Source: Clostridia bacterium
GTDB taxonomy: Bacteria; Bacillota; Clostridia; UBA1381
Length of the DNA stretch: 52,238 nt
NCBI GenBank assembly: GCA_036310525.1
Contig: JAXJRQ010000166.1
Coordinates: 1-52,238, forward strand
Direction of reading: 5' to 3'
In this document: positions 1 through 52,238 of the stretch, one piece after another
How the letters are laid out: each line of letters begins with the position of its first letter
How positions within the stretch are numbered: the stretch's first letter is position 1
Position numbers and translations under genes: made by a program
The notes under the pieces: model-generated
The model's database searches: none
Told to the model about the DNA's origin: nothing
Seen by the model: the letters and a program-made list of their open reading frames with translations, nothing else

Positions 1-1437
1 GACTACAGCAGTTATCTTTTCGGTGCAACATCTATTCTGAGCGCTGTTCTTATCATCATTGAGCTTAACCGTGATGAACAACCAATGTTTAAGCTGACAT
101 GGGTTTTGCTTGTTGCAGTAGTGCCAATATTCGGGGTATTGCTATATATTTATCTTCATGCAGGATTTATAACTTCAAATATCGAAAAGGCTCAGAAAAG
201 CACAAGAGAACGTATCCGTCCTTTTATAAATCAGGACGAGGAAATTATAGAGGCAATCAATGAATTTGACAGAAATGAAGGCGGACTTGTACGCTACCTT
301 TCAAAATGCGGCGGTTCTGCCGCATACGTAAACACGGATGTCAAATATTATCCTATAGGCGAAAAAATGCTTGACGCAATTATACGTGAATTAAAAAAAG
401 CAGAAAAGTTCATTTTTCTTGAATTTTTCATAATAAACCAATCAGGAACCATATGGCCCGAAATACTTGACATACTCAAACAAAAAGTCAAAAACGGCGT
501 TGAAGTACGGGTTCTGTACGACGCAATGGGATGTCTGACTACGCTTCCGAGAAACTATTTTCAAAAGCTTGAGTCGATGGGGATAAAATGCCGTGAATTT
601 TCACCTATTCAGCCGCTTTTATCAACACATCAGAATAACCGTGACCACCGCAAAATACTTGTTATAGACGGAAAAACAGCCTTTACGGGCGGAATAAATC
701 TTGCGGATGAATATGCAAATCTCATAGAGCGCTTCGGACACTGGAAGGATTCCGGCATACGATTAAGAGGTGAAGCTGTAGCCGGATTTACTTCTTTGTT
801 CCTCGAAATGTGGAACATAACCGAAAATGACAGCGAAGAGGATTTTGCAAAATATATTTCGTCCTCCGAACAACATTCCACATCGGGCGAGGGCATAGTG
901 ATACCGTACGGCGATAGTCCGCACGATAAAGAATACATCGGAAAGCAAGTTTATACTTATATGATTAATAATGCCGCAAAATATTTCTATATTGCAACAC
1001 CGTATCTGGTAGTTGACAACGAAATATTCGAGGCATTGAAATTTGCCGTGCACAGAGGTGTTGATGTAAAAATCATAATGCCGCATATTCCCGATAAAAA
1101 ATATGCGTTCTGGCTCGGCAGAACATATTATCCCGAGCTTTTAAAGGCAGGAGTTGAAATTTACGAATACGCACCCGGATTTGTGCACTCAAAGCTTGCA
1201 GTCAGCGATAATCTGCGTGCAGTAGTGGGTACAATTAACTTAGATTTTCGAAGTCTGTATCTGCATTATGAATGTGCGGCATACATGATTGGTGCAAAAG
1301 CAATCGCTGACATAGAAGCAGACTATAAGCAAACACTTAATTCATGCATACGCATTACCATGGATGAATACAAGCAGTTTCCGCTTTACACCAAGCTTAT
1401 CGGAAAAATGATGCGTCTGGTAGCACCATTGATATAA
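1..1437 (+). CDS. cls: Cardiolipin synthase (PLD superfamily), 5'-truncated by the window edge
   Basis: Frame 1 is open from base 1 (DYSSYLFGATSILSAVLIIIELNRDEQP precedes the ATG at 85), so the true start lies upstream. Two HxKxxxxD motifs are present (HRKILVIDG, HSKLAVSDN). There is an N-terminal TM helix. Confidence 0.9.
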   Translation, partial: DYSSYLFGATSILSAVLIIIELNRDEQPMFKLTWVLLVAVVPIFGVLLYIYLHAGFITSNIEKAQKSTRERIRPFINQDEEIIEAINEFDRNEGGLVRYLSKCGGSAAYVNTDVKYYPIGEKMLDAIIRELKKAEKFIFLEFFIINQSGTIWPEILDILKQKVKNGVEVRVLYDAMGCLTTLPRNYFQKLESMGIKCREFSPIQPLLSTHQNNRDHRKILVIDGKTAFTGGINLADEYANLIERFGHWKDSGIRLRGEAVAGFTSLFLEMWNITENDSEEDFAKYISSSEQHSTSGEGIVIPYGDSPHDKEYIGKQVYTYMINNAAKYFYIATPYLVVDNEIFEALKFAVHRGVDVKIIMPHIPDKKYAFWLGRTYYPELLKAGVEIYEYAPGFVHSKLAVSDNLRAVVGTINLDFRSLYLHYECAAYMIGAKAIADIEADYKQTLNSCIRITMDEYKQFPLYTKLIGKMMRLVAPLI

Positions 1438-1441
1438 ACAC

Positions 1442-1474
1442 AAAAAGGAACGTTCAGAATGAACGTTCCTTTTT
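1442..1474. terminator. Bidirectional rho-independent terminator between convergent cls and the SDR gene
   Basis: Perfect 15-bp stem aaaaaggaacgttca / tgaacgttccttttt with a 3-nt loop. A-run and T-run flanks allow use on both strands. Confidence 0.7.
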
Positions 1475-1487
1475 GTGTAATGTCCAT

Positions 1488-2264
1488 TTATTGCGGAATA
1501 ACAGGATAAAGCTGAATAGTATTACCGCCGTCAACAACAAGCTCTGCACCCGTTGTATTTCTTGCATGCGCCGCAAAATACCATATTGCGTCTGCGACGT
1601 CCTCGCCTACCGCAACATCACCCAGCGGTGTATATCTTGACGGAACACTTGCGTAAAATTCAGGATTTTTCTCCCATCTGTCGGTCTTTATCATACCCGG
1701 CAAAACTGCGTTCACGCGGATATTGTACTTACCCAAATCAAGTGCCATTGCACGCATCATGCCGAGCTGACCGCCCTTTGAAGCGGAATATGCAATTCTG
1801 TTGGGAATTGCTCTGTATGCAGTGTTCGAGTTTACAAATACGATATTTCCGCCACCGTTTTTAATCATGCGCTTTGCCGCATGCTCTGAAAGGCAGTAGT
1901 TCCAGACCATATTTATATTTATTACACGCATAAAATCCGTAAGCGGATTTTCAAATGCCGTAATTCCGAGTCCCTGGTCTGCCGCATTAAGAACGAGTGT
2001 TTCCACAAACAGTCCCTGTTTATCTATGTCATCAAACATCTCTTCAACAGCTTTTTCGTTAACCGTTCTTTCGTCTATAAGCGAATCAATCTGATAGCCG
2101 ACAATCGTCACATCGCCAAACTTCTCTCTGTAGCTTTTCTGAGCCGCCTTTACCTTTTCAGCGTCTCTTCCGGTGAATATAACATTATATCCCTCTGATG
2201 CAAATTTTTCTACTATTGCAACGCCCGTATTTATACAAGCGCCCGTTATAAGTACTGTTTTCAT
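1488..2264 (-). CDS. Short-chain dehydrogenase/reductase (SDR) family oxidoreductase
   Basis: N-terminal Rossmann motif TGACINTGVAIV and catalytic YSASK (YxxxK). Lies 18 nt downstream of the dehydratase gene, so likely co-transcribed. Confidence 0.85.
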   Translation of the reverse strand: MKTVLITGACINTGVAIVEKFASEGYNVIFTGRDAEKVKAAQKSYREKFGDVTIVGYQIDSLIDERTVNEKAVEEMFDDIDKQGLFVETLVLNAADQGLGITAFENPLTDFMRVININMVWNYCLSEHAAKRMIKNGGGNIVFVNSNTAYRAIPNRIAYSASKGGQLGMMRAMALDLGKYNIRVNAVLPGMIKTDRWEKNPEFYASVPSRYTPLGDVAVGEDVADAIWYFAAHARNTTGAELVVDGGNTIQLYPVIPQ

Positions 2265-2281
2265 TTATATATCCCTCTCAA

Positions 2282-3442
2282 TTAAAAATAAAATTCCGTT
2301 TTAGCAGGTCTTATGTCGGTAAGTGCACCTGTATAGTGTCTTAATGTATGCACCTGATAGGGATGCTTCATACATGCTTCCTCGTTAATTTCTATGCCAA
2401 GACCCGGCTTATCGGGGATTGAGATATAGCCGTCACTGTATTCAAGGCTCTCGTTTGTGACTTCCTTTCTCCAGTCAACATCCGAATACATAATTTCAAG
2501 TATGCAGAAGTTAGGACAGTTAGCCGCAAGCTGCAATGTTGCCGCATTGGCAACAGGACCCGACGGATTGTGCGGTGCAAACGGAATATATCTGCATTCT
2601 GCCTCTGCCGCAATCTTTTTAAGCTCCATAATACCGCCTGCATGCGAAATATCCGGCTGAATATAGTCTGCAGCCATCTTGTCAAACATTGGCTTGTAGT
2701 CCCATCTTGTATAAAGTCTTTCACCTGCACTGATTGCAACGGGCGACTTGTCCTTAACCGCCTTTAATGCGTCGAGATTATCGGGTGGAACGGGTTCTTC
2801 AAAGAACATCGGCTTAAACTGCTCAAGCTCCTTTGCAATTTTGATACCTGTAGGAATATTAAATCTTCCATGACCCTCAATAAGCAAATCAACCTCATTG
2901 CCGACAGCCTCACGTACAGCCGCCACACATCTTAAAGCCTTATCAAGCTCCTTATTTGAAATATCAAGATAATTTTTGCCGAACGGATCCCATTTCATTG
3001 CGGTAACTCCTCTTTCAACCGCAATCTTAGCCTTTTCGCCAAATTCTTCAGGCTCTTTTGCGCCTGCAAACCAACCGTTGACGTAAATTCTCACCTTGTC
3101 ATTCACCTTACCGCCGTGAAGCTGATAAACGGGAACATTAAGACTTTTACCGAGAATATCCCACAAAGCCATTTCCACAGCCGACAAAGCCGACATAAGC
3201 ACAGGACCGCCTCTCCAGTATGCATCACGGTATATGTCATGCCAGTGCTTTTCAATATCAAGCGGATTTTTGCCCACAAGATATTCCTTGATATGCTCTA
3301 CAGCGCCAATAAGTGCTTTTTCCTTATATTCAAGAGTTGCTTCACCCACTCCGTCAATTCCTTCATCGGTGTATACCTTTACAAACACCCAGTTTGTACG
3401 GAAACAGTCAACCGCAAAGGTTTTTATATCTGTTACTTTCAT
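2282..3442 (-). CDS. Enolase-superfamily enzyme (mandelate racemase/muconate lactonizing family, sugar-acid dehydratase-like)
   Basis: MKVTDIKTF...DGVGEAT capping domain and the barrel-domain acidic ligand pattern (LLIEGHGRF, FFEEP). Start moved from 3472 to the ATG at 3442, which has an AGGGAG RBS 6 nt upstream. Confidence 0.85.
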   Translation of the reverse strand: MKVTDIKTFAVDCFRTNWVFVKVYTDEGIDGVGEATLEYKEKALIGAVEHIKEYLVGKNPLDIEKHWHDIYRDAYWRGGPVLMSALSAVEMALWDILGKSLNVPVYQLHGGKVNDKVRIYVNGWFAGAKEPEEFGEKAKIAVERGVTAMKWDPFGKNYLDISNKELDKALRCVAAVREAVGNEVDLLIEGHGRFNIPTGIKIAKELEQFKPMFFEEPVPPDNLDALKAVKDKSPVAISAGERLYTRWDYKPMFDKMAADYIQPDISHAGGIMELKKIAAEAECRYIPFAPHNPSGPVANAATLQLAANCPNFCILEIMYSDVDWRKEVTNESLEYSDGYISIPDKPGLGIEINEEACMKHPYQVHTLRHYTGALTDIRPAKTEFYF

Positions 3443-3593
3443 TTTTTCTCCCTTCTTCCCCATACAGGACAATACAATTTTAAAAAAACTGTATATACTT
3501 TGAATTTATACTTGTATTTTATAGGAATATATGTTAAAATAATAGCCACTATATTACTTTCTATTTTAGAAATCTTACTTTAGGAGAAGAAAA

Positions 3594-4379
3594 ATGATAG
3601 AGCTTATACAAGCCGGAATTTTTGACAGTTCTCATATTTTCACACCCGAAGGAGATACTCCCGAGCGTGAAACGAATTTTTACGAAATAGAACTGTATAT
3701 TTCGGGAGCAGGTAAAACGTACATTAATTCGGAATCATATCCGCACAGTAAGGGAAATCTTATTTTTGTGAAGCCGGGACAAAAGCGCCACAGCCGAAAT
3801 AAGTTTATATGTCTTTATGTGCGCCTTGATATAAAGCATGAAACCGCAAAGCTTTTAAGGAATATTCCGCCCGTTACCAAAGTGACAAATTATACCGTTT
3901 ATGAACGATGCTTTACTGATATAATGCGTCTGTATGAGAGCGGTAATGATAATCAGGAGTTGCTGATACAAAGTAAGCTCTATGAGCTTCTTGACATGAT
4001 TTTAAAGGACAGTGTTATGAGCTCACGTGCGCAAAATTCAGGTTGTAAAATTGCACCCGAAACAATTCGTGAAGCGATAGATTTTATTAATGAACATTAT
4101 TTCGAGCATCTGACGCTTAAGGATATTGCTCAAAGCGTAAGCTTCAGTCCGATTTATTTTCATAATGCATTCACCGCCTATGTAGGCAAAACACCTCATG
4201 CGTTTTTGTCCGAAAAACGGCTTGAAACTGCAAAAATGTATCTTTTAACAAGCGATTACACTCTTGATGAAATTTCTGATAAATGTGGTTTTTCATCACA
4301 TTCATACTTTGATTACCATTTTAAAAAAGCATACGGGATTACGCCGTCACAATTCAGAAAGAGAAAATATACTTTATAA
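3594..4379 (+). CDS. AraC-family transcriptional regulator, divergent from the dehydratase/SDR operon
   Basis: N-terminal cupin-like sensor and C-terminal double HTH (LTLKDIAQSVSFSPIYFHNAF...GFSSHSYFDYHFKKAYGITPSQFR). Confidence 0.85.
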   Translation: MIELIQAGIFDSSHIFTPEGDTPERETNFYEIELYISGAGKTYINSESYPHSKGNLIFVKPGQKRHSRNKFICLYVRLDIKHETAKLLRNIPPVTKVTNYTVYERCFTDIMRLYESGNDNQELLIQSKLYELLDMILKDSVMSSRAQNSGCKIAPETIREAIDFINEHYFEHLTLKDIAQSVSFSPIYFHNAFTAYVGKTPHAFLSEKRLETAKMYLLTSDYTLDEISDKCGFSSHSYFDYHFKKAYGITPSQFRKRKYTL

Positions 4380-4380
4380 A

Positions 4381-4425
4381 AACAACCTTTTCAGACAAAT
4401 TATCTGAAAAGGTTGTTTTTTATTT
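4381..4425 (+). terminator. Rho-independent terminator after the AraC gene
   Basis: 15-bp stem aacaaccttttcaga / tctgaaaaggttgtt (4381-4395 and 4404-4418) followed by a T-run. Confidence 0.7.
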
Positions 4426-4636
4426 TTTTCACTGCAAATATTGTCAAACAAATACTCAGCAAACTATTCAAAGCCAAAACAGTATATATCATAAAACTAT
4501 GCCCAGACATTTCAAAGCTTTCTATAATTCCCGATATACATACCGACATTATCAAAATCTCTGCGGTAATTACCATTATACATAAAATCTTTATCACCGT
4601 AAGTAAAACCCTGATAATACGATACCGATTATTCAT
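4400..4636 (-). CDS. Small two-TM membrane protein of unknown function
   Basis: 78-aa ORF with an AGGAGG RBS 6 nt upstream of the ATG and two clear hydrophobic helices. Divergent from the XRE gene. No recognisable family by eye. Confidence 0.5.
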   Translation of the reverse strand: MNNRYRIIRVLLTVIKILCIMVITAEILIMSVCISGIIESFEMSGHSFMIYTVLALNSLLSICLTIFAVKKIKNNLFR

Positions 4637-4748
4637 GCTCTGCCTCCTTGTATTTTATGTCCTTTACGAGAATAATAAAATTATACTCTATATATCGACA
4701 ATTGTCAATTATTAGAGCATATTTTATTATATAATTGAGGTGCAGACT

Positions 4749-4955
4749 ATGATTTCTTATGAACCATTTTATAAAACATTAAAAGAAAAAAATATTTCAA
4801 CATATAAGCTGATTAATACTTATAATGTCAGCCGCAGTTTGCTTGACAGACTGAAGCACAACAAGCCTATCAGTACGGTGACACTTAACGATTTATGCTC
4901 TTTTCTCGAATGCAGGGTTGAGGATATTCTAATGTATACTGAAGATAAAAAATAA
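4749..4955 (+). CDS. XRE/Cro-type helix-turn-helix transcriptional regulator (small)
   Basis: Sequence is MISYEPFYKTLKEKNISTYKLINTYNVSRSLLDRLKHNKPISTVTLNDLCSFLECRVEDIL. Start set at ATG 4749 (GAGGT RBS 7 nt upstream) rather than the GTG at 4740. Confidence 0.75.
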   Translation: MISYEPFYKTLKEKNISTYKLINTYNVSRSLLDRLKHNKPISTVTLNDLCSFLECRVEDILMYTEDKK

Positions 4956-4980
4956 CAAGTCCACGGCTTGTTATTTTTTC
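4951..4980 (+). terminator. Rho-independent terminator
   Basis: Stem aataacaag / cttgttatt with a 7-nt loop, then TTTTT. Confidence 0.6.
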
Positions 4981-5040
4981 TTGCATTAATGCCAAATATG
5001 GGATATAATTAATATATTGTATAAAATAAATTGTAATTTA

Positions 5041-5345
5041 TCGGCTGGTTAAATTTCTGCATCTCACTATTTTGCAAGGCTCGAAGTACCTGAGTACGTC
5101 GTCGCCTTTCAAAACGGTAATTTGCAAAAATTTTCCTCAGCCGAGCGGCTGTTGCAATGATGATTGTGGGGGCGATTCACGAATCGCCCGTATTTCGGGA
5201 CATTCGTGAATGTCCCCTATGGCGGTAAATTGTATACAGTTGCAAACAATTATATTTGTAGGGACCGGCCTCCGGACGGTCCGTGTAAAATTAACCATAA
5301 ACGGACAGTCGAGGACGCCTGTCCCTACGGCGTGATAATTGTTTA
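5041..5345. repeat. Hairpin-dense palindromic repeat region (REP/MITE-like or structured RNA)
   Basis: Perfect hairpins gggcgattc-ac-gaatcgccc (5170-5189) and gggacattc-gt-gaatgtccc (5197-5216). Outer stem gtagggac (5258-5265) / gtccctac (5321-5328) encloses ggaccg..cggtcc and ggacag..ctgtcc hairpins. Further inverted repeats lie at 5041-5150. GC content is locally much higher than the surroundings. Confidence 0.6.
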
Positions 5346-5390
5346 AATCACCGCTAAATTACAATTTAATCTCAAAAAAAGGAGCACAGC

Positions 5391-6542
5391 ATGAACGAAA
5401 TATCGCAAATTACAGAAGAAATATTAAGCGATTCACTTATCAAGGCAGTTTTAAGCAAGCCCTCTGCAAAATCAGCTGAATTCAAAAAAATCGTAATAAC
5501 TCGCAAAAAAAGCGGCTATCAGGCTGAAAAATTCACCGAGAAGCAAGCATTTCACGAAAACATGAACGAAGCCGCCATAATGCAATTTTTAGTTCATCAT
5601 ACGGGAACTGATTTTCTGCAGTTAAATGCATGGACAAAAAGCTTTGAATATATCGTACTCATTTCAAAAAAGGGTAAAATCACATGCAAGCGAAAAGCAG
5701 TGGAAAATACACACACTCCCACTGATACACACAACAAAGAAAAAAACTACATTATAGCAGAAGGTACAGTCGTTCCTCCCCTTGTTGACATAGGTATATT
5801 CACAAAGGAAGGCAAGGTTGTCCGCTCAATGTACGACAAGTTCAGGCAGATAAACCGTTTTGTTGAGATTATTGATGATGCAGTAAAAAACAACAGCTTC
5901 ACGCATTTAAACATAATAGATTTCGGATGCGGAAAATCATATCTGACATTTATTCTTTATTACTATTTCACCGAAATCAAGCATATAGATGTAAATATTA
6001 CAGGTCTTGACCTTAAAGAAGATGTGATTAAAAGCTGTAACGAAGCGGCAAAGAAATACGGATATTCAAATCTGCATTTTGAGCTCGGAGACATAAACGG
6101 ATATAAATGCACCGATACAATTGACATGGTTATCACACTTCACGCCTGCGATACTGCAACCGATTATGCACTTTTTAACGCAATATGCTGGGATGCAAAA
6201 ATGATATTTTCCGTACCGTGCTGTCAGCATGAGGTTAATTCACAAATAAAGTCCGACAGGCTTTCGATACTTACAGAATACGGAATAATCAAGGAGCGCA
6301 CCTCGGCTCTTATAACAGATGCAATCCGTGGAAATCTTCTGCAAACGCAAGGCTATAAAACGCAGATTATGGAATTTATTGATATGGCGCATACACCGAA
6401 AAATATACTTATACGTGCAATAAAACGCCCCATTTCTGCACAAGCTAAGCAAAAAGCACTTACAGAGGCTGAAAATATTATAGAAGAATTCAATCTTTCA
6501 CCGACATTATACAGAATATTAAAAGAGAAAGGAAATATATAA
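5391..6542 (+). CDS. Class I SAM-dependent methyltransferase with an N-terminal domain of unknown function
   Basis: Motif I IIDFGCGKSYLT and acidic motif II (ITGLDL). AGGAG RBS upstream. Confidence 0.8.
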   Translation: MNEISQITEEILSDSLIKAVLSKPSAKSAEFKKIVITRKKSGYQAEKFTEKQAFHENMNEAAIMQFLVHHTGTDFLQLNAWTKSFEYIVLISKKGKITCKRKAVENTHTPTDTHNKEKNYIIAEGTVVPPLVDIGIFTKEGKVVRSMYDKFRQINRFVEIIDDAVKNNSFTHLNIIDFGCGKSYLTFILYYYFTEIKHIDVNITGLDLKEDVIKSCNEAAKKYGYSNLHFELGDINGYKCTDTIDMVITLHACDTATDYALFNAICWDAKMIFSVPCCQHEVNSQIKSDRLSILTEYGIIKERTSALITDAIRGNLLQTQGYKTQIMEFIDMAHTPKNILIRAIKRPISAQAKQKALTEAENIIEEFNLSPTLYRILKEKGNI

Positions 6543-7978
6543 TGAAAGTTTTAGAAAATATTGAACCAAAGAAAGTAATGGAATACTTTGAAATATTATC
6601 CACTATACCACATGGTTCGGGAAATACAAAGGTAATCAGTGACTATTGTGTTAAATACGCTAAGGAGCACGGATTTGAATATCATCAGGATGATTCAAAC
6701 AACGTGATTATTATATGTCCCCCAACAACAGGCTACGAAAACGCACCCGCAGTAATTATTCAGGGACATCTTGACATGGTATGTGAAAAGGATGCAAATG
6801 TTGATTTTGACTTTACGAAAGACGCATTAAAGCTTATGGTTGACGGAGACTATGTCACCGCTGATGGTACAACACTTGGCGCAGATGACGGAATTGCAGT
6901 TGCAATGGCACTCGCTCTTATGGACGACACCTCAATACCACACCCGAAACTTGAAGCCGTATTCACCGTTGACGAAGAAATAGGCCTCCTTGGCGCAACT
7001 GCAATTGATTTATCAATGCTTGAGGGTAAAATGCTTATTAATATAGACAGTGAGATTGAAGGAATACTTACCGTAAGCTGTGCAGGCGGTTCAACCACAA
7101 AAAGCATTATTCCCGTAAATTCAGGCAAAGCCACGGGAAACATTTATAAGCTTACAATTGACGGACTTTCAGGCGGTCACAGCGGTGTTGAAATCGACAA
7201 AAACCGTGCAAATGCAAATATACTTATGGGACGTCTTCTTTATGCCCTTTGCGAACAATCTGACATTAAAATCTGTGAGCTTGAGGGCGGTATGAAGGAT
7301 AACGCAATTCCTGCTTTATCAAGTGCTGTTATAATATCAGACACAGATATTTCAGCTATTGTGAAGGAATATGACCTGATATTTAAAAACGAATACAAAA
7401 CAAGCGACAGCGGTGTTCGTGTTCAGGCGCAATTCTTAGGAAACTATCAGCGAAATGCGCTCGATAAAAAAAGCACAAAAAAAGTCATTTCCTATCTTGT
7501 AAGCGTACCAAACGGTATACAGAGAATGAGCGCCGAAATTGAGGGTCTTGTGCAGACCTCATTAAACCTCGGAATACTGAAGCTTACCCCCGAAAGCATG
7601 AACGCCTCATACTCTGTAAGAAGCTCTGTAGGGACAGAAAAATCCGCACTAAACACAAAAATTACCGCAATTACCGAAGCACTCGGAGGTACTGTTGAAA
7701 TAAGCGGCGAGTACCCTGCATGGGAGTATAATCCTAATTCAAAGCTGCGTGATATTATGGCAGAGGTTTATAGGGAAATGTACGATAAGGAAATTAAAAT
7801 CGAAGCAATACATGCCGGACTTGAATGCGGCGTGTTCTGTGGCAAAATAAGCGGTCTTGACTGCGTTTCTCTCGGTCCCGATTTACCCGAAATTCATACT
7901 CCTCGTGAAAGAATGAGTATATCGTCCGTACAACGTGTATGGAAGTATCTGCTTGAAGTTTTAAAGAGAATTAATTAA
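6542..7978 (+). CDS. pepD: Aminoacyl-histidine (Xaa-His) dipeptidase, M20 family
   Basis: FEILSTIPHGSGN and IIQGHLDMVCEK are typical of PepD, with a conserved M20 C-terminus (IHAGLECG). Start overlaps the upstream stop (ATAATG). Confidence 0.9.
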   Translation: MKVLENIEPKKVMEYFEILSTIPHGSGNTKVISDYCVKYAKEHGFEYHQDDSNNVIIICPPTTGYENAPAVIIQGHLDMVCEKDANVDFDFTKDALKLMVDGDYVTADGTTLGADDGIAVAMALALMDDTSIPHPKLEAVFTVDEEIGLLGATAIDLSMLEGKMLINIDSEIEGILTVSCAGGSTTKSIIPVNSGKATGNIYKLTIDGLSGGHSGVEIDKNRANANILMGRLLYALCEQSDIKICELEGGMKDNAIPALSSAVIISDTDISAIVKEYDLIFKNEYKTSDSGVRVQAQFLGNYQRNALDKKSTKKVISYLVSVPNGIQRMSAEIEGLVQTSLNLGILKLTPESMNASYSVRSSVGTEKSALNTKITAITEALGGTVEISGEYPAWEYNPNSKLRDIMAEVYREMYDKEIKIEAIHAGLECGVFCGKISGLDCVSLGPDLPEIHTPRERMSISSVQRVWKYLLEVLKRIN

Positions 7979-7980
7979 AA

Positions 7981-8012
7981 AAGTCGTCCTGTACAGCTGT
8001 ACAGGACGACTT
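7981..8012. terminator. Bidirectional terminator (perfect 32-nt palindrome)
   Basis: aagtcgtcctgtacag / ctgtacaggacgactt flanked by A-run and T-run, between convergent pepD and the small Cys-rich ORF. Confidence 0.75.
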
Positions 8013-8014
8013 TT

Positions 8015-8191
8015 TTAATTTTGTTTACGTACTATAGTATATTCATCACCCATCCGAAAATACCGACAGTCCTTTACTTTACCCGTTACGAAGCTGTACA
8101 TTTCATCTTCATCAAGCTCCATCAGGCAAACGTAACATTCAAATTCATCATCATATTCATAGTTAAGACAATATTCGCAATTAGCTTTCAT
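8015..8191 (-). CDS. Small acidic Cys-rich (CxxC...CxxC) protein, immediately downstream of xerD
   Basis: MKANCEYCLNYEYDDEFECYVCLMELDEDE...CRYF. The ATG at 8191 has a GAGGTG RBS that starts 2 nt after the xerD stop. The TTG at 8203 in the track is rejected as the start. Confidence 0.55.
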   Translation of the reverse strand: MKANCEYCLNYEYDDEFECYVCLMELDEDEMYSFVTGKVKDCRYFRMGDEYTIVRKQN

Positions 8192-8203
8192 AACGCACCT
8201 CAA

Positions 8204-9091
8204 CTATGCTCTCGGATGCGCCTTTTCGTAAACATCCTTTATTCTGCTGTTCATCAGTCTCGAATATACCTGAGTTGAGGAAATGTCGGCATGTCCCATC
8301 ATTTCCTGAATAGCATGTAAATCTGCACCATTTTCCACAAGATGCGCCGCAAAGGAGTGTCTTAATGTATGCGGAGTGATTTCATGTTCAATTCCGGCAG
8401 TTTTCTGATAATGCTTAATAAGCTTCCAGAAACCCTGACGTGAAAGTCTAACACCGCTGCAGTTTACAAAAAGTGCTTTTTCATCCTCAGACTTTATCAT
8501 GACACCTCTGACCTTATCAAGATATTCACTTAGCGCTCTGTGCGCAGTATTGCCCATAGGTACAATTCTTTCCTTTTTTGCACTTCTGCAACGGATAAAC
8601 TTCATCGAAAGATTAACATCGGTCACATCAAGGTTAATCAACTCGGATACACGTATTCCCGTAGCATAAAGAAGCTCAAGCATAGCCTTGTCACGTATGC
8701 CCTTGTTTTCTGTGCATACCGGTTGCTCCAGCAAAAGCTCAACCTCTCTGCCCGACATCACCTGCGGCAGTTTTTTCTGCACAGGCGGTGCCTCAAGATT
8801 TGAAGTGGGATCAACGCTTGCGTTTCCGTTTTGTATCATAAATATGTAAAATGAACGCAGCGACGCCAGCGTTCTTGAAACGGTTGATGCCGCTCTTCCC
8901 TGCTTTTGCAGTGAAAGCAGATACGACAGTACAGTTGTTTTTGTTGCCGCTGATAAATCCGTTATTCCCGTCTGATTAAGATATGTAACATACTGACGTA
9001 TATCTCTTCCGTATGATTCAACAGTATTCAGTGATTTATGGCGCACATTTGCCATAAAGCTTGCGTATTCATTAATGCATGTTTCCAGCAC
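8204..9091 (-). CDS. xerD: Tyrosine site-specific recombinase XerD/XerC family
   Basis: C-terminal catalytic region HTLRHSFAAHLVENGADLHAIQEMMGHADISSTQVY (R..HxxR..Y) and an N-terminal SAM-like core-binding domain. Adjacency to spoIIM mirrors the Bacillus ripX neighbourhood. Confidence 0.8.
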   Translation of the reverse strand: MLETCINEYASFMANVRHKSLNTVESYGRDIRQYVTYLNQTGITDLSAATKTTVLSYLLSLQKQGRAASTVSRTLASLRSFYIFMIQNGNASVDPTSNLEAPPVQKKLPQVMSGREVELLLEQPVCTENKGIRDKAMLELLYATGIRVSELINLDVTDVNLSMKFIRCRSAKKERIVPMGNTAHRALSEYLDKVRGVMIKSEDEKALFVNCSGVRLSRQGFWKLIKHYQKTAGIEHEITPHTLRHSFAAHLVENGADLHAIQEMMGHADISSTQVYSRLMNSRIKDVYEKAHPRA

Positions 9092-9294
9092 GTAAATGCT
9101 CCTCTCATATGTTGTGTATATATAATATTAAGTGATAATCAAATATTTCAAATAAATCTATACGTTTTCCATAGTATTTCTTAATTGTTACAATTTGAAG
9201 TCAACATAACTATTATACCACATTTTTTTAATTTGTATAGTCTTTTTTGAAAAAAATATTTTATAAATTATTCTTTTTATGTAATTTATATGTA

Positions 9295-9885
9295 TTAATG
9301 TATTATTTTAGGAGATAATATTTTCATAAATATTGTGGTTAAATATCCTTCTGCAAGTGCCGAAACACAAAATATTGAAATTATTGCGAGCGCAAAAAAA
9401 ATATAATAAATTAAAAAATTTTTTTCTTTTTTTGTGCGGTGTACTGCCATATCTGCGCTTACTGCAGACAAAAAAAGGAATGCGGGAATTATAAGCACGA
9501 TTCCCGGGAGCATTGATATAGTCATCAAAAGCCCCTTCATTCCGTAAAATTGTATAAACGCCGCAGACGTAAAGCCGATAATAAAACCCTTTCGCACCAG
9601 TGCGGCGGCAATAAAAACAAGTCCGATGCGAAAAAATCCCGCAATAAAAACAATTGCAAAATAAATAATGTTTTCACGTAATGCGGTTTTGAATACCTCG
9701 TGGGGATTTATACCTTCCCGTGAGGCTTTGAGAAACTCTGTCAGATAATTTTGCAATGATGCGGATGCGTCAGCGCCGGTATGTACAAGGCTTACACTTC
9801 CTATGATAATCCCTGCGCTCAGCACAATGAGCGCCAGAATAACAATAACCGTACTGTCCTTTATATGCCTATCCATAAAGCTCAT
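9295..9885 (-). CDS. spoIIM: Stage II sporulation protein M
   Basis: About 196-aa polytopic membrane protein with SpoIIM-like size, helix layout and sequence (IIYFAIVFIAGFF...GFIIGF...LPGIVLIIPAF). Start set at MSFMD (GGGGGT RBS) rather than 9915. Confidence 0.7.
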   Translation of the reverse strand: MSFMDRHIKDSTVIVILALIVLSAGIIIGSVSLVHTGADASASLQNYLTEFLKASREGINPHEVFKTALRENIIYFAIVFIAGFFRIGLVFIAAALVRKGFIIGFTSAAFIQFYGMKGLLMTISMLPGIVLIIPAFLFLSAVSADMAVHRTKKEKNFLIYYIFFALAIISIFCVSALAEGYLTTIFMKILSPKIIH

Positions 9886-10015
9886 GCCCCTACCCCCTTG
9901 CTTATTCTTATGCATACGCTGACAGATTTATACCGGATTTTGTTTATCTGCATTTTTATCAAGCACTTCCATTAAAGCTTATACAAAAAGAGCTGTCAAA
10001 TGACAGCTCTTAAAA

Positions 10016-11266
10016 TCAATCTTCAACTGTGATTTCCGAAGCATTTCCATGCTTGATGGGTTCCCACTTAACCTGTTTAAATAGTGCAACTATTGAAATA
10101 GGAATGTATGACAGTAAATAAATCGGGAAAGTAAACATATACAAAATCTTCTTCTTTGTTGAGCAATGTATCTGTTTTCTTTCTGTTACTGTTGTTATAA
10201 GACCAAGTGCAAAAACCATCCAGTAAACATTCACACACCAGTGAACAGCAAGCATCATAAGACCGCTTACATCCTCACCGCTACATACAGCCAAAGTAAC
10301 AGCAATTACATTCATAAGACACGTAGCGATTGACAGGAATATTGACGGAAGTATTGTCATTGTCATGTCAAAGCATGAAAAACGTCCCGTCTTAAACAGC
10401 TGACGAACCAAATCAAGACCGTGGTGTCTGAACACCTGCAAAAATCCCTTTGCCCATCTTAAACGCTGAGTCCAAGCCTGAGAAAATGTAACCGGCTGTT
10501 CATCGTAAAGAACTGCATCGTTACAGTAGCCGATTGTTTCACCTTCAATAACGTTCTTGATTGAGAACTGAATGTCTTCTGTAAGCAAGAAGCACTTCCA
10601 GCCATCGTTTTTCTTGATAATATCCTTATGTACAAGGAATCCTGTACCGGATATAGCACAGCTTGTGTGCATAAGCATTCTTGAATAGTTGAGATATTTC
10701 GATTCTCTTAAGAACCAAAGTGCATAACCTGCACTTATCCAGTTTGTACCGTAATTTTTTGAATTGCGGTAGCTTGTAATAATTCGGTGACCGTCGGTAA
10801 ATGTTCTGTTCATTGCCGAGATAAAGTTTGCGTCTAAGATGTTGTCAGCATCAAATACCATAAAGCCGTCGTAATGGTCTTTACCGTATTTTTTGAAAAT
10901 TTCACCTATAAGGTAATCAAGAGCGTAACCCTTACCTACCTTTTCAGTGTTAAAGCGTTCGTAAACTATTGCGCCTGCATTTCTTGCTACTTCGGCAGTA
11001 TTGTCGGTACAGTTGTCTGCAACGACAAAAACATCAAACATATCACCGGGATAGTTCTGCTTTTTAAGCGAAGCTATAAGCTGAGCGATAACATTGGATT
11101 CATTTCTTGCGGAAATCATAACCGCAAATCTGTGAATTACCTCTTTTTTGTGCGGTTCTTCTTTTTTGAAGAACGGAACCAGCACGAAAAACAGCTGATA
11201 AATATAAAGTAAAAAGAATGCCGCTGCGATAATAAAGTTTACATCCTGAATTGTCTGTGTAATCAT
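10016..11266 (-). CDS. Membrane-embedded family-2 glycosyltransferase (IcaA/PgaC/cellulose-synthase-like processive synthase)
   Basis: N-terminal TM, GT-A core (VMISARNE, VVADNCTD, FDADN, TED) and a QRLRW motif, followed by about 4 C-terminal TM helices. 416 aa. Confidence 0.85.
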   Translation of the reverse strand: MITQTIQDVNFIIAAAFFLLYIYQLFFVLVPFFKKEEPHKKEVIHRFAVMISARNESNVIAQLIASLKKQNYPGDMFDVFVVADNCTDNTAEVARNAGAIVYERFNTEKVGKGYALDYLIGEIFKKYGKDHYDGFMVFDADNILDANFISAMNRTFTDGHRIITSYRNSKNYGTNWISAGYALWFLRESKYLNYSRMLMHTSCAISGTGFLVHKDIIKKNDGWKCFLLTEDIQFSIKNVIEGETIGYCNDAVLYDEQPVTFSQAWTQRLRWAKGFLQVFRHHGLDLVRQLFKTGRFSCFDMTMTILPSIFLSIATCLMNVIAVTLAVCSGEDVSGLMMLAVHWCVNVYWMVFALGLITTVTERKQIHCSTKKKILYMFTFPIYLLSYIPISIVALFKQVKWEPIKHGNASEITVED

Positions 11267-11360
11267 TTTTAAACTCTCTTTCTATCTACACCAGATAAAC
11301 TCTCTCCAAATCCTCTTTCTTCTCTATATCAAAACCCTTTTGGGGCTTAAACCGCTAATA

Positions 11361-11389
11361 ATAATATCATAAATGAAGTCATTCGTCAA
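11361..11389 (-). promoter_or_regulatory. Candidate sigma-A promoter for the GT2 synthase gene
   Basis: On the minus strand, TTGACG-17 nt-TATTAT lies about 95 nt upstream of the ATG at 11266. Confidence 0.35.
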
Positions 11390-11452
11390 TATAAATTTTT
11401 AACTATTGCGCACAATAAAACAAATTATTTTTTGTGTATTTATACCTAAAAA

Positions 11453-12112
11453 TCAAAGCCATTCTTTAATAGTAGGCCAGATTTTTTCTGCAATCATTTC
11501 CATACCGTAATCATTGGGGTGGTTAAAATGACCATGTGTCTTTTCATCGGTGCGTATGTCGCCCAGTTCAATAAACACATCACCGCACTCATTTGAAACA
11601 GCAAGCTTTTCCTGATTAAGACGTTCACGCAGATAAAATCCCTGAACATGTGCCACCTTTGCCTTACCGCTTTTATTGAGCTTATCTCTCAAAACCTTGT
11701 ATCTCTCACCAAAGGTTATGTCAGGATTCTCTGTCACATCATAGTCTTTTCTTGCATTTGCACCGAAGAATAAAACAATAATGTCTGCATCAAAATCAAT
11801 CGCACTCTTATAATATTTATCAATATCAAAGGTTTCAAATTCACGTTCAAAATGCGATGCCTGCAAAAGCGCAAACGAAGCATCGGGACGCACCTCACGG
11901 ATTTTTTTATGTAAAAGATGCACGTAATCCTTTTCACGGCAGGATGCCTCCATACCACATTCGTTGTACCAGCCGATAGACGGCTTTGGTTCATGCTTGG
12001 TGATTGAATTGCCCACAAACATGATTTTTATTCCCGTATTCAATTCTTCCTCGTACATTACCTGAATCTGATTTTCCGAGGGTACATTATTCTCCTGTAA
12101 ATCTCTTGCCAT
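11453..12112 (-). CDS. SGNH/GDSL-family hydrolase (esterase/deacetylase-like)
   Basis: Block I IMFVGNSITKH and a C-terminal GHFNHPND (DxxH-like) block. Start moved to MARDL (GGGAGG RBS) rather than 12145. Confidence 0.75.
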   Translation of the reverse strand: MARDLQENNVPSENQIQVMYEEELNTGIKIMFVGNSITKHEPKPSIGWYNECGMEASCREKDYVHLLHKKIREVRPDASFALLQASHFEREFETFDIDKYYKSAIDFDADIIVLFFGANARKDYDVTENPDITFGERYKVLRDKLNKSGKAKVAHVQGFYLRERLNQEKLAVSNECGDVFIELGDIRTDEKTHGHFNHPNDYGMEMIAEKIWPTIKEWL

Positions 12113-12240
12113 ATTAACCTCCCTGCACCTACATAAAGCGTACATTTTTTATCACTTTATTCGCTTATTACCAAGCTATCGCTATATTATCACAAAAGGC
12201 ATAGCATGTCAATAATTTTACTGTAAAAATAAGGCATAAA

Positions 12241-13230
12241 TTATTCTGAAATTTCCTTTTCCGTAAATCCGTTTTTTACATTGACTGAGCCTGACAGCGG
12301 TGCAGTATAATGCACAGTTTTATCTTCCGTTATGATAATTGCGTCCACATCCGTATTATTCAGCAAAAATTCAATCGCTTTTTCACTTCCCATAACAAAA
12401 AGTGCGGTTGAATATGCATCTGCAACTGTTGCAGACGGACTTATAACCGTTACGGATTTTATATCATTTTCCGCAGGATAGCCTGTTTCGGGGTCGATTA
12501 TATGATGATAAATTTTACCCTCATGCTCAAAATTACGTCTGTACGCACCCGATGTCACAACCGCCTTGTCCTCAACATCAACAGTCAATGCTTCATCAGA
12601 GCTGTCAAACGGATTTGCAATTCCTACACGCCAGCGTTTTTTGTCATAACGTCTGCCGTGTGCATAAACGTTACCTCCAAGATTTATAATTGCAGATTTT
12701 ATATTATAATCATTAAGTATTTTTACAATTCTGTCAGCGGCATAGCCTTTACCCGCACCGCCCAAATCTATGCGTGCATTATTTAAGACCTCTGCATTGT
12801 TGCCTGATATGAAAACGTTTCGGTAATTTACACTTTTAAGTGCATTTTCAAGCTCGGACTTTTGCGGTACACGGTATTTGCCGTCATAAAAACCCCATAA
12901 ATCCATTACGGGTGCTACCGTCATATCAAATGCGCCCTCTGTTTTTACACTTATATCAAGAAGCCTTTCAAGAAGAGCCGCACAATCCCCTGAAACCTCC
13001 GCCTGACCATTATTCAACCGATATACGTCACTGTTCTCATCGCCTCTGTCAAGCATTTTTTCTACACTATAAATTTCCTCTTTGATTTTTTCAAGTGTTT
13101 TGCCGTCCTTATCAGAGTAAAGCTTTACGTCCATAACTGTGTCCATGCTGAATAACTGCATTGAAGTAGCTTTATCCGAACAACCGCAAAGCAGTAATAT
13201 GAAAAATAAAAGAACAATTATTTTTTTCAT
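12241..13230 (-). CDS. apbE: FAD:protein FMN transferase (ApbE family) lipoprotein
   Basis: Lipoprotein signal MKKIIVLLFFILLLCGCSD. ApbE core motifs are present (FSMDTV, DLGGAGKGYAAD, INLGGN, VVTSG, HHIIDPETG). The start ATG overlaps the upstream stop as ATGA, and the 48-aa N-terminal ORF extension is rejected. Confidence 0.85.
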   Translation of the reverse strand: MKKIIVLLFFILLLCGCSDKATSMQLFSMDTVMDVKLYSDKDGKTLEKIKEEIYSVEKMLDRGDENSDVYRLNNGQAEVSGDCAALLERLLDISVKTEGAFDMTVAPVMDLWGFYDGKYRVPQKSELENALKSVNYRNVFISGNNAEVLNNARIDLGGAGKGYAADRIVKILNDYNIKSAIINLGGNVYAHGRRYDKKRWRVGIANPFDSSDEALTVDVEDKAVVTSGAYRRNFEHEGKIYHHIIDPETGYPAENDIKSVTVISPSATVADAYSTALFVMGSEKAIEFLLNNTDVDAIIITEDKTVHYTAPLSGSVNVKNGFTEKEISE

Positions 13231-13739
13231 TGAAATTTCCTCAAAATTTTTACTATATGCTTGTTTTTTAATACATAATACGCACACAGACCCGTAAATA
13301 TACCCGTAACAATTCCCGACAAAACAAGCGGCGGAAAGTACACAAAAACCGCTGTACTTCCCGTAGCGAGCCATGCGACCGCAAGCTGTCCCGCATTATG
13401 AAAAACCGCACCTGCAACGCTCACCGCCCACAAAAGCTTTTGCGTAACATACGCCGACAGCACACTCATAACTAAAAAACAACACACACCGCCTGCGGCA
13501 CTGTACATAAGAGCACTTATATTCCCCGCAACAACCGAACCTGTGAGGATGCGCAAAAACAGCACAGACATGGCTGTTTTTCTGTCGACTGCATATATCG
13601 CAAACAGCGTCACAACATTTGCAAGACCGAGCTTTATGCCCGGAATATGTGTAAATGACGGTATCTGCATTTCTACAATAAATATGATTAAGGCAATGCC
13701 CGTAAGCATTGCCGTCAGTGTTATTTTCTGTATTTTCAT
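13227..13739 (-). CDS. Gx transporter family membrane protein (heptaprenyl diphosphate synthase component I-like family)
   Basis: 170 aa with about 5 TM helices, family-typical N-terminus (LTAMLTGIALIIFIVEMQIP...GIKLGLANVVTL). Starts 1 nt after the murG stop. Confidence 0.7.
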   Translation of the reverse strand: MKIQKITLTAMLTGIALIIFIVEMQIPSFTHIPGIKLGLANVVTLFAIYAVDRKTAMSVLFLRILTGSVVAGNISALMYSAAGGVCCFLVMSVLSAYVTQKLLWAVSVAGAVFHNAGQLAVAWLATGSTAVFVYFPPLVLSGIVTGIFTGLCAYYVLKNKHIVKILRKFQ

Positions 13740-13740
13740 A

Positions 13741-14841
13741 TTATTTATCCGCCATTTTAAGCATCAGCTCATAAATCTTTTCGAGTGCGTCTGTTTTAGC
13801 AAGCTTTTTCAGATTGTCCGACATTTTCTGCATTTCTTCGGGATTGTCTGCAAGAGACATAATTTTGTCATACAGCATATCCGCTGAAAGCTCACTTTCA
13901 ACAATCACTGCCGCCGCACCGTTACGTTCAAATTCACGTGCATTCTGCTCCTGATGATTACGCACCACATTCGGCGACGGAATTAAAATCGAAGGCTTTG
14001 CCATTGCGGCGATTTCACTTACGGTAATTGCACCGGAGCGTGAAACAACCACATCTGCCGCTGCCATCATTTCCGCCATATTATTTATATAGGAAACAAC
14101 GCTCACATCATCATTAAGAACGATACCTTTTTCTTTAATCTGCGACATTACTTCTTCGTAATTTCTGTCACCTGTTCCGAAAACAAGCTTTATTTTTCTG
14201 TCTGCAACAATCCTGTCAAGCATGCCTATCACAGTTTCGTTTATCTTCGCCGCACCGAGACTGCCACCAAATATCAGTACAAACGGTTTGTCAATTCCCA
14301 GTTTTTTTCTGCACTCCTCTTTGTTTGCCGTAAGGATTTCTTCACGTATCGGGTTTCCCGTCACTACGCATTTTGACTTGTCGTTCATTTCATTTACGGT
14401 TTCTTCAAAGCTCAGCGCAAGATAATCAACATATTTTTGCGAGCCTTTTACCGTAAGACCTGGATAAACGTTTTGTTCATGAATAAGAGATGGCACATTC
14501 ATTTTGTGTGCCGCCATTGTAACGGGTCCGCTCACATAACCGCCCGTACACACAATACAGTCAGGCTTAAAGTCCCTGATGATTTTTTTGCACTTGTTTA
14601 CCGATTCAAAAAGCTTATACAAAGTTTTCACATTACTCAGCAGCTTTGAACGGTTAAAGCCCTGAACATCTATATATTGAATATCGTATCCTGCGTTGGG
14701 AACAAGTTTTGTTTCAAGTCCCTTTTTTGTTCCGATAAAAAGCGCCTCAAAATCCTTATCCCTTGCTTTCACGTAATCGGCTACAGAAAGTGCGGGATTG
14801 ATATGTCCGCCTGTGCCGCCGCCTGCAAATATTACACGCAT
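13741..14841 (-). CDS. murG: UDP-GlcNAc:lipid I GlcNAc transferase MurG
   Basis: MRVIFAGGGTGGHINPALSVA G-loop and C-terminal nucleotide-sugar binding region (GGSLGA, ITVSE). Confidence 0.95.
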   Translation of the reverse strand: MRVIFAGGGTGGHINPALSVADYVKARDKDFEALFIGTKKGLETKLVPNAGYDIQYIDVQGFNRSKLLSNVKTLYKLFESVNKCKKIIRDFKPDCIVCTGGYVSGPVTMAAHKMNVPSLIHEQNVYPGLTVKGSQKYVDYLALSFEETVNEMNDKSKCVVTGNPIREEILTANKEECRKKLGIDKPFVLIFGGSLGAAKINETVIGMLDRIVADRKIKLVFGTGDRNYEEVMSQIKEKGIVLNDDVSVVSYINNMAEMMAAADVVVSRSGAITVSEIAAMAKPSILIPSPNVVRNHQEQNAREFERNGAAAVIVESELSADMLYDKIMSLADNPEEMQKMSDNLKKLAKTDALEKIYELMLKMADK

Positions 14842-14881
14842 AATTTATTTCCTTTCCGTGCCTTGGGCACAAAACAAATAA

Positions 14882-16153
14882 TCACAGCTTAACATTATGC
14901 TTTGAATATCTTGAAATATTCAACAAAACACCCATTTCAAGAAGCAGAGTCATAATCGCCGTACCGCCGTAGCTGAAAAACGGCAGTGAAACACCGGTAT
15001 TGGGCATTGAAGATGTTGCCACGGCAATATTCATTGTGGTCTGAATTGCAATCTGCGCCACAATTCCTATACCGACAAGCATTGAATATGTATCAGGTGC
15101 ATTAAGCGCAATACGCATTGCACGCACTATAAGCACTATAAACAGACAGATAACCGCCGCCGCACCTATAAGACCGAGTTCCTCGCAGATAACTGCAAAA
15201 ATAAAGTCATTATACGGCTCGGGAAGATATGAATACTTCTGCACACTCTGTCCGAGTCCGAGCCCGAAAATACGTCCTGAGCCTATTGCATACAAACCCT
15301 GAGTAATCTGATAGCTCGTATTCTGAACATCACCGAAGGGATTTAAAAAGCTCATAATTCTGTTCCAGCGCACAGGACTTAACTGATACACACCAAAAAC
15401 CAGTATCACACCAAGCACAAAACCGCCTATAACAAGTGGCTTAACCGGAGTACCGCCCGAAACCATAAGAACAATACCGATACCGGCAATAATAATTGCA
15501 CCGCTCAGATGCGGTTCAAGAAGCATAAGCACCATTACAAGGAAAATCCAACCGACATACGGCAGGTTACCTGCAATCGTTTTCAAATCACGTTTTCCCT
15601 GCTCTATCTGATAAGCAAAAAACATTGCTATGGCAGGCTTCATAAATTCAGACGGCTGAATCTGAATACCCGGAATGGGCAGCCATCTTCTCGAACCGTT
15701 GATACTTTTTCCGATAAACGGAATAGCAACAAGCACGAGCATGAACACACACGCAAGCATAAACAGCGGAACATATTTCTTGTATCGGTTATAATTAATT
15801 CTCGACACGAACCACATACCTAAAAGACCTACAACAACAAATACAAGCTGTTTTTTAAAGAATCCGTATGAATCGCCGTTATAAATATTGCTTGCCGCAG
15901 GCGCTGAAGCCGACAGAAGCATTACAAGTCCGAATGAAACCATAAGTACTACAATTGACAAAAACGTGTAGTCAATTTCACCCGTAAGTGTCTTAGAATT
16001 TTCACGGTATTTTTTATTGAATTTTGCTATATGTCTACCTGCAGTGACCGAAGCACTGCTACCGGCATATCTTGTTTCTGAGCTGTGTTTTTCCGATGAC
16101 CTTGTGGCTTTTTTTCTGCCGTCAGGTCTTTTATTTCTGTTCTGATTAGCCAT
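14882..16153 (-). CDS. ftsW: SEDS-family peptidoglycan glycosyltransferase FtsW/SpoVE
   Basis: 10-TM SEDS protein (QPSEFMKP, PEPYNDFIF, LPFFSYGGT). Has a basic, Ser/Thr-rich N-terminal cytoplasmic extension of about 60 aa. Sits in the dcw cluster. Confidence 0.9.
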   Translation of the reverse strand: MANQNRNKRPDGRKKATRSSEKHSSETRYAGSSASVTAGRHIAKFNKKYRENSKTLTGEIDYTFLSIVVLMVSFGLVMLLSASAPAASNIYNGDSYGFFKKQLVFVVVGLLGMWFVSRINYNRYKKYVPLFMLACVFMLVLVAIPFIGKSINGSRRWLPIPGIQIQPSEFMKPAIAMFFAYQIEQGKRDLKTIAGNLPYVGWIFLVMVLMLLEPHLSGAIIIAGIGIVLMVSGGTPVKPLVIGGFVLGVILVFGVYQLSPVRWNRIMSFLNPFGDVQNTSYQITQGLYAIGSGRIFGLGLGQSVQKYSYLPEPYNDFIFAVICEELGLIGAAAVICLFIVLIVRAMRIALNAPDTYSMLVGIGIVAQIAIQTTMNIAVATSSMPNTGVSLPFFSYGGTAIMTLLLEMGVLLNISRYSKHNVKL

Positions 16154-16189
16154 CAGCCGCTCCTTTCACCTATATAATTTAAAGAATCT

Positions 16190-17239
16190 TTACACCGGTA
16201 TTCCCAAAAATGCCACCGCACATAATATTGCAGTAACAACACTAAATACCGTCACAATCTTTTTTTCCGACCATCCGCACATTTCAAAGTGATGATGGAT
16301 GGGAGTCATTTTGAATATACGTCTGCCTTCACCGTACTTCTTTTTGGTATACTTAAAGTATGAGGTCTGTAATATAACAGACAGTGTTTCCGCAAAATAT
16401 ACGAAGCCTACGGGAATAAGGAAAATTTCCATTTTAAGCTCAATTCCCATAAGCGCAACAGCCGCACCAAGGAAAAGCGAACCTGTATCACCCATAAACA
16501 CCTTTGCGGGGTATTTATTGTAAATCAAAAATCCAAGAAGTCCACCGCAAACGGATGCTGCAAAATATGATACTCCCAAGCCCGCATCGCCTGCTATTGC
16601 AAGTGATGCAAATGCAAAAAATGCGCCTACAATCACAGTTACGCTTGCAGCAAGTCCGTCAAGACCATCGGTAAGGTTAACTGCATTAACCACGCCAACC
16701 ATTACAAACATAATAAACGGAATGTATATCCAGATAGGCAGAGTAATAGGATTATCAACAAATGAAATATAAATTTCAGTGTCAAGTCCGCCCGTAAAAT
16801 ATGTCACGATTACATAAACTGCCGTAAGTGCAAGCTGCATAAGAAATTTCTGCGATGCAGTAAGACCGAGATTGCGTTTTTTCACAACCTTAATATAGTC
16901 ATCCACAAAGCCAATCGCACCAAAGCCTAGAGCAATCACAAAAATCAGCAATGCTCTTAGTGCCGGTGTCAGAATTGACACATTATCATTGCTCTTTACG
17001 AGAATTATAAGAAAGCTTGCAATAACTGCAATTCCGATACCGATTATGAACATTATTCCGCCCATTGTCGGAGTACCTGATTTTTTCTGATGCCACTTCG
17101 GACCTTCCTCACGGATTTCCTGACCGAATTTCAGCTTATGAAGCCACGGTATAAAAACAGGACCAAGTGCAGCAGTTGCCGCAAATGCAACGATTATTCC
17201 CAATAAATCATATGAAAGTAATTGCTTTAATAATTCCAT
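16190..17239 (-). CDS. mraY: Phospho-N-acetylmuramoyl-pentapeptide transferase MraY
   Basis: KSGTPTMGG, NAVNLTDGLDGLA, MGDTGSL and HHHFE motifs. Confidence 0.95.
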   Translation of the reverse strand: MELLKQLLSYDLLGIIVAFAATAALGPVFIPWLHKLKFGQEIREEGPKWHQKKSGTPTMGGIMFIIGIGIAVIASFLIILVKSNDNVSILTPALRALLIFVIALGFGAIGFVDDYIKVVKKRNLGLTASQKFLMQLALTAVYVIVTYFTGGLDTEIYISFVDNPITLPIWIYIPFIMFVMVGVVNAVNLTDGLDGLAASVTVIVGAFFAFASLAIAGDAGLGVSYFAASVCGGLLGFLIYNKYPAKVFMGDTGSLFLGAAVALMGIELKMEIFLIPVGFVYFAETLSVILQTSYFKYTKKKYGEGRRIFKMTPIHHHFEMCGWSEKKIVTVFSVVTAILCAVAFLGIPV

Positions 17240-17240
17240 T

Positions 17241-18605
17241 TTATTTCTCCACTAATGTATTATATATTTCTTCAAAGTGCATTCCCCGAGACGCCTTTAT
17301 AAGTACCGCATCGTTGCACTTCACAAACCCTTTTGCAAATTCTGACGCCTCGGCTGTAGTGCCAAACCAATGCACTTCCTTGCCGCAACTCTTTGCGCTC
17401 TCTGCGGTATGTTTTGAGCTTTCGCCTGCACATATAACCACATCCGCACAATCAGCCGCCGCCTTACCCACACCGCTATGCGCTTCGGGTGCAAAATCAC
17501 CCATTTCGAGCATATCGCCAAGAATTGCCACTCTGCGTTTTGATTCAAGTGACAACAACACCTTCAATGCCGCACGCATAGAATCAGGCGATGCATTGTA
17601 GCAGTCATTTATAAGCGTTATTCCGTTTTTTTCTTCAACGGACATACGCATAGCCGTGAGCTCAAAGCTTTCAATGCCCTTTAAAATTTTATCCATGGGA
17701 ACATCAAAAGCTCTTCCGACGCAAATTGCCGCAAGTGCGTTATACACATTATGTTCACCTGCAACCTTTACTCTGACCTTGTATTCACTACCGTCCAAAA
17801 CGGCAATAAATTCAGTACCGTCTGCGCCTAAATTCACTATATCCTTTGCATAAACATCGTTTTCGGGATTTTTAATGCCGTAATACACAACCCTATATGT
17901 ACCCTTACCTTTTGTTGTTGACAAAAACGCATCGTCGCCGTTGGTTATAAGTGTATTATTTGCATCAAAATATTTCAGAAGCTCTGTTTTTGCCTTGAAA
18001 ATTCCCTCTTGTGAACCGAGATTTTCAATATGCGACATGCCTATGTTGGTAATTACTGCAACATCAGGCATTGCTATACCTGCAAGCTTTTCAATCTCGC
18101 CGAAATGGCTCATTCCCATTTCAAGAACTGCCGCTTCGTGTTCTTTTTCAAGTCTGAATACCGTAAGCGGAAGACCGATTTCGTTATTGAAATTACCCTC
18201 GGTTTTTAATGTGTTATAGCTTTGGCTAAGCACAGCATAAAGCATATCCTTTGTGGTGGTTTTTCCTACACTGCCCGTTACAGCAACCGTAGGAAGATTA
18301 TATTTTTTCTTATAATATTTTGCGACATCTGCAAGTGCCTTAAAGGTATCTTCCACCTTTATAATGCTCTTACCTTCATATGGTGCAATGTCCTTATGCG
18401 TAAGCACCGCCGCCGCACCATTATCAAGCGAAGAGAGGATAAAGTCATGTCCGTCGAAACGTTCACCGACAATAGGTATAAACAGCACACCCTCCAAAGC
18501 CTTTCTTGAATCGGTGGTTATATCAGTTATTTCTGTATTTTTATCGCCGCACACCAGACTTCCGTCCGTTGCTATAAGTATATCATCAATAGTGAGCTTC
18601 TGCAT
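17241..18605 (-). CDS. murF: UDP-MurNAc-tripeptide--D-Ala-D-Ala ligase MurF
   Basis: Mur ligase P-loop VTGSVGKTTTKD, EMGMSHFGEI and C-terminal domain. Stop is 1 nt from the mraY start. Confidence 0.95.
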   Translation of the reverse strand: MQKLTIDDILIATDGSLVCGDKNTEITDITTDSRKALEGVLFIPIVGERFDGHDFILSSLDNGAAAVLTHKDIAPYEGKSIIKVEDTFKALADVAKYYKKKYNLPTVAVTGSVGKTTTKDMLYAVLSQSYNTLKTEGNFNNEIGLPLTVFRLEKEHEAAVLEMGMSHFGEIEKLAGIAMPDVAVITNIGMSHIENLGSQEGIFKAKTELLKYFDANNTLITNGDDAFLSTTKGKGTYRVVYYGIKNPENDVYAKDIVNLGADGTEFIAVLDGSEYKVRVKVAGEHNVYNALAAICVGRAFDVPMDKILKGIESFELTAMRMSVEEKNGITLINDCYNASPDSMRAALKVLLSLESKRRVAILGDMLEMGDFAPEAHSGVGKAAADCADVVICAGESSKHTAESAKSCGKEVHWFGTTAEASEFAKGFVKCNDAVLIKASRGMHFEEIYNTLVEK

Positions 18606-18714
18606 ATGCTATATCGCATCCCCCTTCTGTACACAGTTTATATGTTTTTTTCCTTTTATCTTTAAATATAGGGAGCGGCAGTGAAGAATTTCCCCAAGCC
18701 GTTCCCTTATCAGT

Positions 18715-20154
18715 TTATTTACTGTGCAAATGACTGTACACTACCAGACGCTCGTCAAAATCAAACTTTTCCTTGCCGATTATCTGATATGTTTCCTGAC
18801 CCTTGCCTGCAAGTATAATCACGTCACCTGCTTTGGCATTATCAAGTGCATACCCGATTGCTTTACGTCTGTCGGTTATAAGAGTATATTCTCCGCCGCT
18901 CTTTTTCATGCCCTCTTCAATCTGTTTTACGATTTTTTCGGGGTCTTCCGTTCTGGGGTTATCGGATGTGATTATGCTGTAGTCAGATAATCTGCCCGCA
19001 ATTTCGCCCATAACGGCACGTTTGGAATTGTCTCTGTCACCACCGCAGCCGAATAAGGTTATTACCTTACCCACCGCAAATTCTTTTACACAATTTATTA
19101 TATTCTCAAGACCGTCGGGAGTATGAGCATAGTCGATAATTACGGTATAGTCCGTATCAGTCGGAACAACCTCTACTCTGCCTAAAACTCCGGTCGCCGC
19201 CGATAATCCGTCCTGAATGGTTTTCATGTCAATTCCAAGCTGAATTGCCGCACCTGCGGCACATATAGCGTTATAGACGGTAAATTTACCGGGTATCATT
19301 ACATGTACGGGATATTTTCCACCCTTATATATCATGTCAAAATCCGTGCCTCGTGCCGTAATTTTGATGTTTTCTGCTTTAAGGTCACTTCCGTCATCAA
19401 GACCAATCTTTAAAACATCGCATTTTGCTGACGGTGCGATTATTCTGCCGTGTTCATCATCGATATTGATAACACCGTGGTCACACATATCAAAAAGCTT
19501 TGCTTTTGCATTGCGGTAATTTTCCATTGTTTTATGGAAATCAAGATGGTCCTGAGTGAGATTTGAGAAAATTCCCACATCAAAGTGACAGCCGTGTACA
19601 CGGTCAAGGTCAAGAGCATGGCTCGAAACCTCCATCACCACATATTCAGCCGCACTTGAATGCATTTCAGCAAAAAGCTGTTGCAGTTCAAGGGAGTTCG
19701 GAGTTGTGGGAGTGTTGCTCTGGGTAATAAGCACTTTATCACCGATTATATTCTGATTTGTACCTATTACACCTACACATTTTCCGGCTTCGTCAAGAAT
19801 ACTCTTCAATAAATATGTTATAGTCGTTTTTCCGTTTGTGCCCGTAACACCTACAAGCTTAAACTTAGACGAGGGATAATCGTAAAATCTGCATGCAAGC
19901 TCTGCGATGGTTTTTCTTGCATCAGAAACGTACCACACAGGAGTATCTGCACAGACCTCATCCTCTGCAACAATGACCGCCGCACCATTTTTCAATGCGG
20001 AATCAACATATTTATGACCGTCGGTTTCAAATCCCTTTATGCAGACAAACACATTACCCGGTTGAACCTTCCGAGAGTCATATGCGATACCTGTAATTTC
20101 AATGTCATCAAACTTCTCAATCCAGCTTTCACCGAAAAGTACGGAAGTAAGCAT
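18715..20154 (-). CDS. murE: UDP-MurNAc-L-Ala-D-Glu--2,6-diaminopimelate ligase MurE
   Basis: P-loop VTGTNGKTT. The DNPR motif (ITSDNPRTEDP) indicates meso-DAP specificity. Confidence 0.95.
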   Translation of the reverse strand: MLTSVLFGESWIEKFDDIEITGIAYDSRKVQPGNVFVCIKGFETDGHKYVDSALKNGAAVIVAEDEVCADTPVWYVSDARKTIAELACRFYDYPSSKFKLVGVTGTNGKTTITYLLKSILDEAGKCVGVIGTNQNIIGDKVLITQSNTPTTPNSLELQQLFAEMHSSAAEYVVMEVSSHALDLDRVHGCHFDVGIFSNLTQDHLDFHKTMENYRNAKAKLFDMCDHGVINIDDEHGRIIAPSAKCDVLKIGLDDGSDLKAENIKITARGTDFDMIYKGGKYPVHVMIPGKFTVYNAICAAGAAIQLGIDMKTIQDGLSAATGVLGRVEVVPTDTDYTVIIDYAHTPDGLENIINCVKEFAVGKVITLFGCGGDRDNSKRAVMGEIAGRLSDYSIITSDNPRTEDPEKIVKQIEEGMKKSGGEYTLITDRRKAIGYALDNAKAGDVIILAGKGQETYQIIGKEKFDFDERLVVYSHLHSK

Positions 20155-20181
20155 TCTTAATCCCCCCTAAACTATTTTTGC

Positions 20182-22476
20182 TTAGTCCTGAGCCGCCTGT
20201 CTGAATTCTACACCGACAACAGAACCGGCGCTGACTTTTTCGCCCGGCTTGATGCTCTGGCTCACGGAATATGCAAATCTTGATTCACTGTGACCTGCAC
20301 CCATAATTTCAAGGTTTAAGTCTCTTACAGCAAGAGCGTATCTTACCGATTCAACCGACATACCCTTAAGCTCAGGTACAGTGACGGTTATATCCTCGTA
20401 ATCCTCTTCTGTATATAAAATTATAATAGATTCTTCGCCCATCATAACGCCCGGCTTCGGAAGCTGACCTACAATCTTCGCCCCGTCGCCCTTGACATTA
20501 TAATAAAGTCCTGCATCTGCAATGGCTTCTTTCGCCTTTGATACAGACAAATCCCTTACATCGGGAACCTCCATTTTAACCTCGGGAGTATCTCCTTCGG
20601 CGTACTGCTTCTCAATTCCAAGATAATTTAAAGTATCTTCGATAATTTCACCCGCAAGCGGTGCAGCAATGGTGCCACCGAACTTATTCGCCACCTGAGG
20701 CTCGTCAAGCATAATAAGACAAACCAGTTCAGGATCATTTGCAGGCGCAAAGCCGACAAATGAAGCAATTCGCTTGTCACTGCCTCGGGGCTGTTTCTCC
20801 GAAGTACCTGTTTTACCGCCTATACGGCAACCCTTTACATATGCGTTTTTACCAGTTGCTTCAGGGTCAGAAACAACCTTTTCAAGCACGTCACGCATTT
20901 TTGCCGAGGTTTCCTCCGAAATAACACGGCTCACAACCTCAGGCTGGTATGACTTAACCACACCCTCATTATTTCTTATTTCCTTAACAATCTGCGGACG
21001 CATTCTTTCACCGCCGTTTATTACGGCGCTGATAGCGGTTATGAGCTGAACAGGTGTTACCTGGAAGCCCTGACCGAACGCACTTGTGGCAAGGTCCACG
21101 TTGTTCATGCGTGTTTTGTAGTAAATACTTGTACTTTCACCGCCAAGCTCAATGCCCGTTTTTTCGGCAAGACCGAATGCAGTAAAATACTCCATAAATT
21201 TATCATAGCCAAGCTGAAGTCCGACATCCATAAATACAGGGTTACATGAATTCATAACACCCTGTTCAAAGGTCTGCGGACCATGACCCTCTTCACTCGC
21301 ACAGCTGATTTGTCTGTCCTCAACTATACGGAATCCCGGACAGTAGAACTTTGTGTTCATGTCCACAAGATGTTCTTCAAGCGCCGCCGCCGCAGTCACA
21401 ATTTTAAATGTTGAACCCGGCTCGTATGTATCCGACACTGCTTTATTTCGCCACATTTTATTTCGCATTGCGGCTATTTTCTTCTCACTCATATTGTCAG
21501 GATCCTCTGTGGGTTTTGGAGTTGCATCCTCATCATCACTATCAGAATCCGTTTCACCCTCATAGGTAAAATCTATCGCATATTTATTGAAGGTGTCTAT
21601 GTCGTAAGGATTATTCGCATCAAAATCGGGTTTTGTCGCCATAGCAAGTATTTCGCCCGTTTTGGGGTTCATTATGATACCTGCGGCACCCTCTTTAAGC
21701 TCATGCTCAAGCACTGCCTCTTCAAGACGTTTTTCAAGGAAATGCTGAATGGTTTCATCAATAGTGAGAACTACATCATTCCCTTTTTCTGCCGCTTCAA
21801 CATATTCCTGCTGCTGTGACTCAAGTGTAGTACCCGTCGCAGTCTGATTTGTCAGCACTCTGCCTATTCGTCCGGAAAGCTGTTCATCAAAAACACGTTC
21901 TATTCCCTGAAGACCATTATTGTCATATCCCGTAAATCCCAGAACATGCGCCGCAACATCAAACGGATAATAGCGTTTTGAATCATCCTCAAAATAGATA
22001 CCCGAAAATGCATCGGCCAAAGCCTTTGCGGCATCATCAGGATCATCACCCGGATTTATTATTTTTTCAACCTCTGCAGTTTCCTCAGCGGAAATTCGTT
22101 TCTTGATAACCTGATAACGGCTTTCCTTTGTGATGACTTTCATTATATCGTCATAACGCATACTGAGTATAGGCGAAAGCTTTTCCGCTATCACCTGAGC
22201 ATTTCCGTCATTTTTAATATCCTGCGGATTACATATCAGCGTATTTACAGACGCACTTTCCGCGAGCGTTTTTCCGTTACGGTCATAAATATTACCACGG
22301 GCGGCAGTAATGACACTGCTTCCCTGCTGTTGATTTTTCGCTTTCGTCCAAAGCTCTTCACCGCGGATTATCTGCCAATATGAAACCCTCAGAATTAAAG
22401 CTGCCAGACATGCAACAACCGCTCCTGTCATCACAATGGCACGCTTCCTTATTCTATTTACTGATGGTGTTGGCAT
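20182..22476 (-). CDS. Class B penicillin-binding protein (PBP2B/SpoVD type) with two C-terminal PASTA domains
   Basis: N-terminal TM anchor, transpeptidase motifs STFK, SCN and KTGT, and two PASTA-like repeats (VPDVRDLSVSKAKEAI..., VPELKGMSVESVRYAL...). Confidence 0.9.
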   Translation of the reverse strand: MPTPSVNRIRKRAIVMTGAVVACLAALILRVSYWQIIRGEELWTKAKNQQQGSSVITAARGNIYDRNGKTLAESASVNTLICNPQDIKNDGNAQVIAEKLSPILSMRYDDIMKVITKESRYQVIKKRISAEETAEVEKIINPGDDPDDAAKALADAFSGIYFEDDSKRYYPFDVAAHVLGFTGYDNNGLQGIERVFDEQLSGRIGRVLTNQTATGTTLESQQQEYVEAAEKGNDVVLTIDETIQHFLEKRLEEAVLEHELKEGAAGIIMNPKTGEILAMATKPDFDANNPYDIDTFNKYAIDFTYEGETDSDSDDEDATPKPTEDPDNMSEKKIAAMRNKMWRNKAVSDTYEPGSTFKIVTAAAALEEHLVDMNTKFYCPGFRIVEDRQISCASEEGHGPQTFEQGVMNSCNPVFMDVGLQLGYDKFMEYFTAFGLAEKTGIELGGESTSIYYKTRMNNVDLATSAFGQGFQVTPVQLITAISAVINGGERMRPQIVKEIRNNEGVVKSYQPEVVSRVISEETSAKMRDVLEKVVSDPEATGKNAYVKGCRIGGKTGTSEKQPRGSDKRIASFVGFAPANDPELVCLIMLDEPQVANKFGGTIAAPLAGEIIEDTLNYLGIEKQYAEGDTPEVKMEVPDVRDLSVSKAKEAIADAGLYYNVKGDGAKIVGQLPKPGVMMGEESIIILYTEEDYEDITVTVPELKGMSVESVRYALAVRDLNLEIMGAGHSESRFAYSVSQSIKPGEKVSAGSVVGVEFRQAAQD

Positions 22477-22571
22477 TATTTTATTTCCTTCTTATTATAA
22501 TTTGTTTCTAATCAAGTAAATCCCGCTATCCTTCGGACAGTGGGAAAATCATTTACTTTAAGACATATACA

Positions 22572-23057
22572 CTATTCTATGCTGAAAAACTCTACAATAT
22601 TACCTGCAATCTCCTTGATTGCTTTTCCCAGGCGGATATGTATACCTTCAACCTCACCTGCGACTTTCTCGGTCACATCGCCCTGCTTGACGTTAACGTA
22701 AATAGTCTGATACCGTTCCGGACGCTGCATACCAAGTCTTGTGGTTGCCTCTTTTTCTATAGTTGCGAGGTCAACACTATGTTCAAGCTCGAACATTTTC
22801 TGAGCTGTTGCGGACTGCGCCGCTTCTAAGTTGTCCTGCAAAATTGCCGCTTCCTGTTTTGTCTCATTAACAGCCACGAACTGCGAAATCATAAATCCCG
22901 CAGAAAATGACACTAAAACAGTAGCACATATTCTGCAAATATTTTTGCGTCGTATGAGCATCTGTTCATGCTTCCTCTTTTTTGCCTTATTCTGTTGTGG
23001 TTTCTTCTCTATCGGCGCTTCCTGATACTGTTTATACGCCAAATTTCCGTATGCCAC
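22572..23057 (-). CDS. ftsL: Cell division protein FtsL-like (single-pass membrane, coiled coil)
   Basis: Position between rsmH and pbp, one TM helix (ICATVLVSFSAGFMISQFVAV) and a clostridial FtsL-like C-terminus (ATIEKEATTRLGMQRP). Confidence 0.6.
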   Translation of the reverse strand: MAYGNLAYKQYQEAPIEKKPQQNKAKKRKHEQMLIRRKNICRICATVLVSFSAGFMISQFVAVNETKQEAAILQDNLEAAQSATAQKMFELEHSVDLATIEKEATTRLGMQRPERYQTIYVNVKQGDVTEKVAGEVEGIHIRLGKAIKEIAGNIVEFFSIE

Positions 23058-23067
23058 TAACTTACTC

Positions 23068-24000
23068 CTATATTTTCTCTAAAACTCTTAATTTCGCACT
23101 TTTCGACCTGGAATTATTCTCTGTTTCCTCACGATCCGGAAGTATGGGTTTTCGTGTCACAAGCTTTGCTTTGGGAACGTTACCGCATACGCACACCGGA
23201 AATTCCTTCGGACATATACATCCCTGTGCCAGTGAAGCAAATGTCTGCTTCACAATTCTGTCCTCAAGAGAATGGAACGTTATTATTGCAAGTCTTCCGC
23301 CCGGCTTTAATGCCTCGCAAAAATCACTGATTGCATCATGAAGAATTCCAAGTTCGTTATTCACTTCTATGCGGATAGCCTGAAAAATTCTCTTTCCGGG
23401 ATGTCCGCCGTCCATTCTTGCACTCTTAGGTATAGCCGCCTTGATTATTTCAACCAGTTCAAAGGTTGTTTCAAGTGGCTTTTTTTGTCTTTCGTTAATT
23501 ATAAATTCAGCTATTCTTTTTGACCATTTTTCTTCGCCGTAGTCAAAAAATATTCTTGTTAAATCCTCGCATGAGTATGAGTTCACCACATCATACGCTG
23601 ATTTTGCGCTTTCTCTGTTCATACGCATATCGAGAGGCGCATCATGCATATAGCTGAAACCTCTTTCACCATTGTCGAGCTGATATGAGCTTACGCCCAA
23701 ATCAAGTATGGCACCGTCAATACTGTCAATGCCAAGCTCGTCCAATATACTCTTAATTCTGCAAAAATTGCTGTTGACAACACTTACACGCTTGTCAAAG
23801 CACTGCAGTCTTTTTGTTGCAGCGGCAATAGCCTCTTTGTCCTGATCAATACCGATAAGCTTACAGGTATCATTTGACGATAACAGCTTATACGAATGAC
23901 CGCCTCCGCCAAGAGTTCCGTCAACATACACTCCGTTATCCTTAACATTAAGAAGCTTCACGCTTTTTTCAAGAAGTACCGAAACATGCTTAAATTCCAT
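23068..24000 (-). CDS. rsmH: 16S rRNA (cytosine1402-N4)-methyltransferase RsmH
   Basis: HVSVLL, DGTLGGGGHS, DLGVSSYQLD and SAKLRV motifs. Confidence 0.95.
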   Translation of the reverse strand: MEFKHVSVLLEKSVKLLNVKDNGVYVDGTLGGGGHSYKLLSSNDTCKLIGIDQDKEAIAAATKRLQCFDKRVSVVNSNFCRIKSILDELGIDSIDGAILDLGVSSYQLDNGERGFSYMHDAPLDMRMNRESAKSAYDVVNSYSCEDLTRIFFDYGEEKWSKRIAEFIINERQKKPLETTFELVEIIKAAIPKSARMDGGHPGKRIFQAIRIEVNNELGILHDAISDFCEALKPGGRLAIITFHSLEDRIVKQTFASLAQGCICPKEFPVCVCGNVPKAKLVTRKPILPDREETENNSRSKSAKLRVLEKI

Positions 24001-24033
24001 AACATTCTCCGTTTATGCCATATTAAGGCAAAA

Positions 24034-24477
24034 TCAAATATTGAGTCCGTATTTCAGGATACCTTCCATCATGATGTCATCCGACAAATCATCCTGATAT
24101 TTCTTCCATGTTTCACTGTCCCAGATTTCAAGCCTTGTATTGGCGCCTATCAGGACAACCTCTTTTGAAAGCGATGCATATTCCATGAGCTTTTCACCTA
24201 TGGAAATACGTCCCTGCTTATCCACCTGCTCCGAAGTGGCTTTACCGTAAAACAAACGCACAAAAGCAGCTGCATTCCTGTCCGTTGCTGTCGGAAGCTG
24301 ACTAACCTTATCGGAAACATTCGCCCATTCTTCTTCAGTATAGAGATGCAGACACTTATCAAAAGGTGCACGGGTGATATACACGGTATTACCCAGAAGG
24401 GATCTTATTTTTGCGGGAAGTATAATTCTTCCTCGTTCATCAAGCTGTCTTTCATATTCATCAACAAAAGTAGCCAC
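24034..24477 (-). CDS. mraZ: Transcriptional regulator MraZ
   Basis: Two SpoVT/AbrB-like repeats (LDERGRIILPAKIR and VDKQGRISIGEKL). First gene of the dcw cluster. Confidence 0.9.
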   Translation of the reverse strand: MATFVDEYERQLDERGRIILPAKIRSLLGNTVYITRAPFDKCLHLYTEEEWANVSDKVSQLPTATDRNAAAFVRLFYGKATSEQVDKQGRISIGEKLMEYASLSKEVVLIGANTRLEIWDSETWKKYQDDLSDDIMMEGILKYGLNI

Positions 24478-24580
24478 CGTATATTCACCGCCTTTCTTGC
24501 TTTAAGTAATTCATGGTTCACTGTCGTAAATATTTCCTCCCGACAGCATGTAAAACAAAACGCAGGACTTGTACATTCTC

Positions 24581-24614
24581 TCCCATTTCCTCCATTTTGC
24601 TCCCCGTATATCCA
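24581..24614 (-). promoter_or_regulatory. Candidate MraZ operator: four TGGR-type boxes with about 10-bp phasing
   Basis: The minus strand reads TGGAT-ATACG-GGGAG-CAAAA-TGGAG-GAAA-TGGGA, 105-140 nt upstream of the mraZ ATG. Spacings are 9, 11 and 9 nt. Confidence 0.3.
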
Positions 24615-24918
24615 TTTTACCTTATTTTTGCAAGAAAAGCAATATGTTTTTTAAAATTTTTTTAAATAATTATCCCAATTTGAATACATTTTCTTCTTTT
24701 ACTTGTAAAATCAAAAAAAATAGGGTATAATTATTGGAAAGAACACAAATAAAAAATGGTGTATATTGGTATTAATTGCACAATATAACCACTATATCTT
24801 GTGTCTGTTACTATTGTATCACAAAATATTTAATTTGTGAAGTCTTTTTTTAAAAATTTTTTTCAGAAATATTACATTTTTATTTTTTGTGATATTTTAC
24901 CGGAAAATGGAGGTTGTT

Positions 24919-27084
24919 ATGAACGAATCAGAAAACAAAATTGTCGATATTTTAACTTCGGAGTTTAAAATAGAGAAATGGCAGGTCACAAACACTATAG
25001 AATTGATTGATGAAGGAAACACTATTCCCTTTATCGCCAGATACCGAAAGGAAAAAACAGGAACACTGAGCGATGAGGTGTTACGTGATTTTTCCGAAAG
25101 ACTTACATATCTGAGAAATCTTGAGGATAAAAAAGCAGAAATTGCACGTCTGATTGATGAACAGGGAAAGCTCACCGAAGAGCTGACACTTGCAATCACA
25201 AATGCGAATACGCTTTCCGAGCTTGAGGACATTTACCGTCCGTACAGACCCAAGCGCCGTACACGTGCAACCATTGCAAAGGAAAAAGGACTTGAACCGC
25301 TTGCAATTATTCTTTTCAAGCAGGAAATATATGAAGGAAGTATTGATTCAATCGCACTCGACTTTATAGATGCTGAAAAAGGCGTTGAAACAACCGAGGA
25401 TGCATTAAACGGTGCAATGGATATTATAGCCGAAGCAATAAGCGATAACGCAGATTACAGAAAATCAATACGTTCAATGACTCTCAGGAATGCCATGCTC
25501 GTTTCAAAGGCAGCTACAGAGGAGGACAGCGTATACAGACTTTACTATGATTTCTCCGAGCCGCTTTCAAAGCTTGCTCACCACAGACTTCTTGCAGTGA
25601 ACCGTGGCGAAAAGGAAGGCTTTTTATCGGTAAAAATTGAGCTTGATGAACAGCCGATTATTAATTATCTGCACAGACAAGTCGCATCAAGAAAGCGTGC
25701 GATTACTACCGAATACGTCGAAGCAGCAGCAGAGGATGCATACAGCAGACTGATTGCACCGTCAATTTCAAACGAAATACGAAATCTTCTTACAGAAAAC
25801 GCAGAAGAAGCATCAATAAAGGTATTCAGAAAGAATCTTTCAGGTCTTTTACTGCAGCCGCCCGTAAAGGGAAATGTTGTTCTCGGCTTTGACCCCGGAT
25901 ACCGTACCGGCTGTAAAGTAGCTGTTGTTGATGAAACAGGCAAGGTGCTTGATACGGGTATTGTTTACTGCACACTACCCATTCACGATAAGGAAAAAGC
26001 AAAAACTGTTCTTAAAAATCTTATTACAAAGCATAATGTTAATATAGTTTCAATAGGAAACGGTACAGCGTCAAAGGAATCCGAAATCTTTGTTTCAGAC
26101 CTTATAAAGGAGCTTGACCGTACAGTTTATTATGTAATGACAAACGAAGCAGGTGCTTCGGTATACAGTGCTTCAAAGCTTGCTACGGAAGAATTTCCGC
26201 AATTTGACGTTGCTTTAAGAAGTGCTGTTTCAATTGCAAGACGTCTGCAAGACCCATTGGCAGAGCTTGTTAAAATTGACCCGAAATCAATCGGCGTAGG
26301 ACAGTATCAGCACGACATGAATCAGAAACGTCTCGGCGAAGCTTTGGGCGGAGTTGTTGAAGGCTGTGTTAACAGCGTAGGCGTTGACCTTAACACCGCA
26401 TCGCCATCATTATTATCGTACGTTGCAGGAGTCAACAGCACAGTCGCAAAAAATATAATTGCATATCGTGAAGAAAACGGTAAGTTCTCATCGAGAAAAG
26501 AGCTTTTAAAGGTTCCCAAGCTCGGTAACAAGGCATTTGAGCAGTGTGCAGGATTTTTGCGTATTCCTGACAGCGACAATGTTCTCGACAATACATCGGT
26601 GCATCCTGAAAGCTATAAAGCCGCAGAAGAGCTCTTAAAAAAGCTCGACTACACCGTTCAGGATGTTGCAGAAGGAAACATCAGCGACATCAAGAGCAGA
26701 CTTGCTCAGCTTGACACTGCGCTTTTTGCTTCTGAGCTTGGCATCGGTCAGATAACGCTTGAGGATATTGCCGACAGCTTATTAAAGCGTGGACGTGACC
26801 CACGTGAAGAACTGCCACAGCCCGTTTTAAGAAGCGACATTCTTTCAATGGAGGATTTGAAAACGGGAATGATTCTTACGGGAACTGTAAGAAATGTTAT
26901 AGATTTCGGCGCATTTGTTGACATTGGTGTACATCAGGACGGTCTTGTGCACATATCGCATATATGTGACAAATATATAAAGCACCCCACAGACGTTTTA
27001 TCGGTAGGAGATATTGTCAAGGTTAAGGTGCTTGACGTTGATGTAAAGAAAAAGCGTATTTCGCTTACCATGCGTGAAGTCTGA
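24919..27084 (+). CDS. tex: Tex-like transcription accessory protein (YqgF/HhH/S1 domains)
   Basis: Tex N-terminus (TIPFIARYRKE), YqgF-like core (GFDPGYRTGCKVAVVD), HhH region and C-terminal S1 domain (GTVRNVIDFGAFVDIG...GDIVKVKVLDVD). Start set at ATG 24919 (GGAGG RBS). Confidence 0.9.
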   Translation: MNESENKIVDILTSEFKIEKWQVTNTIELIDEGNTIPFIARYRKEKTGTLSDEVLRDFSERLTYLRNLEDKKAEIARLIDEQGKLTEELTLAITNANTLSELEDIYRPYRPKRRTRATIAKEKGLEPLAIILFKQEIYEGSIDSIALDFIDAEKGVETTEDALNGAMDIIAEAISDNADYRKSIRSMTLRNAMLVSKAATEEDSVYRLYYDFSEPLSKLAHHRLLAVNRGEKEGFLSVKIELDEQPIINYLHRQVASRKRAITTEYVEAAAEDAYSRLIAPSISNEIRNLLTENAEEASIKVFRKNLSGLLLQPPVKGNVVLGFDPGYRTGCKVAVVDETGKVLDTGIVYCTLPIHDKEKAKTVLKNLITKHNVNIVSIGNGTASKESEIFVSDLIKELDRTVYYVMTNEAGASVYSASKLATEEFPQFDVALRSAVSIARRLQDPLAELVKIDPKSIGVGQYQHDMNQKRLGEALGGVVEGCVNSVGVDLNTASPSLLSYVAGVNSTVAKNIIAYREENGKFSSRKELLKVPKLGNKAFEQCAGFLRIPDSDNVLDNTSVHPESYKAAEELLKKLDYTVQDVAEGNISDIKSRLAQLDTALFASELGIGQITLEDIADSLLKRGRDPREELPQPVLRSDILSMEDLKTGMILTGTVRNVIDFGAFVDIGVHQDGLVHISHICDKYIKHPTDVLSVGDIVKVKVLDVDVKKKRISLTMREV

Positions 27085-27109
27085 TTTGTATATTTAAATA
27101 AGAAAGGTT

Positions 27110-27916
27110 TTGAATTTTATGAATAATATCAGCTTTCCGAAGCTTAATATAAGCCTTAATATCAGTCCGGTCGCATTTAATATAGGTATACGTGAGGTGT
27201 ACTGGTATGCGCTGATTATCCTTACGGGCTTTCTTCTGGGTGTCACCTTCGTATATTTTACATGCGAAAAAAGAGGTGTGAAAAAGGGCGACGTATGGGA
27301 TATTGCCATGTTCGGACTGATAGCGGGGATTTTAGGTGCAAGAATATACTACGTACTGTTTGCGCTCGACGAATTCCGTGGAAACTGGACAGACATATTT
27401 AAAATCTGGAACGGCGGTCTTGCAATATACGGTGGTATTATCGGAGCAGTTATAAGCACATATGTAATCTGCCGTATACGCAAGCTGAATTTTAAAAACG
27501 TATGTGATGTGTGCTGCGGCGGACTATTCATCGGTCAGGCAATCGGCAGATTTGGTAATTTTGTAAATACCGAGGTATATGGCAGAGAAACAGCTCTTCC
27601 ATGGGGTATGTCCATAAACGGTGCCGCTCCCGTTCATCCGCTGTTTATATACGAGGCACTATGGAATATAGCGGGACTTGTTATTCTTGTATTGTTCAGA
27701 AACAAAAAAACCGCCGACGGTCAGGTGTTTTGCTTCTATATTTTCTGGTACTCACTCGGCAGACTGTTTCTGGAGGGAATGCGTGACAGTATATACATCC
27801 TCTACCTTATTCCTGATAAGCTCGGAATTTCACAGGCAGTTGCACTGCTTCTTATAATTGCGTCTGCTGTATCTTTTACGGTTCTGACACGCAATGCAAA
27901 AAAGAATAACGCATAA
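27110..27916 (+). CDS. lgt: Prolipoprotein diacylglyceryl transferase
   Basis: YWYALIILTGF, GARIYYV, IWNGGLAIYGG and GQAIGRFGNFVN signature blocks. Confidence 0.9.
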   Translation: MNFMNNISFPKLNISLNISPVAFNIGIREVYWYALIILTGFLLGVTFVYFTCEKRGVKKGDVWDIAMFGLIAGILGARIYYVLFALDEFRGNWTDIFKIWNGGLAIYGGIIGAVISTYVICRIRKLNFKNVCDVCCGGLFIGQAIGRFGNFVNTEVYGRETALPWGMSINGAAPVHPLFIYEALWNIAGLVILVLFRNKKTADGQVFCFYIFWYSLGRLFLEGMRDSIYILYLIPDKLGISQAVALLLIIASAVSFTVLTRNAKKNNA

Positions 27917-27966
27917 ATTGTCGAATACGGTCGGACGAAAGTTGCGATGTATTTAACCCGTATTTA

Positions 27967-27995
27967 TTGACATTATTTCATATATATTGTAAAAT
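27967..27995 (+). promoter_or_regulatory. Near-perfect sigma-A promoter (TTGACA-17-TAAAAT with extended -10 TG)
   Basis: TTGACA at 27967-27972, a 17-nt spacer ending in TG, and TAAAAT at 27990-27995. Lies 45 nt upstream of the small ORF ATG at 28041. Confidence 0.5.
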
Positions 27996-28040
27996 ATAGT
28001 CGATAAAATGATTATTTACAACTTCAGAAAGGAATGTGTC

Positions 28041-28181
28041 ATGAATACTGAATTATTAATGAAAGAATTTGAAAACCTGCTTGAAGAAAAGAATTATAAC
28101 TATTGCGACCCTCAGGTAATTGAATTAGGGTTAAAGTTAGAAAAACAGTTATTTAAAAACCACAACGGAAAGGATTGTTGA
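28041..28181 (+). CDS. Unannotated 46-aa helical protein (weakly Spo0E-family-like)
   Basis: MNTELLMKEFENLLEEKNYNYCDPQVIELGLKLEKQLFKNHNGKDC, below the ORF-track cutoff. AAAGGAA RBS. The stop lies 2 nt before the ATG of the next gene. The Spo0E SQELD motif is not conserved (GLKLE). Confidence 0.35.
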   Translation: MNTELLMKEFENLLEEKNYNYCDPQVIELGLKLEKQLFKNHNGKDC

Positions 28182-28183
28182 GC

Positions 28184-29290
28184 ATGAATTTTGATACACT
28201 TAAAGAAATAATCGACAACGGATGCCGTGAAAAGGACATCCCTTGCGCAGATATTATTGTATCATATAAAAATGAAATTGTATACCGCTACATGACGGGT
28301 ACACGTGATGATGAGAAAAAGTTGCCGCTTAAAGGCGATGAAATGTATTTTCTCTATTCGGCAAGTAAGCCGATGACATGTACAGCCGCATTACAGCTGT
28401 ATGAAAAGGGACTTATTGCTCTTGATGACTATGTTTATAAATACATACCCGAATTTAAGGACATGAAGGTAAAAACCCCCGACGGACTCGTTGATGCAAA
28501 GGGGCATATAACTATAAAAAATCTGTTTACGATGTCCTCGGGACTTGACTACAACCTCGAAAGCGACAGCATCAAAGCGGTACTTTCAAAAAATCCCGAC
28601 GCACCAACACTTGATATAGTGCGTGCAATTGCAAACGAGCCTTTGCAGTTCCATCCGGGCGAGCATTATCTGTACAGCCTAAGCCATGACGTGCTTGCAG
28701 CGGTTGTTGAGGTTGTTTCGGGCATGAAGTTTGAAGATTATGTGAAGAAAAACATATACGATGTTTGCGGTATGAAGCATACAACAATGACCGTTACAGA
28801 CGACGTTTTAGACCGTATGTGCAGTCAGTATGTGTACGATGCGCAGACAAACACCTCTTCACTTATGCCAAAGAAAAACCAGTACATATTATCATCAAAC
28901 TACCACAGCGGCGGTGCAGGAATGATTTCGTGTGCTGATGACTATATTAAGTTTGCCGCTGCAATGGCAAACGGTGAAACACTTCTTAAAAAGGAAACAA
29001 TCGCGCTTATGTCACAGGACCATCTTACACCTGAACAGTTCGCGGATTTTTCTCCCATGAAACCGGGATATACATATGGTCTTGGAGTACGTACCAACGT
29101 AAGCAGTGATTTTTCCGAAAAGGGCGAATTTGGCTGGGACGGCGCCGCAGGCTCATACACAATCATTGACCCGAAAAACAATATTGCCGTATTTTACGGC
29201 ACTCACGTAAGAAACCATGGTAATTTTCTTTATTTCAAACACCACATGGATATTCGTGATGAAATATATAAGGTTCTTTTAAATCGCTGA
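28184..29290 (+). CDS. Serine hydrolase, beta-lactamase/transpeptidase-like superfamily (class C / EstB-like)
   Basis: SxxK nucleophile motif YSASKPMT, plus YSLSHD and a late GWDGAAG block. Start set at ATG 28184 rather than TTG 28175. Confidence 0.85.
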   Translation: MNFDTLKEIIDNGCREKDIPCADIIVSYKNEIVYRYMTGTRDDEKKLPLKGDEMYFLYSASKPMTCTAALQLYEKGLIALDDYVYKYIPEFKDMKVKTPDGLVDAKGHITIKNLFTMSSGLDYNLESDSIKAVLSKNPDAPTLDIVRAIANEPLQFHPGEHYLYSLSHDVLAAVVEVVSGMKFEDYVKKNIYDVCGMKHTTMTVTDDVLDRMCSQYVYDAQTNTSSLMPKKNQYILSSNYHSGGAGMISCADDYIKFAAAMANGETLLKKETIALMSQDHLTPEQFADFSPMKPGYTYGLGVRTNVSSDFSEKGEFGWDGAAGSYTIIDPKNNIAVFYGTHVRNHGNFLYFKHHMDIRDEIYKVLLNR

Positions 29291-29299
29291 TATACACAA

Positions 29300-29327
29300 A
29301 TACACAGACCGTTTACGGTCTGTGTAT
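29300..29327. terminator. Bidirectional terminator
   Basis: 12-bp stem atacacagaccg / cggtctgtgtat with loop ttta, followed by a T-run. Convergent AraC gene stops at 29330. Confidence 0.7.
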
Positions 29328-29329
29328 TT

Positions 29330-30124
29330 TTATTTTTTCTTAATATATTCACTCGGCGAAATTCCCACATTCTTTTTGAAAACGTTTGAAAAATAGAACG
29401 GGTCGTTGTAGCCTGAAAGGAGTGCAATATTTTTAACAGCAGTTATTCCCCTTTCAATGAGAAAAATTGCATGTTGTATTCTCGTATTTTTAAGATATTC
29501 CGAAAAAGTTATACCTATCTTATTCTTAAAAAGCTTTGATATGTATTTTGAATTATATCCGAGTGCATCCGCAGTTGACTCAAGGGTAAGCTCTGCATTT
29601 GAAAAATTTTCTTCTATATATTTAAGTATATCGCCTATAAGAGTATTTTCGTTGTTTTCCGGCACAGACGACATTTGCGAAAACGTATACAGCAAAACAC
29701 TCTCACTTATCAAATCAATATTTTGTTCATTTGCTTTACCTATGCAATTTTGCCAGTAGGAAATCAGTCCTTCATGACCTTCAAAAACACAACTCGCAGG
29801 CGTTATCATAAACCTTTCAAACAGTTTTTTTGAACGTTGTCCACGAAATGTGATATACATATAGCTGATGTTATCCGTGTTTTCAATCCGAAACGGTGCT
29901 CCCGAAAATGTGAAAAAAATCATCCCAGGCTCAAGCTCGTGTTTCATAAATTCTGTACACAGCCTGCCCTTTCCGCTCACAACAAGATACATAATATTAT
30001 TTTGTCTGATGCTCATTTCGGACATTGTTTCCAGATTACATTCATAAACAAAATTTGTCGTAATAATCTGTTCCGTTTCCGTATATTGTACAAACTTGCA
30101 TATATTATTATCCGACTTTTTCAT
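29330..30124 (-). CDS. AraC-family transcriptional regulator
   Basis: C-terminal HTH pair (LTLESTADALGYNSKYISKLFK...GYNDPFYFSNVFKKNVGISPSEY). Divergent from the DMT/oxidoreductase genes. Start uncertain (30133 or 30124). Confidence 0.8.
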   Translation of the reverse strand: MKKSDNNICKFVQYTETEQIITTNFVYECNLETMSEMSIRQNNIMYLVVSGKGRLCTEFMKHELEPGMIFFTFSGAPFRIENTDNISYMYITFRGQRSKKLFERFMITPASCVFEGHEGLISYWQNCIGKANEQNIDLISESVLLYTFSQMSSVPENNENTLIGDILKYIEENFSNAELTLESTADALGYNSKYISKLFKNKIGITFSEYLKNTRIQHAIFLIERGITAVKNIALLSGYNDPFYFSNVFKKNVGISPSEYIKKK

Positions 30125-30280
30125 CCACGTCACCTCTTATCGCATATTATAGCAAATCATCACCCAGCGGTCAAGAAAAAAGCGGAATATTTACATCATT
30201 TAGTAGATTTTTTCTATTTTTTGATATAAAAAATATGCTATAATTAAGTTAGAGAATAAATTTTAAGAGGTAACGGATAA

Positions 30281-31132
30281 ATGTATTACGGAATAATTAC
30301 TTTATGCTCACTGATGTTCAGTTCGCAATTTTTATTCAGCAGAGTATTCAGCAAAGAATACGGCAACGACCTGCAAGCCACATTTGTGTTGGGCATCGGC
30401 AACGGTCTTATAGGAATAATCGCTTTGTCGCTCATTAACAGGTTCAGCTTCGGATGTACTCCGTTTGCGCTGATTATGGCGCTGATTTGTACTTTGGACG
30501 CTATAATATTGTCATTTTTAAGCCTCAAGGCTCTCGGCAAAATCAATCTTTCGTTATATTCAATGTATATGATGCTCGGCGGAATGCTTTTACCCTCCGC
30601 GGCGGGAATATTGTTTTTTGACGAAGCTCTGACGCTTTCAAAATGTCTTTGCTTTCTTTGTATCATATTTGCACTTTTGCTGACTGTTCAAAAAGGCGAG
30701 AAAAAATCAGGTACTCTTTACTATGCAGGTATATTTATTCTAAACGGGCTTTCCGGAGTTATTTCAAAAATATATCAGGCGGCGCCTTTTGAAAAGGTTT
30801 CGGCATCCGAGTATTCAATTCTGTGTGCCGCATTAGGGTTAGTGCTTTCCGTTATTCTTTTATTGATTTTCAAATCTGACAACAGAAGACTTAATTTGAA
30901 ATCAGTGTTCGCCATGTTTGGAGGCGGCGCTTTAAACAGAATTGCAAACTGGCTTTCACTTATTTGCCTTTCATATCTTCCGGCATCAGTACAGTCTCCG
31001 TTTATCACGGGAGCTACCATTATATTTTCCATGATTATCGGACTGTTTTTGCATCAGCGTCCCGATAAACGTGAAGTTGCATCAGTAATGATTGCATTAG
31101 TTGGTCTGTTTATACTTGTGTTTATCAAGTAG
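30281..31132 (+). CDS. DMT-superfamily (EamA-like) 10-TM transporter
   Basis: 283 aa with about 10 hydrophobic helices arranged as two 5-TM halves. No stronger motif evidence by eye. Confidence 0.65.
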   Translation: MYYGIITLCSLMFSSQFLFSRVFSKEYGNDLQATFVLGIGNGLIGIIALSLINRFSFGCTPFALIMALICTLDAIILSFLSLKALGKINLSLYSMYMMLGGMLLPSAAGILFFDEALTLSKCLCFLCIIFALLLTVQKGEKKSGTLYYAGIFILNGLSGVISKIYQAAPFEKVSASEYSILCAALGLVLSVILLLIFKSDNRRLNLKSVFAMFGGGALNRIANWLSLICLSYLPASVQSPFITGATIIFSMIIGLFLHQRPDKREVASVMIALVGLFILVFIK

Positions 31133-31162
31133 AATATATAAATTAATTTTCAGGAGGTTATT

Positions 31163-32428
31163 ATGAAAAATATTCGTATAGGAGTTTTTGGTGCAAAGAG
31201 AGGCTATTATTATTTTGATAACCTTCTTGCAAACAACGCAGAAATTGTTGCTGTATGTGATAAGGACAACAATTCACTGGAGCGTGCCAAGAACAGACTT
31301 GCCAACGATGTAGCGATTTATTCGGATTTTGATTCTTTCATTGAGCATCCCATGGATGCAGTGCTTCTTGCAAACTATTTTCATGAACATTCAGAATACG
31401 CAATACGCTGTCTTGAAAAGAATATTCATGTTTTATGCGAATGCACATCAAACAGCACCATGGCGGAGGGCGTAGCTCTCGTAAGAGCCGCAAAAAAGAG
31501 CAAGGCGTTTTATATGCTTGCCGAAAACTATCCGTTTATGCTGTTTAATCAGGAAATGAAGCGTGTCTATGAAGGCGGTACATTGGGTAAGGTAATGTTT
31601 GCCGAAGGCGAATACAATCACCCCGGTGATGTTTATAAAAATTCGGGTATTTACAGTCTGTATGACGATTTAAAGCACTGGAGACAGTATGTGCCCCGAA
31701 CATATTATGTCACACACTCACTTGCACCGATTATGTATGCAACCGGCTCACTGCCCGTAAGAGTAACAGCAATGCCCGTATATATGCCATCTCCCGAGGA
31801 CTGCACAAGAGCAAGCTGTGTCGGTGATAAAGCCGCTATTATCACATGTCTTAATGATGATAACTCTGTTTTCAGAGTGACCGGCTGTTCAGCCTTTGGT
31901 GCTGAGGAAAATTCCTACCGTATATGCGGTACAAAAGGACAGATTGAGAATGTGCGCGGAAGCGATAACATGATGGTTCTTAACTATAATTCATGGGAAA
32001 TTCCCGAGGGTATGAAAAAGCATAATTATTATAAAACCGAGCTTGTTGACAAGGATGCCGAATTGATAAAAAAAGCAGGACATGGCGGCGGAGATTTCTT
32101 TGTTGTGCGTAAGTTCTTTGAAGCAATCAGAACCAACACACCGCCCGAGCTTGACGTATATTTTGCAACACGTCTTGCATCTGTAGCCATAATGGCGCAC
32201 AGAAGCTTGCTTGAAGGCGGAATGCCCTATGACATTCCCGATTTCAGAAACGAAGAGGATTGCGTGAAATTTGAAAACGACAATCTTTCACCGTTCTGGT
32301 ATTCGGACGGCACAGCACCCACACTTCCCTGCTCCTCTAACCCCGACTACAAGCCATCACAAACACAGATTGACAACTTTTTGCGGATACTTGAAGAAGA
32401 ACGCAAAAACTTTAATCCAAAACAATAA
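31163..32428 (+). CDS. Gfo/Idh/MocA-family NAD(P)-dependent oxidoreductase
   Basis: N-terminal Rossmann IRIGVFGAKRGYYY...AEIVAVCD, a CECT(S) block and EGEYNH. GGAGG RBS. Confidence 0.85.
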   Translation: MKNIRIGVFGAKRGYYYFDNLLANNAEIVAVCDKDNNSLERAKNRLANDVAIYSDFDSFIEHPMDAVLLANYFHEHSEYAIRCLEKNIHVLCECTSNSTMAEGVALVRAAKKSKAFYMLAENYPFMLFNQEMKRVYEGGTLGKVMFAEGEYNHPGDVYKNSGIYSLYDDLKHWRQYVPRTYYVTHSLAPIMYATGSLPVRVTAMPVYMPSPEDCTRASCVGDKAAIITCLNDDNSVFRVTGCSAFGAEENSYRICGTKGQIENVRGSDNMMVLNYNSWEIPEGMKKHNYYKTELVDKDAELIKKAGHGGGDFFVVRKFFEAIRTNTPPELDVYFATRLASVAIMAHRSLLEGGMPYDIPDFRNEEDCVKFENDNLSPFWYSDGTAPTLPCSSNPDYKPSQTQIDNFLRILEEERKNFNPKQ

Positions 32429-32431
32429 TAG

Positions 32432-32462
32432 TATAAAGGGACGGCATTGCCGTCCCTTTATA
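32432..32462. terminator. Bidirectional terminator (31-nt palindrome)
   Basis: tataaagggacggca-t-tgccgtccctttata between convergent genes. Confidence 0.75.
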
Positions 32463-32466
32463 CTAT

Positions 32467-33483
32467 TTACTGATAATATATACACTCTGCAATATACTGT
32501 TCCACGCCCGTCCACATTTCGAGGTTTCCCTGCTTGATTTCATAATCAATTTCAGGAATACGCATAACCATGCGTTTTAATGCCTCCTCCGAAAATGCCT
32601 TTGCACCGTCGACGTACTTGCCCGCAATAAATGGCGCAGTACCCAGCTTTGCGGCAATATCCCTCACACTTTCACCCTTTAAGAGCTTTGCATGAAGCAT
32701 TTTTTCCGCCGTTGAATTAATCAGATACAAAATCCCGAGCGCACTTTCATTCGAGGTACGTATACTGCTCACAACCTCCATAGCGGCATTGGCGTCTTTA
32801 CGCATAATTGCATCGGTCAGGTCGAAAATCTGCACCTCAAGCGATTTTGAAACAACGTTGTCAATATCATTCTTTGTGATTTCCTCTCCACAGTAATTAA
32901 GTAATTTATCAAACTCATTCTGTAAGGTGTTTATGCCCTTGTCGCACACATTGATAAAATAATATGCCGCATCCTTTGACATTTTCCTCTTATGTGTAAG
33001 CGCCTGCTTGTTAACCCACGTAACAAGGTCTGCCTCGCTCAGATACGAAAACTCAACCGCAAGTCCCTTTTTAGTGAATGCCTTATATGTCACTGAGCGC
33101 TTGTCAACCTTGCTTTCATCAAAAACAACAACATTTTCCTCGCTCACACGATTAAATTTTTCCTGCCAGAAGGATTTCACCTCTTCGTTTGGTCGGTTAA
33201 AAATTCCGCTGTCCTTTATAATAATCAGCTTTTTTTCTGCCATCATGGGGAAGCTTTCCCATGCATCGTCATAGTCCGATAATGCCACATCAGGGCCTTC
33301 AAATTTCATGTAGTTGAAATCAGGAAAACCCATATCAGGTACAAGCGCCTGCACCTTTTCGGCATACAGCTCCTTTAAATAACTTTCCTCACCGAAAAAC
33401 AGATACATAGGCTCTGTCTTATTCTCTTTTAAAGCACGCTTTAAATCCATCAAAGCGTCATTTGATTTTTTTCCGTATGCCAT
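32467..33483 (-). CDS. holA: DNA polymerase III delta subunit
   Basis: 338 aa with a typical HolA N-terminus (PMYLFFGEESYLKE) and length. Clamp-loader delta fold inferred from overall similarity. Confidence 0.8.
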   Translation of the reverse strand: MAYGKKSNDALMDLKRALKENKTEPMYLFFGEESYLKELYAEKVQALVPDMGFPDFNYMKFEGPDVALSDYDDAWESFPMMAEKKLIIIKDSGIFNRPNEEVKSFWQEKFNRVSEENVVVFDESKVDKRSVTYKAFTKKGLAVEFSYLSEADLVTWVNKQALTHKRKMSKDAAYYFINVCDKGINTLQNEFDKLLNYCGEEITKNDIDNVVSKSLEVQIFDLTDAIMRKDANAAMEVVSSIRTSNESALGILYLINSTAEKMLHAKLLKGESVRDIAAKLGTAPFIAGKYVDGAKAFSEEALKRMVMRIPEIDYEIKQGNLEMWTGVEQYIAECIYYQ

Positions 33484-33517
33484 AATCTTTCTCCGCTATC
33501 TCCTGCATAATTATATA

Positions 33518-34717
33518 TTATTTAAGGTCTTCTTCGTGCAGATAAACACCATTTGCAACAAGTTTATCCTGAAGCTCTTTAATGTCTATTTTTGAAAAAT
33601 CATCTGTCATCGCTGCGGCAGTTCCTGCGGCCTGACCGGTAACCGCACAGCATGGAATAACACGCATAACATCCCAGAGTGTTTCGTTTACCGAAGTACA
33701 ACGTCCGGCACATATAAGATTCTTTATTTGGGAACTGTACAGCGTTCTGAACGGAACCTCATACACAGGACCTCTCTTTTTCCAGTTGGAGACCATTCCC
33801 ACTGAATCCTCAAAATATTTATGCATCTCCTCATGCGACAATTCATACTCACCGGCAATTCGTCGGGTCATTCTTATCTGGGGAATTGTAGCGATGGTTA
33901 CAGGCAACAGTGCATCATCTGCTTGTCTCTTTTTCAAAAAGTCCGCATATGTAGACTGATGTGACATACACATTTGCTCAGAAAGCTCCTCACCATCAAG
34001 ACCCGAAAATCTTTTTGTTGTAAGCGGCTTAATCTTATTTTCCTCACTCTTTTCTTCGTCAGGAATATCCGCAAAGCCTACCATATTAAGATTATATCCA
34101 CTATTCCCCATTGAATAATACCATGCAGCAAGTACATTGCCTTGTTTGAATAATTCGGTAGGTGCGCCCGAAAAATGTGCAATATCACAGTCACCCGTTG
34201 CGTCAACTACCGATTTGACTTTATATGCAATTCTTCCTGATTTATTTTCAGTAATTATATGCTGTATCTTACTTTGCTCCACATTTACTCCGACAGCATA
34301 TGTACCATATAATATATCAACACCCTCATCCAAAAGAAGTTTTTCCGCCAAAATAGCAAAGAGCTGCGGATTATATTGAACCTCAAAGCGTTTATCATGT
34401 TCACCACGAGAACCTTTATTATCCAGCCAGTTTTCAGGGTACTTTGCCTCAGCACCATGTAATATTGATAAGCGAAGAAGCTCCTCAGCTATACCAAAAG
34501 ATACCTGACGTCCAAAGCCGTCACATAATGGAAGATATATTGTTACAATGCCTGCTGTACCAAGACCGCCAAGCATATACTGCTTCTCAAAAAGTACAAC
34601 CTTACTTCCCTGTCTTGCCGCCGCCAACGCAGCAGATATTCCGGCAAACCCTCCGCCGCATACTGCCACATCATATTCCTTTTTTACAATTGTTCTCACC
34701 TGTTCATTTATAAACAT
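33518..34717 (-). CDS. FAD-dependent oxidoreductase
   Basis: Dinucleotide-binding motif YDVAVCGGGFAGISAALAAARQGSKVVLFEK and a C-terminal GQAAGTAAA block. Confidence 0.8.
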   Translation of the reverse strand: MFINEQVRTIVKKEYDVAVCGGGFAGISAALAAARQGSKVVLFEKQYMLGGLGTAGIVTIYLPLCDGFGRQVSFGIAEELLRLSILHGAEAKYPENWLDNKGSRGEHDKRFEVQYNPQLFAILAEKLLLDEGVDILYGTYAVGVNVEQSKIQHIITENKSGRIAYKVKSVVDATGDCDIAHFSGAPTELFKQGNVLAAWYYSMGNSGYNLNMVGFADIPDEEKSEENKIKPLTTKRFSGLDGEELSEQMCMSHQSTYADFLKKRQADDALLPVTIATIPQIRMTRRIAGEYELSHEEMHKYFEDSVGMVSNWKKRGPVYEVPFRTLYSSQIKNLICAGRCTSVNETLWDVMRVIPCCAVTGQAAGTAAAMTDDFSKIDIKELQDKLVANGVYLHEEDLK

Positions 34718-34765
34718 AATTTTATCCCCTTTCCGTTCATTGCGCTTTTATAAAAAGCAAGAAAT

Positions 34766-34927
34766 TGACAACTCCGTTGTCATGAATTGGTTACCACCAT
34801 AATTTCTCGCTATCGCTCCATGAATTGAATTGCCTGTATCATGCACCGAAGGTGCAATTCATGAAAATTTTAATTTTCAATTCACGCCGTCGGGCAATTC
34901 AATGATTTCATCTTCAATGAAATCATT
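34766..34927. repeat. Cluster of nested inverted and direct repeats in the divergent intergenic region
   Basis: TGACAAC-tcc-GTTGTCA at 34766-34782. CATGAATTG at 34781 and 34819, with its inverse CAATTCATG at 34855. Also gaattgcc (34827) / ggcaattc (34893), tgcacc-gaa-ggtgca (34842-34856), and a perfect 11-bp hairpin aatgatttcat / atgaaatcatt (34901-34927). Confidence 0.5.
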
Positions 34928-35045
34928 ATAGCATATTTTCCCTTTATATACAACCATTAAATTTTTTTATATATTCCCAATATAAGGTAATGTATAAATA
35001 TTTTTAAAAAATTTAGTTGAAAACAGAGAATTTTCGTGAAAACTG

Positions 35046-35074
35046 TCGACAAATCGTATTAAAATTGATATAAT
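35046..35074 (+). promoter_or_regulatory. Candidate sigma-A promoter of the FHA/kinase operon
   Basis: TCGACA (35046-35051), a 17-nt spacer and TATAAT (35069-35074), 30 nt upstream of the first ATG (35104), which has a GGGGGA RBS. Confidence 0.45.
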
Positions 35075-35103
35075 AAATTGATAGTTATTTTTATGGGGGA
35101 TTT

Positions 35104-35502
35104 ATGAAAAGAGGATTGAATGCTGCGTTGGGAATTGTAATCACAGCGGCAGTGTATTTTTTATTTTTTCTGACCGGCATAGGATGCCCTATACGCTTTC
35201 TTACGGGTATTTCGTGCTGTGGTTGCGGAATGACACGAGCGCTGATACGGCTTTTTTCGCTTGATATACAAGGCGCACTTTACTATCATCCGCTTATATT
35301 TTTCATTCCCGTATATGCGGTTTTATTTATAGTCAGAAAAAAATTCAGAGAACCTGTTTTTCGTATTATAACATGGATATTTGTCCTGACATTTCTTGCA
35401 GTTTATTTCACAAGACTCTTTGACCCCGAAAATATAATAGTCACAGCAAACTTAAAGGATGGCTGTATTTTTAAAATCTTACATTATATTATGGAGGGAT
35501 AA
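35104..35502 (+). CDS. DUF2752-family membrane protein
   Basis: Signature Cys cluster GCPIRFLTGISCCGCGMTRA after the first TM helix, and about 4 TM helices. Confidence 0.75.
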   Translation: MKRGLNAALGIVITAAVYFLFFLTGIGCPIRFLTGISCCGCGMTRALIRLFSLDIQGALYYHPLIFFIPVYAVLFIVRKKFREPVFRIITWIFVLTFLAVYFTRLFDPENIIVTANLKDGCIFKILHYIMEG

Positions 35503-35506
35503 TTTT

Positions 35507-36382
35507 ATGATTGAAGAAAGAAGAAGTCTTGGTATGTATATTTTGCTCACGCTTGTAACGTGCGGCATTTATTCTTTTTATTTTTATTATAAATTTGCGC
35601 AGGACATGAATACGGTCTGCGACGGCGACGGCGAACACACAGCCGGTCTCGGATATTATATTCTTTTCAGTTTTCTTACATGCGGAATATATGCATTTTA
35701 CTGGTATTACAAAGTCGGTAACAGACAAGCGGCAAACGGTCCGAGATACGGACTGCACATTCAGGACGACGGAAAAACTATTCTTGTATGGCTTCTCCTT
35801 GGCTCTTTGCTTGCGGGTATAGGCGCATGGATTGCATTGTATCTGATGATTAAAAATCTTAATATGCTTGCACATGCCTACAACAATTCAGGTAATGCGC
35901 ATGCACAGTATAACAATGCACCGAACAACAACTTCAATCAGTATCCGCCTCAGAATTATAACAACTCATACCGTTCAATTTCAAACGACGGCATGAATTA
36001 TTCAAACACGATGGACAGTATGAACACTGCACCGCTGAATTTAAACACTTCATTTCAGACTCAGACAGAACAAAGCTCAGCCGGACTTTACTGCAAAACA
36101 GGCGAATTTGCCGGCAGCACCTTCCCTATTAACATGAACGAAAACATTATAATAGGAAGAGAAATGTCGTGTAATATAAAATTTGATGCAAATACTCCGA
36201 ACGTCAGCCGCAGACATTGCACTGTGTATTTTGACGGACAAGTGTGGATTACCGATAACGGTTCAAGCTTCGGAACATATCTTGATAACGGAACAAGACT
36301 TACTCCCAATGAGAGAGTACCGCTTTCAAAAGGCGAAGGCTTCTATCTCGGCAACAAAAACATCAGTTTCACAATAATGTAA
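35507..36382 (+). CDS. DUF4234-type membrane domain + N/Q/Y-rich linker + C-terminal FHA domain
   Basis: Duplicated TCGIY(S/A)FY(F/W)YYK motif typical of DUF4234. Low-complexity linker at aa 124-188. FHA motifs GREMSCNIKF...VSRRHCTV...SSFGTYLDNG. Start at ATG 35507 (GGAGGG RBS), not 35459. Confidence 0.8.
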   Translation: MIEERRSLGMYILLTLVTCGIYSFYFYYKFAQDMNTVCDGDGEHTAGLGYYILFSFLTCGIYAFYWYYKVGNRQAANGPRYGLHIQDDGKTILVWLLLGSLLAGIGAWIALYLMIKNLNMLAHAYNNSGNAHAQYNNAPNNNFNQYPPQNYNNSYRSISNDGMNYSNTMDSMNTAPLNLNTSFQTQTEQSSAGLYCKTGEFAGSTFPINMNENIIIGREMSCNIKFDANTPNVSRRHCTVYFDGQVWITDNGSSFGTYLDNGTRLTPNERVPLSKGEGFYLGNKNISFTIM

Positions 36383-36388
36383 AAAATC

Positions 36389-37309
36389 ATGGATAATTAC
36401 AAAACTACGGCAAAAATACTTATAGCAGTTAATATCATACTGATTACGGCGACGGCAATTTTGCTTGTCGGCTATAGTTTAAAAAAATCAAAGGAAACAA
36501 CGTCCTCACCTGCACCAACTGCACAGGTGACGGCACAGCCGACTCCTTCGGTTACTCAACAACCTACACCTATCCCTACAAGTCAGGCAAAAAAGGCAAC
36601 AATCAGACAGTTCCTGAAAAATGCTGCCAAGCCCATAGGCAGTACAATGTATGTATACGGTGGCGGCTGGAACAAAGAGGATACGGGCGCAGGCGAATAT
36701 GCCCGTACATTGGGTGTTCCTCAGGAGTGGAAGGATTTTGCAGTGCTTCAGGACAGTACGTATGACAGTTCAAAGCATAAATACGAAATAACAAAAGGTC
36801 TTGACTGTTCAGGATATGTCGGTTGGGCGCTGTACAACACTCTCGAAACAGAAAACGGTAAACCCGGATATGTATTCCTTGCTCAGTCTTATGCCGACAT
36901 CCTTTCCGCAATGAATCTGGGCGAAAAAACAGCAAAGCAAGATGTCGGAAGCTATAAACCGGGCGATATATTGAGCTCAGCCGAGGATGAACATGTGTGG
37001 ATTGCTATCGGAGAATGCAGTGACCACAGCGTTTTACTGTTTAACTGCACTCCTCCCGGAGTATCTCTCTACGGCACAGCAACTCCTGACGGAGAAAAGA
37101 ACAGTATGGCTGTAAGGCTTGCTAAAAAATATATGCGTGAACATTTCCCGCAGTGGTACGGGAAATATACAAATTATGCACGTGGCACATCGTATCTCAC
37201 AAACTATGACCGTTTCAGATGGGATATGAAAAGCAGCGGCGTTATGTCTGACCCTGACGGGTACTACAATCTTACGCCCGAACAAATTCTTGACGATATA
37301 TTTAATTGA
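36389..37309 (+). CDS. Membrane-anchored NlpC/P60-superfamily (papain-like) cell-wall hydrolase candidate
   Basis: N-terminal TM anchor and a Pro/Thr/Gln-rich linker. YVYGGGW...GLDCSGYVGWALY (catalytic Cys context), then PGDIL...EHVWIAIG..DH (His). An insertion between the GG and DCSG blocks makes it atypical. Confidence 0.5.
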   Translation: MDNYKTTAKILIAVNIILITATAILLVGYSLKKSKETTSSPAPTAQVTAQPTPSVTQQPTPIPTSQAKKATIRQFLKNAAKPIGSTMYVYGGGWNKEDTGAGEYARTLGVPQEWKDFAVLQDSTYDSSKHKYEITKGLDCSGYVGWALYNTLETENGKPGYVFLAQSYADILSAMNLGEKTAKQDVGSYKPGDILSSAEDEHVWIAIGECSDHSVLLFNCTPPGVSLYGTATPDGEKNSMAVRLAKKYMREHFPQWYGKYTNYARGTSYLTNYDRFRWDMKSSGVMSDPDGYYNLTPEQILDDIFN

Positions 37310-37323
37310 TAAGAGGTTATAAA

Positions 37324-38982
37324 ATGGACAATTTAAACAGACTATGTAAAGGATGCATGCAGTTTACTGCCGAAAATGGCGTCTGCCATGCGTGCGGATT
37401 CAACGAACACACACATAATCCACTGCCGCATCATCTAAAACCCGATACAATTCTTGGCGGAAAATATATTCTCGGCAGAAAAATCGGTGAAGGCGGTTTC
37501 GGAATTACTTATATGGGACTTGACCTTAATCTTAATATGCGTGTTGCAATCAAGGAATACTTCCCGTCGGGATGCGTGACACGTAACACCGATGTTTCCA
37601 ATACGATAACCGTTTTTGACGGTGAGCCTTTGAAGATGTTTGAGCACGGACGTGACAAATTTATTGAAGAAGCAAGAACAATCGCACAGTTTCAGGACAG
37701 TGACGGTATTGTTTCGGTCAAGGACTTTTTCCTCGAAAATGGAACAGCTTATATTGTAATGGAATATCTTGACGGCGAAAACCTCAAGGATTTTCTTGCA
37801 AAGAGAGGCGGAAAAATAAGTGTTGACGAAGCATTAAAAATGGTACGACCTATTTTATCGTCACTTTATCAGCTCCACAAAAACGGACTTATTCACCGTG
37901 ACATAAGTCCCGATAATATTATGATTACCAAAAAGGGCAAGGTTAAGCTGATAGATTTCGGTGCGGCACGAGATGTTAATATCAACAAGAGCCTTTCTAT
38001 TCAGCTAAAACCCGGCTATGCTCCTGAAGAGCAGTACAGAACTCACGGCAAACAGGGTGCATGGACTGATGTTTATGCTCTTTGCGCAACTATCTACAGA
38101 ATGATTACGGGAATAGTTCCCGAAGAATCAAACGAGCGCCTGATTGAGGACCATTTAAAGACCCCTTCATCCATGGGTATTAATATCCATCCGCAGACAG
38201 AACAATTGCTTATGCAGGGACTGGCAGTGAGGTATACGGAAAGAGTGCAGAATATAGAAACGCTTTATAATGCATTTTATAAAGGTGCTTCTGCACCTGC
38301 TTCAAGAGGTTTTTCGCAACCACCTCAGCCTGTATCCATAAATAATACACCGCAAAAAAGTAAGTGGTTTGCTATTTCGCTTATCTTGGCAGGCTGTGCA
38401 GTTCCACTTTTGCTTGTTGTTGTGATTTTTGCCACAATCAGCGTGTACAATGCAAACAACACTCCTGACCCGACTATTGAGCCAATCAGTACAGTTATCC
38501 CTGCAACGGAAGCCCCGGCAACTCCTGCACCGACACCGGTACCTTTGCCGCCACGTCAGGATTTGTACAATGCCTCATATACATACAAGCGTATGAGTGA
38601 AATACATTCTTCATATCTTGCAAGTGATGAAGAATTTTATGAGCTCAGAGAAACAATTCTTGATTTTAATTATAAATGTACAGACTACATAAATAACGGA
38701 AATATGTCTGTGTTTATGTATTTAAGACCCGACACAACCGCATATAATCAGCAAACTAAGTATAAGAAGGACCATCCCACTCTTCGTGAGGTGCTTAATA
38801 ATGTCGATGTTATAAATGCGCGTTATGACGGAAGATGGTACTATTTATGGGTTGCTGAGAACAAAACCGTTACGGAAAACGGCACATCAAAAACAAAAAC
38901 AGACCACTGGGTTTATAAGCTTGAAAGAACAAATACGGGCTTCGTTATTTTAGACTACACCTACGACCCCGCATTTACCTGA
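37324..38982 (+). CDS. Hanks-type Ser/Thr protein kinase 1: Zn-ribbon + kinase + TM + unassigned ectodomain
   Basis: CKGC..x12..CHAC ribbon. Kinase motifs GEGGFG, VAIKEY, HRDISPDN, DFG and YAPEE. TM WFAISLILAGCAVPLLLVVVIFATISVY, a Pro/Thr linker and a 142-aa C-terminal domain. Start at ATG 37324 (AAGAGG RBS). Confidence 0.9.
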   Translation: MDNLNRLCKGCMQFTAENGVCHACGFNEHTHNPLPHHLKPDTILGGKYILGRKIGEGGFGITYMGLDLNLNMRVAIKEYFPSGCVTRNTDVSNTITVFDGEPLKMFEHGRDKFIEEARTIAQFQDSDGIVSVKDFFLENGTAYIVMEYLDGENLKDFLAKRGGKISVDEALKMVRPILSSLYQLHKNGLIHRDISPDNIMITKKGKVKLIDFGAARDVNINKSLSIQLKPGYAPEEQYRTHGKQGAWTDVYALCATIYRMITGIVPEESNERLIEDHLKTPSSMGINIHPQTEQLLMQGLAVRYTERVQNIETLYNAFYKGASAPASRGFSQPPQPVSINNTPQKSKWFAISLILAGCAVPLLLVVVIFATISVYNANNTPDPTIEPISTVIPATEAPATPAPTPVPLPPRQDLYNASYTYKRMSEIHSSYLASDEEFYELRETILDFNYKCTDYINNGNMSVFMYLRPDTTAYNQQTKYKKDHPTLREVLNNVDVINARYDGRWYYLWVAENKTVTENGTSKTKTDHWVYKLERTNTGFVILDYTYDPAFT

Positions 38983-39004
38983 TAAAAAGGAGAGTATACA
39001 CACG

Positions 39005-40663
39005 ATGAAAGATATTAGTACACTTTGTACAGCCTGTATGCAGGATAAAGGAGACGCTGTTATCTGTCCGCATTGCGGATACAACAGCAACGCCGAAACT
39101 CCGGCACATCATCTTAACCCCGGTACAATTCTTAACGGAAAATACTGGGTCGGAAACGCAATTGGTGAAGGAGGTTTCGGAATTACATATATAGGCTATA
39201 ACCTCAATCTTGAAATCAAGGTTGCGATTAAGGAATACTTCCCTAACGGACTTGTTTCAAGAGACACGACAAACACCGATACAGTAACGATTTTTTCAGG
39301 CTCTACACAGCAGATGTATGAGCAGGGACGTGATAAATTTGTCAATGAAGCAAAAGCACTTGCAAAATTTGATAATCTTGAGGGTATAGTTTCCGTAAAG
39401 GACTTTTTCATGGAAAACGGAACGGCGTATATCGTAATGGAATATGTTGAAGGCGAAACCTTAAAATCCTTCCTCAAGAGAAACGGCGGTAAAATAGCAC
39501 CTGAAAACATGTTTGTGATGGTGAAGCCGCTTATGAAGTCACTTGCCGAAGTTCATAAAAAGGGACTTATTCACCGTGATATAAGTCCGGATAATATTAT
39601 GATTACAACCGATTCAAAGGTAAAGCTTCTTGATTTCGGTGCGGCACGTGACATAAGCGCAAACGGAAATAAAAGTCTTTCCATACAGTTAAAGCCGGGC
39701 TATGCACCCGAAGAGCAATACAGAACTCACGGCAAGCAAGGGCCGTGGACGGACGTCTATTCCCTTTGTGCAACAATATACCGTGCAATCACAGGAGTAC
39801 AGCCTATTGAATCGCTAGAAAGAATTCAAAGCGACGCACTCAAAAAGCCTTCCGAGCTCGGAGTTATGATAGACCCCGTAAAAGAAAATGCACTTATGAA
39901 CGGTATGGAGGTTTTTGCTGACAGAAGATTTCAGAGCGTAAGCGCACTGTACAATGCATTGTTCGGCGAATATTCACCAACGTCAGGCGCAGTTTACAAC
40001 GTACCGCCGCAGACTAACGTACCTCCCGCTCCGCCCGTAAATACTGCACCCGTATACACACCCAAAAAGCCAAATATGGCTTTAATTGCCGCCGCAGCGG
40101 CAGGTGCATTCGTGGTGATGTGCATAATCGTGACGGCAGTTCTGGTAACGGGAAGCTTAAAAAGCAGCAACAATTCCATACAGGAGGTTACGGCTACGCC
40201 CGCAACGCCTGCACCGACCGAAGTACCCGTTCCCGTATTTACGAAGCTTGAAGCCTCCTCAACACGAGGTACGGATATGACATCGGGTGCTCCCGTTGAG
40301 TATTTTCCGGCATACGCAATGGACGGAAATTATGCCACAACATGGTCACCGAACAGAAACGTAAGCCTTACACCTACACTTACACTGCTTGCAGACACAA
40401 AGCAGTACGTGACAGGTATAAAAATGGCAAACGGATATTTCAAGTCGGAAGAAACCTACAGACGAAACAGACGTATCACAAAGGTAACGATTGAGTATGA
40501 GGGCGGTCAGACAACCCGAAACTTCGGAATTGACCAGTACAGAATCATGCAGGATATACGCTTTGACGTACCCGTTATGACTTCATACATAAAAATCCAC
40601 GTCCTTGATACGCACTACGGCGACTGGAAGGATATATGTATCAGCGAAATTGAGGTTTACTAA
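39005..40663 (+). CDS. Hanks-type Ser/Thr protein kinase 2: Zn-ribbon + kinase + TM + discoidin-like (F5/8 type C-like) ectodomain
   Basis: CTAC..x12..CPHC ribbon. The kinase core is highly similar to kinase 1, including HRDISPDN. The ectodomain reads AYAMDGNYATTWSPN...ITKVTIEY...YIKIHVLDTHYGDWKDICISEIEVY, resembling discoidin/glycan-binding jelly-rolls. Exactly 552 aa, the same as kinase 1. Confidence 0.9.
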   Translation: MKDISTLCTACMQDKGDAVICPHCGYNSNAETPAHHLNPGTILNGKYWVGNAIGEGGFGITYIGYNLNLEIKVAIKEYFPNGLVSRDTTNTDTVTIFSGSTQQMYEQGRDKFVNEAKALAKFDNLEGIVSVKDFFMENGTAYIVMEYVEGETLKSFLKRNGGKIAPENMFVMVKPLMKSLAEVHKKGLIHRDISPDNIMITTDSKVKLLDFGAARDISANGNKSLSIQLKPGYAPEEQYRTHGKQGPWTDVYSLCATIYRAITGVQPIESLERIQSDALKKPSELGVMIDPVKENALMNGMEVFADRRFQSVSALYNALFGEYSPTSGAVYNVPPQTNVPPAPPVNTAPVYTPKKPNMALIAAAAAGAFVVMCIIVTAVLVTGSLKSSNNSIQEVTATPATPAPTEVPVPVFTKLEASSTRGTDMTSGAPVEYFPAYAMDGNYATTWSPNRNVSLTPTLTLLADTKQYVTGIKMANGYFKSEETYRRNRRITKVTIEYEGGQTTRNFGIDQYRIMQDIRFDVPVMTSYIKIHVLDTHYGDWKDICISEIEVY

Positions 40664-40684
40664 TCATCGGAAAGGATGATATTT

Positions 40685-41464
40685 ATGATAACAAAACAGA
40701 CAATTAATATGGACGACAGTCCGCATCTGATAACGCCCTATAACGCACAGCACATCGGCAGACGTGATGAACAGCAGGACTACTTTGCGTTTTCGGACAT
40801 ATACAACGCCGAGGAATACAACCGCATAGGTGCACTTGCAATTCTTGCGGACGGAATGGGCGGTCTTGAGGGCGGAAGACTTGCAAGCCGCACTGCAACA
40901 GAGGTTTTTCTCGATATTTATACAAACTGCGAAAGTGAAATTCCCGATATTGACGAAAGACTTGTCTATGCCGCAAAAAAAGCAAATGACGCTGTTGTAA
41001 AGCTTGACGGTGCAGGTACAACGCTGTGTGCAATTGTGATTAAGGATTCACAGCTTCACTGGCTCTCTGTCGGTGACAGCAGAATATATCTTTACCGCAA
41101 CGGCACTCTTCGCCGTCTGAACAAGGAGCATAACTACGAAAATGTGCTTAATGAAAAGGTTGAAAGCGGTGAGATTTCATTGTCGGAAGCGGTAAATGAC
41201 CCAAACCGTGCCGCACTCACAAGCTACATCGGCATTGATGAGCTTGATGAAATTGATATAAACACCGATATTTTTCCGCTGTTTAAGGGTGATTCGGTCA
41301 TGATGTGCTCGGACGGTCTTTACAGAACGCTTTGTGATGAGGAAATGGCATACATCGTGAAAAATGCAGAAGAGGACGTATGTGATTTTCTTATAAGCAA
41401 GGCACTTGAGAAAAATATCGAAACACAGGACAACATTACCGTGGTATTGATGGACGTAGACTGA
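40685..41464 (+). CDS. PP2C (PPM) family Ser/Thr phosphatase 1
   Basis: RDEQQDYF, ILADGMGG, GTTLCAIVI, VGDSRIYLYRNG, MMCSDGL and DNITVVLMDV. Start chosen at ATG 40685 (GGAAAGGA RBS). Confidence 0.85.
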   Translation: MITKQTINMDDSPHLITPYNAQHIGRRDEQQDYFAFSDIYNAEEYNRIGALAILADGMGGLEGGRLASRTATEVFLDIYTNCESEIPDIDERLVYAAKKANDAVVKLDGAGTTLCAIVIKDSQLHWLSVGDSRIYLYRNGTLRRLNKEHNYENVLNEKVESGEISLSEAVNDPNRAALTSYIGIDELDEIDINTDIFPLFKGDSVMMCSDGLYRTLCDEEMAYIVKNAEEDVCDFLISKALEKNIETQDNITVVLMDVD

Positions 41465-41491
41465 TACCGCATTAGCGAAACGGAGAAAATA

Positions 41492-42586
41492 ATGAAAAAG
41501 AAATTATTTGCATTTATAATAACCGTACTGTTGATTTGTATTGAAGCATGCTGCGTTTATGCATCAGATGCTCCCCGTGCGGTAAAAAACGCTGCAAAAT
41601 CGGCAGTTGAGCTTAGTGTCAATACAAGCTTCGGTACAAAAACAGTAACAGCCTTTGCAGTAAACAAAGGCAGTAAAACCAAATATCTCGTTACAAACCT
41701 CTGGGCAATCGAGGGTTATACGGGAGATATTATTGTAAATTCAGGAAACGACGAAACAATAACTGCGACAGTCATTGCGACTGATGAAGTTAAAAATATT
41801 GCGGTTCTTGAATTATCAGGCACGCCTGATGGTGTTAAAAACATAAAAATCAAGGTTACGGATGCCGAAACAGAAACAGAGGTATATACACTCGGTTTTG
41901 CGGCAAAGGACAACGAAGAAACGATTTTTTCAGGTAATATACAGTCATTAAATTTATTTACATCGGGAAATATGTCAGCAGACATTTATCAGGTAAGTGC
42001 TACAGTAAATGACACAAACAACGGCGGTATGCTTCTTGATAAAAACGGAAACCTTCTCGGTTTATGCTTTTATGACGGAAACGCCGACATAAACAAGGCA
42101 ATTACCTCAAAAACAATTGCAGACGTGCTTGACAATCATGACATCGGCTATAAAAAGGCAACTCTTTTGTATCTCTTTATCACAATTTTCATAGTTTTGG
42201 CACTTATTGCATTTGCAGTATGGAGAGTGCTGGAGTTTTTAAAGAGCAAGCGTGAAAATTCACCAATGCTAATCGGAAAAAGCGGTGATTTCCGTTCACA
42301 GAGGATTATTCTTACCTCGGAAAACATCTGCATAGGCCGTGACGCAAAAGCCTGTCAGGTGGTTATAACGAACGACCCAAAGGTGAGCAGATGCCACTGC
42401 AGTATACATTATGATAAATTGAAAAATCTTTTTGTGCTGACGGATTTATCCTCTACACACGGAACATTCATAAACGGCTCAAAAAAGCTTGAAGCAAATG
42501 TTCCCGTATACCTTAATTCAGGCTCAGCATTTTCACTCGGCGGAAATTCAACTGAATTTATTGTAAGCGAAGGAGGGATGCTCTGA
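41492..42586 (+). CDS. Signal peptide + trypsin-like (S1C-like) ectodomain with substituted triad + TM + cytoplasmic FHA
   Basis: The Trypsin_2-like block order is conserved, but TNLW replaces TNaH, NIAVLEL replaces DiAvLk, and TNNGGML replaces GnSGGpl. TM LLYLFITIFIVLALIAFAVW. FHA motifs GRDAKACQVVI..VSRCHCSI..STHGTFINGS. Confidence 0.75.
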   Translation: MKKKLFAFIITVLLICIEACCVYASDAPRAVKNAAKSAVELSVNTSFGTKTVTAFAVNKGSKTKYLVTNLWAIEGYTGDIIVNSGNDETITATVIATDEVKNIAVLELSGTPDGVKNIKIKVTDAETETEVYTLGFAAKDNEETIFSGNIQSLNLFTSGNMSADIYQVSATVNDTNNGGMLLDKNGNLLGLCFYDGNADINKAITSKTIADVLDNHDIGYKKATLLYLFITIFIVLALIAFAVWRVLEFLKSKRENSPMLIGKSGDFRSQRIILTSENICIGRDAKACQVVITNDPKVSRCHCSIHYDKLKNLFVLTDLSSTHGTFINGSKKLEANVPVYLNSGSAFSLGGNSTEFIVSEGGML

Positions 42587-43302
42587 TGCATATTGCAAGA
42601 ATAAGCGGTAAGGGCGGACGTGAGAAAAACGAAGACGCAATCGGACGTCTGAGAAAGGACGGAATGTATTGCTTTGTGCTTGCAGACGGTCTGGGAGGTC
42701 AGGGCAGTGGCGAGGTTGCTTCAGCACTTGCCGTAAAGACTGTGCTTGAATGCTTTGATGCCCATGCCGAGGTTTCGGAGGAAATCATTTATGCCTATAT
42801 CGAAGCGGCACAGAACGCCATCATAGAAGCACGGCTTGAAAATCCACGCTATGCCGATATGGGCACAACCATAACGGTACTTCTTACAGACGAAAAGAAT
42901 GCAGTCTGGGCACACTGCGGTGACAGCCGTATTTACCGTTTCAGGAAAAACAAAATACAGGAAATCACAGACGACCACTCTGTAGCCTTTGCATCATTTT
43001 TAGCAAAGGAAATCAGCTATAACGAAATTCGCACAAGTCCCGACCAGAACAGACTTTTACGCTCATTAAGCGACGGAAGTAAATTCCGTCCCGATATTTC
43101 TGAGCTTATAAAGGTGGATAAGAAAACCGCATTCCTCATGTGCAGTGACGGTTTCTGGGAGTATGTTGACGAGGATTATATGGAGTATACCATAAAAAAG
43201 GCACGCTCTCCCAAAGAATGGCTTGAAGATATGCTCGATGAACGGGCAAGACTTGCTCCTCCCGATGCAGACAACTTCAGCGCTATTGTAGTATTTATCT
43301 GA
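42586..43302 (+). CDS. PP2C (PPM) family Ser/Thr phosphatase 2
   Basis: NEDAIG, VLADGLGG, GTTITVLL, CGDSRIYRF, LMCSDGFW and DNFSAIVVFI. The ATG shares one base with the upstream TGA (TGATG). Confidence 0.85.
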   Translation: MHIARISGKGGREKNEDAIGRLRKDGMYCFVLADGLGGQGSGEVASALAVKTVLECFDAHAEVSEEIIYAYIEAAQNAIIEARLENPRYADMGTTITVLLTDEKNAVWAHCGDSRIYRFRKNKIQEITDDHSVAFASFLAKEISYNEIRTSPDQNRLLRSLSDGSKFRPDISELIKVDKKTAFLMCSDGFWEYVDEDYMEYTIKKARSPKEWLEDMLDERARLAPPDADNFSAIVVFI

Positions 43303-43364
43303 TAATATGTAAATTTTGCAGAGTATTCTGCTTTAATTGTAAAAACGAAAGGAAATGATTAATT

Positions 43365-43949
43365 ATGTCAATGAAAAGATGCAATAACGGACACTTCTAT
43401 GATGATGCAAAGCATCCGTCATGCCCATACTGCGGTATATCCGATATGGACGCTTCAAAAACAATGCCTATTATAGCTCCGGCTTCAAGCGCACCCAAGG
43501 CGCAGGAAACAATAGGCCGCACAGTTGCAATGGCTCCGCAGGAGAGTGCGCCCGGACGTACCTCTGCCGCTGATGAGGGAAAAACCGTTGCAATCATGAA
43601 AAAGGAAAAAGGAATTGACCCCGTTGTAGGCTGGGTTGTTTGTATAGAAGGCCCCTCAAAGGGTCAGGATTACCGCATAAAATCAGAGCGTAATTTCATC
43701 GGCAGAGACTCGTCGATGGACATCGTTATAAGCGGTGATAACACTATTTCAAGAGAAAACCACGCAAGCATCAGCTACAACCCGAAAAACAGCAGTTTCA
43801 GACTGCTCCCCGGTGACAGCCACGGTCTTGTTTACCTTAACGATGAAGATATATATACTCCCACCGAGCTCAAAAAGGGCGATATAATCGAGCTTGGCGA
43901 AACAAAGCTGATATTTGTTCCGTTATGCGAGGGCGGCTTCACATGGTAA
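43365..43949 (+). CDS. Cytoplasmic Zn-ribbon + disordered linker + FHA protein
   Basis: N-terminal CNNGH...CPYCG, an Ala/Pro/Ser/Thr-rich linker, and FHA motifs GRDSSMDIVI...ISRENHASI... Confidence 0.8.
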   Translation: MSMKRCNNGHFYDDAKHPSCPYCGISDMDASKTMPIIAPASSAPKAQETIGRTVAMAPQESAPGRTSAADEGKTVAIMKKEKGIDPVVGWVVCIEGPSKGQDYRIKSERNFIGRDSSMDIVISGDNTISRENHASISYNPKNSSFRLLPGDSHGLVYLNDEDIYTPTELKKGDIIELGETKLIFVPLCEGGFTW

Positions 43950-45412
43950 AAAAACTAAGTATTCTTCTTTGTGCTCTTTTGTGCGCCGTTTCAGTGTCCG
44001 TATCAGCAAATGAGCTGTATTTTGCGGATGTTTTGCAGATGCACTGCTTTTCGGACATTATGCGCACATACGTTGAACTGAGCGATAAAAACTCAAGTCC
44101 CATAGAAAAACCCTCACGTGCGGATGTTGTCGGATATATTGACGGCGTAACGCTTACAACACAAAGCATAAACCGCTTTGGTGATACCGGTGAGGGTACT
44201 GCCGACATATTTCTTGTGGATGTATCAGGCTCAATTAAAAACGCACAGCTTGATAAGGTAAAGAGTGCAATCAAAACATGGGCATCAAACATGAAACCCA
44301 ATGACAGAATTGCTGTCGTTTCTTTTGGTGATTCAATTGAAACTCTGACGGATTTTTCAGGAGATATAAACGCTGTATCCGCCGCCGCTGACAAGCTCAC
44401 AAATCACGGCAGTAAAACACAGCTCTACGGCGGTATTTCACACGCTGTTAAGCTTGCATCAAGAAATGATACAGACTTACCCAAACGCAAAAATATCATT
44501 CTTATAACCGACGGCGTTAATGACTCAAACGGCGGAATAAGTGAAAATGATATGCTCAAAGAACTGAAAACTGCGCTTGTTCCCGTTTACAGTCTGTGGA
44601 TGTCAAACAGCCGTGCCAATAATTCAAAGGGCAGATCAACACTTAATTCTGTTACCGATTATTCGGGCGGAAGAATATATGATATGTCTGATAAGAGTAT
44701 TGAAACCGTATACGGTTGGGTAAAAGACAATATCAACAACTCCTATACCGTTGATTTTGCCTATAACGGCACTGTACCCGATAACAACATTCATAAATTC
44801 AGCATCAAGGTTGCTCAAAACGGAAGGATTTTTGAGGACAGCGTTGATTTTACAATGAAAAAAAGCGAAGAAAGCTCGCACACATACTCCGTTTCAGCTA
44901 CACAAGATGAAGAAACGGACGAAAAAAGTAATATCGGATTTATTCTCATTATAGTTCTGATTGCGGCATTGGTTGCCGGTGCAGCTGTTGCGCTTATCAT
45001 CATTATACGCAACAAAAATAATACGGATGAGTATATTTATCCTATATCCTCCAGCGATTACACTCCGCAAGACGACACAGGAAGCAAAACAATCAATGCT
45101 GACTACACTGCAGCCGTACATAGCACAAATAATGTGGTTTTTGTTTCAATGCGTACAGGAAAAAGAAACAGTATAAGCATTTCGGGAAGCATATTGGCAG
45201 GCAGAAGCGGTCAGTGCGATTTTATTATTGAAAATGATACCGTTTCGGGTAATCATGCAGTAATAACTCTTGCAAACGAAAAGCTGTATGTTGAAGATAT
45301 GACCTCAGCAAACGGAACATTCGTCAACGGCAGAAAAACAAACGGAATTACCGAATTGAAAAACAACGATATTGTTATGTTTGGTAATGAAGAATATAAA
45401 GTAAACTTCTGA
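43943..45412 (+). CDS. Signal peptide + vWA ectodomain (intact MIDAS) + TM + cytoplasmic FHA
   Basis: Signal MVKKLSILLCALLCAVSVSVSA. MIDAS elements DVSGS...GSKTQ...ITDG. TM IGFILIIVLIAALVAGAAVALIIII. FHA motifs GRSGQCDFII..VSGNHAVI..SANGTFVNG. The ATG lies inside the last codons of the upstream gene (7-nt overlap). Confidence 0.85.
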   Translation: MVKKLSILLCALLCAVSVSVSANELYFADVLQMHCFSDIMRTYVELSDKNSSPIEKPSRADVVGYIDGVTLTTQSINRFGDTGEGTADIFLVDVSGSIKNAQLDKVKSAIKTWASNMKPNDRIAVVSFGDSIETLTDFSGDINAVSAAADKLTNHGSKTQLYGGISHAVKLASRNDTDLPKRKNIILITDGVNDSNGGISENDMLKELKTALVPVYSLWMSNSRANNSKGRSTLNSVTDYSGGRIYDMSDKSIETVYGWVKDNINNSYTVDFAYNGTVPDNNIHKFSIKVAQNGRIFEDSVDFTMKKSEESSHTYSVSATQDEETDEKSNIGFILIIVLIAALVAGAAVALIIIIRNKNNTDEYIYPISSSDYTPQDDTGSKTINADYTAAVHSTNNVVFVSMRTGKRNSISISGSILAGRSGQCDFIIENDTVSGNHAVITLANEKLYVEDMTSANGTFVNGRKTNGITELKNNDIVMFGNEEYKVNF

Positions 45413-45446
45413 TATTTTCAAAAATCCGGAAAGGAAAAATTCACTA

Positions 45447-47768
45447 ATGGCTAAACTTCGTAAGGAAAATATTTTAATCGTTATCGACGCCTCTATGGAG
45501 GTTTGTGAAATTGACCTTAATTCGTTTCACAAAAATCGTATAAGCTTTGGCAGAGATGAATCATGCAATATTGTTTTCAAATCACAGATTGTATCAAAAT
45601 GTCACGGATATATTGAGTTTGTTGAAGACAAAATATATTTATACGACAACCGAAGCACCAACGGCATTATCGTAAACGGACACCTTTATAAAACAGCCGC
45701 AAACGGTGATGCAGAGGTGCACAGACTTTGTGACGGTGACATTATAAAGATAGACAACGGTGACCCCAATAACAGCCACAGCCACGGAGTATTGATGATG
45801 TACACCACACGCAAAAGCTCAGGCAGATGGCAGAAATTCAACATTATGAGCAGACAGCGCATCACAATAGGCAGAAGCTCACAGTGCGATTTGCACCTTG
45901 ACAGCATCAGTGTATCACGTAATCATGCGGTGATTACATCCAATAACGGTATGCTGTTTATTGAGGATTTGAACAGCTCCAACGGTGTATTTGTCAATGG
46001 TCACAGAGTTATTGGCCAAACTCAGCTTCACGAAAAGGACATAATCCTTATTGCCCACTCCATGATGATATTCACATCGGGAATGCTTCTGTATAAGCTT
46101 AAAATGGGCGGTACAAGGGTTGTGATGAAGGATATATCCAGAGTTGTAACCGTTAAAAACCAACGTCGCTACATACTTCAGAATGTAAATCTTACGGTTG
46201 AGCCAAACGAATTTATTGCCGTTATAGGCGGTTCAGGTGCCGGCAAATCTACTGTTATGAACGCAATGAGCGGATTTGAGCAGGCAACAAGTGGAAATGT
46301 TTACGTTAACGATACAGATTTATACAAAAACTATCAGGTTCTTAAAAACATGATAGGCTATGTTCCTCAGCAGGATATTATATACGAAAATATCACCTTA
46401 CAGAAAATGCTTGAATACTCAGCAAAAATGCGTATGTCAGAGGACGTAAGCGAAGCCGAAAGACAAAAGCGCATAGCTGAGGTTCTTCAGATGGTTGAGC
46501 TTTCGGAGCATAAGGATAAATTTATCCGTTCGCTTAGCGGCGGTCAGAAAAAGAGAGCAAGTATTGCTGTTGAGCTTCTTGCAGACCCCGGTCTGTTCTT
46601 CCTCGACGAACCCACCTCAGGACTTGATCCCGGAACGGAAGCAAGCCTGATGAATACCTTAAACAATCTCGCAAAGCAAAAGGGCAAAACAATAGTAATG
46701 GTAACACATACTACGCAAAACCTTCATTTGTGCGATAAAATACTGTTTATGGGCAAAGGCGGAAGAATTTGTTTTTACGGCTCACCGGCTGAGTGTATGG
46801 ACTTTTTCGGTGTGGATAATCTTACCGAAATCTATAATAAGGCACTTAGTGATGAGGACGTTAATAAATGGTCGTCAAAGTATCTTCACGAATATGGAAA
46901 TGACACAGGCGATAACAGAAAAAGCACTAACGGAAAAATCCCCGTACAGAAAAAAGCATCATTTATACGTCAGTTTGCGATACTTTCTTCACGCTATATG
47001 ACACTTATCAAAAATGACACACAAAGACTTCTGATGATATTTTTACAGCCAATTATAATCGCATTGCTTATTGCATGCGTGGCAAGCGATGATGTCTTTG
47101 ACATATACAACTCCACAAAATCCATCTTATTCGCAATGTCATGCGCAGGAATTTGGGTCGGATTGTTCAATTCAATTCAGGAAATATGTAAAGAGCGTAA
47201 TATATTGAAGCGTGAATATATGGCAAATTTACGGCTTGGCTCTTATGTACTGTCGAAATTTGCAGTGCAGTTTTTGTTAAGTGCCATTCAGGCATTTATT
47301 ATGACTCTGATGTTTATAATAACTGTAGGCTCACCTGAGAGCGGAGTTGCTTCTGACAGCGCATTTTTTGAAATGTTTATGACTATGCTTCTTACGGTAT
47401 TTTCATCGTCTGCAATCGGTATAGTTGTGTCGGCAATTTCAAAAAACAGCGACAAAGCAATGACAACCGCACCATTTTTACTTATAGTTCAGCTCTTATT
47501 CTCAGGAATACTGTTTGAGCTTAAAGGTGCTACCGAAAAAATCGCATATTTTACGGTCAGCAAATGGTCAGTGTCGGCGTTCGGAACAATAGCTAATCTC
47601 AATGCGCTTGAAATGTCTATACCTAATATGCCTCATGAAGCAGAGGACGTTTACGAATACGTATTCTCCAATATTGCTTCGTCATGGGCGATTATGACGG
47701 CATTTGTAGTAGTTTGCTTTATTGCAAGCGTATTTATACTTAAAAATGTTTCAAAGGATTCAAGATAA
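45447..47768 (+). CDS. FHA-FHA-NBD-TMD fused ABC transporter (ABC-2/ABCG-type half transporter), Rv1747-like architecture
   Basis: FHA1 reads FGRDESCNIVF..VSKCHGYI..STNGIIVNG. FHA2 reads IGRSSQCDLHL..VSRNHAVI..SSNGVFVNG. Walker A GGSGAGKST, signature LSGGQKKR, Walker B LFFLDEPTSGLD, H-loop VMVTHT, and about 6 C-terminal TM helices. Confidence 0.9.
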   Translation: MAKLRKENILIVIDASMEVCEIDLNSFHKNRISFGRDESCNIVFKSQIVSKCHGYIEFVEDKIYLYDNRSTNGIIVNGHLYKTAANGDAEVHRLCDGDIIKIDNGDPNNSHSHGVLMMYTTRKSSGRWQKFNIMSRQRITIGRSSQCDLHLDSISVSRNHAVITSNNGMLFIEDLNSSNGVFVNGHRVIGQTQLHEKDIILIAHSMMIFTSGMLLYKLKMGGTRVVMKDISRVVTVKNQRRYILQNVNLTVEPNEFIAVIGGSGAGKSTVMNAMSGFEQATSGNVYVNDTDLYKNYQVLKNMIGYVPQQDIIYENITLQKMLEYSAKMRMSEDVSEAERQKRIAEVLQMVELSEHKDKFIRSLSGGQKKRASIAVELLADPGLFFLDEPTSGLDPGTEASLMNTLNNLAKQKGKTIVMVTHTTQNLHLCDKILFMGKGGRICFYGSPAECMDFFGVDNLTEIYNKALSDEDVNKWSSKYLHEYGNDTGDNRKSTNGKIPVQKKASFIRQFAILSSRYMTLIKNDTQRLLMIFLQPIIIALLIACVASDDVFDIYNSTKSILFAMSCAGIWVGLFNSIQEICKERNILKREYMANLRLGSYVLSKFAVQFLLSAIQAFIMTLMFIITVGSPESGVASDSAFFEMFMTMLLTVFSSSAIGIVVSAISKNSDKAMTTAPFLLIVQLLFSGILFELKGATEKIAYFTVSKWSVSAFGTIANLNALEMSIPNMPHEAEDVYEYVFSNIASSWAIMTAFVVVCFIASVFILKNVSKDSR

Positions 47769-49276
47769 TGAAAAAACTTTTAATAAGCATCATTACAACT
47801 ATATTATGTGTATTTATGTCCTCTGCGTTTGCAGAGGACATAAATGTTACGGTTAATTCCGAGTATGTGGATTTTGATACTCCACCCGTTATCATCGACG
47901 GAAGAACACTTATTCCCATACGTGCAGTAGCAGAGAAAATCGGTCTGAAAGTTACATGGGATCAGGAAACACAAACCGCCTCCATAATAAACCGTGACAA
48001 AACAGTAAATCTGACTATAGGAAGTAACATTCTTACAGACAACGGTGCAGAATTCACAATAGATGTTGCGCCGCAGATTATAAACGACAGAACATGTCTC
48101 CCCTTGCGTGCCGCCGCAGAAGCATTTGGTGCAAATGTGAACTGGGACGGTGAAAAAAGGCTTGTGGAGGTTAATGTACCGGAAATAAATAAAGTTATTA
48201 AATATCAGGGAACCTTCGGCGAAAATGAGCTTTCGTACATTTACAGCGATGAAATTTTTGATAACACCACAACCGTAAATTACGATTTGGCAAAACTTTC
48301 TGCTGCGGCTGTAATGGCTGCTGAAAGCACCGATTCAATTAAGGATTTTCTTGAAAAATGCGGTTTTGGTGATATAAAAACCTATAACTATGATTCTGAC
48401 TCTTCCATAAAAGAAAATTACCGCCATAAATCCGATTTTACACTTGCACAAAAGGAAATCAGCGGTAAAAATGTTGTTTCGGTTATCATAAGAGGTACTG
48501 CAGGAAACGAGTGGTACAGTAATTTTGATATATCACAAAACAACAAGGAAAGCAACGTTCATTACGGCTTTAATACAGCCGCAGAGGAAATAGTAAAAGC
48601 TGTAACGGAATATGCACCCGATGACAGTCTTATATGGATTTGCGGCTACAGCCGAGGCGGTGCAGTTGCAAATCTCAGCGCAAAAATGCTTACAGACAAG
48701 CGTAAAAAAATCACCGCTTATACCTTTGCCTCGCCAAACACCGTAAAGACCAAAAAGGCAGATAAGAAGGTAAATGTGTACAATTTTGTAAGCGACAACG
48801 ATATAATCACAAAAATCCCGCCATCAGAGGATAAATGGAATTATACCCGCCACGGTACAACCATAGTTCCCGACAATTATTCTGACACGCTCATGAACGG
48901 AAAGTTTCTTGAGCTTACGGGCAGAAATTACAATGCAATACGTGATGAAGATGTCAGGAGCGCTGTCTGTTATATTGCCGATATTGCCGATAATGTTAAT
49001 GACTACTATAATCTGAAGCACGGCGACTATACTCCGTATGAATTTTTTACCGACTGCGTTGTTCCGCTTCTTACAAAAAGCTCTTTTTCGGGTATCAAGC
49101 TCATATTTGATCCCGTCTACGGTAATCTGATGCGATTTTTCCTGCTTCACTCAAGCGGTGAATTTGCACAGCAGTATAAAGACTTTATTACCATAGAAGC
49201 TTATGACGACTGTAACGGCATTGTATATGAGCATTGTATGGAATCGTATTATAGCAAAATTTGCTTCACAAAATAA
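47768..49276 (+). CDS. Secreted copper-amine-oxidase-N-terminal-like domain + class 3 lipase (alpha/beta hydrolase)
   Basis: Signal peptide, then two stalk-domain half repeats (IDGRTLIPIRAVAEKIGLKVTWD / NDRTCLPLRAAAEAFGANVNWD). Lipase_3-like nucleophile elbow ICGYSRGGAVAN (GxSxG). The ATG overlaps the ABC gene stop (TAATG). Confidence 0.75.
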   Translation: MKKLLISIITTILCVFMSSAFAEDINVTVNSEYVDFDTPPVIIDGRTLIPIRAVAEKIGLKVTWDQETQTASIINRDKTVNLTIGSNILTDNGAEFTIDVAPQIINDRTCLPLRAAAEAFGANVNWDGEKRLVEVNVPEINKVIKYQGTFGENELSYIYSDEIFDNTTTVNYDLAKLSAAAVMAAESTDSIKDFLEKCGFGDIKTYNYDSDSSIKENYRHKSDFTLAQKEISGKNVVSVIIRGTAGNEWYSNFDISQNNKESNVHYGFNTAAEEIVKAVTEYAPDDSLIWICGYSRGGAVANLSAKMLTDKRKKITAYTFASPNTVKTKKADKKVNVYNFVSDNDIITKIPPSEDKWNYTRHGTTIVPDNYSDTLMNGKFLELTGRNYNAIRDEDVRSAVCYIADIADNVNDYYNLKHGDYTPYEFFTDCVVPLLTKSSFSGIKLIFDPVYGNLMRFFLLHSSGEFAQQYKDFITIEAYDDCNGIVYEHCMESYYSKICFTK

Positions 49277-49282
49277 ATCAAT

Positions 49283-49316
49283 AAATGTACTCTGAATATT
49301 CAGGGTACATTTTTTG
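49283..49316 (+). terminator. Rho-independent terminator closing the 12-gene operon
   Basis: Stem aaatgtactctgaa / ttcagggtacattt (one G-U pair) followed by TTTT. Confidence 0.65.
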
Positions 49317-49417
49317 AATTTAAGGTATGTTTTTTACAAAAACTATTGACCTCATATTTTTTGCATGCTATAATAAATTTAACAATTTTTCAAAAGATAT
49401 TTATGAGGAGAACAGAA

Positions 49418-50221
49418 ATGGATATTTCAAAATTTATGAAAAATGAAAACGAAAAACCGCTTGATAATCTGGTTACAAACGGAGGCTTTTGCGGTATTTT
49501 CAGGACAATAGCATGTATAGGCGACAGCCTTTCATCAGGCGAATTTGAGTCATTTGAGGCAGAAGAAAAGGGTTACCATGACTACTTTGACTATTCATGG
49601 GGACAATACATTGCAAGAGATGCCGGCTGTACTGTATATAACTTTTCACAAGGCGGTATGTCGGCGAAGTTTTATCGGAGCTTTGCACGTGAAAAAGGCT
49701 TTTTTAATGATGAATATAAAAGTCAGGCATACATCATAGCGCTTGGTGTAAATGATACCTCACAAATGTTGGCAAATGAGGTTGAGTTCGGTGACATCAG
49801 TGACATAGACTTAAGCGATTACGCAAAAAACAAGCCAACCTTTGTCGGATACTATGCTGCAATAATTGCAAAATATCAGCAAATTCAGCCAAAGGCAAAG
49901 TTTTTCCTTATGACAATTCCATCAGGTATCGAACCGCCGGAGCGTGAACAAATATATGACAAGCATGCAAAGCTTTTGTACAAGTTAGCAGAAATGTTTG
50001 ATAACTGCTATGTCCTTGATTTCAGAAAATATGCACCTGTTTACGATGAAGAGTTCAGAAAGAACTTTTTCCTCGGCGGTCATATGAACGCTTCAGGTTA
50101 CAGATTGACTGCTCTTATGGTTGAGTCATATATTGACTATATTATCCGCAATAACCCCGAAGATTTTTCACAGGCAGGCTTTATCGGAACACCGTTCCAT
50201 AATTCCACCGCTAAGTGGTAA
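49418..50221 (+). CDS. SGNH/GDSL-family hydrolase
   Basis: Block I IACIGDSLSSGE, block III GVND and a late GGHMN block. Start set at ATG 49418 (GAGGAG RBS), not 49346. Confidence 0.8.
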   Translation: MDISKFMKNENEKPLDNLVTNGGFCGIFRTIACIGDSLSSGEFESFEAEEKGYHDYFDYSWGQYIARDAGCTVYNFSQGGMSAKFYRSFAREKGFFNDEYKSQAYIIALGVNDTSQMLANEVEFGDISDIDLSDYAKNKPTFVGYYAAIIAKYQQIQPKAKFFLMTIPSGIEPPEREQIYDKHAKLLYKLAEMFDNCYVLDFRKYAPVYDEEFRKNFFLGGHMNASGYRLTALMVESYIDYIIRNNPEDFSQAGFIGTPFHNSTAKW

Positions 50222-50224
50222 TAC

Positions 50225-50256
50225 AAAAAAATCCGTCAAAATTGACGGATTTTTTT
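50225..50256. terminator. Bidirectional terminator
   Basis: aaaaaaatccgtcaa / ttgacggattttttt with a 2-nt loop, between convergent genes. Confidence 0.7.
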
Positions 50257-50257
50257 G

Positions 50258-51088
50258 TTAATCCTTTTCAAAATGCTGGTAGTCCCTGTAGCTGCTCCAT
50301 GAGCCTCCCCATTCCCAACCATATTTCATAAATATTTTATATATCTGAGAATCCTTACCGATATAAGCGGCACGTGCAATCTCCTTTGTCCACTTACTCT
50401 TGTCTCGTGACCAGTATTCACGTGCATTAGAATGTGCTCCCGTTCCGTTGGAATTTACATACGGATTTATCTGCGGATTTATGTCTATTGCCCGTCCCAG
50501 AGCATGCCTTGAAAGTCCCCCGCCCGACGTTGACTGTCGATAGTTGAATGCAGATGTATTATTGTACTCTATCGACTCAAAATCATCCGCTCCGTATTTA
50601 TCGACAAGCTCCATTCTTTCAATCGGATATTTTATATCAAACAGCTCTGCAAATATATCAAGCACTTCTTCTGCCAATGCTTTATTCACCACAAGATGTC
50701 CCTCTGTTATATTATAGTTAAAATCATAGTGCGGTATGGTAAGATATGATAAATCATCAAGCGAAATATTGTTATTTTGCTTATATGAAAGTCCCGTCAT
50801 ATACTCACGTATATCCTGAGGAATAGGCTGTGCACTTCCACGTCTCGGTAACGGTGTTGCCGTAGGTACAGGTGTCGGTACCGCTGTAGGCACGGGCGTC
50901 ACAATGGGTATTTGTGTTGTTTTCGTGATAGTTTTGGGGTTATCCACCACATTTGAGCTGTTTATAATTAAAAACGCAACAACCGCCGCAGCTACTATTG
51001 CCACTACAAGAAAAACTATCTGCCACTTATTCGACTTCCTTTTACGGCTGCTTCTGCCCCCGTTTTTTCGTATTTCATTGTAATCCAT
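50258..51088 (-). CDS. Membrane-anchored M15-family (VanY/LD-carboxypeptidase-like) zinc peptidase
   Basis: TM anchor and Pro/Thr/Val linker (PIVTPVPTAVPTPVPTATPLP). Metal-site motifs SRHALGRAIDIN and GWEWGGSW..YRDYQHFE. Confidence 0.8.
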   Translation of the reverse strand: MDYNEIRKNGGRSSRKRKSNKWQIVFLVVAIVAAAVVAFLIINSSNVVDNPKTITKTTQIPIVTPVPTAVPTPVPTATPLPRRGSAQPIPQDIREYMTGLSYKQNNNISLDDLSYLTIPHYDFNYNITEGHLVVNKALAEEVLDIFAELFDIKYPIERMELVDKYGADDFESIEYNNTSAFNYRQSTSGGGLSRHALGRAIDINPQINPYVNSNGTGAHSNAREYWSRDKSKWTKEIARAAYIGKDSQIYKIFMKYGWEWGGSWSSYRDYQHFEKD

Positions 51089-51117
51089 TTTTCATTTCTC
51101 CCTTATGTAATTGTTTA

Positions 51118-52110
51118 TCAGATAAAATATGCACAGGTGTTTGCTCTTTTACCGTATTTATCCACCACATCAAAACGAATGTATCCGTCTTGGGGCAAAA
51201 TTTCAAATTCCACCTTATTTTCACCGTCAGGATTTTCAGCCATCTTTTTAGCGACTCGCCTTCCTCGTGTTGCCATAACTGCATACTCCCCTTTTGAAAA
51301 AGTGAGATATGCTTTGTTGTCTTCTATGTACAGCTCTTTTATTTCAGGCCCCATTGATGCATAAAGATTATGCTTTTCCATCGCATCAATTATTGTATCA
51401 TAATCAAGCTTGTCTGCATTAATCATAACCCAACCGCCGCAGGCTGATTTCATGTTATGATTATCGTCGGTAGAAACACATGCTATTTTCTGACCGCTTC
51501 TGAGAAAATCCTCATATGCGTATATGTCATATTCCATACGTCCGCCCAGATGCGAAGCATGATTATAAATTTCAACGCCCCAGAGCCCTTTATATCCAAG
51601 ATAGTCCGTTGCATTTTCCAGCGACCACATAGGATGATTATAACACACAAGAAATCCCTTTTCATTTGCGATTTTTATAATCTCACTTATGCCTTCATGA
51701 CCGTAAATGCGTTCATACGGTTCACATGTGTAATAAACCTTTGCCATTGCTTCTTCACTTCCGTGATAGTCAAATAAGGGATTATAGCATGGAGTATCAA
51801 TATTATCGGGTGATTTTGCATAAAGATTTAAGTGACAGACTCTCATCCAGTGATTTGTAGACGGTCGTAACTCCGCCGGACCGTCCTTGATTGCAATTTC
51901 ACAAGCTGTTATCGTGAGAAAATCCTCATCATTCAGATACGAATTATCAATCAAGTGTTCATGGTCAGTATAAGCAACTACGGAATATCCATTTTTCTTG
52001 TAATGCTCTTTAACCTCTTCGGGCGTCATAACTCCGTCAGAATTAGTCGAATGACAGTGAAGATTTGCCTTGTAGTAGTTTTTGCTCGAATCAAGTAGTA
52101 TTTTTTTCAT
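51118..52110 (-). CDS. PHP-domain metal-dependent phosphoesterase
   Basis: N-terminal ANLHCHSTNSDG plus later TDHE, HLN and DDNH metal-ligand blocks. Confidence 0.8.
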   Translation of the reverse strand: MKKILLDSSKNYYKANLHCHSTNSDGVMTPEEVKEHYKKNGYSVVAYTDHEHLIDNSYLNDEDFLTITACEIAIKDGPAELRPSTNHWMRVCHLNLYAKSPDNIDTPCYNPLFDYHGSEEAMAKVYYTCEPYERIYGHEGISEIIKIANEKGFLVCYNHPMWSLENATDYLGYKGLWGVEIYNHASHLGGRMEYDIYAYEDFLRSGQKIACVSTDDNHNMKSACGGWVMINADKLDYDTIIDAMEKHNLYASMGPEIKELYIEDNKAYLTFSKGEYAVMATRGRRVAKKMAENPDGENKVEFEILPQDGYIRFDVVDKYGKRANTCAYFI

Positions 52111-52238
52111 AATATATACCCTCTTTGATATAATTATATTTTATCTAATACTGTATAAATCCCATCGACTTACACAACGCTATAAAGACTGTATAATCCG
52201 GATGCCAAACTGCAAAAATGAACTGAATTGTCTTTTAA

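Follow-up and report, generated by a model that had tools for sequence, protein, structure and literature searches.

The question raised by this locus is whether twelve closely packed genes, several of them encoding FHA, Ser/Thr kinase, or PP2C phosphatase domains, make up a single signaling system, and if so, whether that system is already known. The window, a 52,238-nt stretch from a Clostridia bacterium that was analyzed as a whole, carries these genes (g1 to g12) on the + strand at 35104-49276. The gaps between them, recomputed from the sequence, are, from g1 to g12, +4, +6, +14, +22, +12, +27, -1, +62, -7, +34, and -1 nt. The +14 value between g3 and g4 assumes that g4 starts at ATG 37324, the most likely start, behind an AAGAGG site. 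The first-pass annotation had placed a promoter before the set and a terminator after it, and both were located. The features are as follows.

35046-35074, + strand: promoter-like sigma-70 site TCGACA-17-TATAAT with a TG extension (11/12 match)
35104-35502, + strand: g1, DUF2752 membrane protein with three hydrophobic segments and a Cys-rich CPxR...CCGCGMTR motif (PF10825, E=4.8e-16)
35507-36382, + strand: g2, DUF4234 membrane domain (4.4e-27), Asn/Gln-rich linker, and C-terminal FHA (2.3e-14)
36389-37309, + strand: g3, N-terminal membrane anchor, Pro/Thr-rich linker, and ~235-aa uncharacterized domain (fold and homologue evidence)
37324-38982, + strand: g4, Zn ribbon, PpkA-like Ser/Thr kinase, TM, and TcaA-type NTF2-like ectodomain (Pfam, PDB match)
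39005-40663, + strand: g5, core kinase with Zn ribbon, PpkA-like Ser/Thr kinase, TM, and NADase-type F5/8C glycan-binding ectodomain (Pfam, NCBIfam)
40676-41464, + strand: g6, PP2C phosphatase a, core (PP2C_2, 7.7e-14)
41492-42586, + strand: g7, signal peptide, S1C/HtrA-like pseudoprotease, TM, and FHA, core (Trypsin_2, 1.1e-11; FHA, 1e-15)
42586-43302, + strand: g8, PP2C phosphatase b, core, its start overlapping the g7 stop (PP2C_2, 6.8e-20)
43365-43949, + strand: g9, adaptor with Zn ribbon, disordered Thr-bearing linker, and FHA, core (FHA, 9.7e-11)
43943-45412, + strand: g10, signal peptide, vWA with complete MIDAS, beta-rich domain, TM, linker, and FHA, core (VWA_2, 1.6e-16; FHA, 1.2e-17)
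45447-47768, + strand: g11, FHA-FHA-NBD-ABC2 membrane domain exporter of Rv1747-like architecture (Pfam, TM scan)
47768-49276, + strand: g12, signal peptide, Cu_amine_oxidN1 (wall-associated stalk), and class-3 lipase (GYSRG), its start overlapping the g11 stop (Pfam)
49283-49312, + strand: intrinsic-terminator-like hairpin and T-tract (13-bp stem, 4-nt loop, TTTTGAATTT tail)
50258-51088, - strand: M15_4 (VanY/L-Ala-D-Glu peptidase-type) wall peptidase with TM anchor (Peptidase_M15_4, 3.6e-21)

The site at 35046-35074 is the top-scoring + strand promoter-like site in 34600-50400, and g2 is preceded by a GGAGGG site 8 nt upstream of ATG 35507. Past the terminator-like hairpin, a second promoter-like site, TTGACC-17-TATAAT, is seen at 49346. 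Three start/stop overlaps had been reported within the set. The letters agree for TGATG at 42584-42588 (g7/g8) and TAATG at 47766-47770 (g11/g12). The third, g9/g10 at 43943-43949, is a genuine 7-nt overlap, but it reads ATGGTAA, not TGATG; it is retained in loci L001-L010 and in the distant locus L015. For the view that the twelve genes are unrelated units packed by chance on one strand, several promoter-like sites as well as a small hairpin (43318-43331) lie inside the cluster, and gene composition varies among relatives. However, the excess of promoter-like sites is modest (56 observed versus 41.9 +/- 6.3 in shuffled sequence), the three overlaps join neighboring genes, and the genes do not scatter in relatives. 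Their order is shared by about ten Clostridia loci, and independent genomes whose proteins are 35-70% identical retain it. Chance packing is thus highly improbable, and the data support a conserved co-oriented system.

The domain calls made at first reading largely held. Pfam passed all of the FHA, kinase, PP2C, vWA, trypsin-like, F5/8C, ABC, and lipase calls, agreed with the count of six FHA domains in five proteins, and supported both little-known membrane families, DUF2752 (g1) and DUF4234 (g2). The kinase, PP2C, FHA, and MIDAS motifs are all intact. The predicted topology, with sensor-like domains outside and signaling domains inside, is backed by hydrophobicity for g3, g4, g5, g7, g10, g11, and g12. 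For g2, the exception, three hydrophobic segments and the positive-inside rule give the FHA no clear cytoplasmic placement.

[quoted passage not shown] For g4 (Pkinase, 5.1e-35; HRD, DFG, and APE motifs present), PpkA 5hnv scored 165 bits and StkP, PknA, and PknB at most 85; g5 (Pkinase, 2.9e-32) scored 157 bits against 5hnv. The ~140-aa ectodomain of g4, at first left unassigned, does have an assignment, TcaA_5th (NTF2-like), with a Pfam match above the cut-off (3.5e-8). The discoidin-like domain of g5 proved to be NADase_transloc/F5_F8_type_C in Pfam (NADase_transloc, 4.2e-15) and NCBIfam (NADase_discoid, 71.6 bits; cut-off, 38). An orthologue of g5 is present in each complete Clostridia relative at 54-67% identity. 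In the phosphatase g6, the metal-binding motifs DGMGG, GDSR, SDG, and DN can all be read, and its orthologues are 50-65% identical. Those of g8 are 52-69% identical; its nearest solved structures are tPphA and Stp1, with PppA at just 5e-12.

Three FHA proteins complete the predicted core. First, g9 is the most conserved protein of the system, with 535 homologues and more than 50% identity between those of Desulfobacterota and Clostridia. Its invariant positions are C6, H10, C20, C23, T74, DPVVGW, GR, SRxxH, and a C-terminal FxPxCxxxFxW, and T33 is conserved at ≥90%. The AF2 model places the ribbon at 1-26, a disordered segment at 27-84, and the FHA domain at 85-190. Second, g10 matches 1,473 representative proteins at E<=1e-30, mostly end to end. 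The claim that its MIDAS is intact stands: 17 orthologues all retain D93-x-S95-x-S97, T159, and D190, and DxSxS is kept in 43 of 45 relatives. Third, the triad of the trypsin-like domain in g7 is indeed fully substituted (W71, N102, and N177 in the alignment to Deg1/DegP). The first-pass annotation had taken this domain for a sensor, and it is extracytoplasmic and has lost its triad here; this is not its ancestral role, however. Because 19 of 28 relatives retain H-D-S, the module is predicted to have been ancestrally an active extracytoplasmic protease. Across the sequences compared, the triad is intact in most lineages, with loss apparently limited to the gut Clostridia clade of this locus. 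In a further hint of envelope sensing, the S1C domain of g7 shows a match to RsgI9, a clostridial anti-sigma factor, in its sensor domain.

Comparison of loci separates this core from the rest of the twelve genes, which had been proposed as one unit. By sequence, the six-gene core g5-g10 (receptor kinase, two PP2Cs, S1C-protease-TM-FHA, Zn-ribbon-FHA, and vWA-TM-FHA) is present in many phyla, whereas g1, g2, g3, and g11 are clade-level and g4 and g12 rarer still. The core was found in Desulfobacter, Ructibacterium, Anoxynatronum, an Azospirillum replicon, and sediment, soil, and gut metagenomes, at more than 500 loci. Among 38 loci with the Zn-FHA gene, a PP2C is present in 35, the kinase in 28, the vWA protein in 26, and the protease-TM-FHA architecture in 25. 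No characterized operon, NCBIfam equivalog, or PADLOC system matches the cluster, PADLOC returning generic kinase and PP2C matches alone, and no description of the system was found in searches of the searchable literature. The initial failure to assign the cluster to a characterized system is therefore borne out, and the cross-phylum core appears undescribed.

The exporter, hydrolases, and lipase are, as judged from their distribution, clade-specific add-ons. The accessory g1, present in 5/38 loci, heads the cluster in L004, L005, L007, and L008, g2 is syntenic in the same four and in L034, and g3 is syntenic in L003, L004, and L007. Just one further lineage found, L017, has both g4 (full length, 50% identity) and g12 (49%, after the ABC gene), and g12 has no orthologue in relatives L001-L011. 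This locus lacks a Zn-ribbon-TM protein that every close relative has. In g12, Cu_amine_oxidN1 matched at 8.6e-37 and Lipase_3 at 1.8e-13. g3 had been called NlpC/P60-like, and support for this is indirect, since searches of Pfam, NCBIfam, and PDB gave no sequence match. It has 422 homologues, many of which carry a fused CW_binding, SLH, Cu_amine_oxidN1, or fn3 domain. D139-C140, H202, and D212 (Cys-His-Asp) are invariant in the family, and Foldseek with its AF2 model (pLDDT, 87.8) gave weak matches, all of them CHAP/NlpC-P60 (2lrj, 5t1q, 2k3a, and 4xcm; E, 0.03-1.3). g3 is thus a probable papain-fold (CHAP/NlpC-P60-like) cell-wall hydrolase. The M15_4 peptidase lies outside the span first assigned to the system and is a predicted displaced member of it. 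Its orthologues (43-56% identity) lie within the cluster in L001, L002, L003, L006, L007, L011, and L014, and in L004 and L005 they adjoin it in divergent orientation. All share an N-terminal MDYN[EK][IV]R motif, here the cytoplasmic tail MDYNEIRK.

The exporter g11 shows two FHA stretches, ABC_tran (2.9e-30), ABC2_membrane (2.7e-22), and six TM segments, an architecture identical to that of Rv1747. This raises the possibility that, like PknF-Rv1747 of M. tuberculosis, the cluster serves mainly regulated export: the kinases and FHA proteins would switch on g11, which would move a glycolipid or a polymer of the wall, and the other genes would be helpers. A Thr in the inter-FHA linker is conserved in 8 of 9 orthologues, the exporter is 60-73% identical among relatives (second to the adaptor alone), and the region downstream in L001, L003, and L010 contains genes for glycosyltransferase, Wzy_C, and acyltransferase. 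However, genes on the opposite strand stand between the cluster and those glycosyltransferase genes, which occur in one sub-lineage only. Moreover, g11 is present in 8 of 11 close relatives, L001, L004, and L008 lacking it though the rest of the cluster is intact, and in 8 of 38 loci overall, so that 30 core-holding loci are without it. Export as the main role is therefore quite improbable.

The explanation that we favor, with a confidence somewhat above even, is a membrane-spanning Ser/Thr-phosphorylation complex. Its core, as conservation shows, contains one receptor kinase of PpkA type or two, each with a Zn ribbon at the N terminus and an ectodomain that varies (here F5/8C and NTF2), two distinct PP2Cs, and three phosphothreonine readers, namely a soluble Zn-ribbon-linker-FHA adaptor and two bitopic proteins with FHA inside and either vWA/MIDAS or an HtrA-like protease domain (here inactive) outside. 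The ectodomains would bind cell-wall or surface ligands (glycan, peptide, or acidic groups at the MIDAS), and the ligand state would alter kinase activity. The kinases would then act on conserved Thr residues within linkers that are disordered and cytoplasmic, candidate acceptors being adaptor T33/T74, a TV motif in the vWA protein, and the exporter inter-FHA Thr. The six FHA domains would bind these marks and cluster their partners, and the two PP2Cs would reset the state. That Thr-rich linkers are written and FHA domains read them was proposed at first reading; the conserved Thr in the g9 linker and between the g11 FHA domains fit this, but the g10 TV motif is not conserved beyond the clade. 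The outputs, inferred from clade-level gene content, would in the gut Clostridia clade be anchored CHAP-like g3 and M15_4, the Rv1747-like FHA-gated ABC-2 exporter, and the wall-tethered lipase. Such a complex with such outputs would couple envelope state to local wall/lipid remodeling and export. The PpkA likeness also suggests a link to envelope sensing, since the PpkA pathway senses envelope damage or perturbation (PMC7817224). The earlier idea of an envelope-sensing hub gains from the recurrent peptidoglycan hydrolases of the Clostridia versions (M15_4, the g3 family, Amidase_3, and M14/SH3_3) and from a PASTA kinase that accompanies the cluster in one relative. However, the broad family has no recurrent effector class beside the core, so wall remodeling may hold for this clade alone; likewise, the protease-FHA module may act as an enzyme and not a sensor, because most relatives have a predicted active protease.

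A defense reading was absent from the first-pass hypothesis and is kept open by the integrase- or IS-flanked islands in which the core also lies in Proteobacteria, which would fit an accessory or conflict role too. The core would be a horizontally mobile module that detects envelope attack (phage adsorption, bacteriocins, or competitor enzymes) and responds by protease, hydrolase, or lipase activity or by growth arrest, the hydrolases and lipase being weapons or suicide effectors and not enzymes of housekeeping remodeling. Among antibacterial effectors, lipases and enzymes of the CHAP/amidase type are typical. The Desulfobacter copy adjoins CBASS, BrxR, and an integrase, the Azospirillum copy has an integrase on one side and IS elements on the other, and L015 adjoins a reverse transcriptase and AAA_15/21 ATPases. 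The patchy distribution, with an adaptor yet more than 50% identical across phyla, suggests transfer. Besides the PpkA-like kinase, the module shares parts with the anti-phage system TerY-P, a triad of TerY-like vWA, PP2C, and Zn-ribbon Ser/Thr kinase (PMC11090510), and its logic would be comparable to that of TerY-P or the T6SS "tit-for-tat" pathway. Against this, PADLOC gave no system-level match, a search of 50,697 phage records turned up no copy, the Clostridia loci are flanked by housekeeping genes (holA, ileS, EF-G, and aconitase), the hydrolases are membrane anchored on the producer, and the core has no recurrent nuclease, NTPase, or toxin partner. We consider this reading unlikely, though less so than export.

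Several known systems resemble the envelope-coupled complex in part. Deinococcus radiodurans DRA0331-0334, from a DNA-damage context, has the same four domain types (vWA, STPK, FHA, and FHA-PP2C) within one operon (bioRxiv 10.64898/2026.01.23.701218) but is a four-gene unit without protease-FHA, Zn-FHA, bitopic vWA-FHA, or envelope enzymes. The actinobacterial FhaA/FhaB-PstP-RodA-PbpA-PknA/PknB operon, like the cluster here, ties kinase, PP2C, and FHA to wall metabolism; SEDS, PBP, and PASTA genes are absent from the operon here, as first noted, and a dcw cluster lies about 11 kb off in the same window. As in GarA/OdhI, the g9 FHA follows a disordered Thr-bearing segment, but its conserved Thr is out of alignment with the GarA ETTS site. 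In PknF-Rv1747, a kinase is co-encoded with an FHA-FHA-NBD-ABC-2 exporter that has a Thr in the inter-FHA linker (PMC3138270, PMC8339232). The g11 linker is about 12-25 aa, compared to a long disordered region in Rv1747, and here the module is far larger, with the exporter optional in it. Sulfolobus ArnA (Zn-finger-FHA) and ArnB (vWA), which interact phosphorylation dependently (PMC6509490), recall the adjacent, here translationally coupled, g9 and g10. However, ArnB is a cytoplasmic protein whose helical C-terminal domain is phosphorylated, whereas g10 is bitopic and has an FHA domain itself. In structure, OdhI/GarA are closer to the g9 FHA (ArnA, rank 40), and Arn biology is archaellum repression. 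TerY-P co-encodes vWA (MIDAS intact in both), PP2C, and Zn-ribbon kinase (PMC11090510). In the present cluster, by contrast, the vWA comes after a signal peptide and lies outside the cytoplasm, and the kinases are transmembrane receptors with the Zn ribbon at the N terminus. The cluster also has several FHA proteins and a protease-FHA protein, and it is not linked to ter, McrBC, or CoCoNuT genes. Finally, the Pseudomonas/Serratia PpkA-PppA-Fha1-TagQRST pathway differs in several respects. Neither the window nor any relative contains T6SS genes, in line with the first reading of the operon, and TagQ and TagR are absent. A separate FHA protein carries the vWA, whereas the kinases have F5/8C and NTF2-like ectodomains. 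The ABC protein is FHA-fused ABC-2 type and not TagS/TagT, g8 is nearer tPphA/Stp1 than PppA, and the FHA proteins score under the TIGR03354 cut-off. Nevertheless, both have a PP2C as the antagonist, an FHA protein as the reader, a vWA outside the cytoplasmic membrane, and a membrane partner of ABC type. This likeness had been described as shared vocabulary; for the PpkA-type Hanks kinase, with 5hnv at ~2x the score of other kinases, it appears closer than that.

Twelve ORFs on the plus strand, g1 to g12, occupy positions 35104-49276, and the opposite strand upstream of the operon carries holA and a FAD oxidoreductase gene (33518-34717). All twelve proteins were searched against Pfam, and every FHA, kinase and PP2C call of the first-pass annotation was backed by a Pfam match. 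The domain content was as follows.

g1: DUF2752
g2: DUF4234 and FHA
g3: no Pfam match, even at E=10
g4: Pkinase and TcaA_5th, the latter being the ectodomain previously left unassigned
g5: Pkinase and NADase_transloc/F5_F8_type_C, the discoidin-like domain predicted earlier (NCBIfam NADase_discoid also passed)
g6 and g8 (PP2Ca and PP2Cb): PP2C_2 each
g7 (protease-FHA): Trypsin_2 and FHA
g9 (Zn-FHA, the Zn-ribbon-FHA adaptor): FHA
g10 (vWA-FHA): VWA and FHA
g11 (FHA2-ABC, the exporter): two FHA domains, ABC_tran and ABC2_membrane
g12: Cu_amine_oxidN1 and Lipase_3, as expected of the class-3 lipase proposed as an output

Reading of the translations showed that both kinases retain GxGxxG, the VAIK Lys, HRD, DFG and APE, both PP2Cs retain DGxGG, GDSR, SDG and DN, and all six FHA domains retain the GR and S-x-x-H signatures. 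The MIDAS of g10, described as intact, was indeed so, with D93-x-S95-x-S97, T159 and D190 invariant across 17 orthologues. Hydrophobicity predicted signal peptides on g7, g10 and g12, one TM segment C-terminal to the kinase domains, an N-terminal anchor on g3, and six TM segments in g11. The topology proposed earlier is supported for g3, g4, g5, g7, g10, g11 and g12. Its statement that every FHA domain is cytoplasmic does not extend to g2, which has three hydrophobic segments and whose FHA domain may lie on either side.

The transcription signals and the next gene downstream were located at the following positions.

35046-35074, + strand: promoter-like site TCGACA-17-TATAAT with a TG extension, the best + strand match of the region
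49283-49312: 13-bp hairpin plus T-tract, immediately 3′ of the last stop codon
49409-50221: GDSL-family lipase gene, from ATG 49409, with its own strong promoter-like site TTGACC-17-TATAAT at 49346

From g1 to g12, the recomputed intergenic distances were +4, +6, +14, +22, +12, +27, -1, +62, -7, +34, and -1 nt, reproducing the extremes of -7 and +62 nt reported for this packing. Two of the three start/stop overlaps were found as described, TGATG at 42584-42588 and TAATG at 47766-47770 (both +), and the third, at 43943-43949, reads ATGGTAA and not TGATG. The start of g4 is most likely ATG 37324, which has an AAGAGG site ahead of it. Within the sole long internal gap (62 nt, 43303-43364), between PP2Cb and Zn-FHA, TTTAATTG comes after a small GC hairpin (43318-43331); this hairpin may serve as an attenuator of weak effect inside the operon or mark a processing site. 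Inverted repeats nested in one another, such as ATTGAATTGCC/GGCAATTCAAT and AATGATTTCAT/ATGAAATCATT, are present at 34765-34935, in the 386-nt gap from the divergent FAD-oxidoreductase gene to the operon promoter. The + strand of this element folds at -46.5 kcal/mol (z = -4.77 versus shuffles), and a search of Rfam gave no match. Its role may be that of an operator array or of a leader for one or the other transcript, or it may be a repeat element.

Two flanking regions were not taken as part of the system. The GDSL-lipase gene and a convergent gene for the M15_4 wall peptidase have a 16-bp bidirectional terminator hairpin (50223-50258) in common; the GDSL-lipase gene was not counted as a member, since none of the related loci yielded an orthologue of it. 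A dcw cluster (13741-24000, - strand), some 11 kb upstream of the operon, contains mraW, a PBP with PASTA domains, murE, murF, mraY, ftsW, and murG. Proximity to it was considered as functional evidence and rejected; since the relatives do not adjoin dcw genes, it is probably incidental.

Conserved synteny of the operon had been proposed for checking. A single recurring gene order emerged from tblastn, ORF mapping and precomputed Pfam matches across 11 close loci, which had been identified from g10 homologues and a genome scan. These loci come from MAGs of uncultured Clostridia, Oscillospiraceae and Blautia in rabbit, Hadza and other gut samples, and protein identities range from 35 to 73%. 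The order is DUF2752, DUF4234-FHA, (g3), kinase-F5/8C, (M15_4), PP2Ca, protease-FHA, PP2Cb, Zn-FHA, vWA-FHA, (FHA2-ABC), and a Zn_ribbon-TM protein. The last of these is present in all close relatives and absent from the window; a copy hidden elsewhere in the window, or a relationship to the g4 ectodomain, was looked for, and only low-complexity matches were obtained. A set of kinase, phosphatase and FHA proteins, both transmembrane and soluble, is conserved with intact motifs and in a fixed gene order.

Wall hydrolases are joined to this set in a clade-specific way. The M15_4 peptidase lies within the cluster or divergently beside it in relatives, and the cytoplasmic tail MDYN[EK][IV]R is common to all copies; for these two reasons the window orthologue (50258-51088, - strand) was counted as a displaced member. 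A TM-anchored Amidase_3 occurs inside the Blautia cluster. As for g3, the suggested NlpC/P60-like hydrolase is supported insofar as there is a DCSG-type Cys-His-polar triad, whose residues D139-C140-S141-G142, H202 and D212 vary little or not at all among 39 homologues. The family assignment is not supported by sequence searches, as neither Pfam nor NCBIfam gave an HMM match, and the PDB sequences gave none either. The AF2 model, a confident one (pLDDT 87.8), yielded weak Foldseek matches (E 0.03 to 1.3, TMq ~0.24), the top ones all being CHAP/NlpC-P60. We therefore leave NlpC/P60 membership aside and, from sequence and model, read g3 as a putative divergent papain-fold wall hydrolase. Fusion to choline-binding, SLH, Cu_amine_oxidN1 or fn3 modules, as found in wall-associated proteins, is seen in many of its 422 homologues. 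The C-terminal ~235 aa of g3 (36389-37309; proteins P0022-P0141) belong to a widespread Lachnospiraceae/Clostridia family outside Pfam with an invariant DC...H...D pattern, a candidate new wall-hydrolase family.

Further variations occur among the close loci. The loci L001 and L003 are near-identical otherwise, and only L003 has the FHA-FHA-ABC gene (8896-11214), a 39-aa ORF being found at that place in L001 (5962-6081), which looks like a recent exporter deletion. In the Blautia MAG (L011, 11969-15801), a second mini-module, made up of a PP2C, a Zn-FHA protein and a kinase whose ectodomain is DUF6273, lies directly 3′ of the main cluster and is followed by a DUF2752 gene; this suggests that the PP2C/Zn-FHA/kinase triad is the minimal duplicable unit.

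The core extends well beyond these Clostridia. For the Zn-FHA protein g9, 535 homologues were found at E≤1e-5; among them, Desulfobacter, Desulfamplus, Anoxynatronum and Ructibacterium have proteins of more than 50% identity. A metagenome scan gave more than 506 loci, and at E≤1e-30 the vWA-TM-FHA profile matched 1473 representative proteins, most of them from end to end. Four neighbourhoods had the following content.

Desulfobacter: Zn-FHA, vWA-FHA, PP2C, trypsin-FHA, PP2C, PrsW-FHA, DUF805-FHA-kinase, kinase-PEGA
Ructibacterium gallinarum: kinase-F5/8C, PP2C, trypsin-FHA, PP2C, Zn-FHA, vWA-FHA, M15_4
L016, a wider locus: the same core plus a PASTA kinase
L017, a wider locus with full-length orthologues of g4, g5, g11 and g12: kinase-TcaA_5th, kinase-F5/8C, two PP2Cs, Zn-FHA, FHA, FHA2-ABC, Cu_amine_oxidN1-Lipase_3, SH3_3, M14

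Components were counted, with HMMs built for this analysis, in 38 loci of at least 9 kb that each contain a Zn-FHA gene.

PP2C: 35 of 38 loci
kinase: 28 of 38
vWA ectodomain: 26 of 38
protease-TM-FHA: 25 of 38
FHA2-ABC: 8 of 38
M15_4: 7 of 38
DUF2752: 5 of 38
DUF4234-FHA: 5 of 38

A reading of the cluster as centred on the exporter is weakened because the exporter is so often absent, both in this census and in three of the close relatives (L001, L004 and L008).

The main rival explanation, that the core is a mobile conflict or defence module, draws on its genomic contexts and patchy distribution. On replicon AZO_p4 of Azospirillum lipoferum 4B, the core is flanked on one side by a site-specific integrase and on the other by ISL3/IS630 transposases (L099, 3344-4653 and 21188-24112), and in Desulfobacter (L012, 1-4902) its neighbours are CBASS genes (SMODS/DncV-like, ThiF-JAB), BrxR and an integrase. 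Both contexts are island-like; that of the wider locus L015 also counts in favour of this rival, as does a part list resembling TerY-P. However, PADLOC gave no link, no copy of the core was found in phage records, the flanks in Clostridia are housekeeping genes, and no recurrent effector family was found among 83 unassigned neighbours of the core. We consider a defence role improbable. A remote variant was seen on a Leisingera aquaemixtae plasmid (L098, 9650-17580), comprising a kinase, an FHA protein of 448 aa that matches g9 at 40% identity over its C-terminal half, a PP2C, a hypothetical protein and a pair of dynamin-family proteins; this arrangement is also found on 12 Leisingera and 5 Ruegeria plasmids.

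Several further properties were found in individual proteins. First, the kinase domains of g4 and g5 scored 165 and 157 bits against PpkA, the T6SS kinase (PDB 5hnv), compared to at most 85 bits against StkP, PknA and PknB. The motifs AIGEGGFG, AIKEY, ENGTAY, HRDISxDNI, LKPGxAPxEQY and QGPWTD are common to PpkA and the window kinases. Across relatives, 46 of 65 kinases carry an N-terminal CxxC...CxxC and 38 of 65 the signature PG[YF]APxEQ. Second, g7 has an HtrA/S1C fold and HMM match (Trypsin_2, 1.1e-11; Deg1 and DegP, 1.5e-8 to 2e-6). Alignment to Deg1 and DegP placed W71, N102 and N177 at the His, Asp and Ser positions, in agreement with the substituted triad noted earlier, and g7 is, judging from its residues, a pseudoenzyme. 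The triad is intact in 19 of 28 relatives and has decayed only in the gut Clostridia clade, in diverse ways (WNN, RDN, RNS, SNN, KDI, HDD and HDL), so that the "sensor" is a recently inactivated enzyme. Third, the AF2 model divides g9 into a Zn ribbon (1-26), a linker predicted to be disordered (27-84) and, at 85-190, an FHA domain nearest to OdhI/GarA. T74 is invariant, T33 nearly so, and the C-terminal FxPxCxxxFxW invariant. T74 was considered as the equivalent of the GarA ETTS phospho-site and rejected because the positions do not align. Finally, the 7-nt g9/g10 overlap is retained not only in L001-L010 but also in L015, a distant locus, and the short inter-FHA linker of g11 has a conserved Thr in 8 of 9 orthologues.

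The mechanism toward which we lean, by a small measure, is the following. The ectodomains would read the state of the wall or surface, PpkA-like kinases would phosphorylate linker Thr residues, and FHA domains would dock on these, gathering the bitopic proteins, adaptor and exporter, until the two PP2Cs reset the state. In the gut Clostridia clade, the anchored hydrolases and the tethered lipase may, together with the exporter, be the regulated outputs. A broader proposal, which we hold only tentatively and rather doubt, is that the six-gene core (g5 to g10) is a horizontally mobile, cross-phylum, outside-in phosphothreonine signalosome that has so far gone unrecognised, and a free-standing relative of the T6SS pathway. 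It would consist of a receptor kinase of PpkA-like type, two PP2Cs, the Zn-ribbon-FHA hub and two bitopic FHA proteins, one with a vWA and one with an S1C protease. It would sense envelope damage or attack through vWA/MIDAS capture and protease cleavage leading to FHA clustering, and would have been rewired in gut Clostridia, which lack a T6SS, so that wall hydrolases, an exporter and a tethered lipase would be triggered. This is a large family of more than 500 metagenomic loci in several phyla, in which the core is fixed, sensors and outputs are swappable, and the hub protein (Zn-FHA) is unusually conserved. It offers a genetic handle on the coupling of an extracellular vWA/MIDAS and an HtrA-like protease to cytoplasmic phosphothreonine reading, on the role of a PpkA-type sensing module outside the T6SS, and on autolysin control in uncultured gut Clostridia. 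It also flags the g3 family as a widespread, so far uncharacterised, wall-associated Cys-His-Asp domain. Ructibacterium gallinarum, Anoxynatronum sibiricum and Azospirillum lipoferum 4B are cultured carriers.

Bacterial Ser/Thr kinase-FHA signalling is understood in few systems, namely PknB/FhaA, GarA, Rv1747 and the T6SS threonine-phosphorylation pathway. The last resembles the present cluster in the PpkA-type kinase domain of g4 and g5. However, its periplasmic vWA is on the kinase, whereas the kinase ectodomains here are TcaA_5th and NADase_transloc/F5_F8_type_C and the vWA is fused to FHA in g10, as had been pointed out. Linked T6SS structural genes and TagQRST were missing, with no Tss, Hcp or VgrG family among the Pfam matches of the window or any related locus, and the Fha1/TagH-type scaffold was not matched (TIGR03354, 26 to 33 bits against a cut-off of 120). 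Rv1747 is like g11 in combining FHA-FHA-NBD-ABC-2 TMD in one chain. The actinobacterial Fha-PstP-RodA-PbpA-PknAB operon differs, as 35046-49316 contains no SEDS/PBP genes or PASTA kinase; the Pfam results agree with the earlier statement that these and secretion-system components are missing from the operon, and the FtsW and PASTA-PBP at 14.9-22.5 kb belong to the separate dcw cluster. ArnA-ArnB is similar in that a Zn-finger-FHA gene adjoins a vWA gene, as in the conserved g9/g10 overlap. However, its vWA is cytoplasmic with a phosphorylated C-terminal helical domain, whereas that of g10 is extracytoplasmic, and ArnA (5a8i) ranked 40 among FHA folds for g9. The TerY-P triad likewise encodes vWA, PP2C and Ser/Thr kinase together, but is defined by a TerY-like vWA that is soluble and by a Zn ribbon at the C-terminus of the kinase (PMC11090510); g10 has a signal peptide and TM segment, and the kinases here have N-terminal Zn ribbons and a TM segment. 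The vWA systems of Kaur et al. 2020 (PMC7159879) also differ from the present cluster. NCBIfam and PADLOC matches were generic (kinase, PP2C, FHA) and below equivalog cut-offs, consistent with the earlier failure to assign the operon to a characterised system. A literature search of incomplete coverage found no description of the cluster, so that an earlier description elsewhere is possible. The system is real and conserved, apparently undescribed so far, and made of known parts with known logic: it works like the T6SS pathway, TerY-P, ArnA-ArnB, PknF-Rv1747 and the actinobacterial operon, and it lacks at least one defining feature of each.

Follow-up and report, generated by a model that had tools for sequence, protein, structure and literature searches.

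The window, which is the whole stretch of 52,238 nucleotides that was analyzed, contains on its forward strand a gene (45447–47768, stop codon included) for a half-transporter of the order FHA-FHA-NBD-TMD, recognized by its ORF, its Pfam matches, its homology to Rv1747 of Mycobacterium tuberculosis and its ABCG fold. The reading that we favor, at a probability of roughly 0.6, is that of a homodimeric ABCG-type exporter whose rigid tandem FHA domains read pThr marks in trans, the marks being written by a neighboring network of kinases, phosphatases and FHA proteins. Within this reading, we infer homodimerization, the direction of export, trans-binding, the identity of the pThr ligand and the sign of regulation.

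The ORF begins with ATG and encodes 773 aa. The N-terminal modules, which the sequence-only reading had called FHA domains, were recovered as two stretches by the Pfam FHA profile (E 5e-34), followed by ABC_tran at residues 244–391 (E 3e-30) and ABC2_membrane at residues 508–710 (E 3e-22). FHA1 (45468–45803) spans residues ~8–119, with beta-strands at residues 9–120 in the AlphaFold2 model, and is joined by a connector of residues 120–127 (45804–45827; TTRKSSGR) to FHA2 (45828–46097; residues 128–217, best Pfam stretch 139–202), at the start of which W128 is conserved. In two sets of 42 and 118 homologues, the pThr-binding residues of FHA1 (G35, R36, S50, H53, N72 and G73) and of FHA2 (G142, R143, S157, H160, N179 and G180) were invariant or nearly invariant, and the pattern GR...SxxH...NG was kept in both domains. 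The NBD (46119–46841; residues 225–465), assigned from the ABC_tran match and the ABC motifs, carries Walker A (G261–T269), the Q-loop (Q308), the LSGGQ signature (363–367), Walker B (F384–E388), the D-loop SGLD (391–394) and the H-loop (H421); these motifs, E388 (the Walker B glutamate) and H421 included, were invariant or nearly so among 42 homologues. The NBD-TMD linker (46842–46961; residues 466–505) is variable and partly disordered, with pLDDT of 45–57 at residues 481–500, and the homologue alignment contained no conserved column and no conserved Thr in it. The remainder (46962–47765; residues 506–773) is the ABC-2/ABCG-type membrane domain, in which the AlphaFold2 model (pLDDT 83.7) places a connecting helix followed by TM1–TM6 with a broken TM5. 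The single FHA-FHA-NBD-ABC-2 polypeptide proposed from the sequence was thus borne out by the Pfam domains, the ABC motifs and the six-TM model. Each chain has one NBD and one TMD, no second ABC gene lies in the gene block, and the transporter would be one half of a homodimeric exporter.

A Foldseek search with the full transporter model returned ABCG1/2/5/8/16/25 or Cdr1 as all of the 50 best matches (E down to 1.8e-25), with target TM-scores of 0.70–0.84 for the half-transporters and 0.75–0.84 over ~590 columns for ABCG1/2/5/8/25. The TMD alone matched ABCG2 at E 3e-4, and the other chains listed were only ABCG23-like, at E 0.3. The best NCBIfam match was the ABCG/White subfamily TIGR00955 (eukaryotic pigment-precursor permease), but the score of 235.8 bits is far below the curated cut-off of 736.35 bits and the transporter is not a member. 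Together with the NBD-before-TMD topology, the two structural searches upheld the ABCG-type assignment; nothing spoke for grouping with importers, since the chain that carries the NBD also carries an ABC-2 TMD and the block contains no SBP or importer permease. As judged from the model, the fold is that of an ABCG-like (type V) ABC exporter, and export is the predicted direction. Eukaryotic ABCG half-transporters (ABCG2, ABCG1, ABCG5/G8 and plant ABCG25) share with the clostridial protein the NBD-before-TMD order, the fold and the ABCG-like signature LSGGQ(K/R)KR; however, identity is ~20%, the extracellular loop of the clostridial protein is short, and the eukaryotic proteins lack the N-terminal FHA module.

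Comparison with M. tuberculosis Rv1747 (P0142) by BLASTP revealed 31% identity over 636 aa (residues 139–756 against 228–849; 327 bits, E 6e-104), in a colinear alignment that starts in FHA2, includes the NBD and ends with the TMD, and the NBDs were 39% identical. Full-length Rv1747 was retrieved with a 515-aa query read through assembly frameshifts of mycobacterial DNA, whereas a 77-aa stretch of Rv1747 FHA-2, used as a protein-database query, returned fragments only. Rv1747 FHA-2 was likewise the solved structure that the FHA region matched best (6cah; E 1.2e-8). The best single-NBD ABCG chains in the PDB reached ~132 bits compared with the 327 bits of Rv1747, the scores being from different programs. 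FHA1 matched Rv1747 FHA-1 weakly (26.9 bits) and scored better against Rv1747 FHA-2. By sequence, the transporter is a true, distant homologue of Rv1747, as the earlier reading had it from the shared domain order, and the FHA-ABC fusions of Firmicutes and Actinobacteria probably arose once. The two proteins have in common the order FHA-FHA-NBD-ABC-2 TMD, the canonical pThr residues in both FHA domains, a near-identical FHA2-NBD spacing and a gene for a Hanks kinase within their co-directional block; however, Rv1747 and the kinase PknF share an operon of two genes, whereas the 13-gene block of the clostridial gene also encodes two kinases, two PP2Cs and four further FHA proteins. To our knowledge, Rv1747 is the only FHA-regulated ABC transporter studied so far, and its mechanism and substrate are debated; the suspected substrates, PIMs and lipooligosaccharides, are mycobacterial envelope glycolipids that, as far as we know, are not expected in Clostridia.

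The region between the FHA domains did not fit the proposal that it is a phospho-regulated linker like that of Rv1747. The sequence quoted there as the linker, MYTTRKSSGRWQ, corresponds to residues 118–129, and the connector itself is ~6–8 residues of fixed length: the 114–128 segment is 14 aa in 113 of the 118 homologues. The median GR-to-GR spacing was 105 in the clostridial-type proteins and 217.5 in 112 mycobacterial orthologues, which have ~100 extra residues between the FHA domains. In Rv1747 this is a ~100-residue, P/Q/G-rich disordered linker with the phospho-acceptors T152 and T210, whereas the clostridial FHA domains abut, and neither the long linker nor the T152 site has an equivalent in the clostridial transporter. 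All that is partly kept is a T210-like position, T120, which precedes the FHA2 GR by 22 residues, compared with 23 residues between Rv1747 T208/210 and the FHA-2 GR, and Thr is the commonest residue at this column (69/118, 58%), although 26 of the 118 homologues have no Thr at all in the segment. A cluster kinase could nevertheless phosphorylate the connector at T120, T121, S124 or S125, with the FHA domains then binding within or between transporters and causing activation or clustering. The TT and SS of the connector, the retention and spacing of T120 and the precedent of Rv1747, which is positively regulated by phosphorylation (PMC3138270) and forms phosphorylation-dependent clusters (PMC8339232), are consistent with such regulation in cis. 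However, the model has one strand at 115–120 and the next at 129–132, so that T120 ends the last FHA1 beta-strand and a kinase and an FHA pocket would probably have poor steric access to it. Moreover, the +3 position of the connector is mostly K/R/T/S among the 118 homologues, unlike the hydrophobic residue at the Rv1747 sites. With the Thr-free homologues and the missing long linker also against it, we consider regulation in cis unlikely, and the linker part of the Rv1747 analogy was not sustained.

The transporter belongs to a 13-gene co-directional block with gaps of ≤70 nt, preceded by one strong promoter-like site (35046–35074, forward strand as for all features here; a consensus match only, 11/12 with extended TG). 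The first gene encodes a DUF2752 membrane protein (35104–35502) and is followed by a DUF4234 membrane domain with a C-terminal FHA domain, assigned by domain search (35459–36382); both recur near homologues. The next ORF (36389–37309) encodes a 306-aa membrane-anchored protein with no match in Pfam, PADLOC or PDB, whose C-terminal DCSGYVGW resembles the NlpC/P60 cysteine motif, and on this one motif it may be NlpC/P60-like. Two Hanks Ser/Thr kinases follow, each with a kinase domain and one TM helix, the first (37306–38982; TM from sequence) carrying an extracellular TcaA-type NTF2-like domain and the second (39005–40663) an extracellular F5/8 type C domain (NADase_transloc). Pfam and sequence features then identified PP2C phosphatase a (40676–41464), an extracellular trypsin-like protease with one TM helix and a cytoplasmic FHA domain (41492–42586), PP2C phosphatase b (42586–43302), a small Zn-ribbon-FHA adaptor (43365–43949) and a protein with a signal peptide, an extracellular VWA domain, one TM helix and a cytoplasmic FHA domain (43925–45412). 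The transporter is followed by a secreted protein with Cu_amine_oxidN1 and Lipase_3 (47768–49276), after which a terminator-like hairpin (49283–49312; a consensus match only, with 13 pairs and a T run) is likely to end the transcription unit. Pfam recovered all the neighbors announced from the sequence: two kinases, two PP2Cs and, besides the transporter, four FHA proteins. Run X16, labelled transcriptomic, was set aside as evidence for co-transcription, since contigs of 185 kb and an even depth over convergent genes indicate that it is effectively DNA.

Analysis of the neighborhoods of homologues showed that the linkage with kinases and phosphatases is real: the set of STK, PP2C, Zn-ribbon-FHA, VWA-FHA, DUF4234-FHA and DUF2752 genes recurs around homologues of 71%, 60% and 48% identity. 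Neighbors were counted at 80 loci with locally built, iterated HMMs, single-sequence tblastn being too insensitive, and the counts of DUF2752, DUF4234 and Zn-ribbon are underestimates, as these domains are small and divergent. At 47 of the loci in species genomes, the sequence extended for at least 8 kb on either side; among these, kinases were present at 35 (within 10 kb), PP2Cs at 27, other FHA ORFs at 22 and VWA at 15. The other side of this distribution is that genes for kinases, PP2Cs and other FHA proteins were all absent within 10 kb at 12 of the 47 well-flanked loci, one of them the locus of a 57%-identical homologue (L010); partners encoded in the cluster are therefore not obligatory.

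The favored mechanism, regulation by marks read in trans, would run as follows. The cytoplasmic N-terminus would be a rigid, back-to-back pair of predicted pThr-binding FHA domains. The upstream membrane-bound Hanks kinases, with their extracellular sensor domains, would respond to a surface signal by phosphorylating threonines of their own and of partner proteins. The leading candidate partner is the Zn-ribbon-FHA adaptor, which has three [KR]-T-[VM]-x-[IM] motifs (T33, T53 and T74) whose threonines are candidate phospho-acceptors on the basis of the motif; the conserved form is [DE][DE]x[KR]-T-[VI]-x-hydrophobic. The FHA pair of the transporter would bind such pThr residues in trans, thereby docking the pump into a membrane assembly of kinases and FHA proteins; docking would switch its ATPase or transport activity, and the two PP2C phosphatases would reset the system. 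Three observations were counted in favor of a ligand in trans: the missing long linker, the presence of T-[VI]-x-hydrophobic at a fixed distance in 30 of 37 Zn-ribbon-FHA neighbors (14% in shuffles), and the precedent of Rv1747 FHA-1, which binds pT237 of Rv2623 in trans (PMC5549992). A more specific version, which we put forward tentatively and with the odds against it, is that the linker-less FHA tandem is a bivalent reader of a doubly phosphorylated partner (for example the Zn-ribbon-FHA adaptor, whose [KR]-T-[VI]-x-hydrophobic motifs are conserved and evenly spaced, or juxtamembrane kinase tails), and that seven FHA domains, two kinases and two phosphatases form a phosphorylation-dependent membrane signalosome gating the exporter. 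If true, signals picked up outside the cell by the VWA, protease, F5/8-C and NTF2-like domains would be coupled to the gating of an ABCG-type exporter, in an envelope-signaling system widespread in gut Firmicutes and mechanistically distinct from the linker-driven self-association of Rv1747.

The logic of such a circuit is familiar from GarA/OdhI and from T6SS Fha1/PpkA/PppA, in which a Hanks kinase and a PP2C write and erase pThr, an FHA domain reads it and a membrane machine or an enzyme is switched. The likeness is one of logic only, and no T6SS genes or metabolic enzyme targets were found near the transporter. The N-terminal ETTS switch of GarA resembles the Thr motif of the Zn-ribbon-FHA protein in its fixed distance from the protein's own FHA core. 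Firmicute EssC/EccC, the T7SS ATPase, resembles the transporter in being a translocation ATPase of the membrane with tandem FHA domains at its cytoplasmic N-terminus (PMC13622651); however, that ATPase is of the FtsK/SpoIIIE type and the clostridial protein is an ABC transporter. Annotation covered 10–52 kb of the window and revealed no T7SS genes.

The same tethered FHA domains might also serve a different role, in which the transporter is a membrane hub or flux sensor that recruits FHA-binding partners and informs the kinases, rather than their regulated output. The rigid attachment of two intact FHA domains to a membrane protein, the five further membrane proteins with FHA or kinase domains encoded nearby and the dependence of Rv1747 clusters on phosphorylation (PMC8339232) would suit a scaffold. 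However, the invariance of the catalytic ABC motifs, E388 and H421 included, argues from sequence for a working ATPase or pump, and the 12 of 47 loci without cluster partners also count against this role, which we regard as very unlikely.

The combination of surface domains (VWA, trypsin-like protease, F5/8-C and NTF2-like) with cytoplasmic FHA domains, kinases and PP2Cs also suggested a threat-sensing or conflict module, in which the vWA, kinase, phosphatase and FHA proteins survey the envelope and the pump is a defensive output, by efflux of toxins or antimicrobials or by export of effectors. The block would be comparable to the Esr pathways of actinobacteria; one Esr pathway, which has a vWA, an STK, a PP2C and an FHA output protein, was recently found to sense epibionts (PMC13622651), and PADLOC gave domain-level matches to mad6 and PD-T4-6 (kinases), mad3 (ABC ATPase) and PDC-M21C (one PP2C). 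However, these matches (MADS, PD-T4-6 and PDC-M21) are to generic kinase, ABC-ATPase and PP2C domains and make up no system, and 5 of 10 proteins had no match. Assignment to the vWA-MoxR ternary systems (PMC7159879) or to Esr was rejected: a vWA is present, but no MoxR ATPase or beta-propeller sensor occurs among the proteins of the block, nor do polymorphic toxin or Esx genes. Moreover, the locus has an ordinary GC content and belongs to the core chromosome, where holA adjoins it and the dcw cluster is near. A defensive role is thus distinctly improbable.

The overlap of the transporter gene with that of a secreted lipase, noted in the sequence-only reading, is correct: in TAATG, the final A of the TAA stop is also the first letter of the ATG that opens the next ORF (47768–49276), and the product has a signal-peptide-like N-terminus and a Lipase_3 match (E 1.8e-13). 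This neighbor had been taken to point to export of a lipid or envelope component, and the pump could indeed move a lipid, or a precursor of the envelope, with a functional link to the translationally coupled class-3 lipase and to a nearby GDSL esterase; ABCG-type pumps often move lipids, as the titles of the matched structures indicate, and glycolipids (PIMs) are the suspected export substrates of Rv1747 (PMC5549992). However, Lipase_3 follows the transporter in near-identical contigs only; unrelated genes occupy its position at 71%, 60% and 48% identity, and it was found near the transporter at 0 of 80 species-genome loci (the best 80 of 592). The GDSL gene, for its part, lies beyond the strong terminator-like hairpin, with a promoter-like site of its own. 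Since the neighbor is not conserved, the lipase gives no reliable clue to the substrate; its linkage is lineage-specific, the suggestion of lipid export drawn from it is not supported, and we regard lipase-coupled export as highly improbable.

Finally, the family proved not to be rare in Firmicutes, contrary to the novelty implied by the sequence-only reading. A tblastn search of species genomes gave 592 confirmed stretches, of which the best 80 align near full length, contain FHA in 79 cases and come mainly from Lachnospiraceae, Oscillospiraceae and Erysipelotrichaceae; among the carriers are strains in culture, for instance Dorea phocaeensis, Anaerostipes butyraticus and Allobaculum mucilyticum. 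The architecture itself is not surprising, as databases already label such proteins 'FHA domain-containing protein'; literature searches returned no experimental data on any Firmicute FHA-ABC member. A homologous pump family is common in non-pathogenic gut and rumen Firmicutes, whereas the host of Rv1747 is a slow-growing pathogen. A family without the disordered linker separates general features of FHA-gated ABC transporters (pThr reading by two FHA domains beside an NBD) from those specific to mycobacteria (phosphorylation of the linker and phase separation), gives a tractable setting in which to study the gating of an ABC exporter by Ser/Thr phosphorylation, and draws attention to a recurrent FHA-rich kinase/phosphatase gene block in abundant gut bacteria. 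In a representative library, a search with the tandem FHA gave 38,068 FHA matches, 3,794 of them at E ≤ 1e-10 and 21 at E ≤ 1e-30; most were multi-FHA proteins or fragments, and the colinear single-stretch matches were mostly proteins of 770–800 aa or shorter, fragment-like ones.

The pump is encoded by a 773-aa ORF at 45447..47768 on the + strand with an ATG start, as the sequence-only reading had described, and Pfam searches placed FHA in two stretches at its N-terminus (E 5e-34), as that reading expected, followed by ABC_tran (residues 244-391, E 3e-30) and ABC2_membrane (residues 508-710, E 3e-22). Conservation was read from two alignments, one with 41 and one with 117 homologues. In both, the canonical phospho-threonine-binding set was retained in FHA1 (G35-R36, S50-x-x-H53, N72-G73) and in FHA2 (G142-R143, S157-x-x-H160, N179-G180). 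The ABC motifs were invariant, namely Walker A (261-269), Q308, LSGGQ (363-367), Walker B including E388, the SGLD D-loop and H421. These domains and motifs bear out the FHA-FHA-NBD-ABC-2 architecture on one polypeptide; the finding is real, and its description at the level of sequence was correct.

The membrane domain was likewise of the ABC-2/ABCG type, in agreement with the initial assignment. The top NCBIfam family for the pump was the ABCG/White subfamily TIGR00955 (236 bits, against a curated cut-off of 736), and a search of solved structures with the membrane domain alone matched ABCG2 (E 3e-4), the sole other chains listed being ABCG23-like (E 0.3). The AlphaFold2 model, built from a 42-sequence alignment (mean pLDDT 83.7, pTM 0.77), showed TM1-TM6, of which TM5 is broken, preceded by a connecting helix. 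Its best 50 Foldseek matches in the PDB were ABCG-family chains throughout (ABCG1, G2, G5/G8, plant G16 and G25, Cdr1), with TM-scores of 0.70-0.84 over ~590 columns for half-transporter targets. Since each chain carries one NBD and one TMD, and a second ABC gene is absent from the block, the natural reading would be a homodimeric exporter; that the pump acts instead as a scaffold or sensor is very unlikely.

The best match of the FHA region among solved structures was FHA-2 of Rv1747, the M. tuberculosis FHA-FHA-ABC exporter (6cah, E 1.2e-8). Full-length Rv1747 (P0142, 863 aa) was retrieved via M. tuberculosis DNA adjoining a kinase gene in a public assembly, and BLASTP gave a single colinear alignment of it with the pump, covering FHA2, the NBD and the TMD to its end (327 bits, E 6e-104; 636 residues at 31% identity). 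By phmmer, single-NBD ABCG chains of the PDB scored ~132 bits at best, a rough comparison only, since the scores come from different programs. FHA1 was far more divergent (26.9 bits against Rv1747 FHA-1, 38.5 bits against FHA-2). Judged by this alignment, the pump is a real homologue of Rv1747; its proposed standing as a Firmicute counterpart holds for architecture and homology, but not for the linker-based regulatory mechanism.

Phospho-regulation through an inter-FHA linker, as in Rv1747, was not supported by the connector itself. The model places residue 120 at the end of FHA1's last strand and residue 129 at the start of FHA2's first; the segment 114-128 is 14 residues long in 113 of 118 homologues, and G126 and W128 are conserved. 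T120 was found in just 69/118, and 26/118 have no Thr at all in this segment. The median GR-to-GR spacing is 105 residues in the pump family and 217.5 (range 194-238) in 112 mycobacterial orthologues; the extra ~100 residues form, in the Mtb sequence, a P/Q/G-rich tract that the pump family lacks and that bears the published phospho-acceptors (PMC3138270, PMC8339232). Regulation in cis via T120/T121 is unlikely, although T120 lies 22 residues before the GR of FHA2 and T208/210 of Rv1747 23 before its own, a near-equal distance that leaves some room for a T210-like site: T120 is poorly conserved, lacks a hydrophobic +3 residue and is placed by the model at a beta-strand end. The linker between NBD and TMD (466-505) was disordered, and no conserved Thr was found there in the alignment.

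Candidate phospho-ligands were seen in the small Zn-ribbon-FHA proteins of the pump clusters, in which a [DE][DE]x[KR]-T-[VI]-x-[FLIY] motif is conserved on the N-terminal side of the FHA core. The motif was present in 30 of 37 non-identical proteins (loci L004-L081, each carrying a pump homologue), compared with 14% in shuffles, and stood exactly 15 residues before the core (GW[LMI]V) in 21 of the 30 cases; many loci have two or three such paralogues. In the Zn-ribbon-FHA protein of the window (43365..43949, + strand), the motif [KR]-T-[VM]-x-[IM] occurs three times, at T33, T53 and T74. By analogy, the arrangement looks like a GarA/OdhI-style phospho-switch. Mycobacterial FHA domains reportedly prefer pThr with a hydrophobic residue at +3 (PMC3138270), and Rv1747 FHA-1 binds a ligand in trans, pT237 of Rv2623 (PMC5549992). 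From the motifs, this preference and this precedent, we propose that the rigid tandem FHA module most likely reads in trans the pThr marks that the cluster would generate, with the Zn-ribbon-FHA protein as a candidate pThr ligand.

The pump lies in a co-directional block (35104..49276, gaps of at most 70 nt), with a strong promoter-like site 5' of it (35046-35074) and a strong terminator-like hairpin 3' of the lipase gene (49283-49312). The two kinases, two phosphatases and four other FHA proteins previously counted as neighbours are all present: the block begins with DUF2752, DUF4234-FHA and a 306-aa membrane-anchored protein, continues with two kinases, a PP2C and a protease-TM-FHA protein, and ends with a second PP2C, the Zn-ribbon-FHA protein, a VWA-TM-FHA protein, the pump and the lipase. 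The Hanks kinases (37306..38982 and 39005..40663, both +) are paralogues with a common kinase domain and different ectodomains, TcaA-type NTF2-like in the former and F5/8 type C/NADase_transloc in the latter. In homologous clusters these are replaced by PASTA, YARHG or DUF6273, a swapping which suggests that the cytoplasmic core stays constant while its sensor inputs diversify. The 306-aa ORF (36389..37309, +) begins with a TM helix, followed by a P/T/Q-rich linker; in its C-terminal domain, DCSGYVGW is a putative NlpC/P60-like catalytic-Cys motif. It had no match in Pfam, PADLOC or PDB; a near-identical copy occurs in the related locus L001, and no homologue was found in the 80 genome loci. 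That the block is a module for defence or threat sensing, akin to the Esr or vWA ternary systems, is quite improbable, since MoxR is absent from it and the PADLOC matches were to generic domains only.

Much of the block's gene set recurs near homologues at 71%, 60% and 48% identity. In the 47 species-genome loci flanked on each side by 8 kb or more, a kinase was found within 10 kb of the pump in 35, a PP2C in 27, other FHA ORFs in 22 and VWA in 15, whereas kinase, PP2C and other FHA were all absent in 12 (L010, L021, L028, L035, L036, L053, L055, L073, L074, L083, L086, L087), including one whose pump is 57% identical to that of the window (L010). The linkage to Ser/Thr signalling is thus frequent, but not obligatory, and if the pumps of the 12 partner-free loci depend on any kinases, these must be encoded elsewhere. 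The stop codon of the pump does overlap the start of the next ORF by 1 base (TAATG), as had been stated, and this ORF encodes a secretion-type protein with Cu_amine_oxidN1 and Lipase_3. Lipase_3, however, occurred within 10 kb in 0/47 loci, and the lipase was absent beside each of the homologues at 71%, 60% and 48% identity; its adjacency is a lineage-specific gene-order accident, or at best a local association of recent date. Export of a lipid or envelope component, drawn from this overlap, is left without conserved support, and lipase-coupled lipid export is very unlikely.

The pump family is common. Among the best 120 matches in a 5.8-billion-protein collection (47-74% identity), 119 were full length and bore FHA, ABC_tran and ABC2_membrane, the remaining one being a 495-aa fragment. 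When one genome per GTDB species was scanned, at least 600 pattern matches were obtained, at least 592 of them confirmed by tblastn, a total that may include other ABC proteins since one of the two scan patterns was a generic ABC motif. Nearly all of the best 80 aligned close to full length (three were clipped by contig ends), and locally built HMMs detected FHA domains in 79/80. These 80 belong mainly to Lachnospiraceae (Blautia, Dorea, Anaerostipes, Eubacterium), Oscillospiraceae, Acutalibacteraceae, Erysipelotrichaceae (Allobaculum mucilyticum) and Bacilli MAGs; a single Coriobacteriia genome and a few MAGs under other labels are also among them. Cultured carriers include Dorea phocaeensis, Anaerostipes butyraticus and Allobaculum mucilyticum. 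Literature searches turned up no functional work on the Firmicute members. The closest species representative among the matches listed was an uncultured Blautia at only 60% identity; the window's own sequence turns up chiefly in gut metagenomes of bovine and sheep origin.

The family is otherwise Firmicute, but copies 46-47% identical to the pump occur in two MAGs with the label 'uncultured Bacteroides sp.' (L035, L051), where misbinning or mislabelling is a likelier cause than transfer. In the representative library, P0265 (1055 aa) and P0263/P0267 (~495 aa) matched the whole tandem-FHA module colinearly with the same spacing; their lengths differ from those of the ~775-aa pumps, and they may be fragments or tandem-FHA modules fused to other C-terminal parts.

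Behind the hairpin, a GDSL esterase ORF (49346..50221, +; called as 267-311 aa in related contigs) is probably transcribed as a separate unit. Its listed TTG start falls on a promoter-like site (49346-49374, 11/12 match), so the true start is probably a downstream ATG. The public run X16, labelled TRANSCRIPTOMIC and containing the whole block (34800..50400), was rejected as expression evidence, since its contigs of up to 185 kb and flat depth across convergent genes behave like DNA. The window is ordinary core chromosome, as indicated by an ordinary dcw cluster on the - strand (13741..24000; mraW, a PASTA-containing class B PBP, murE, murF, mraY, ftsW, murG), with ApbE and a GT2 glycosyltransferase nearby; holA and tex are also present.
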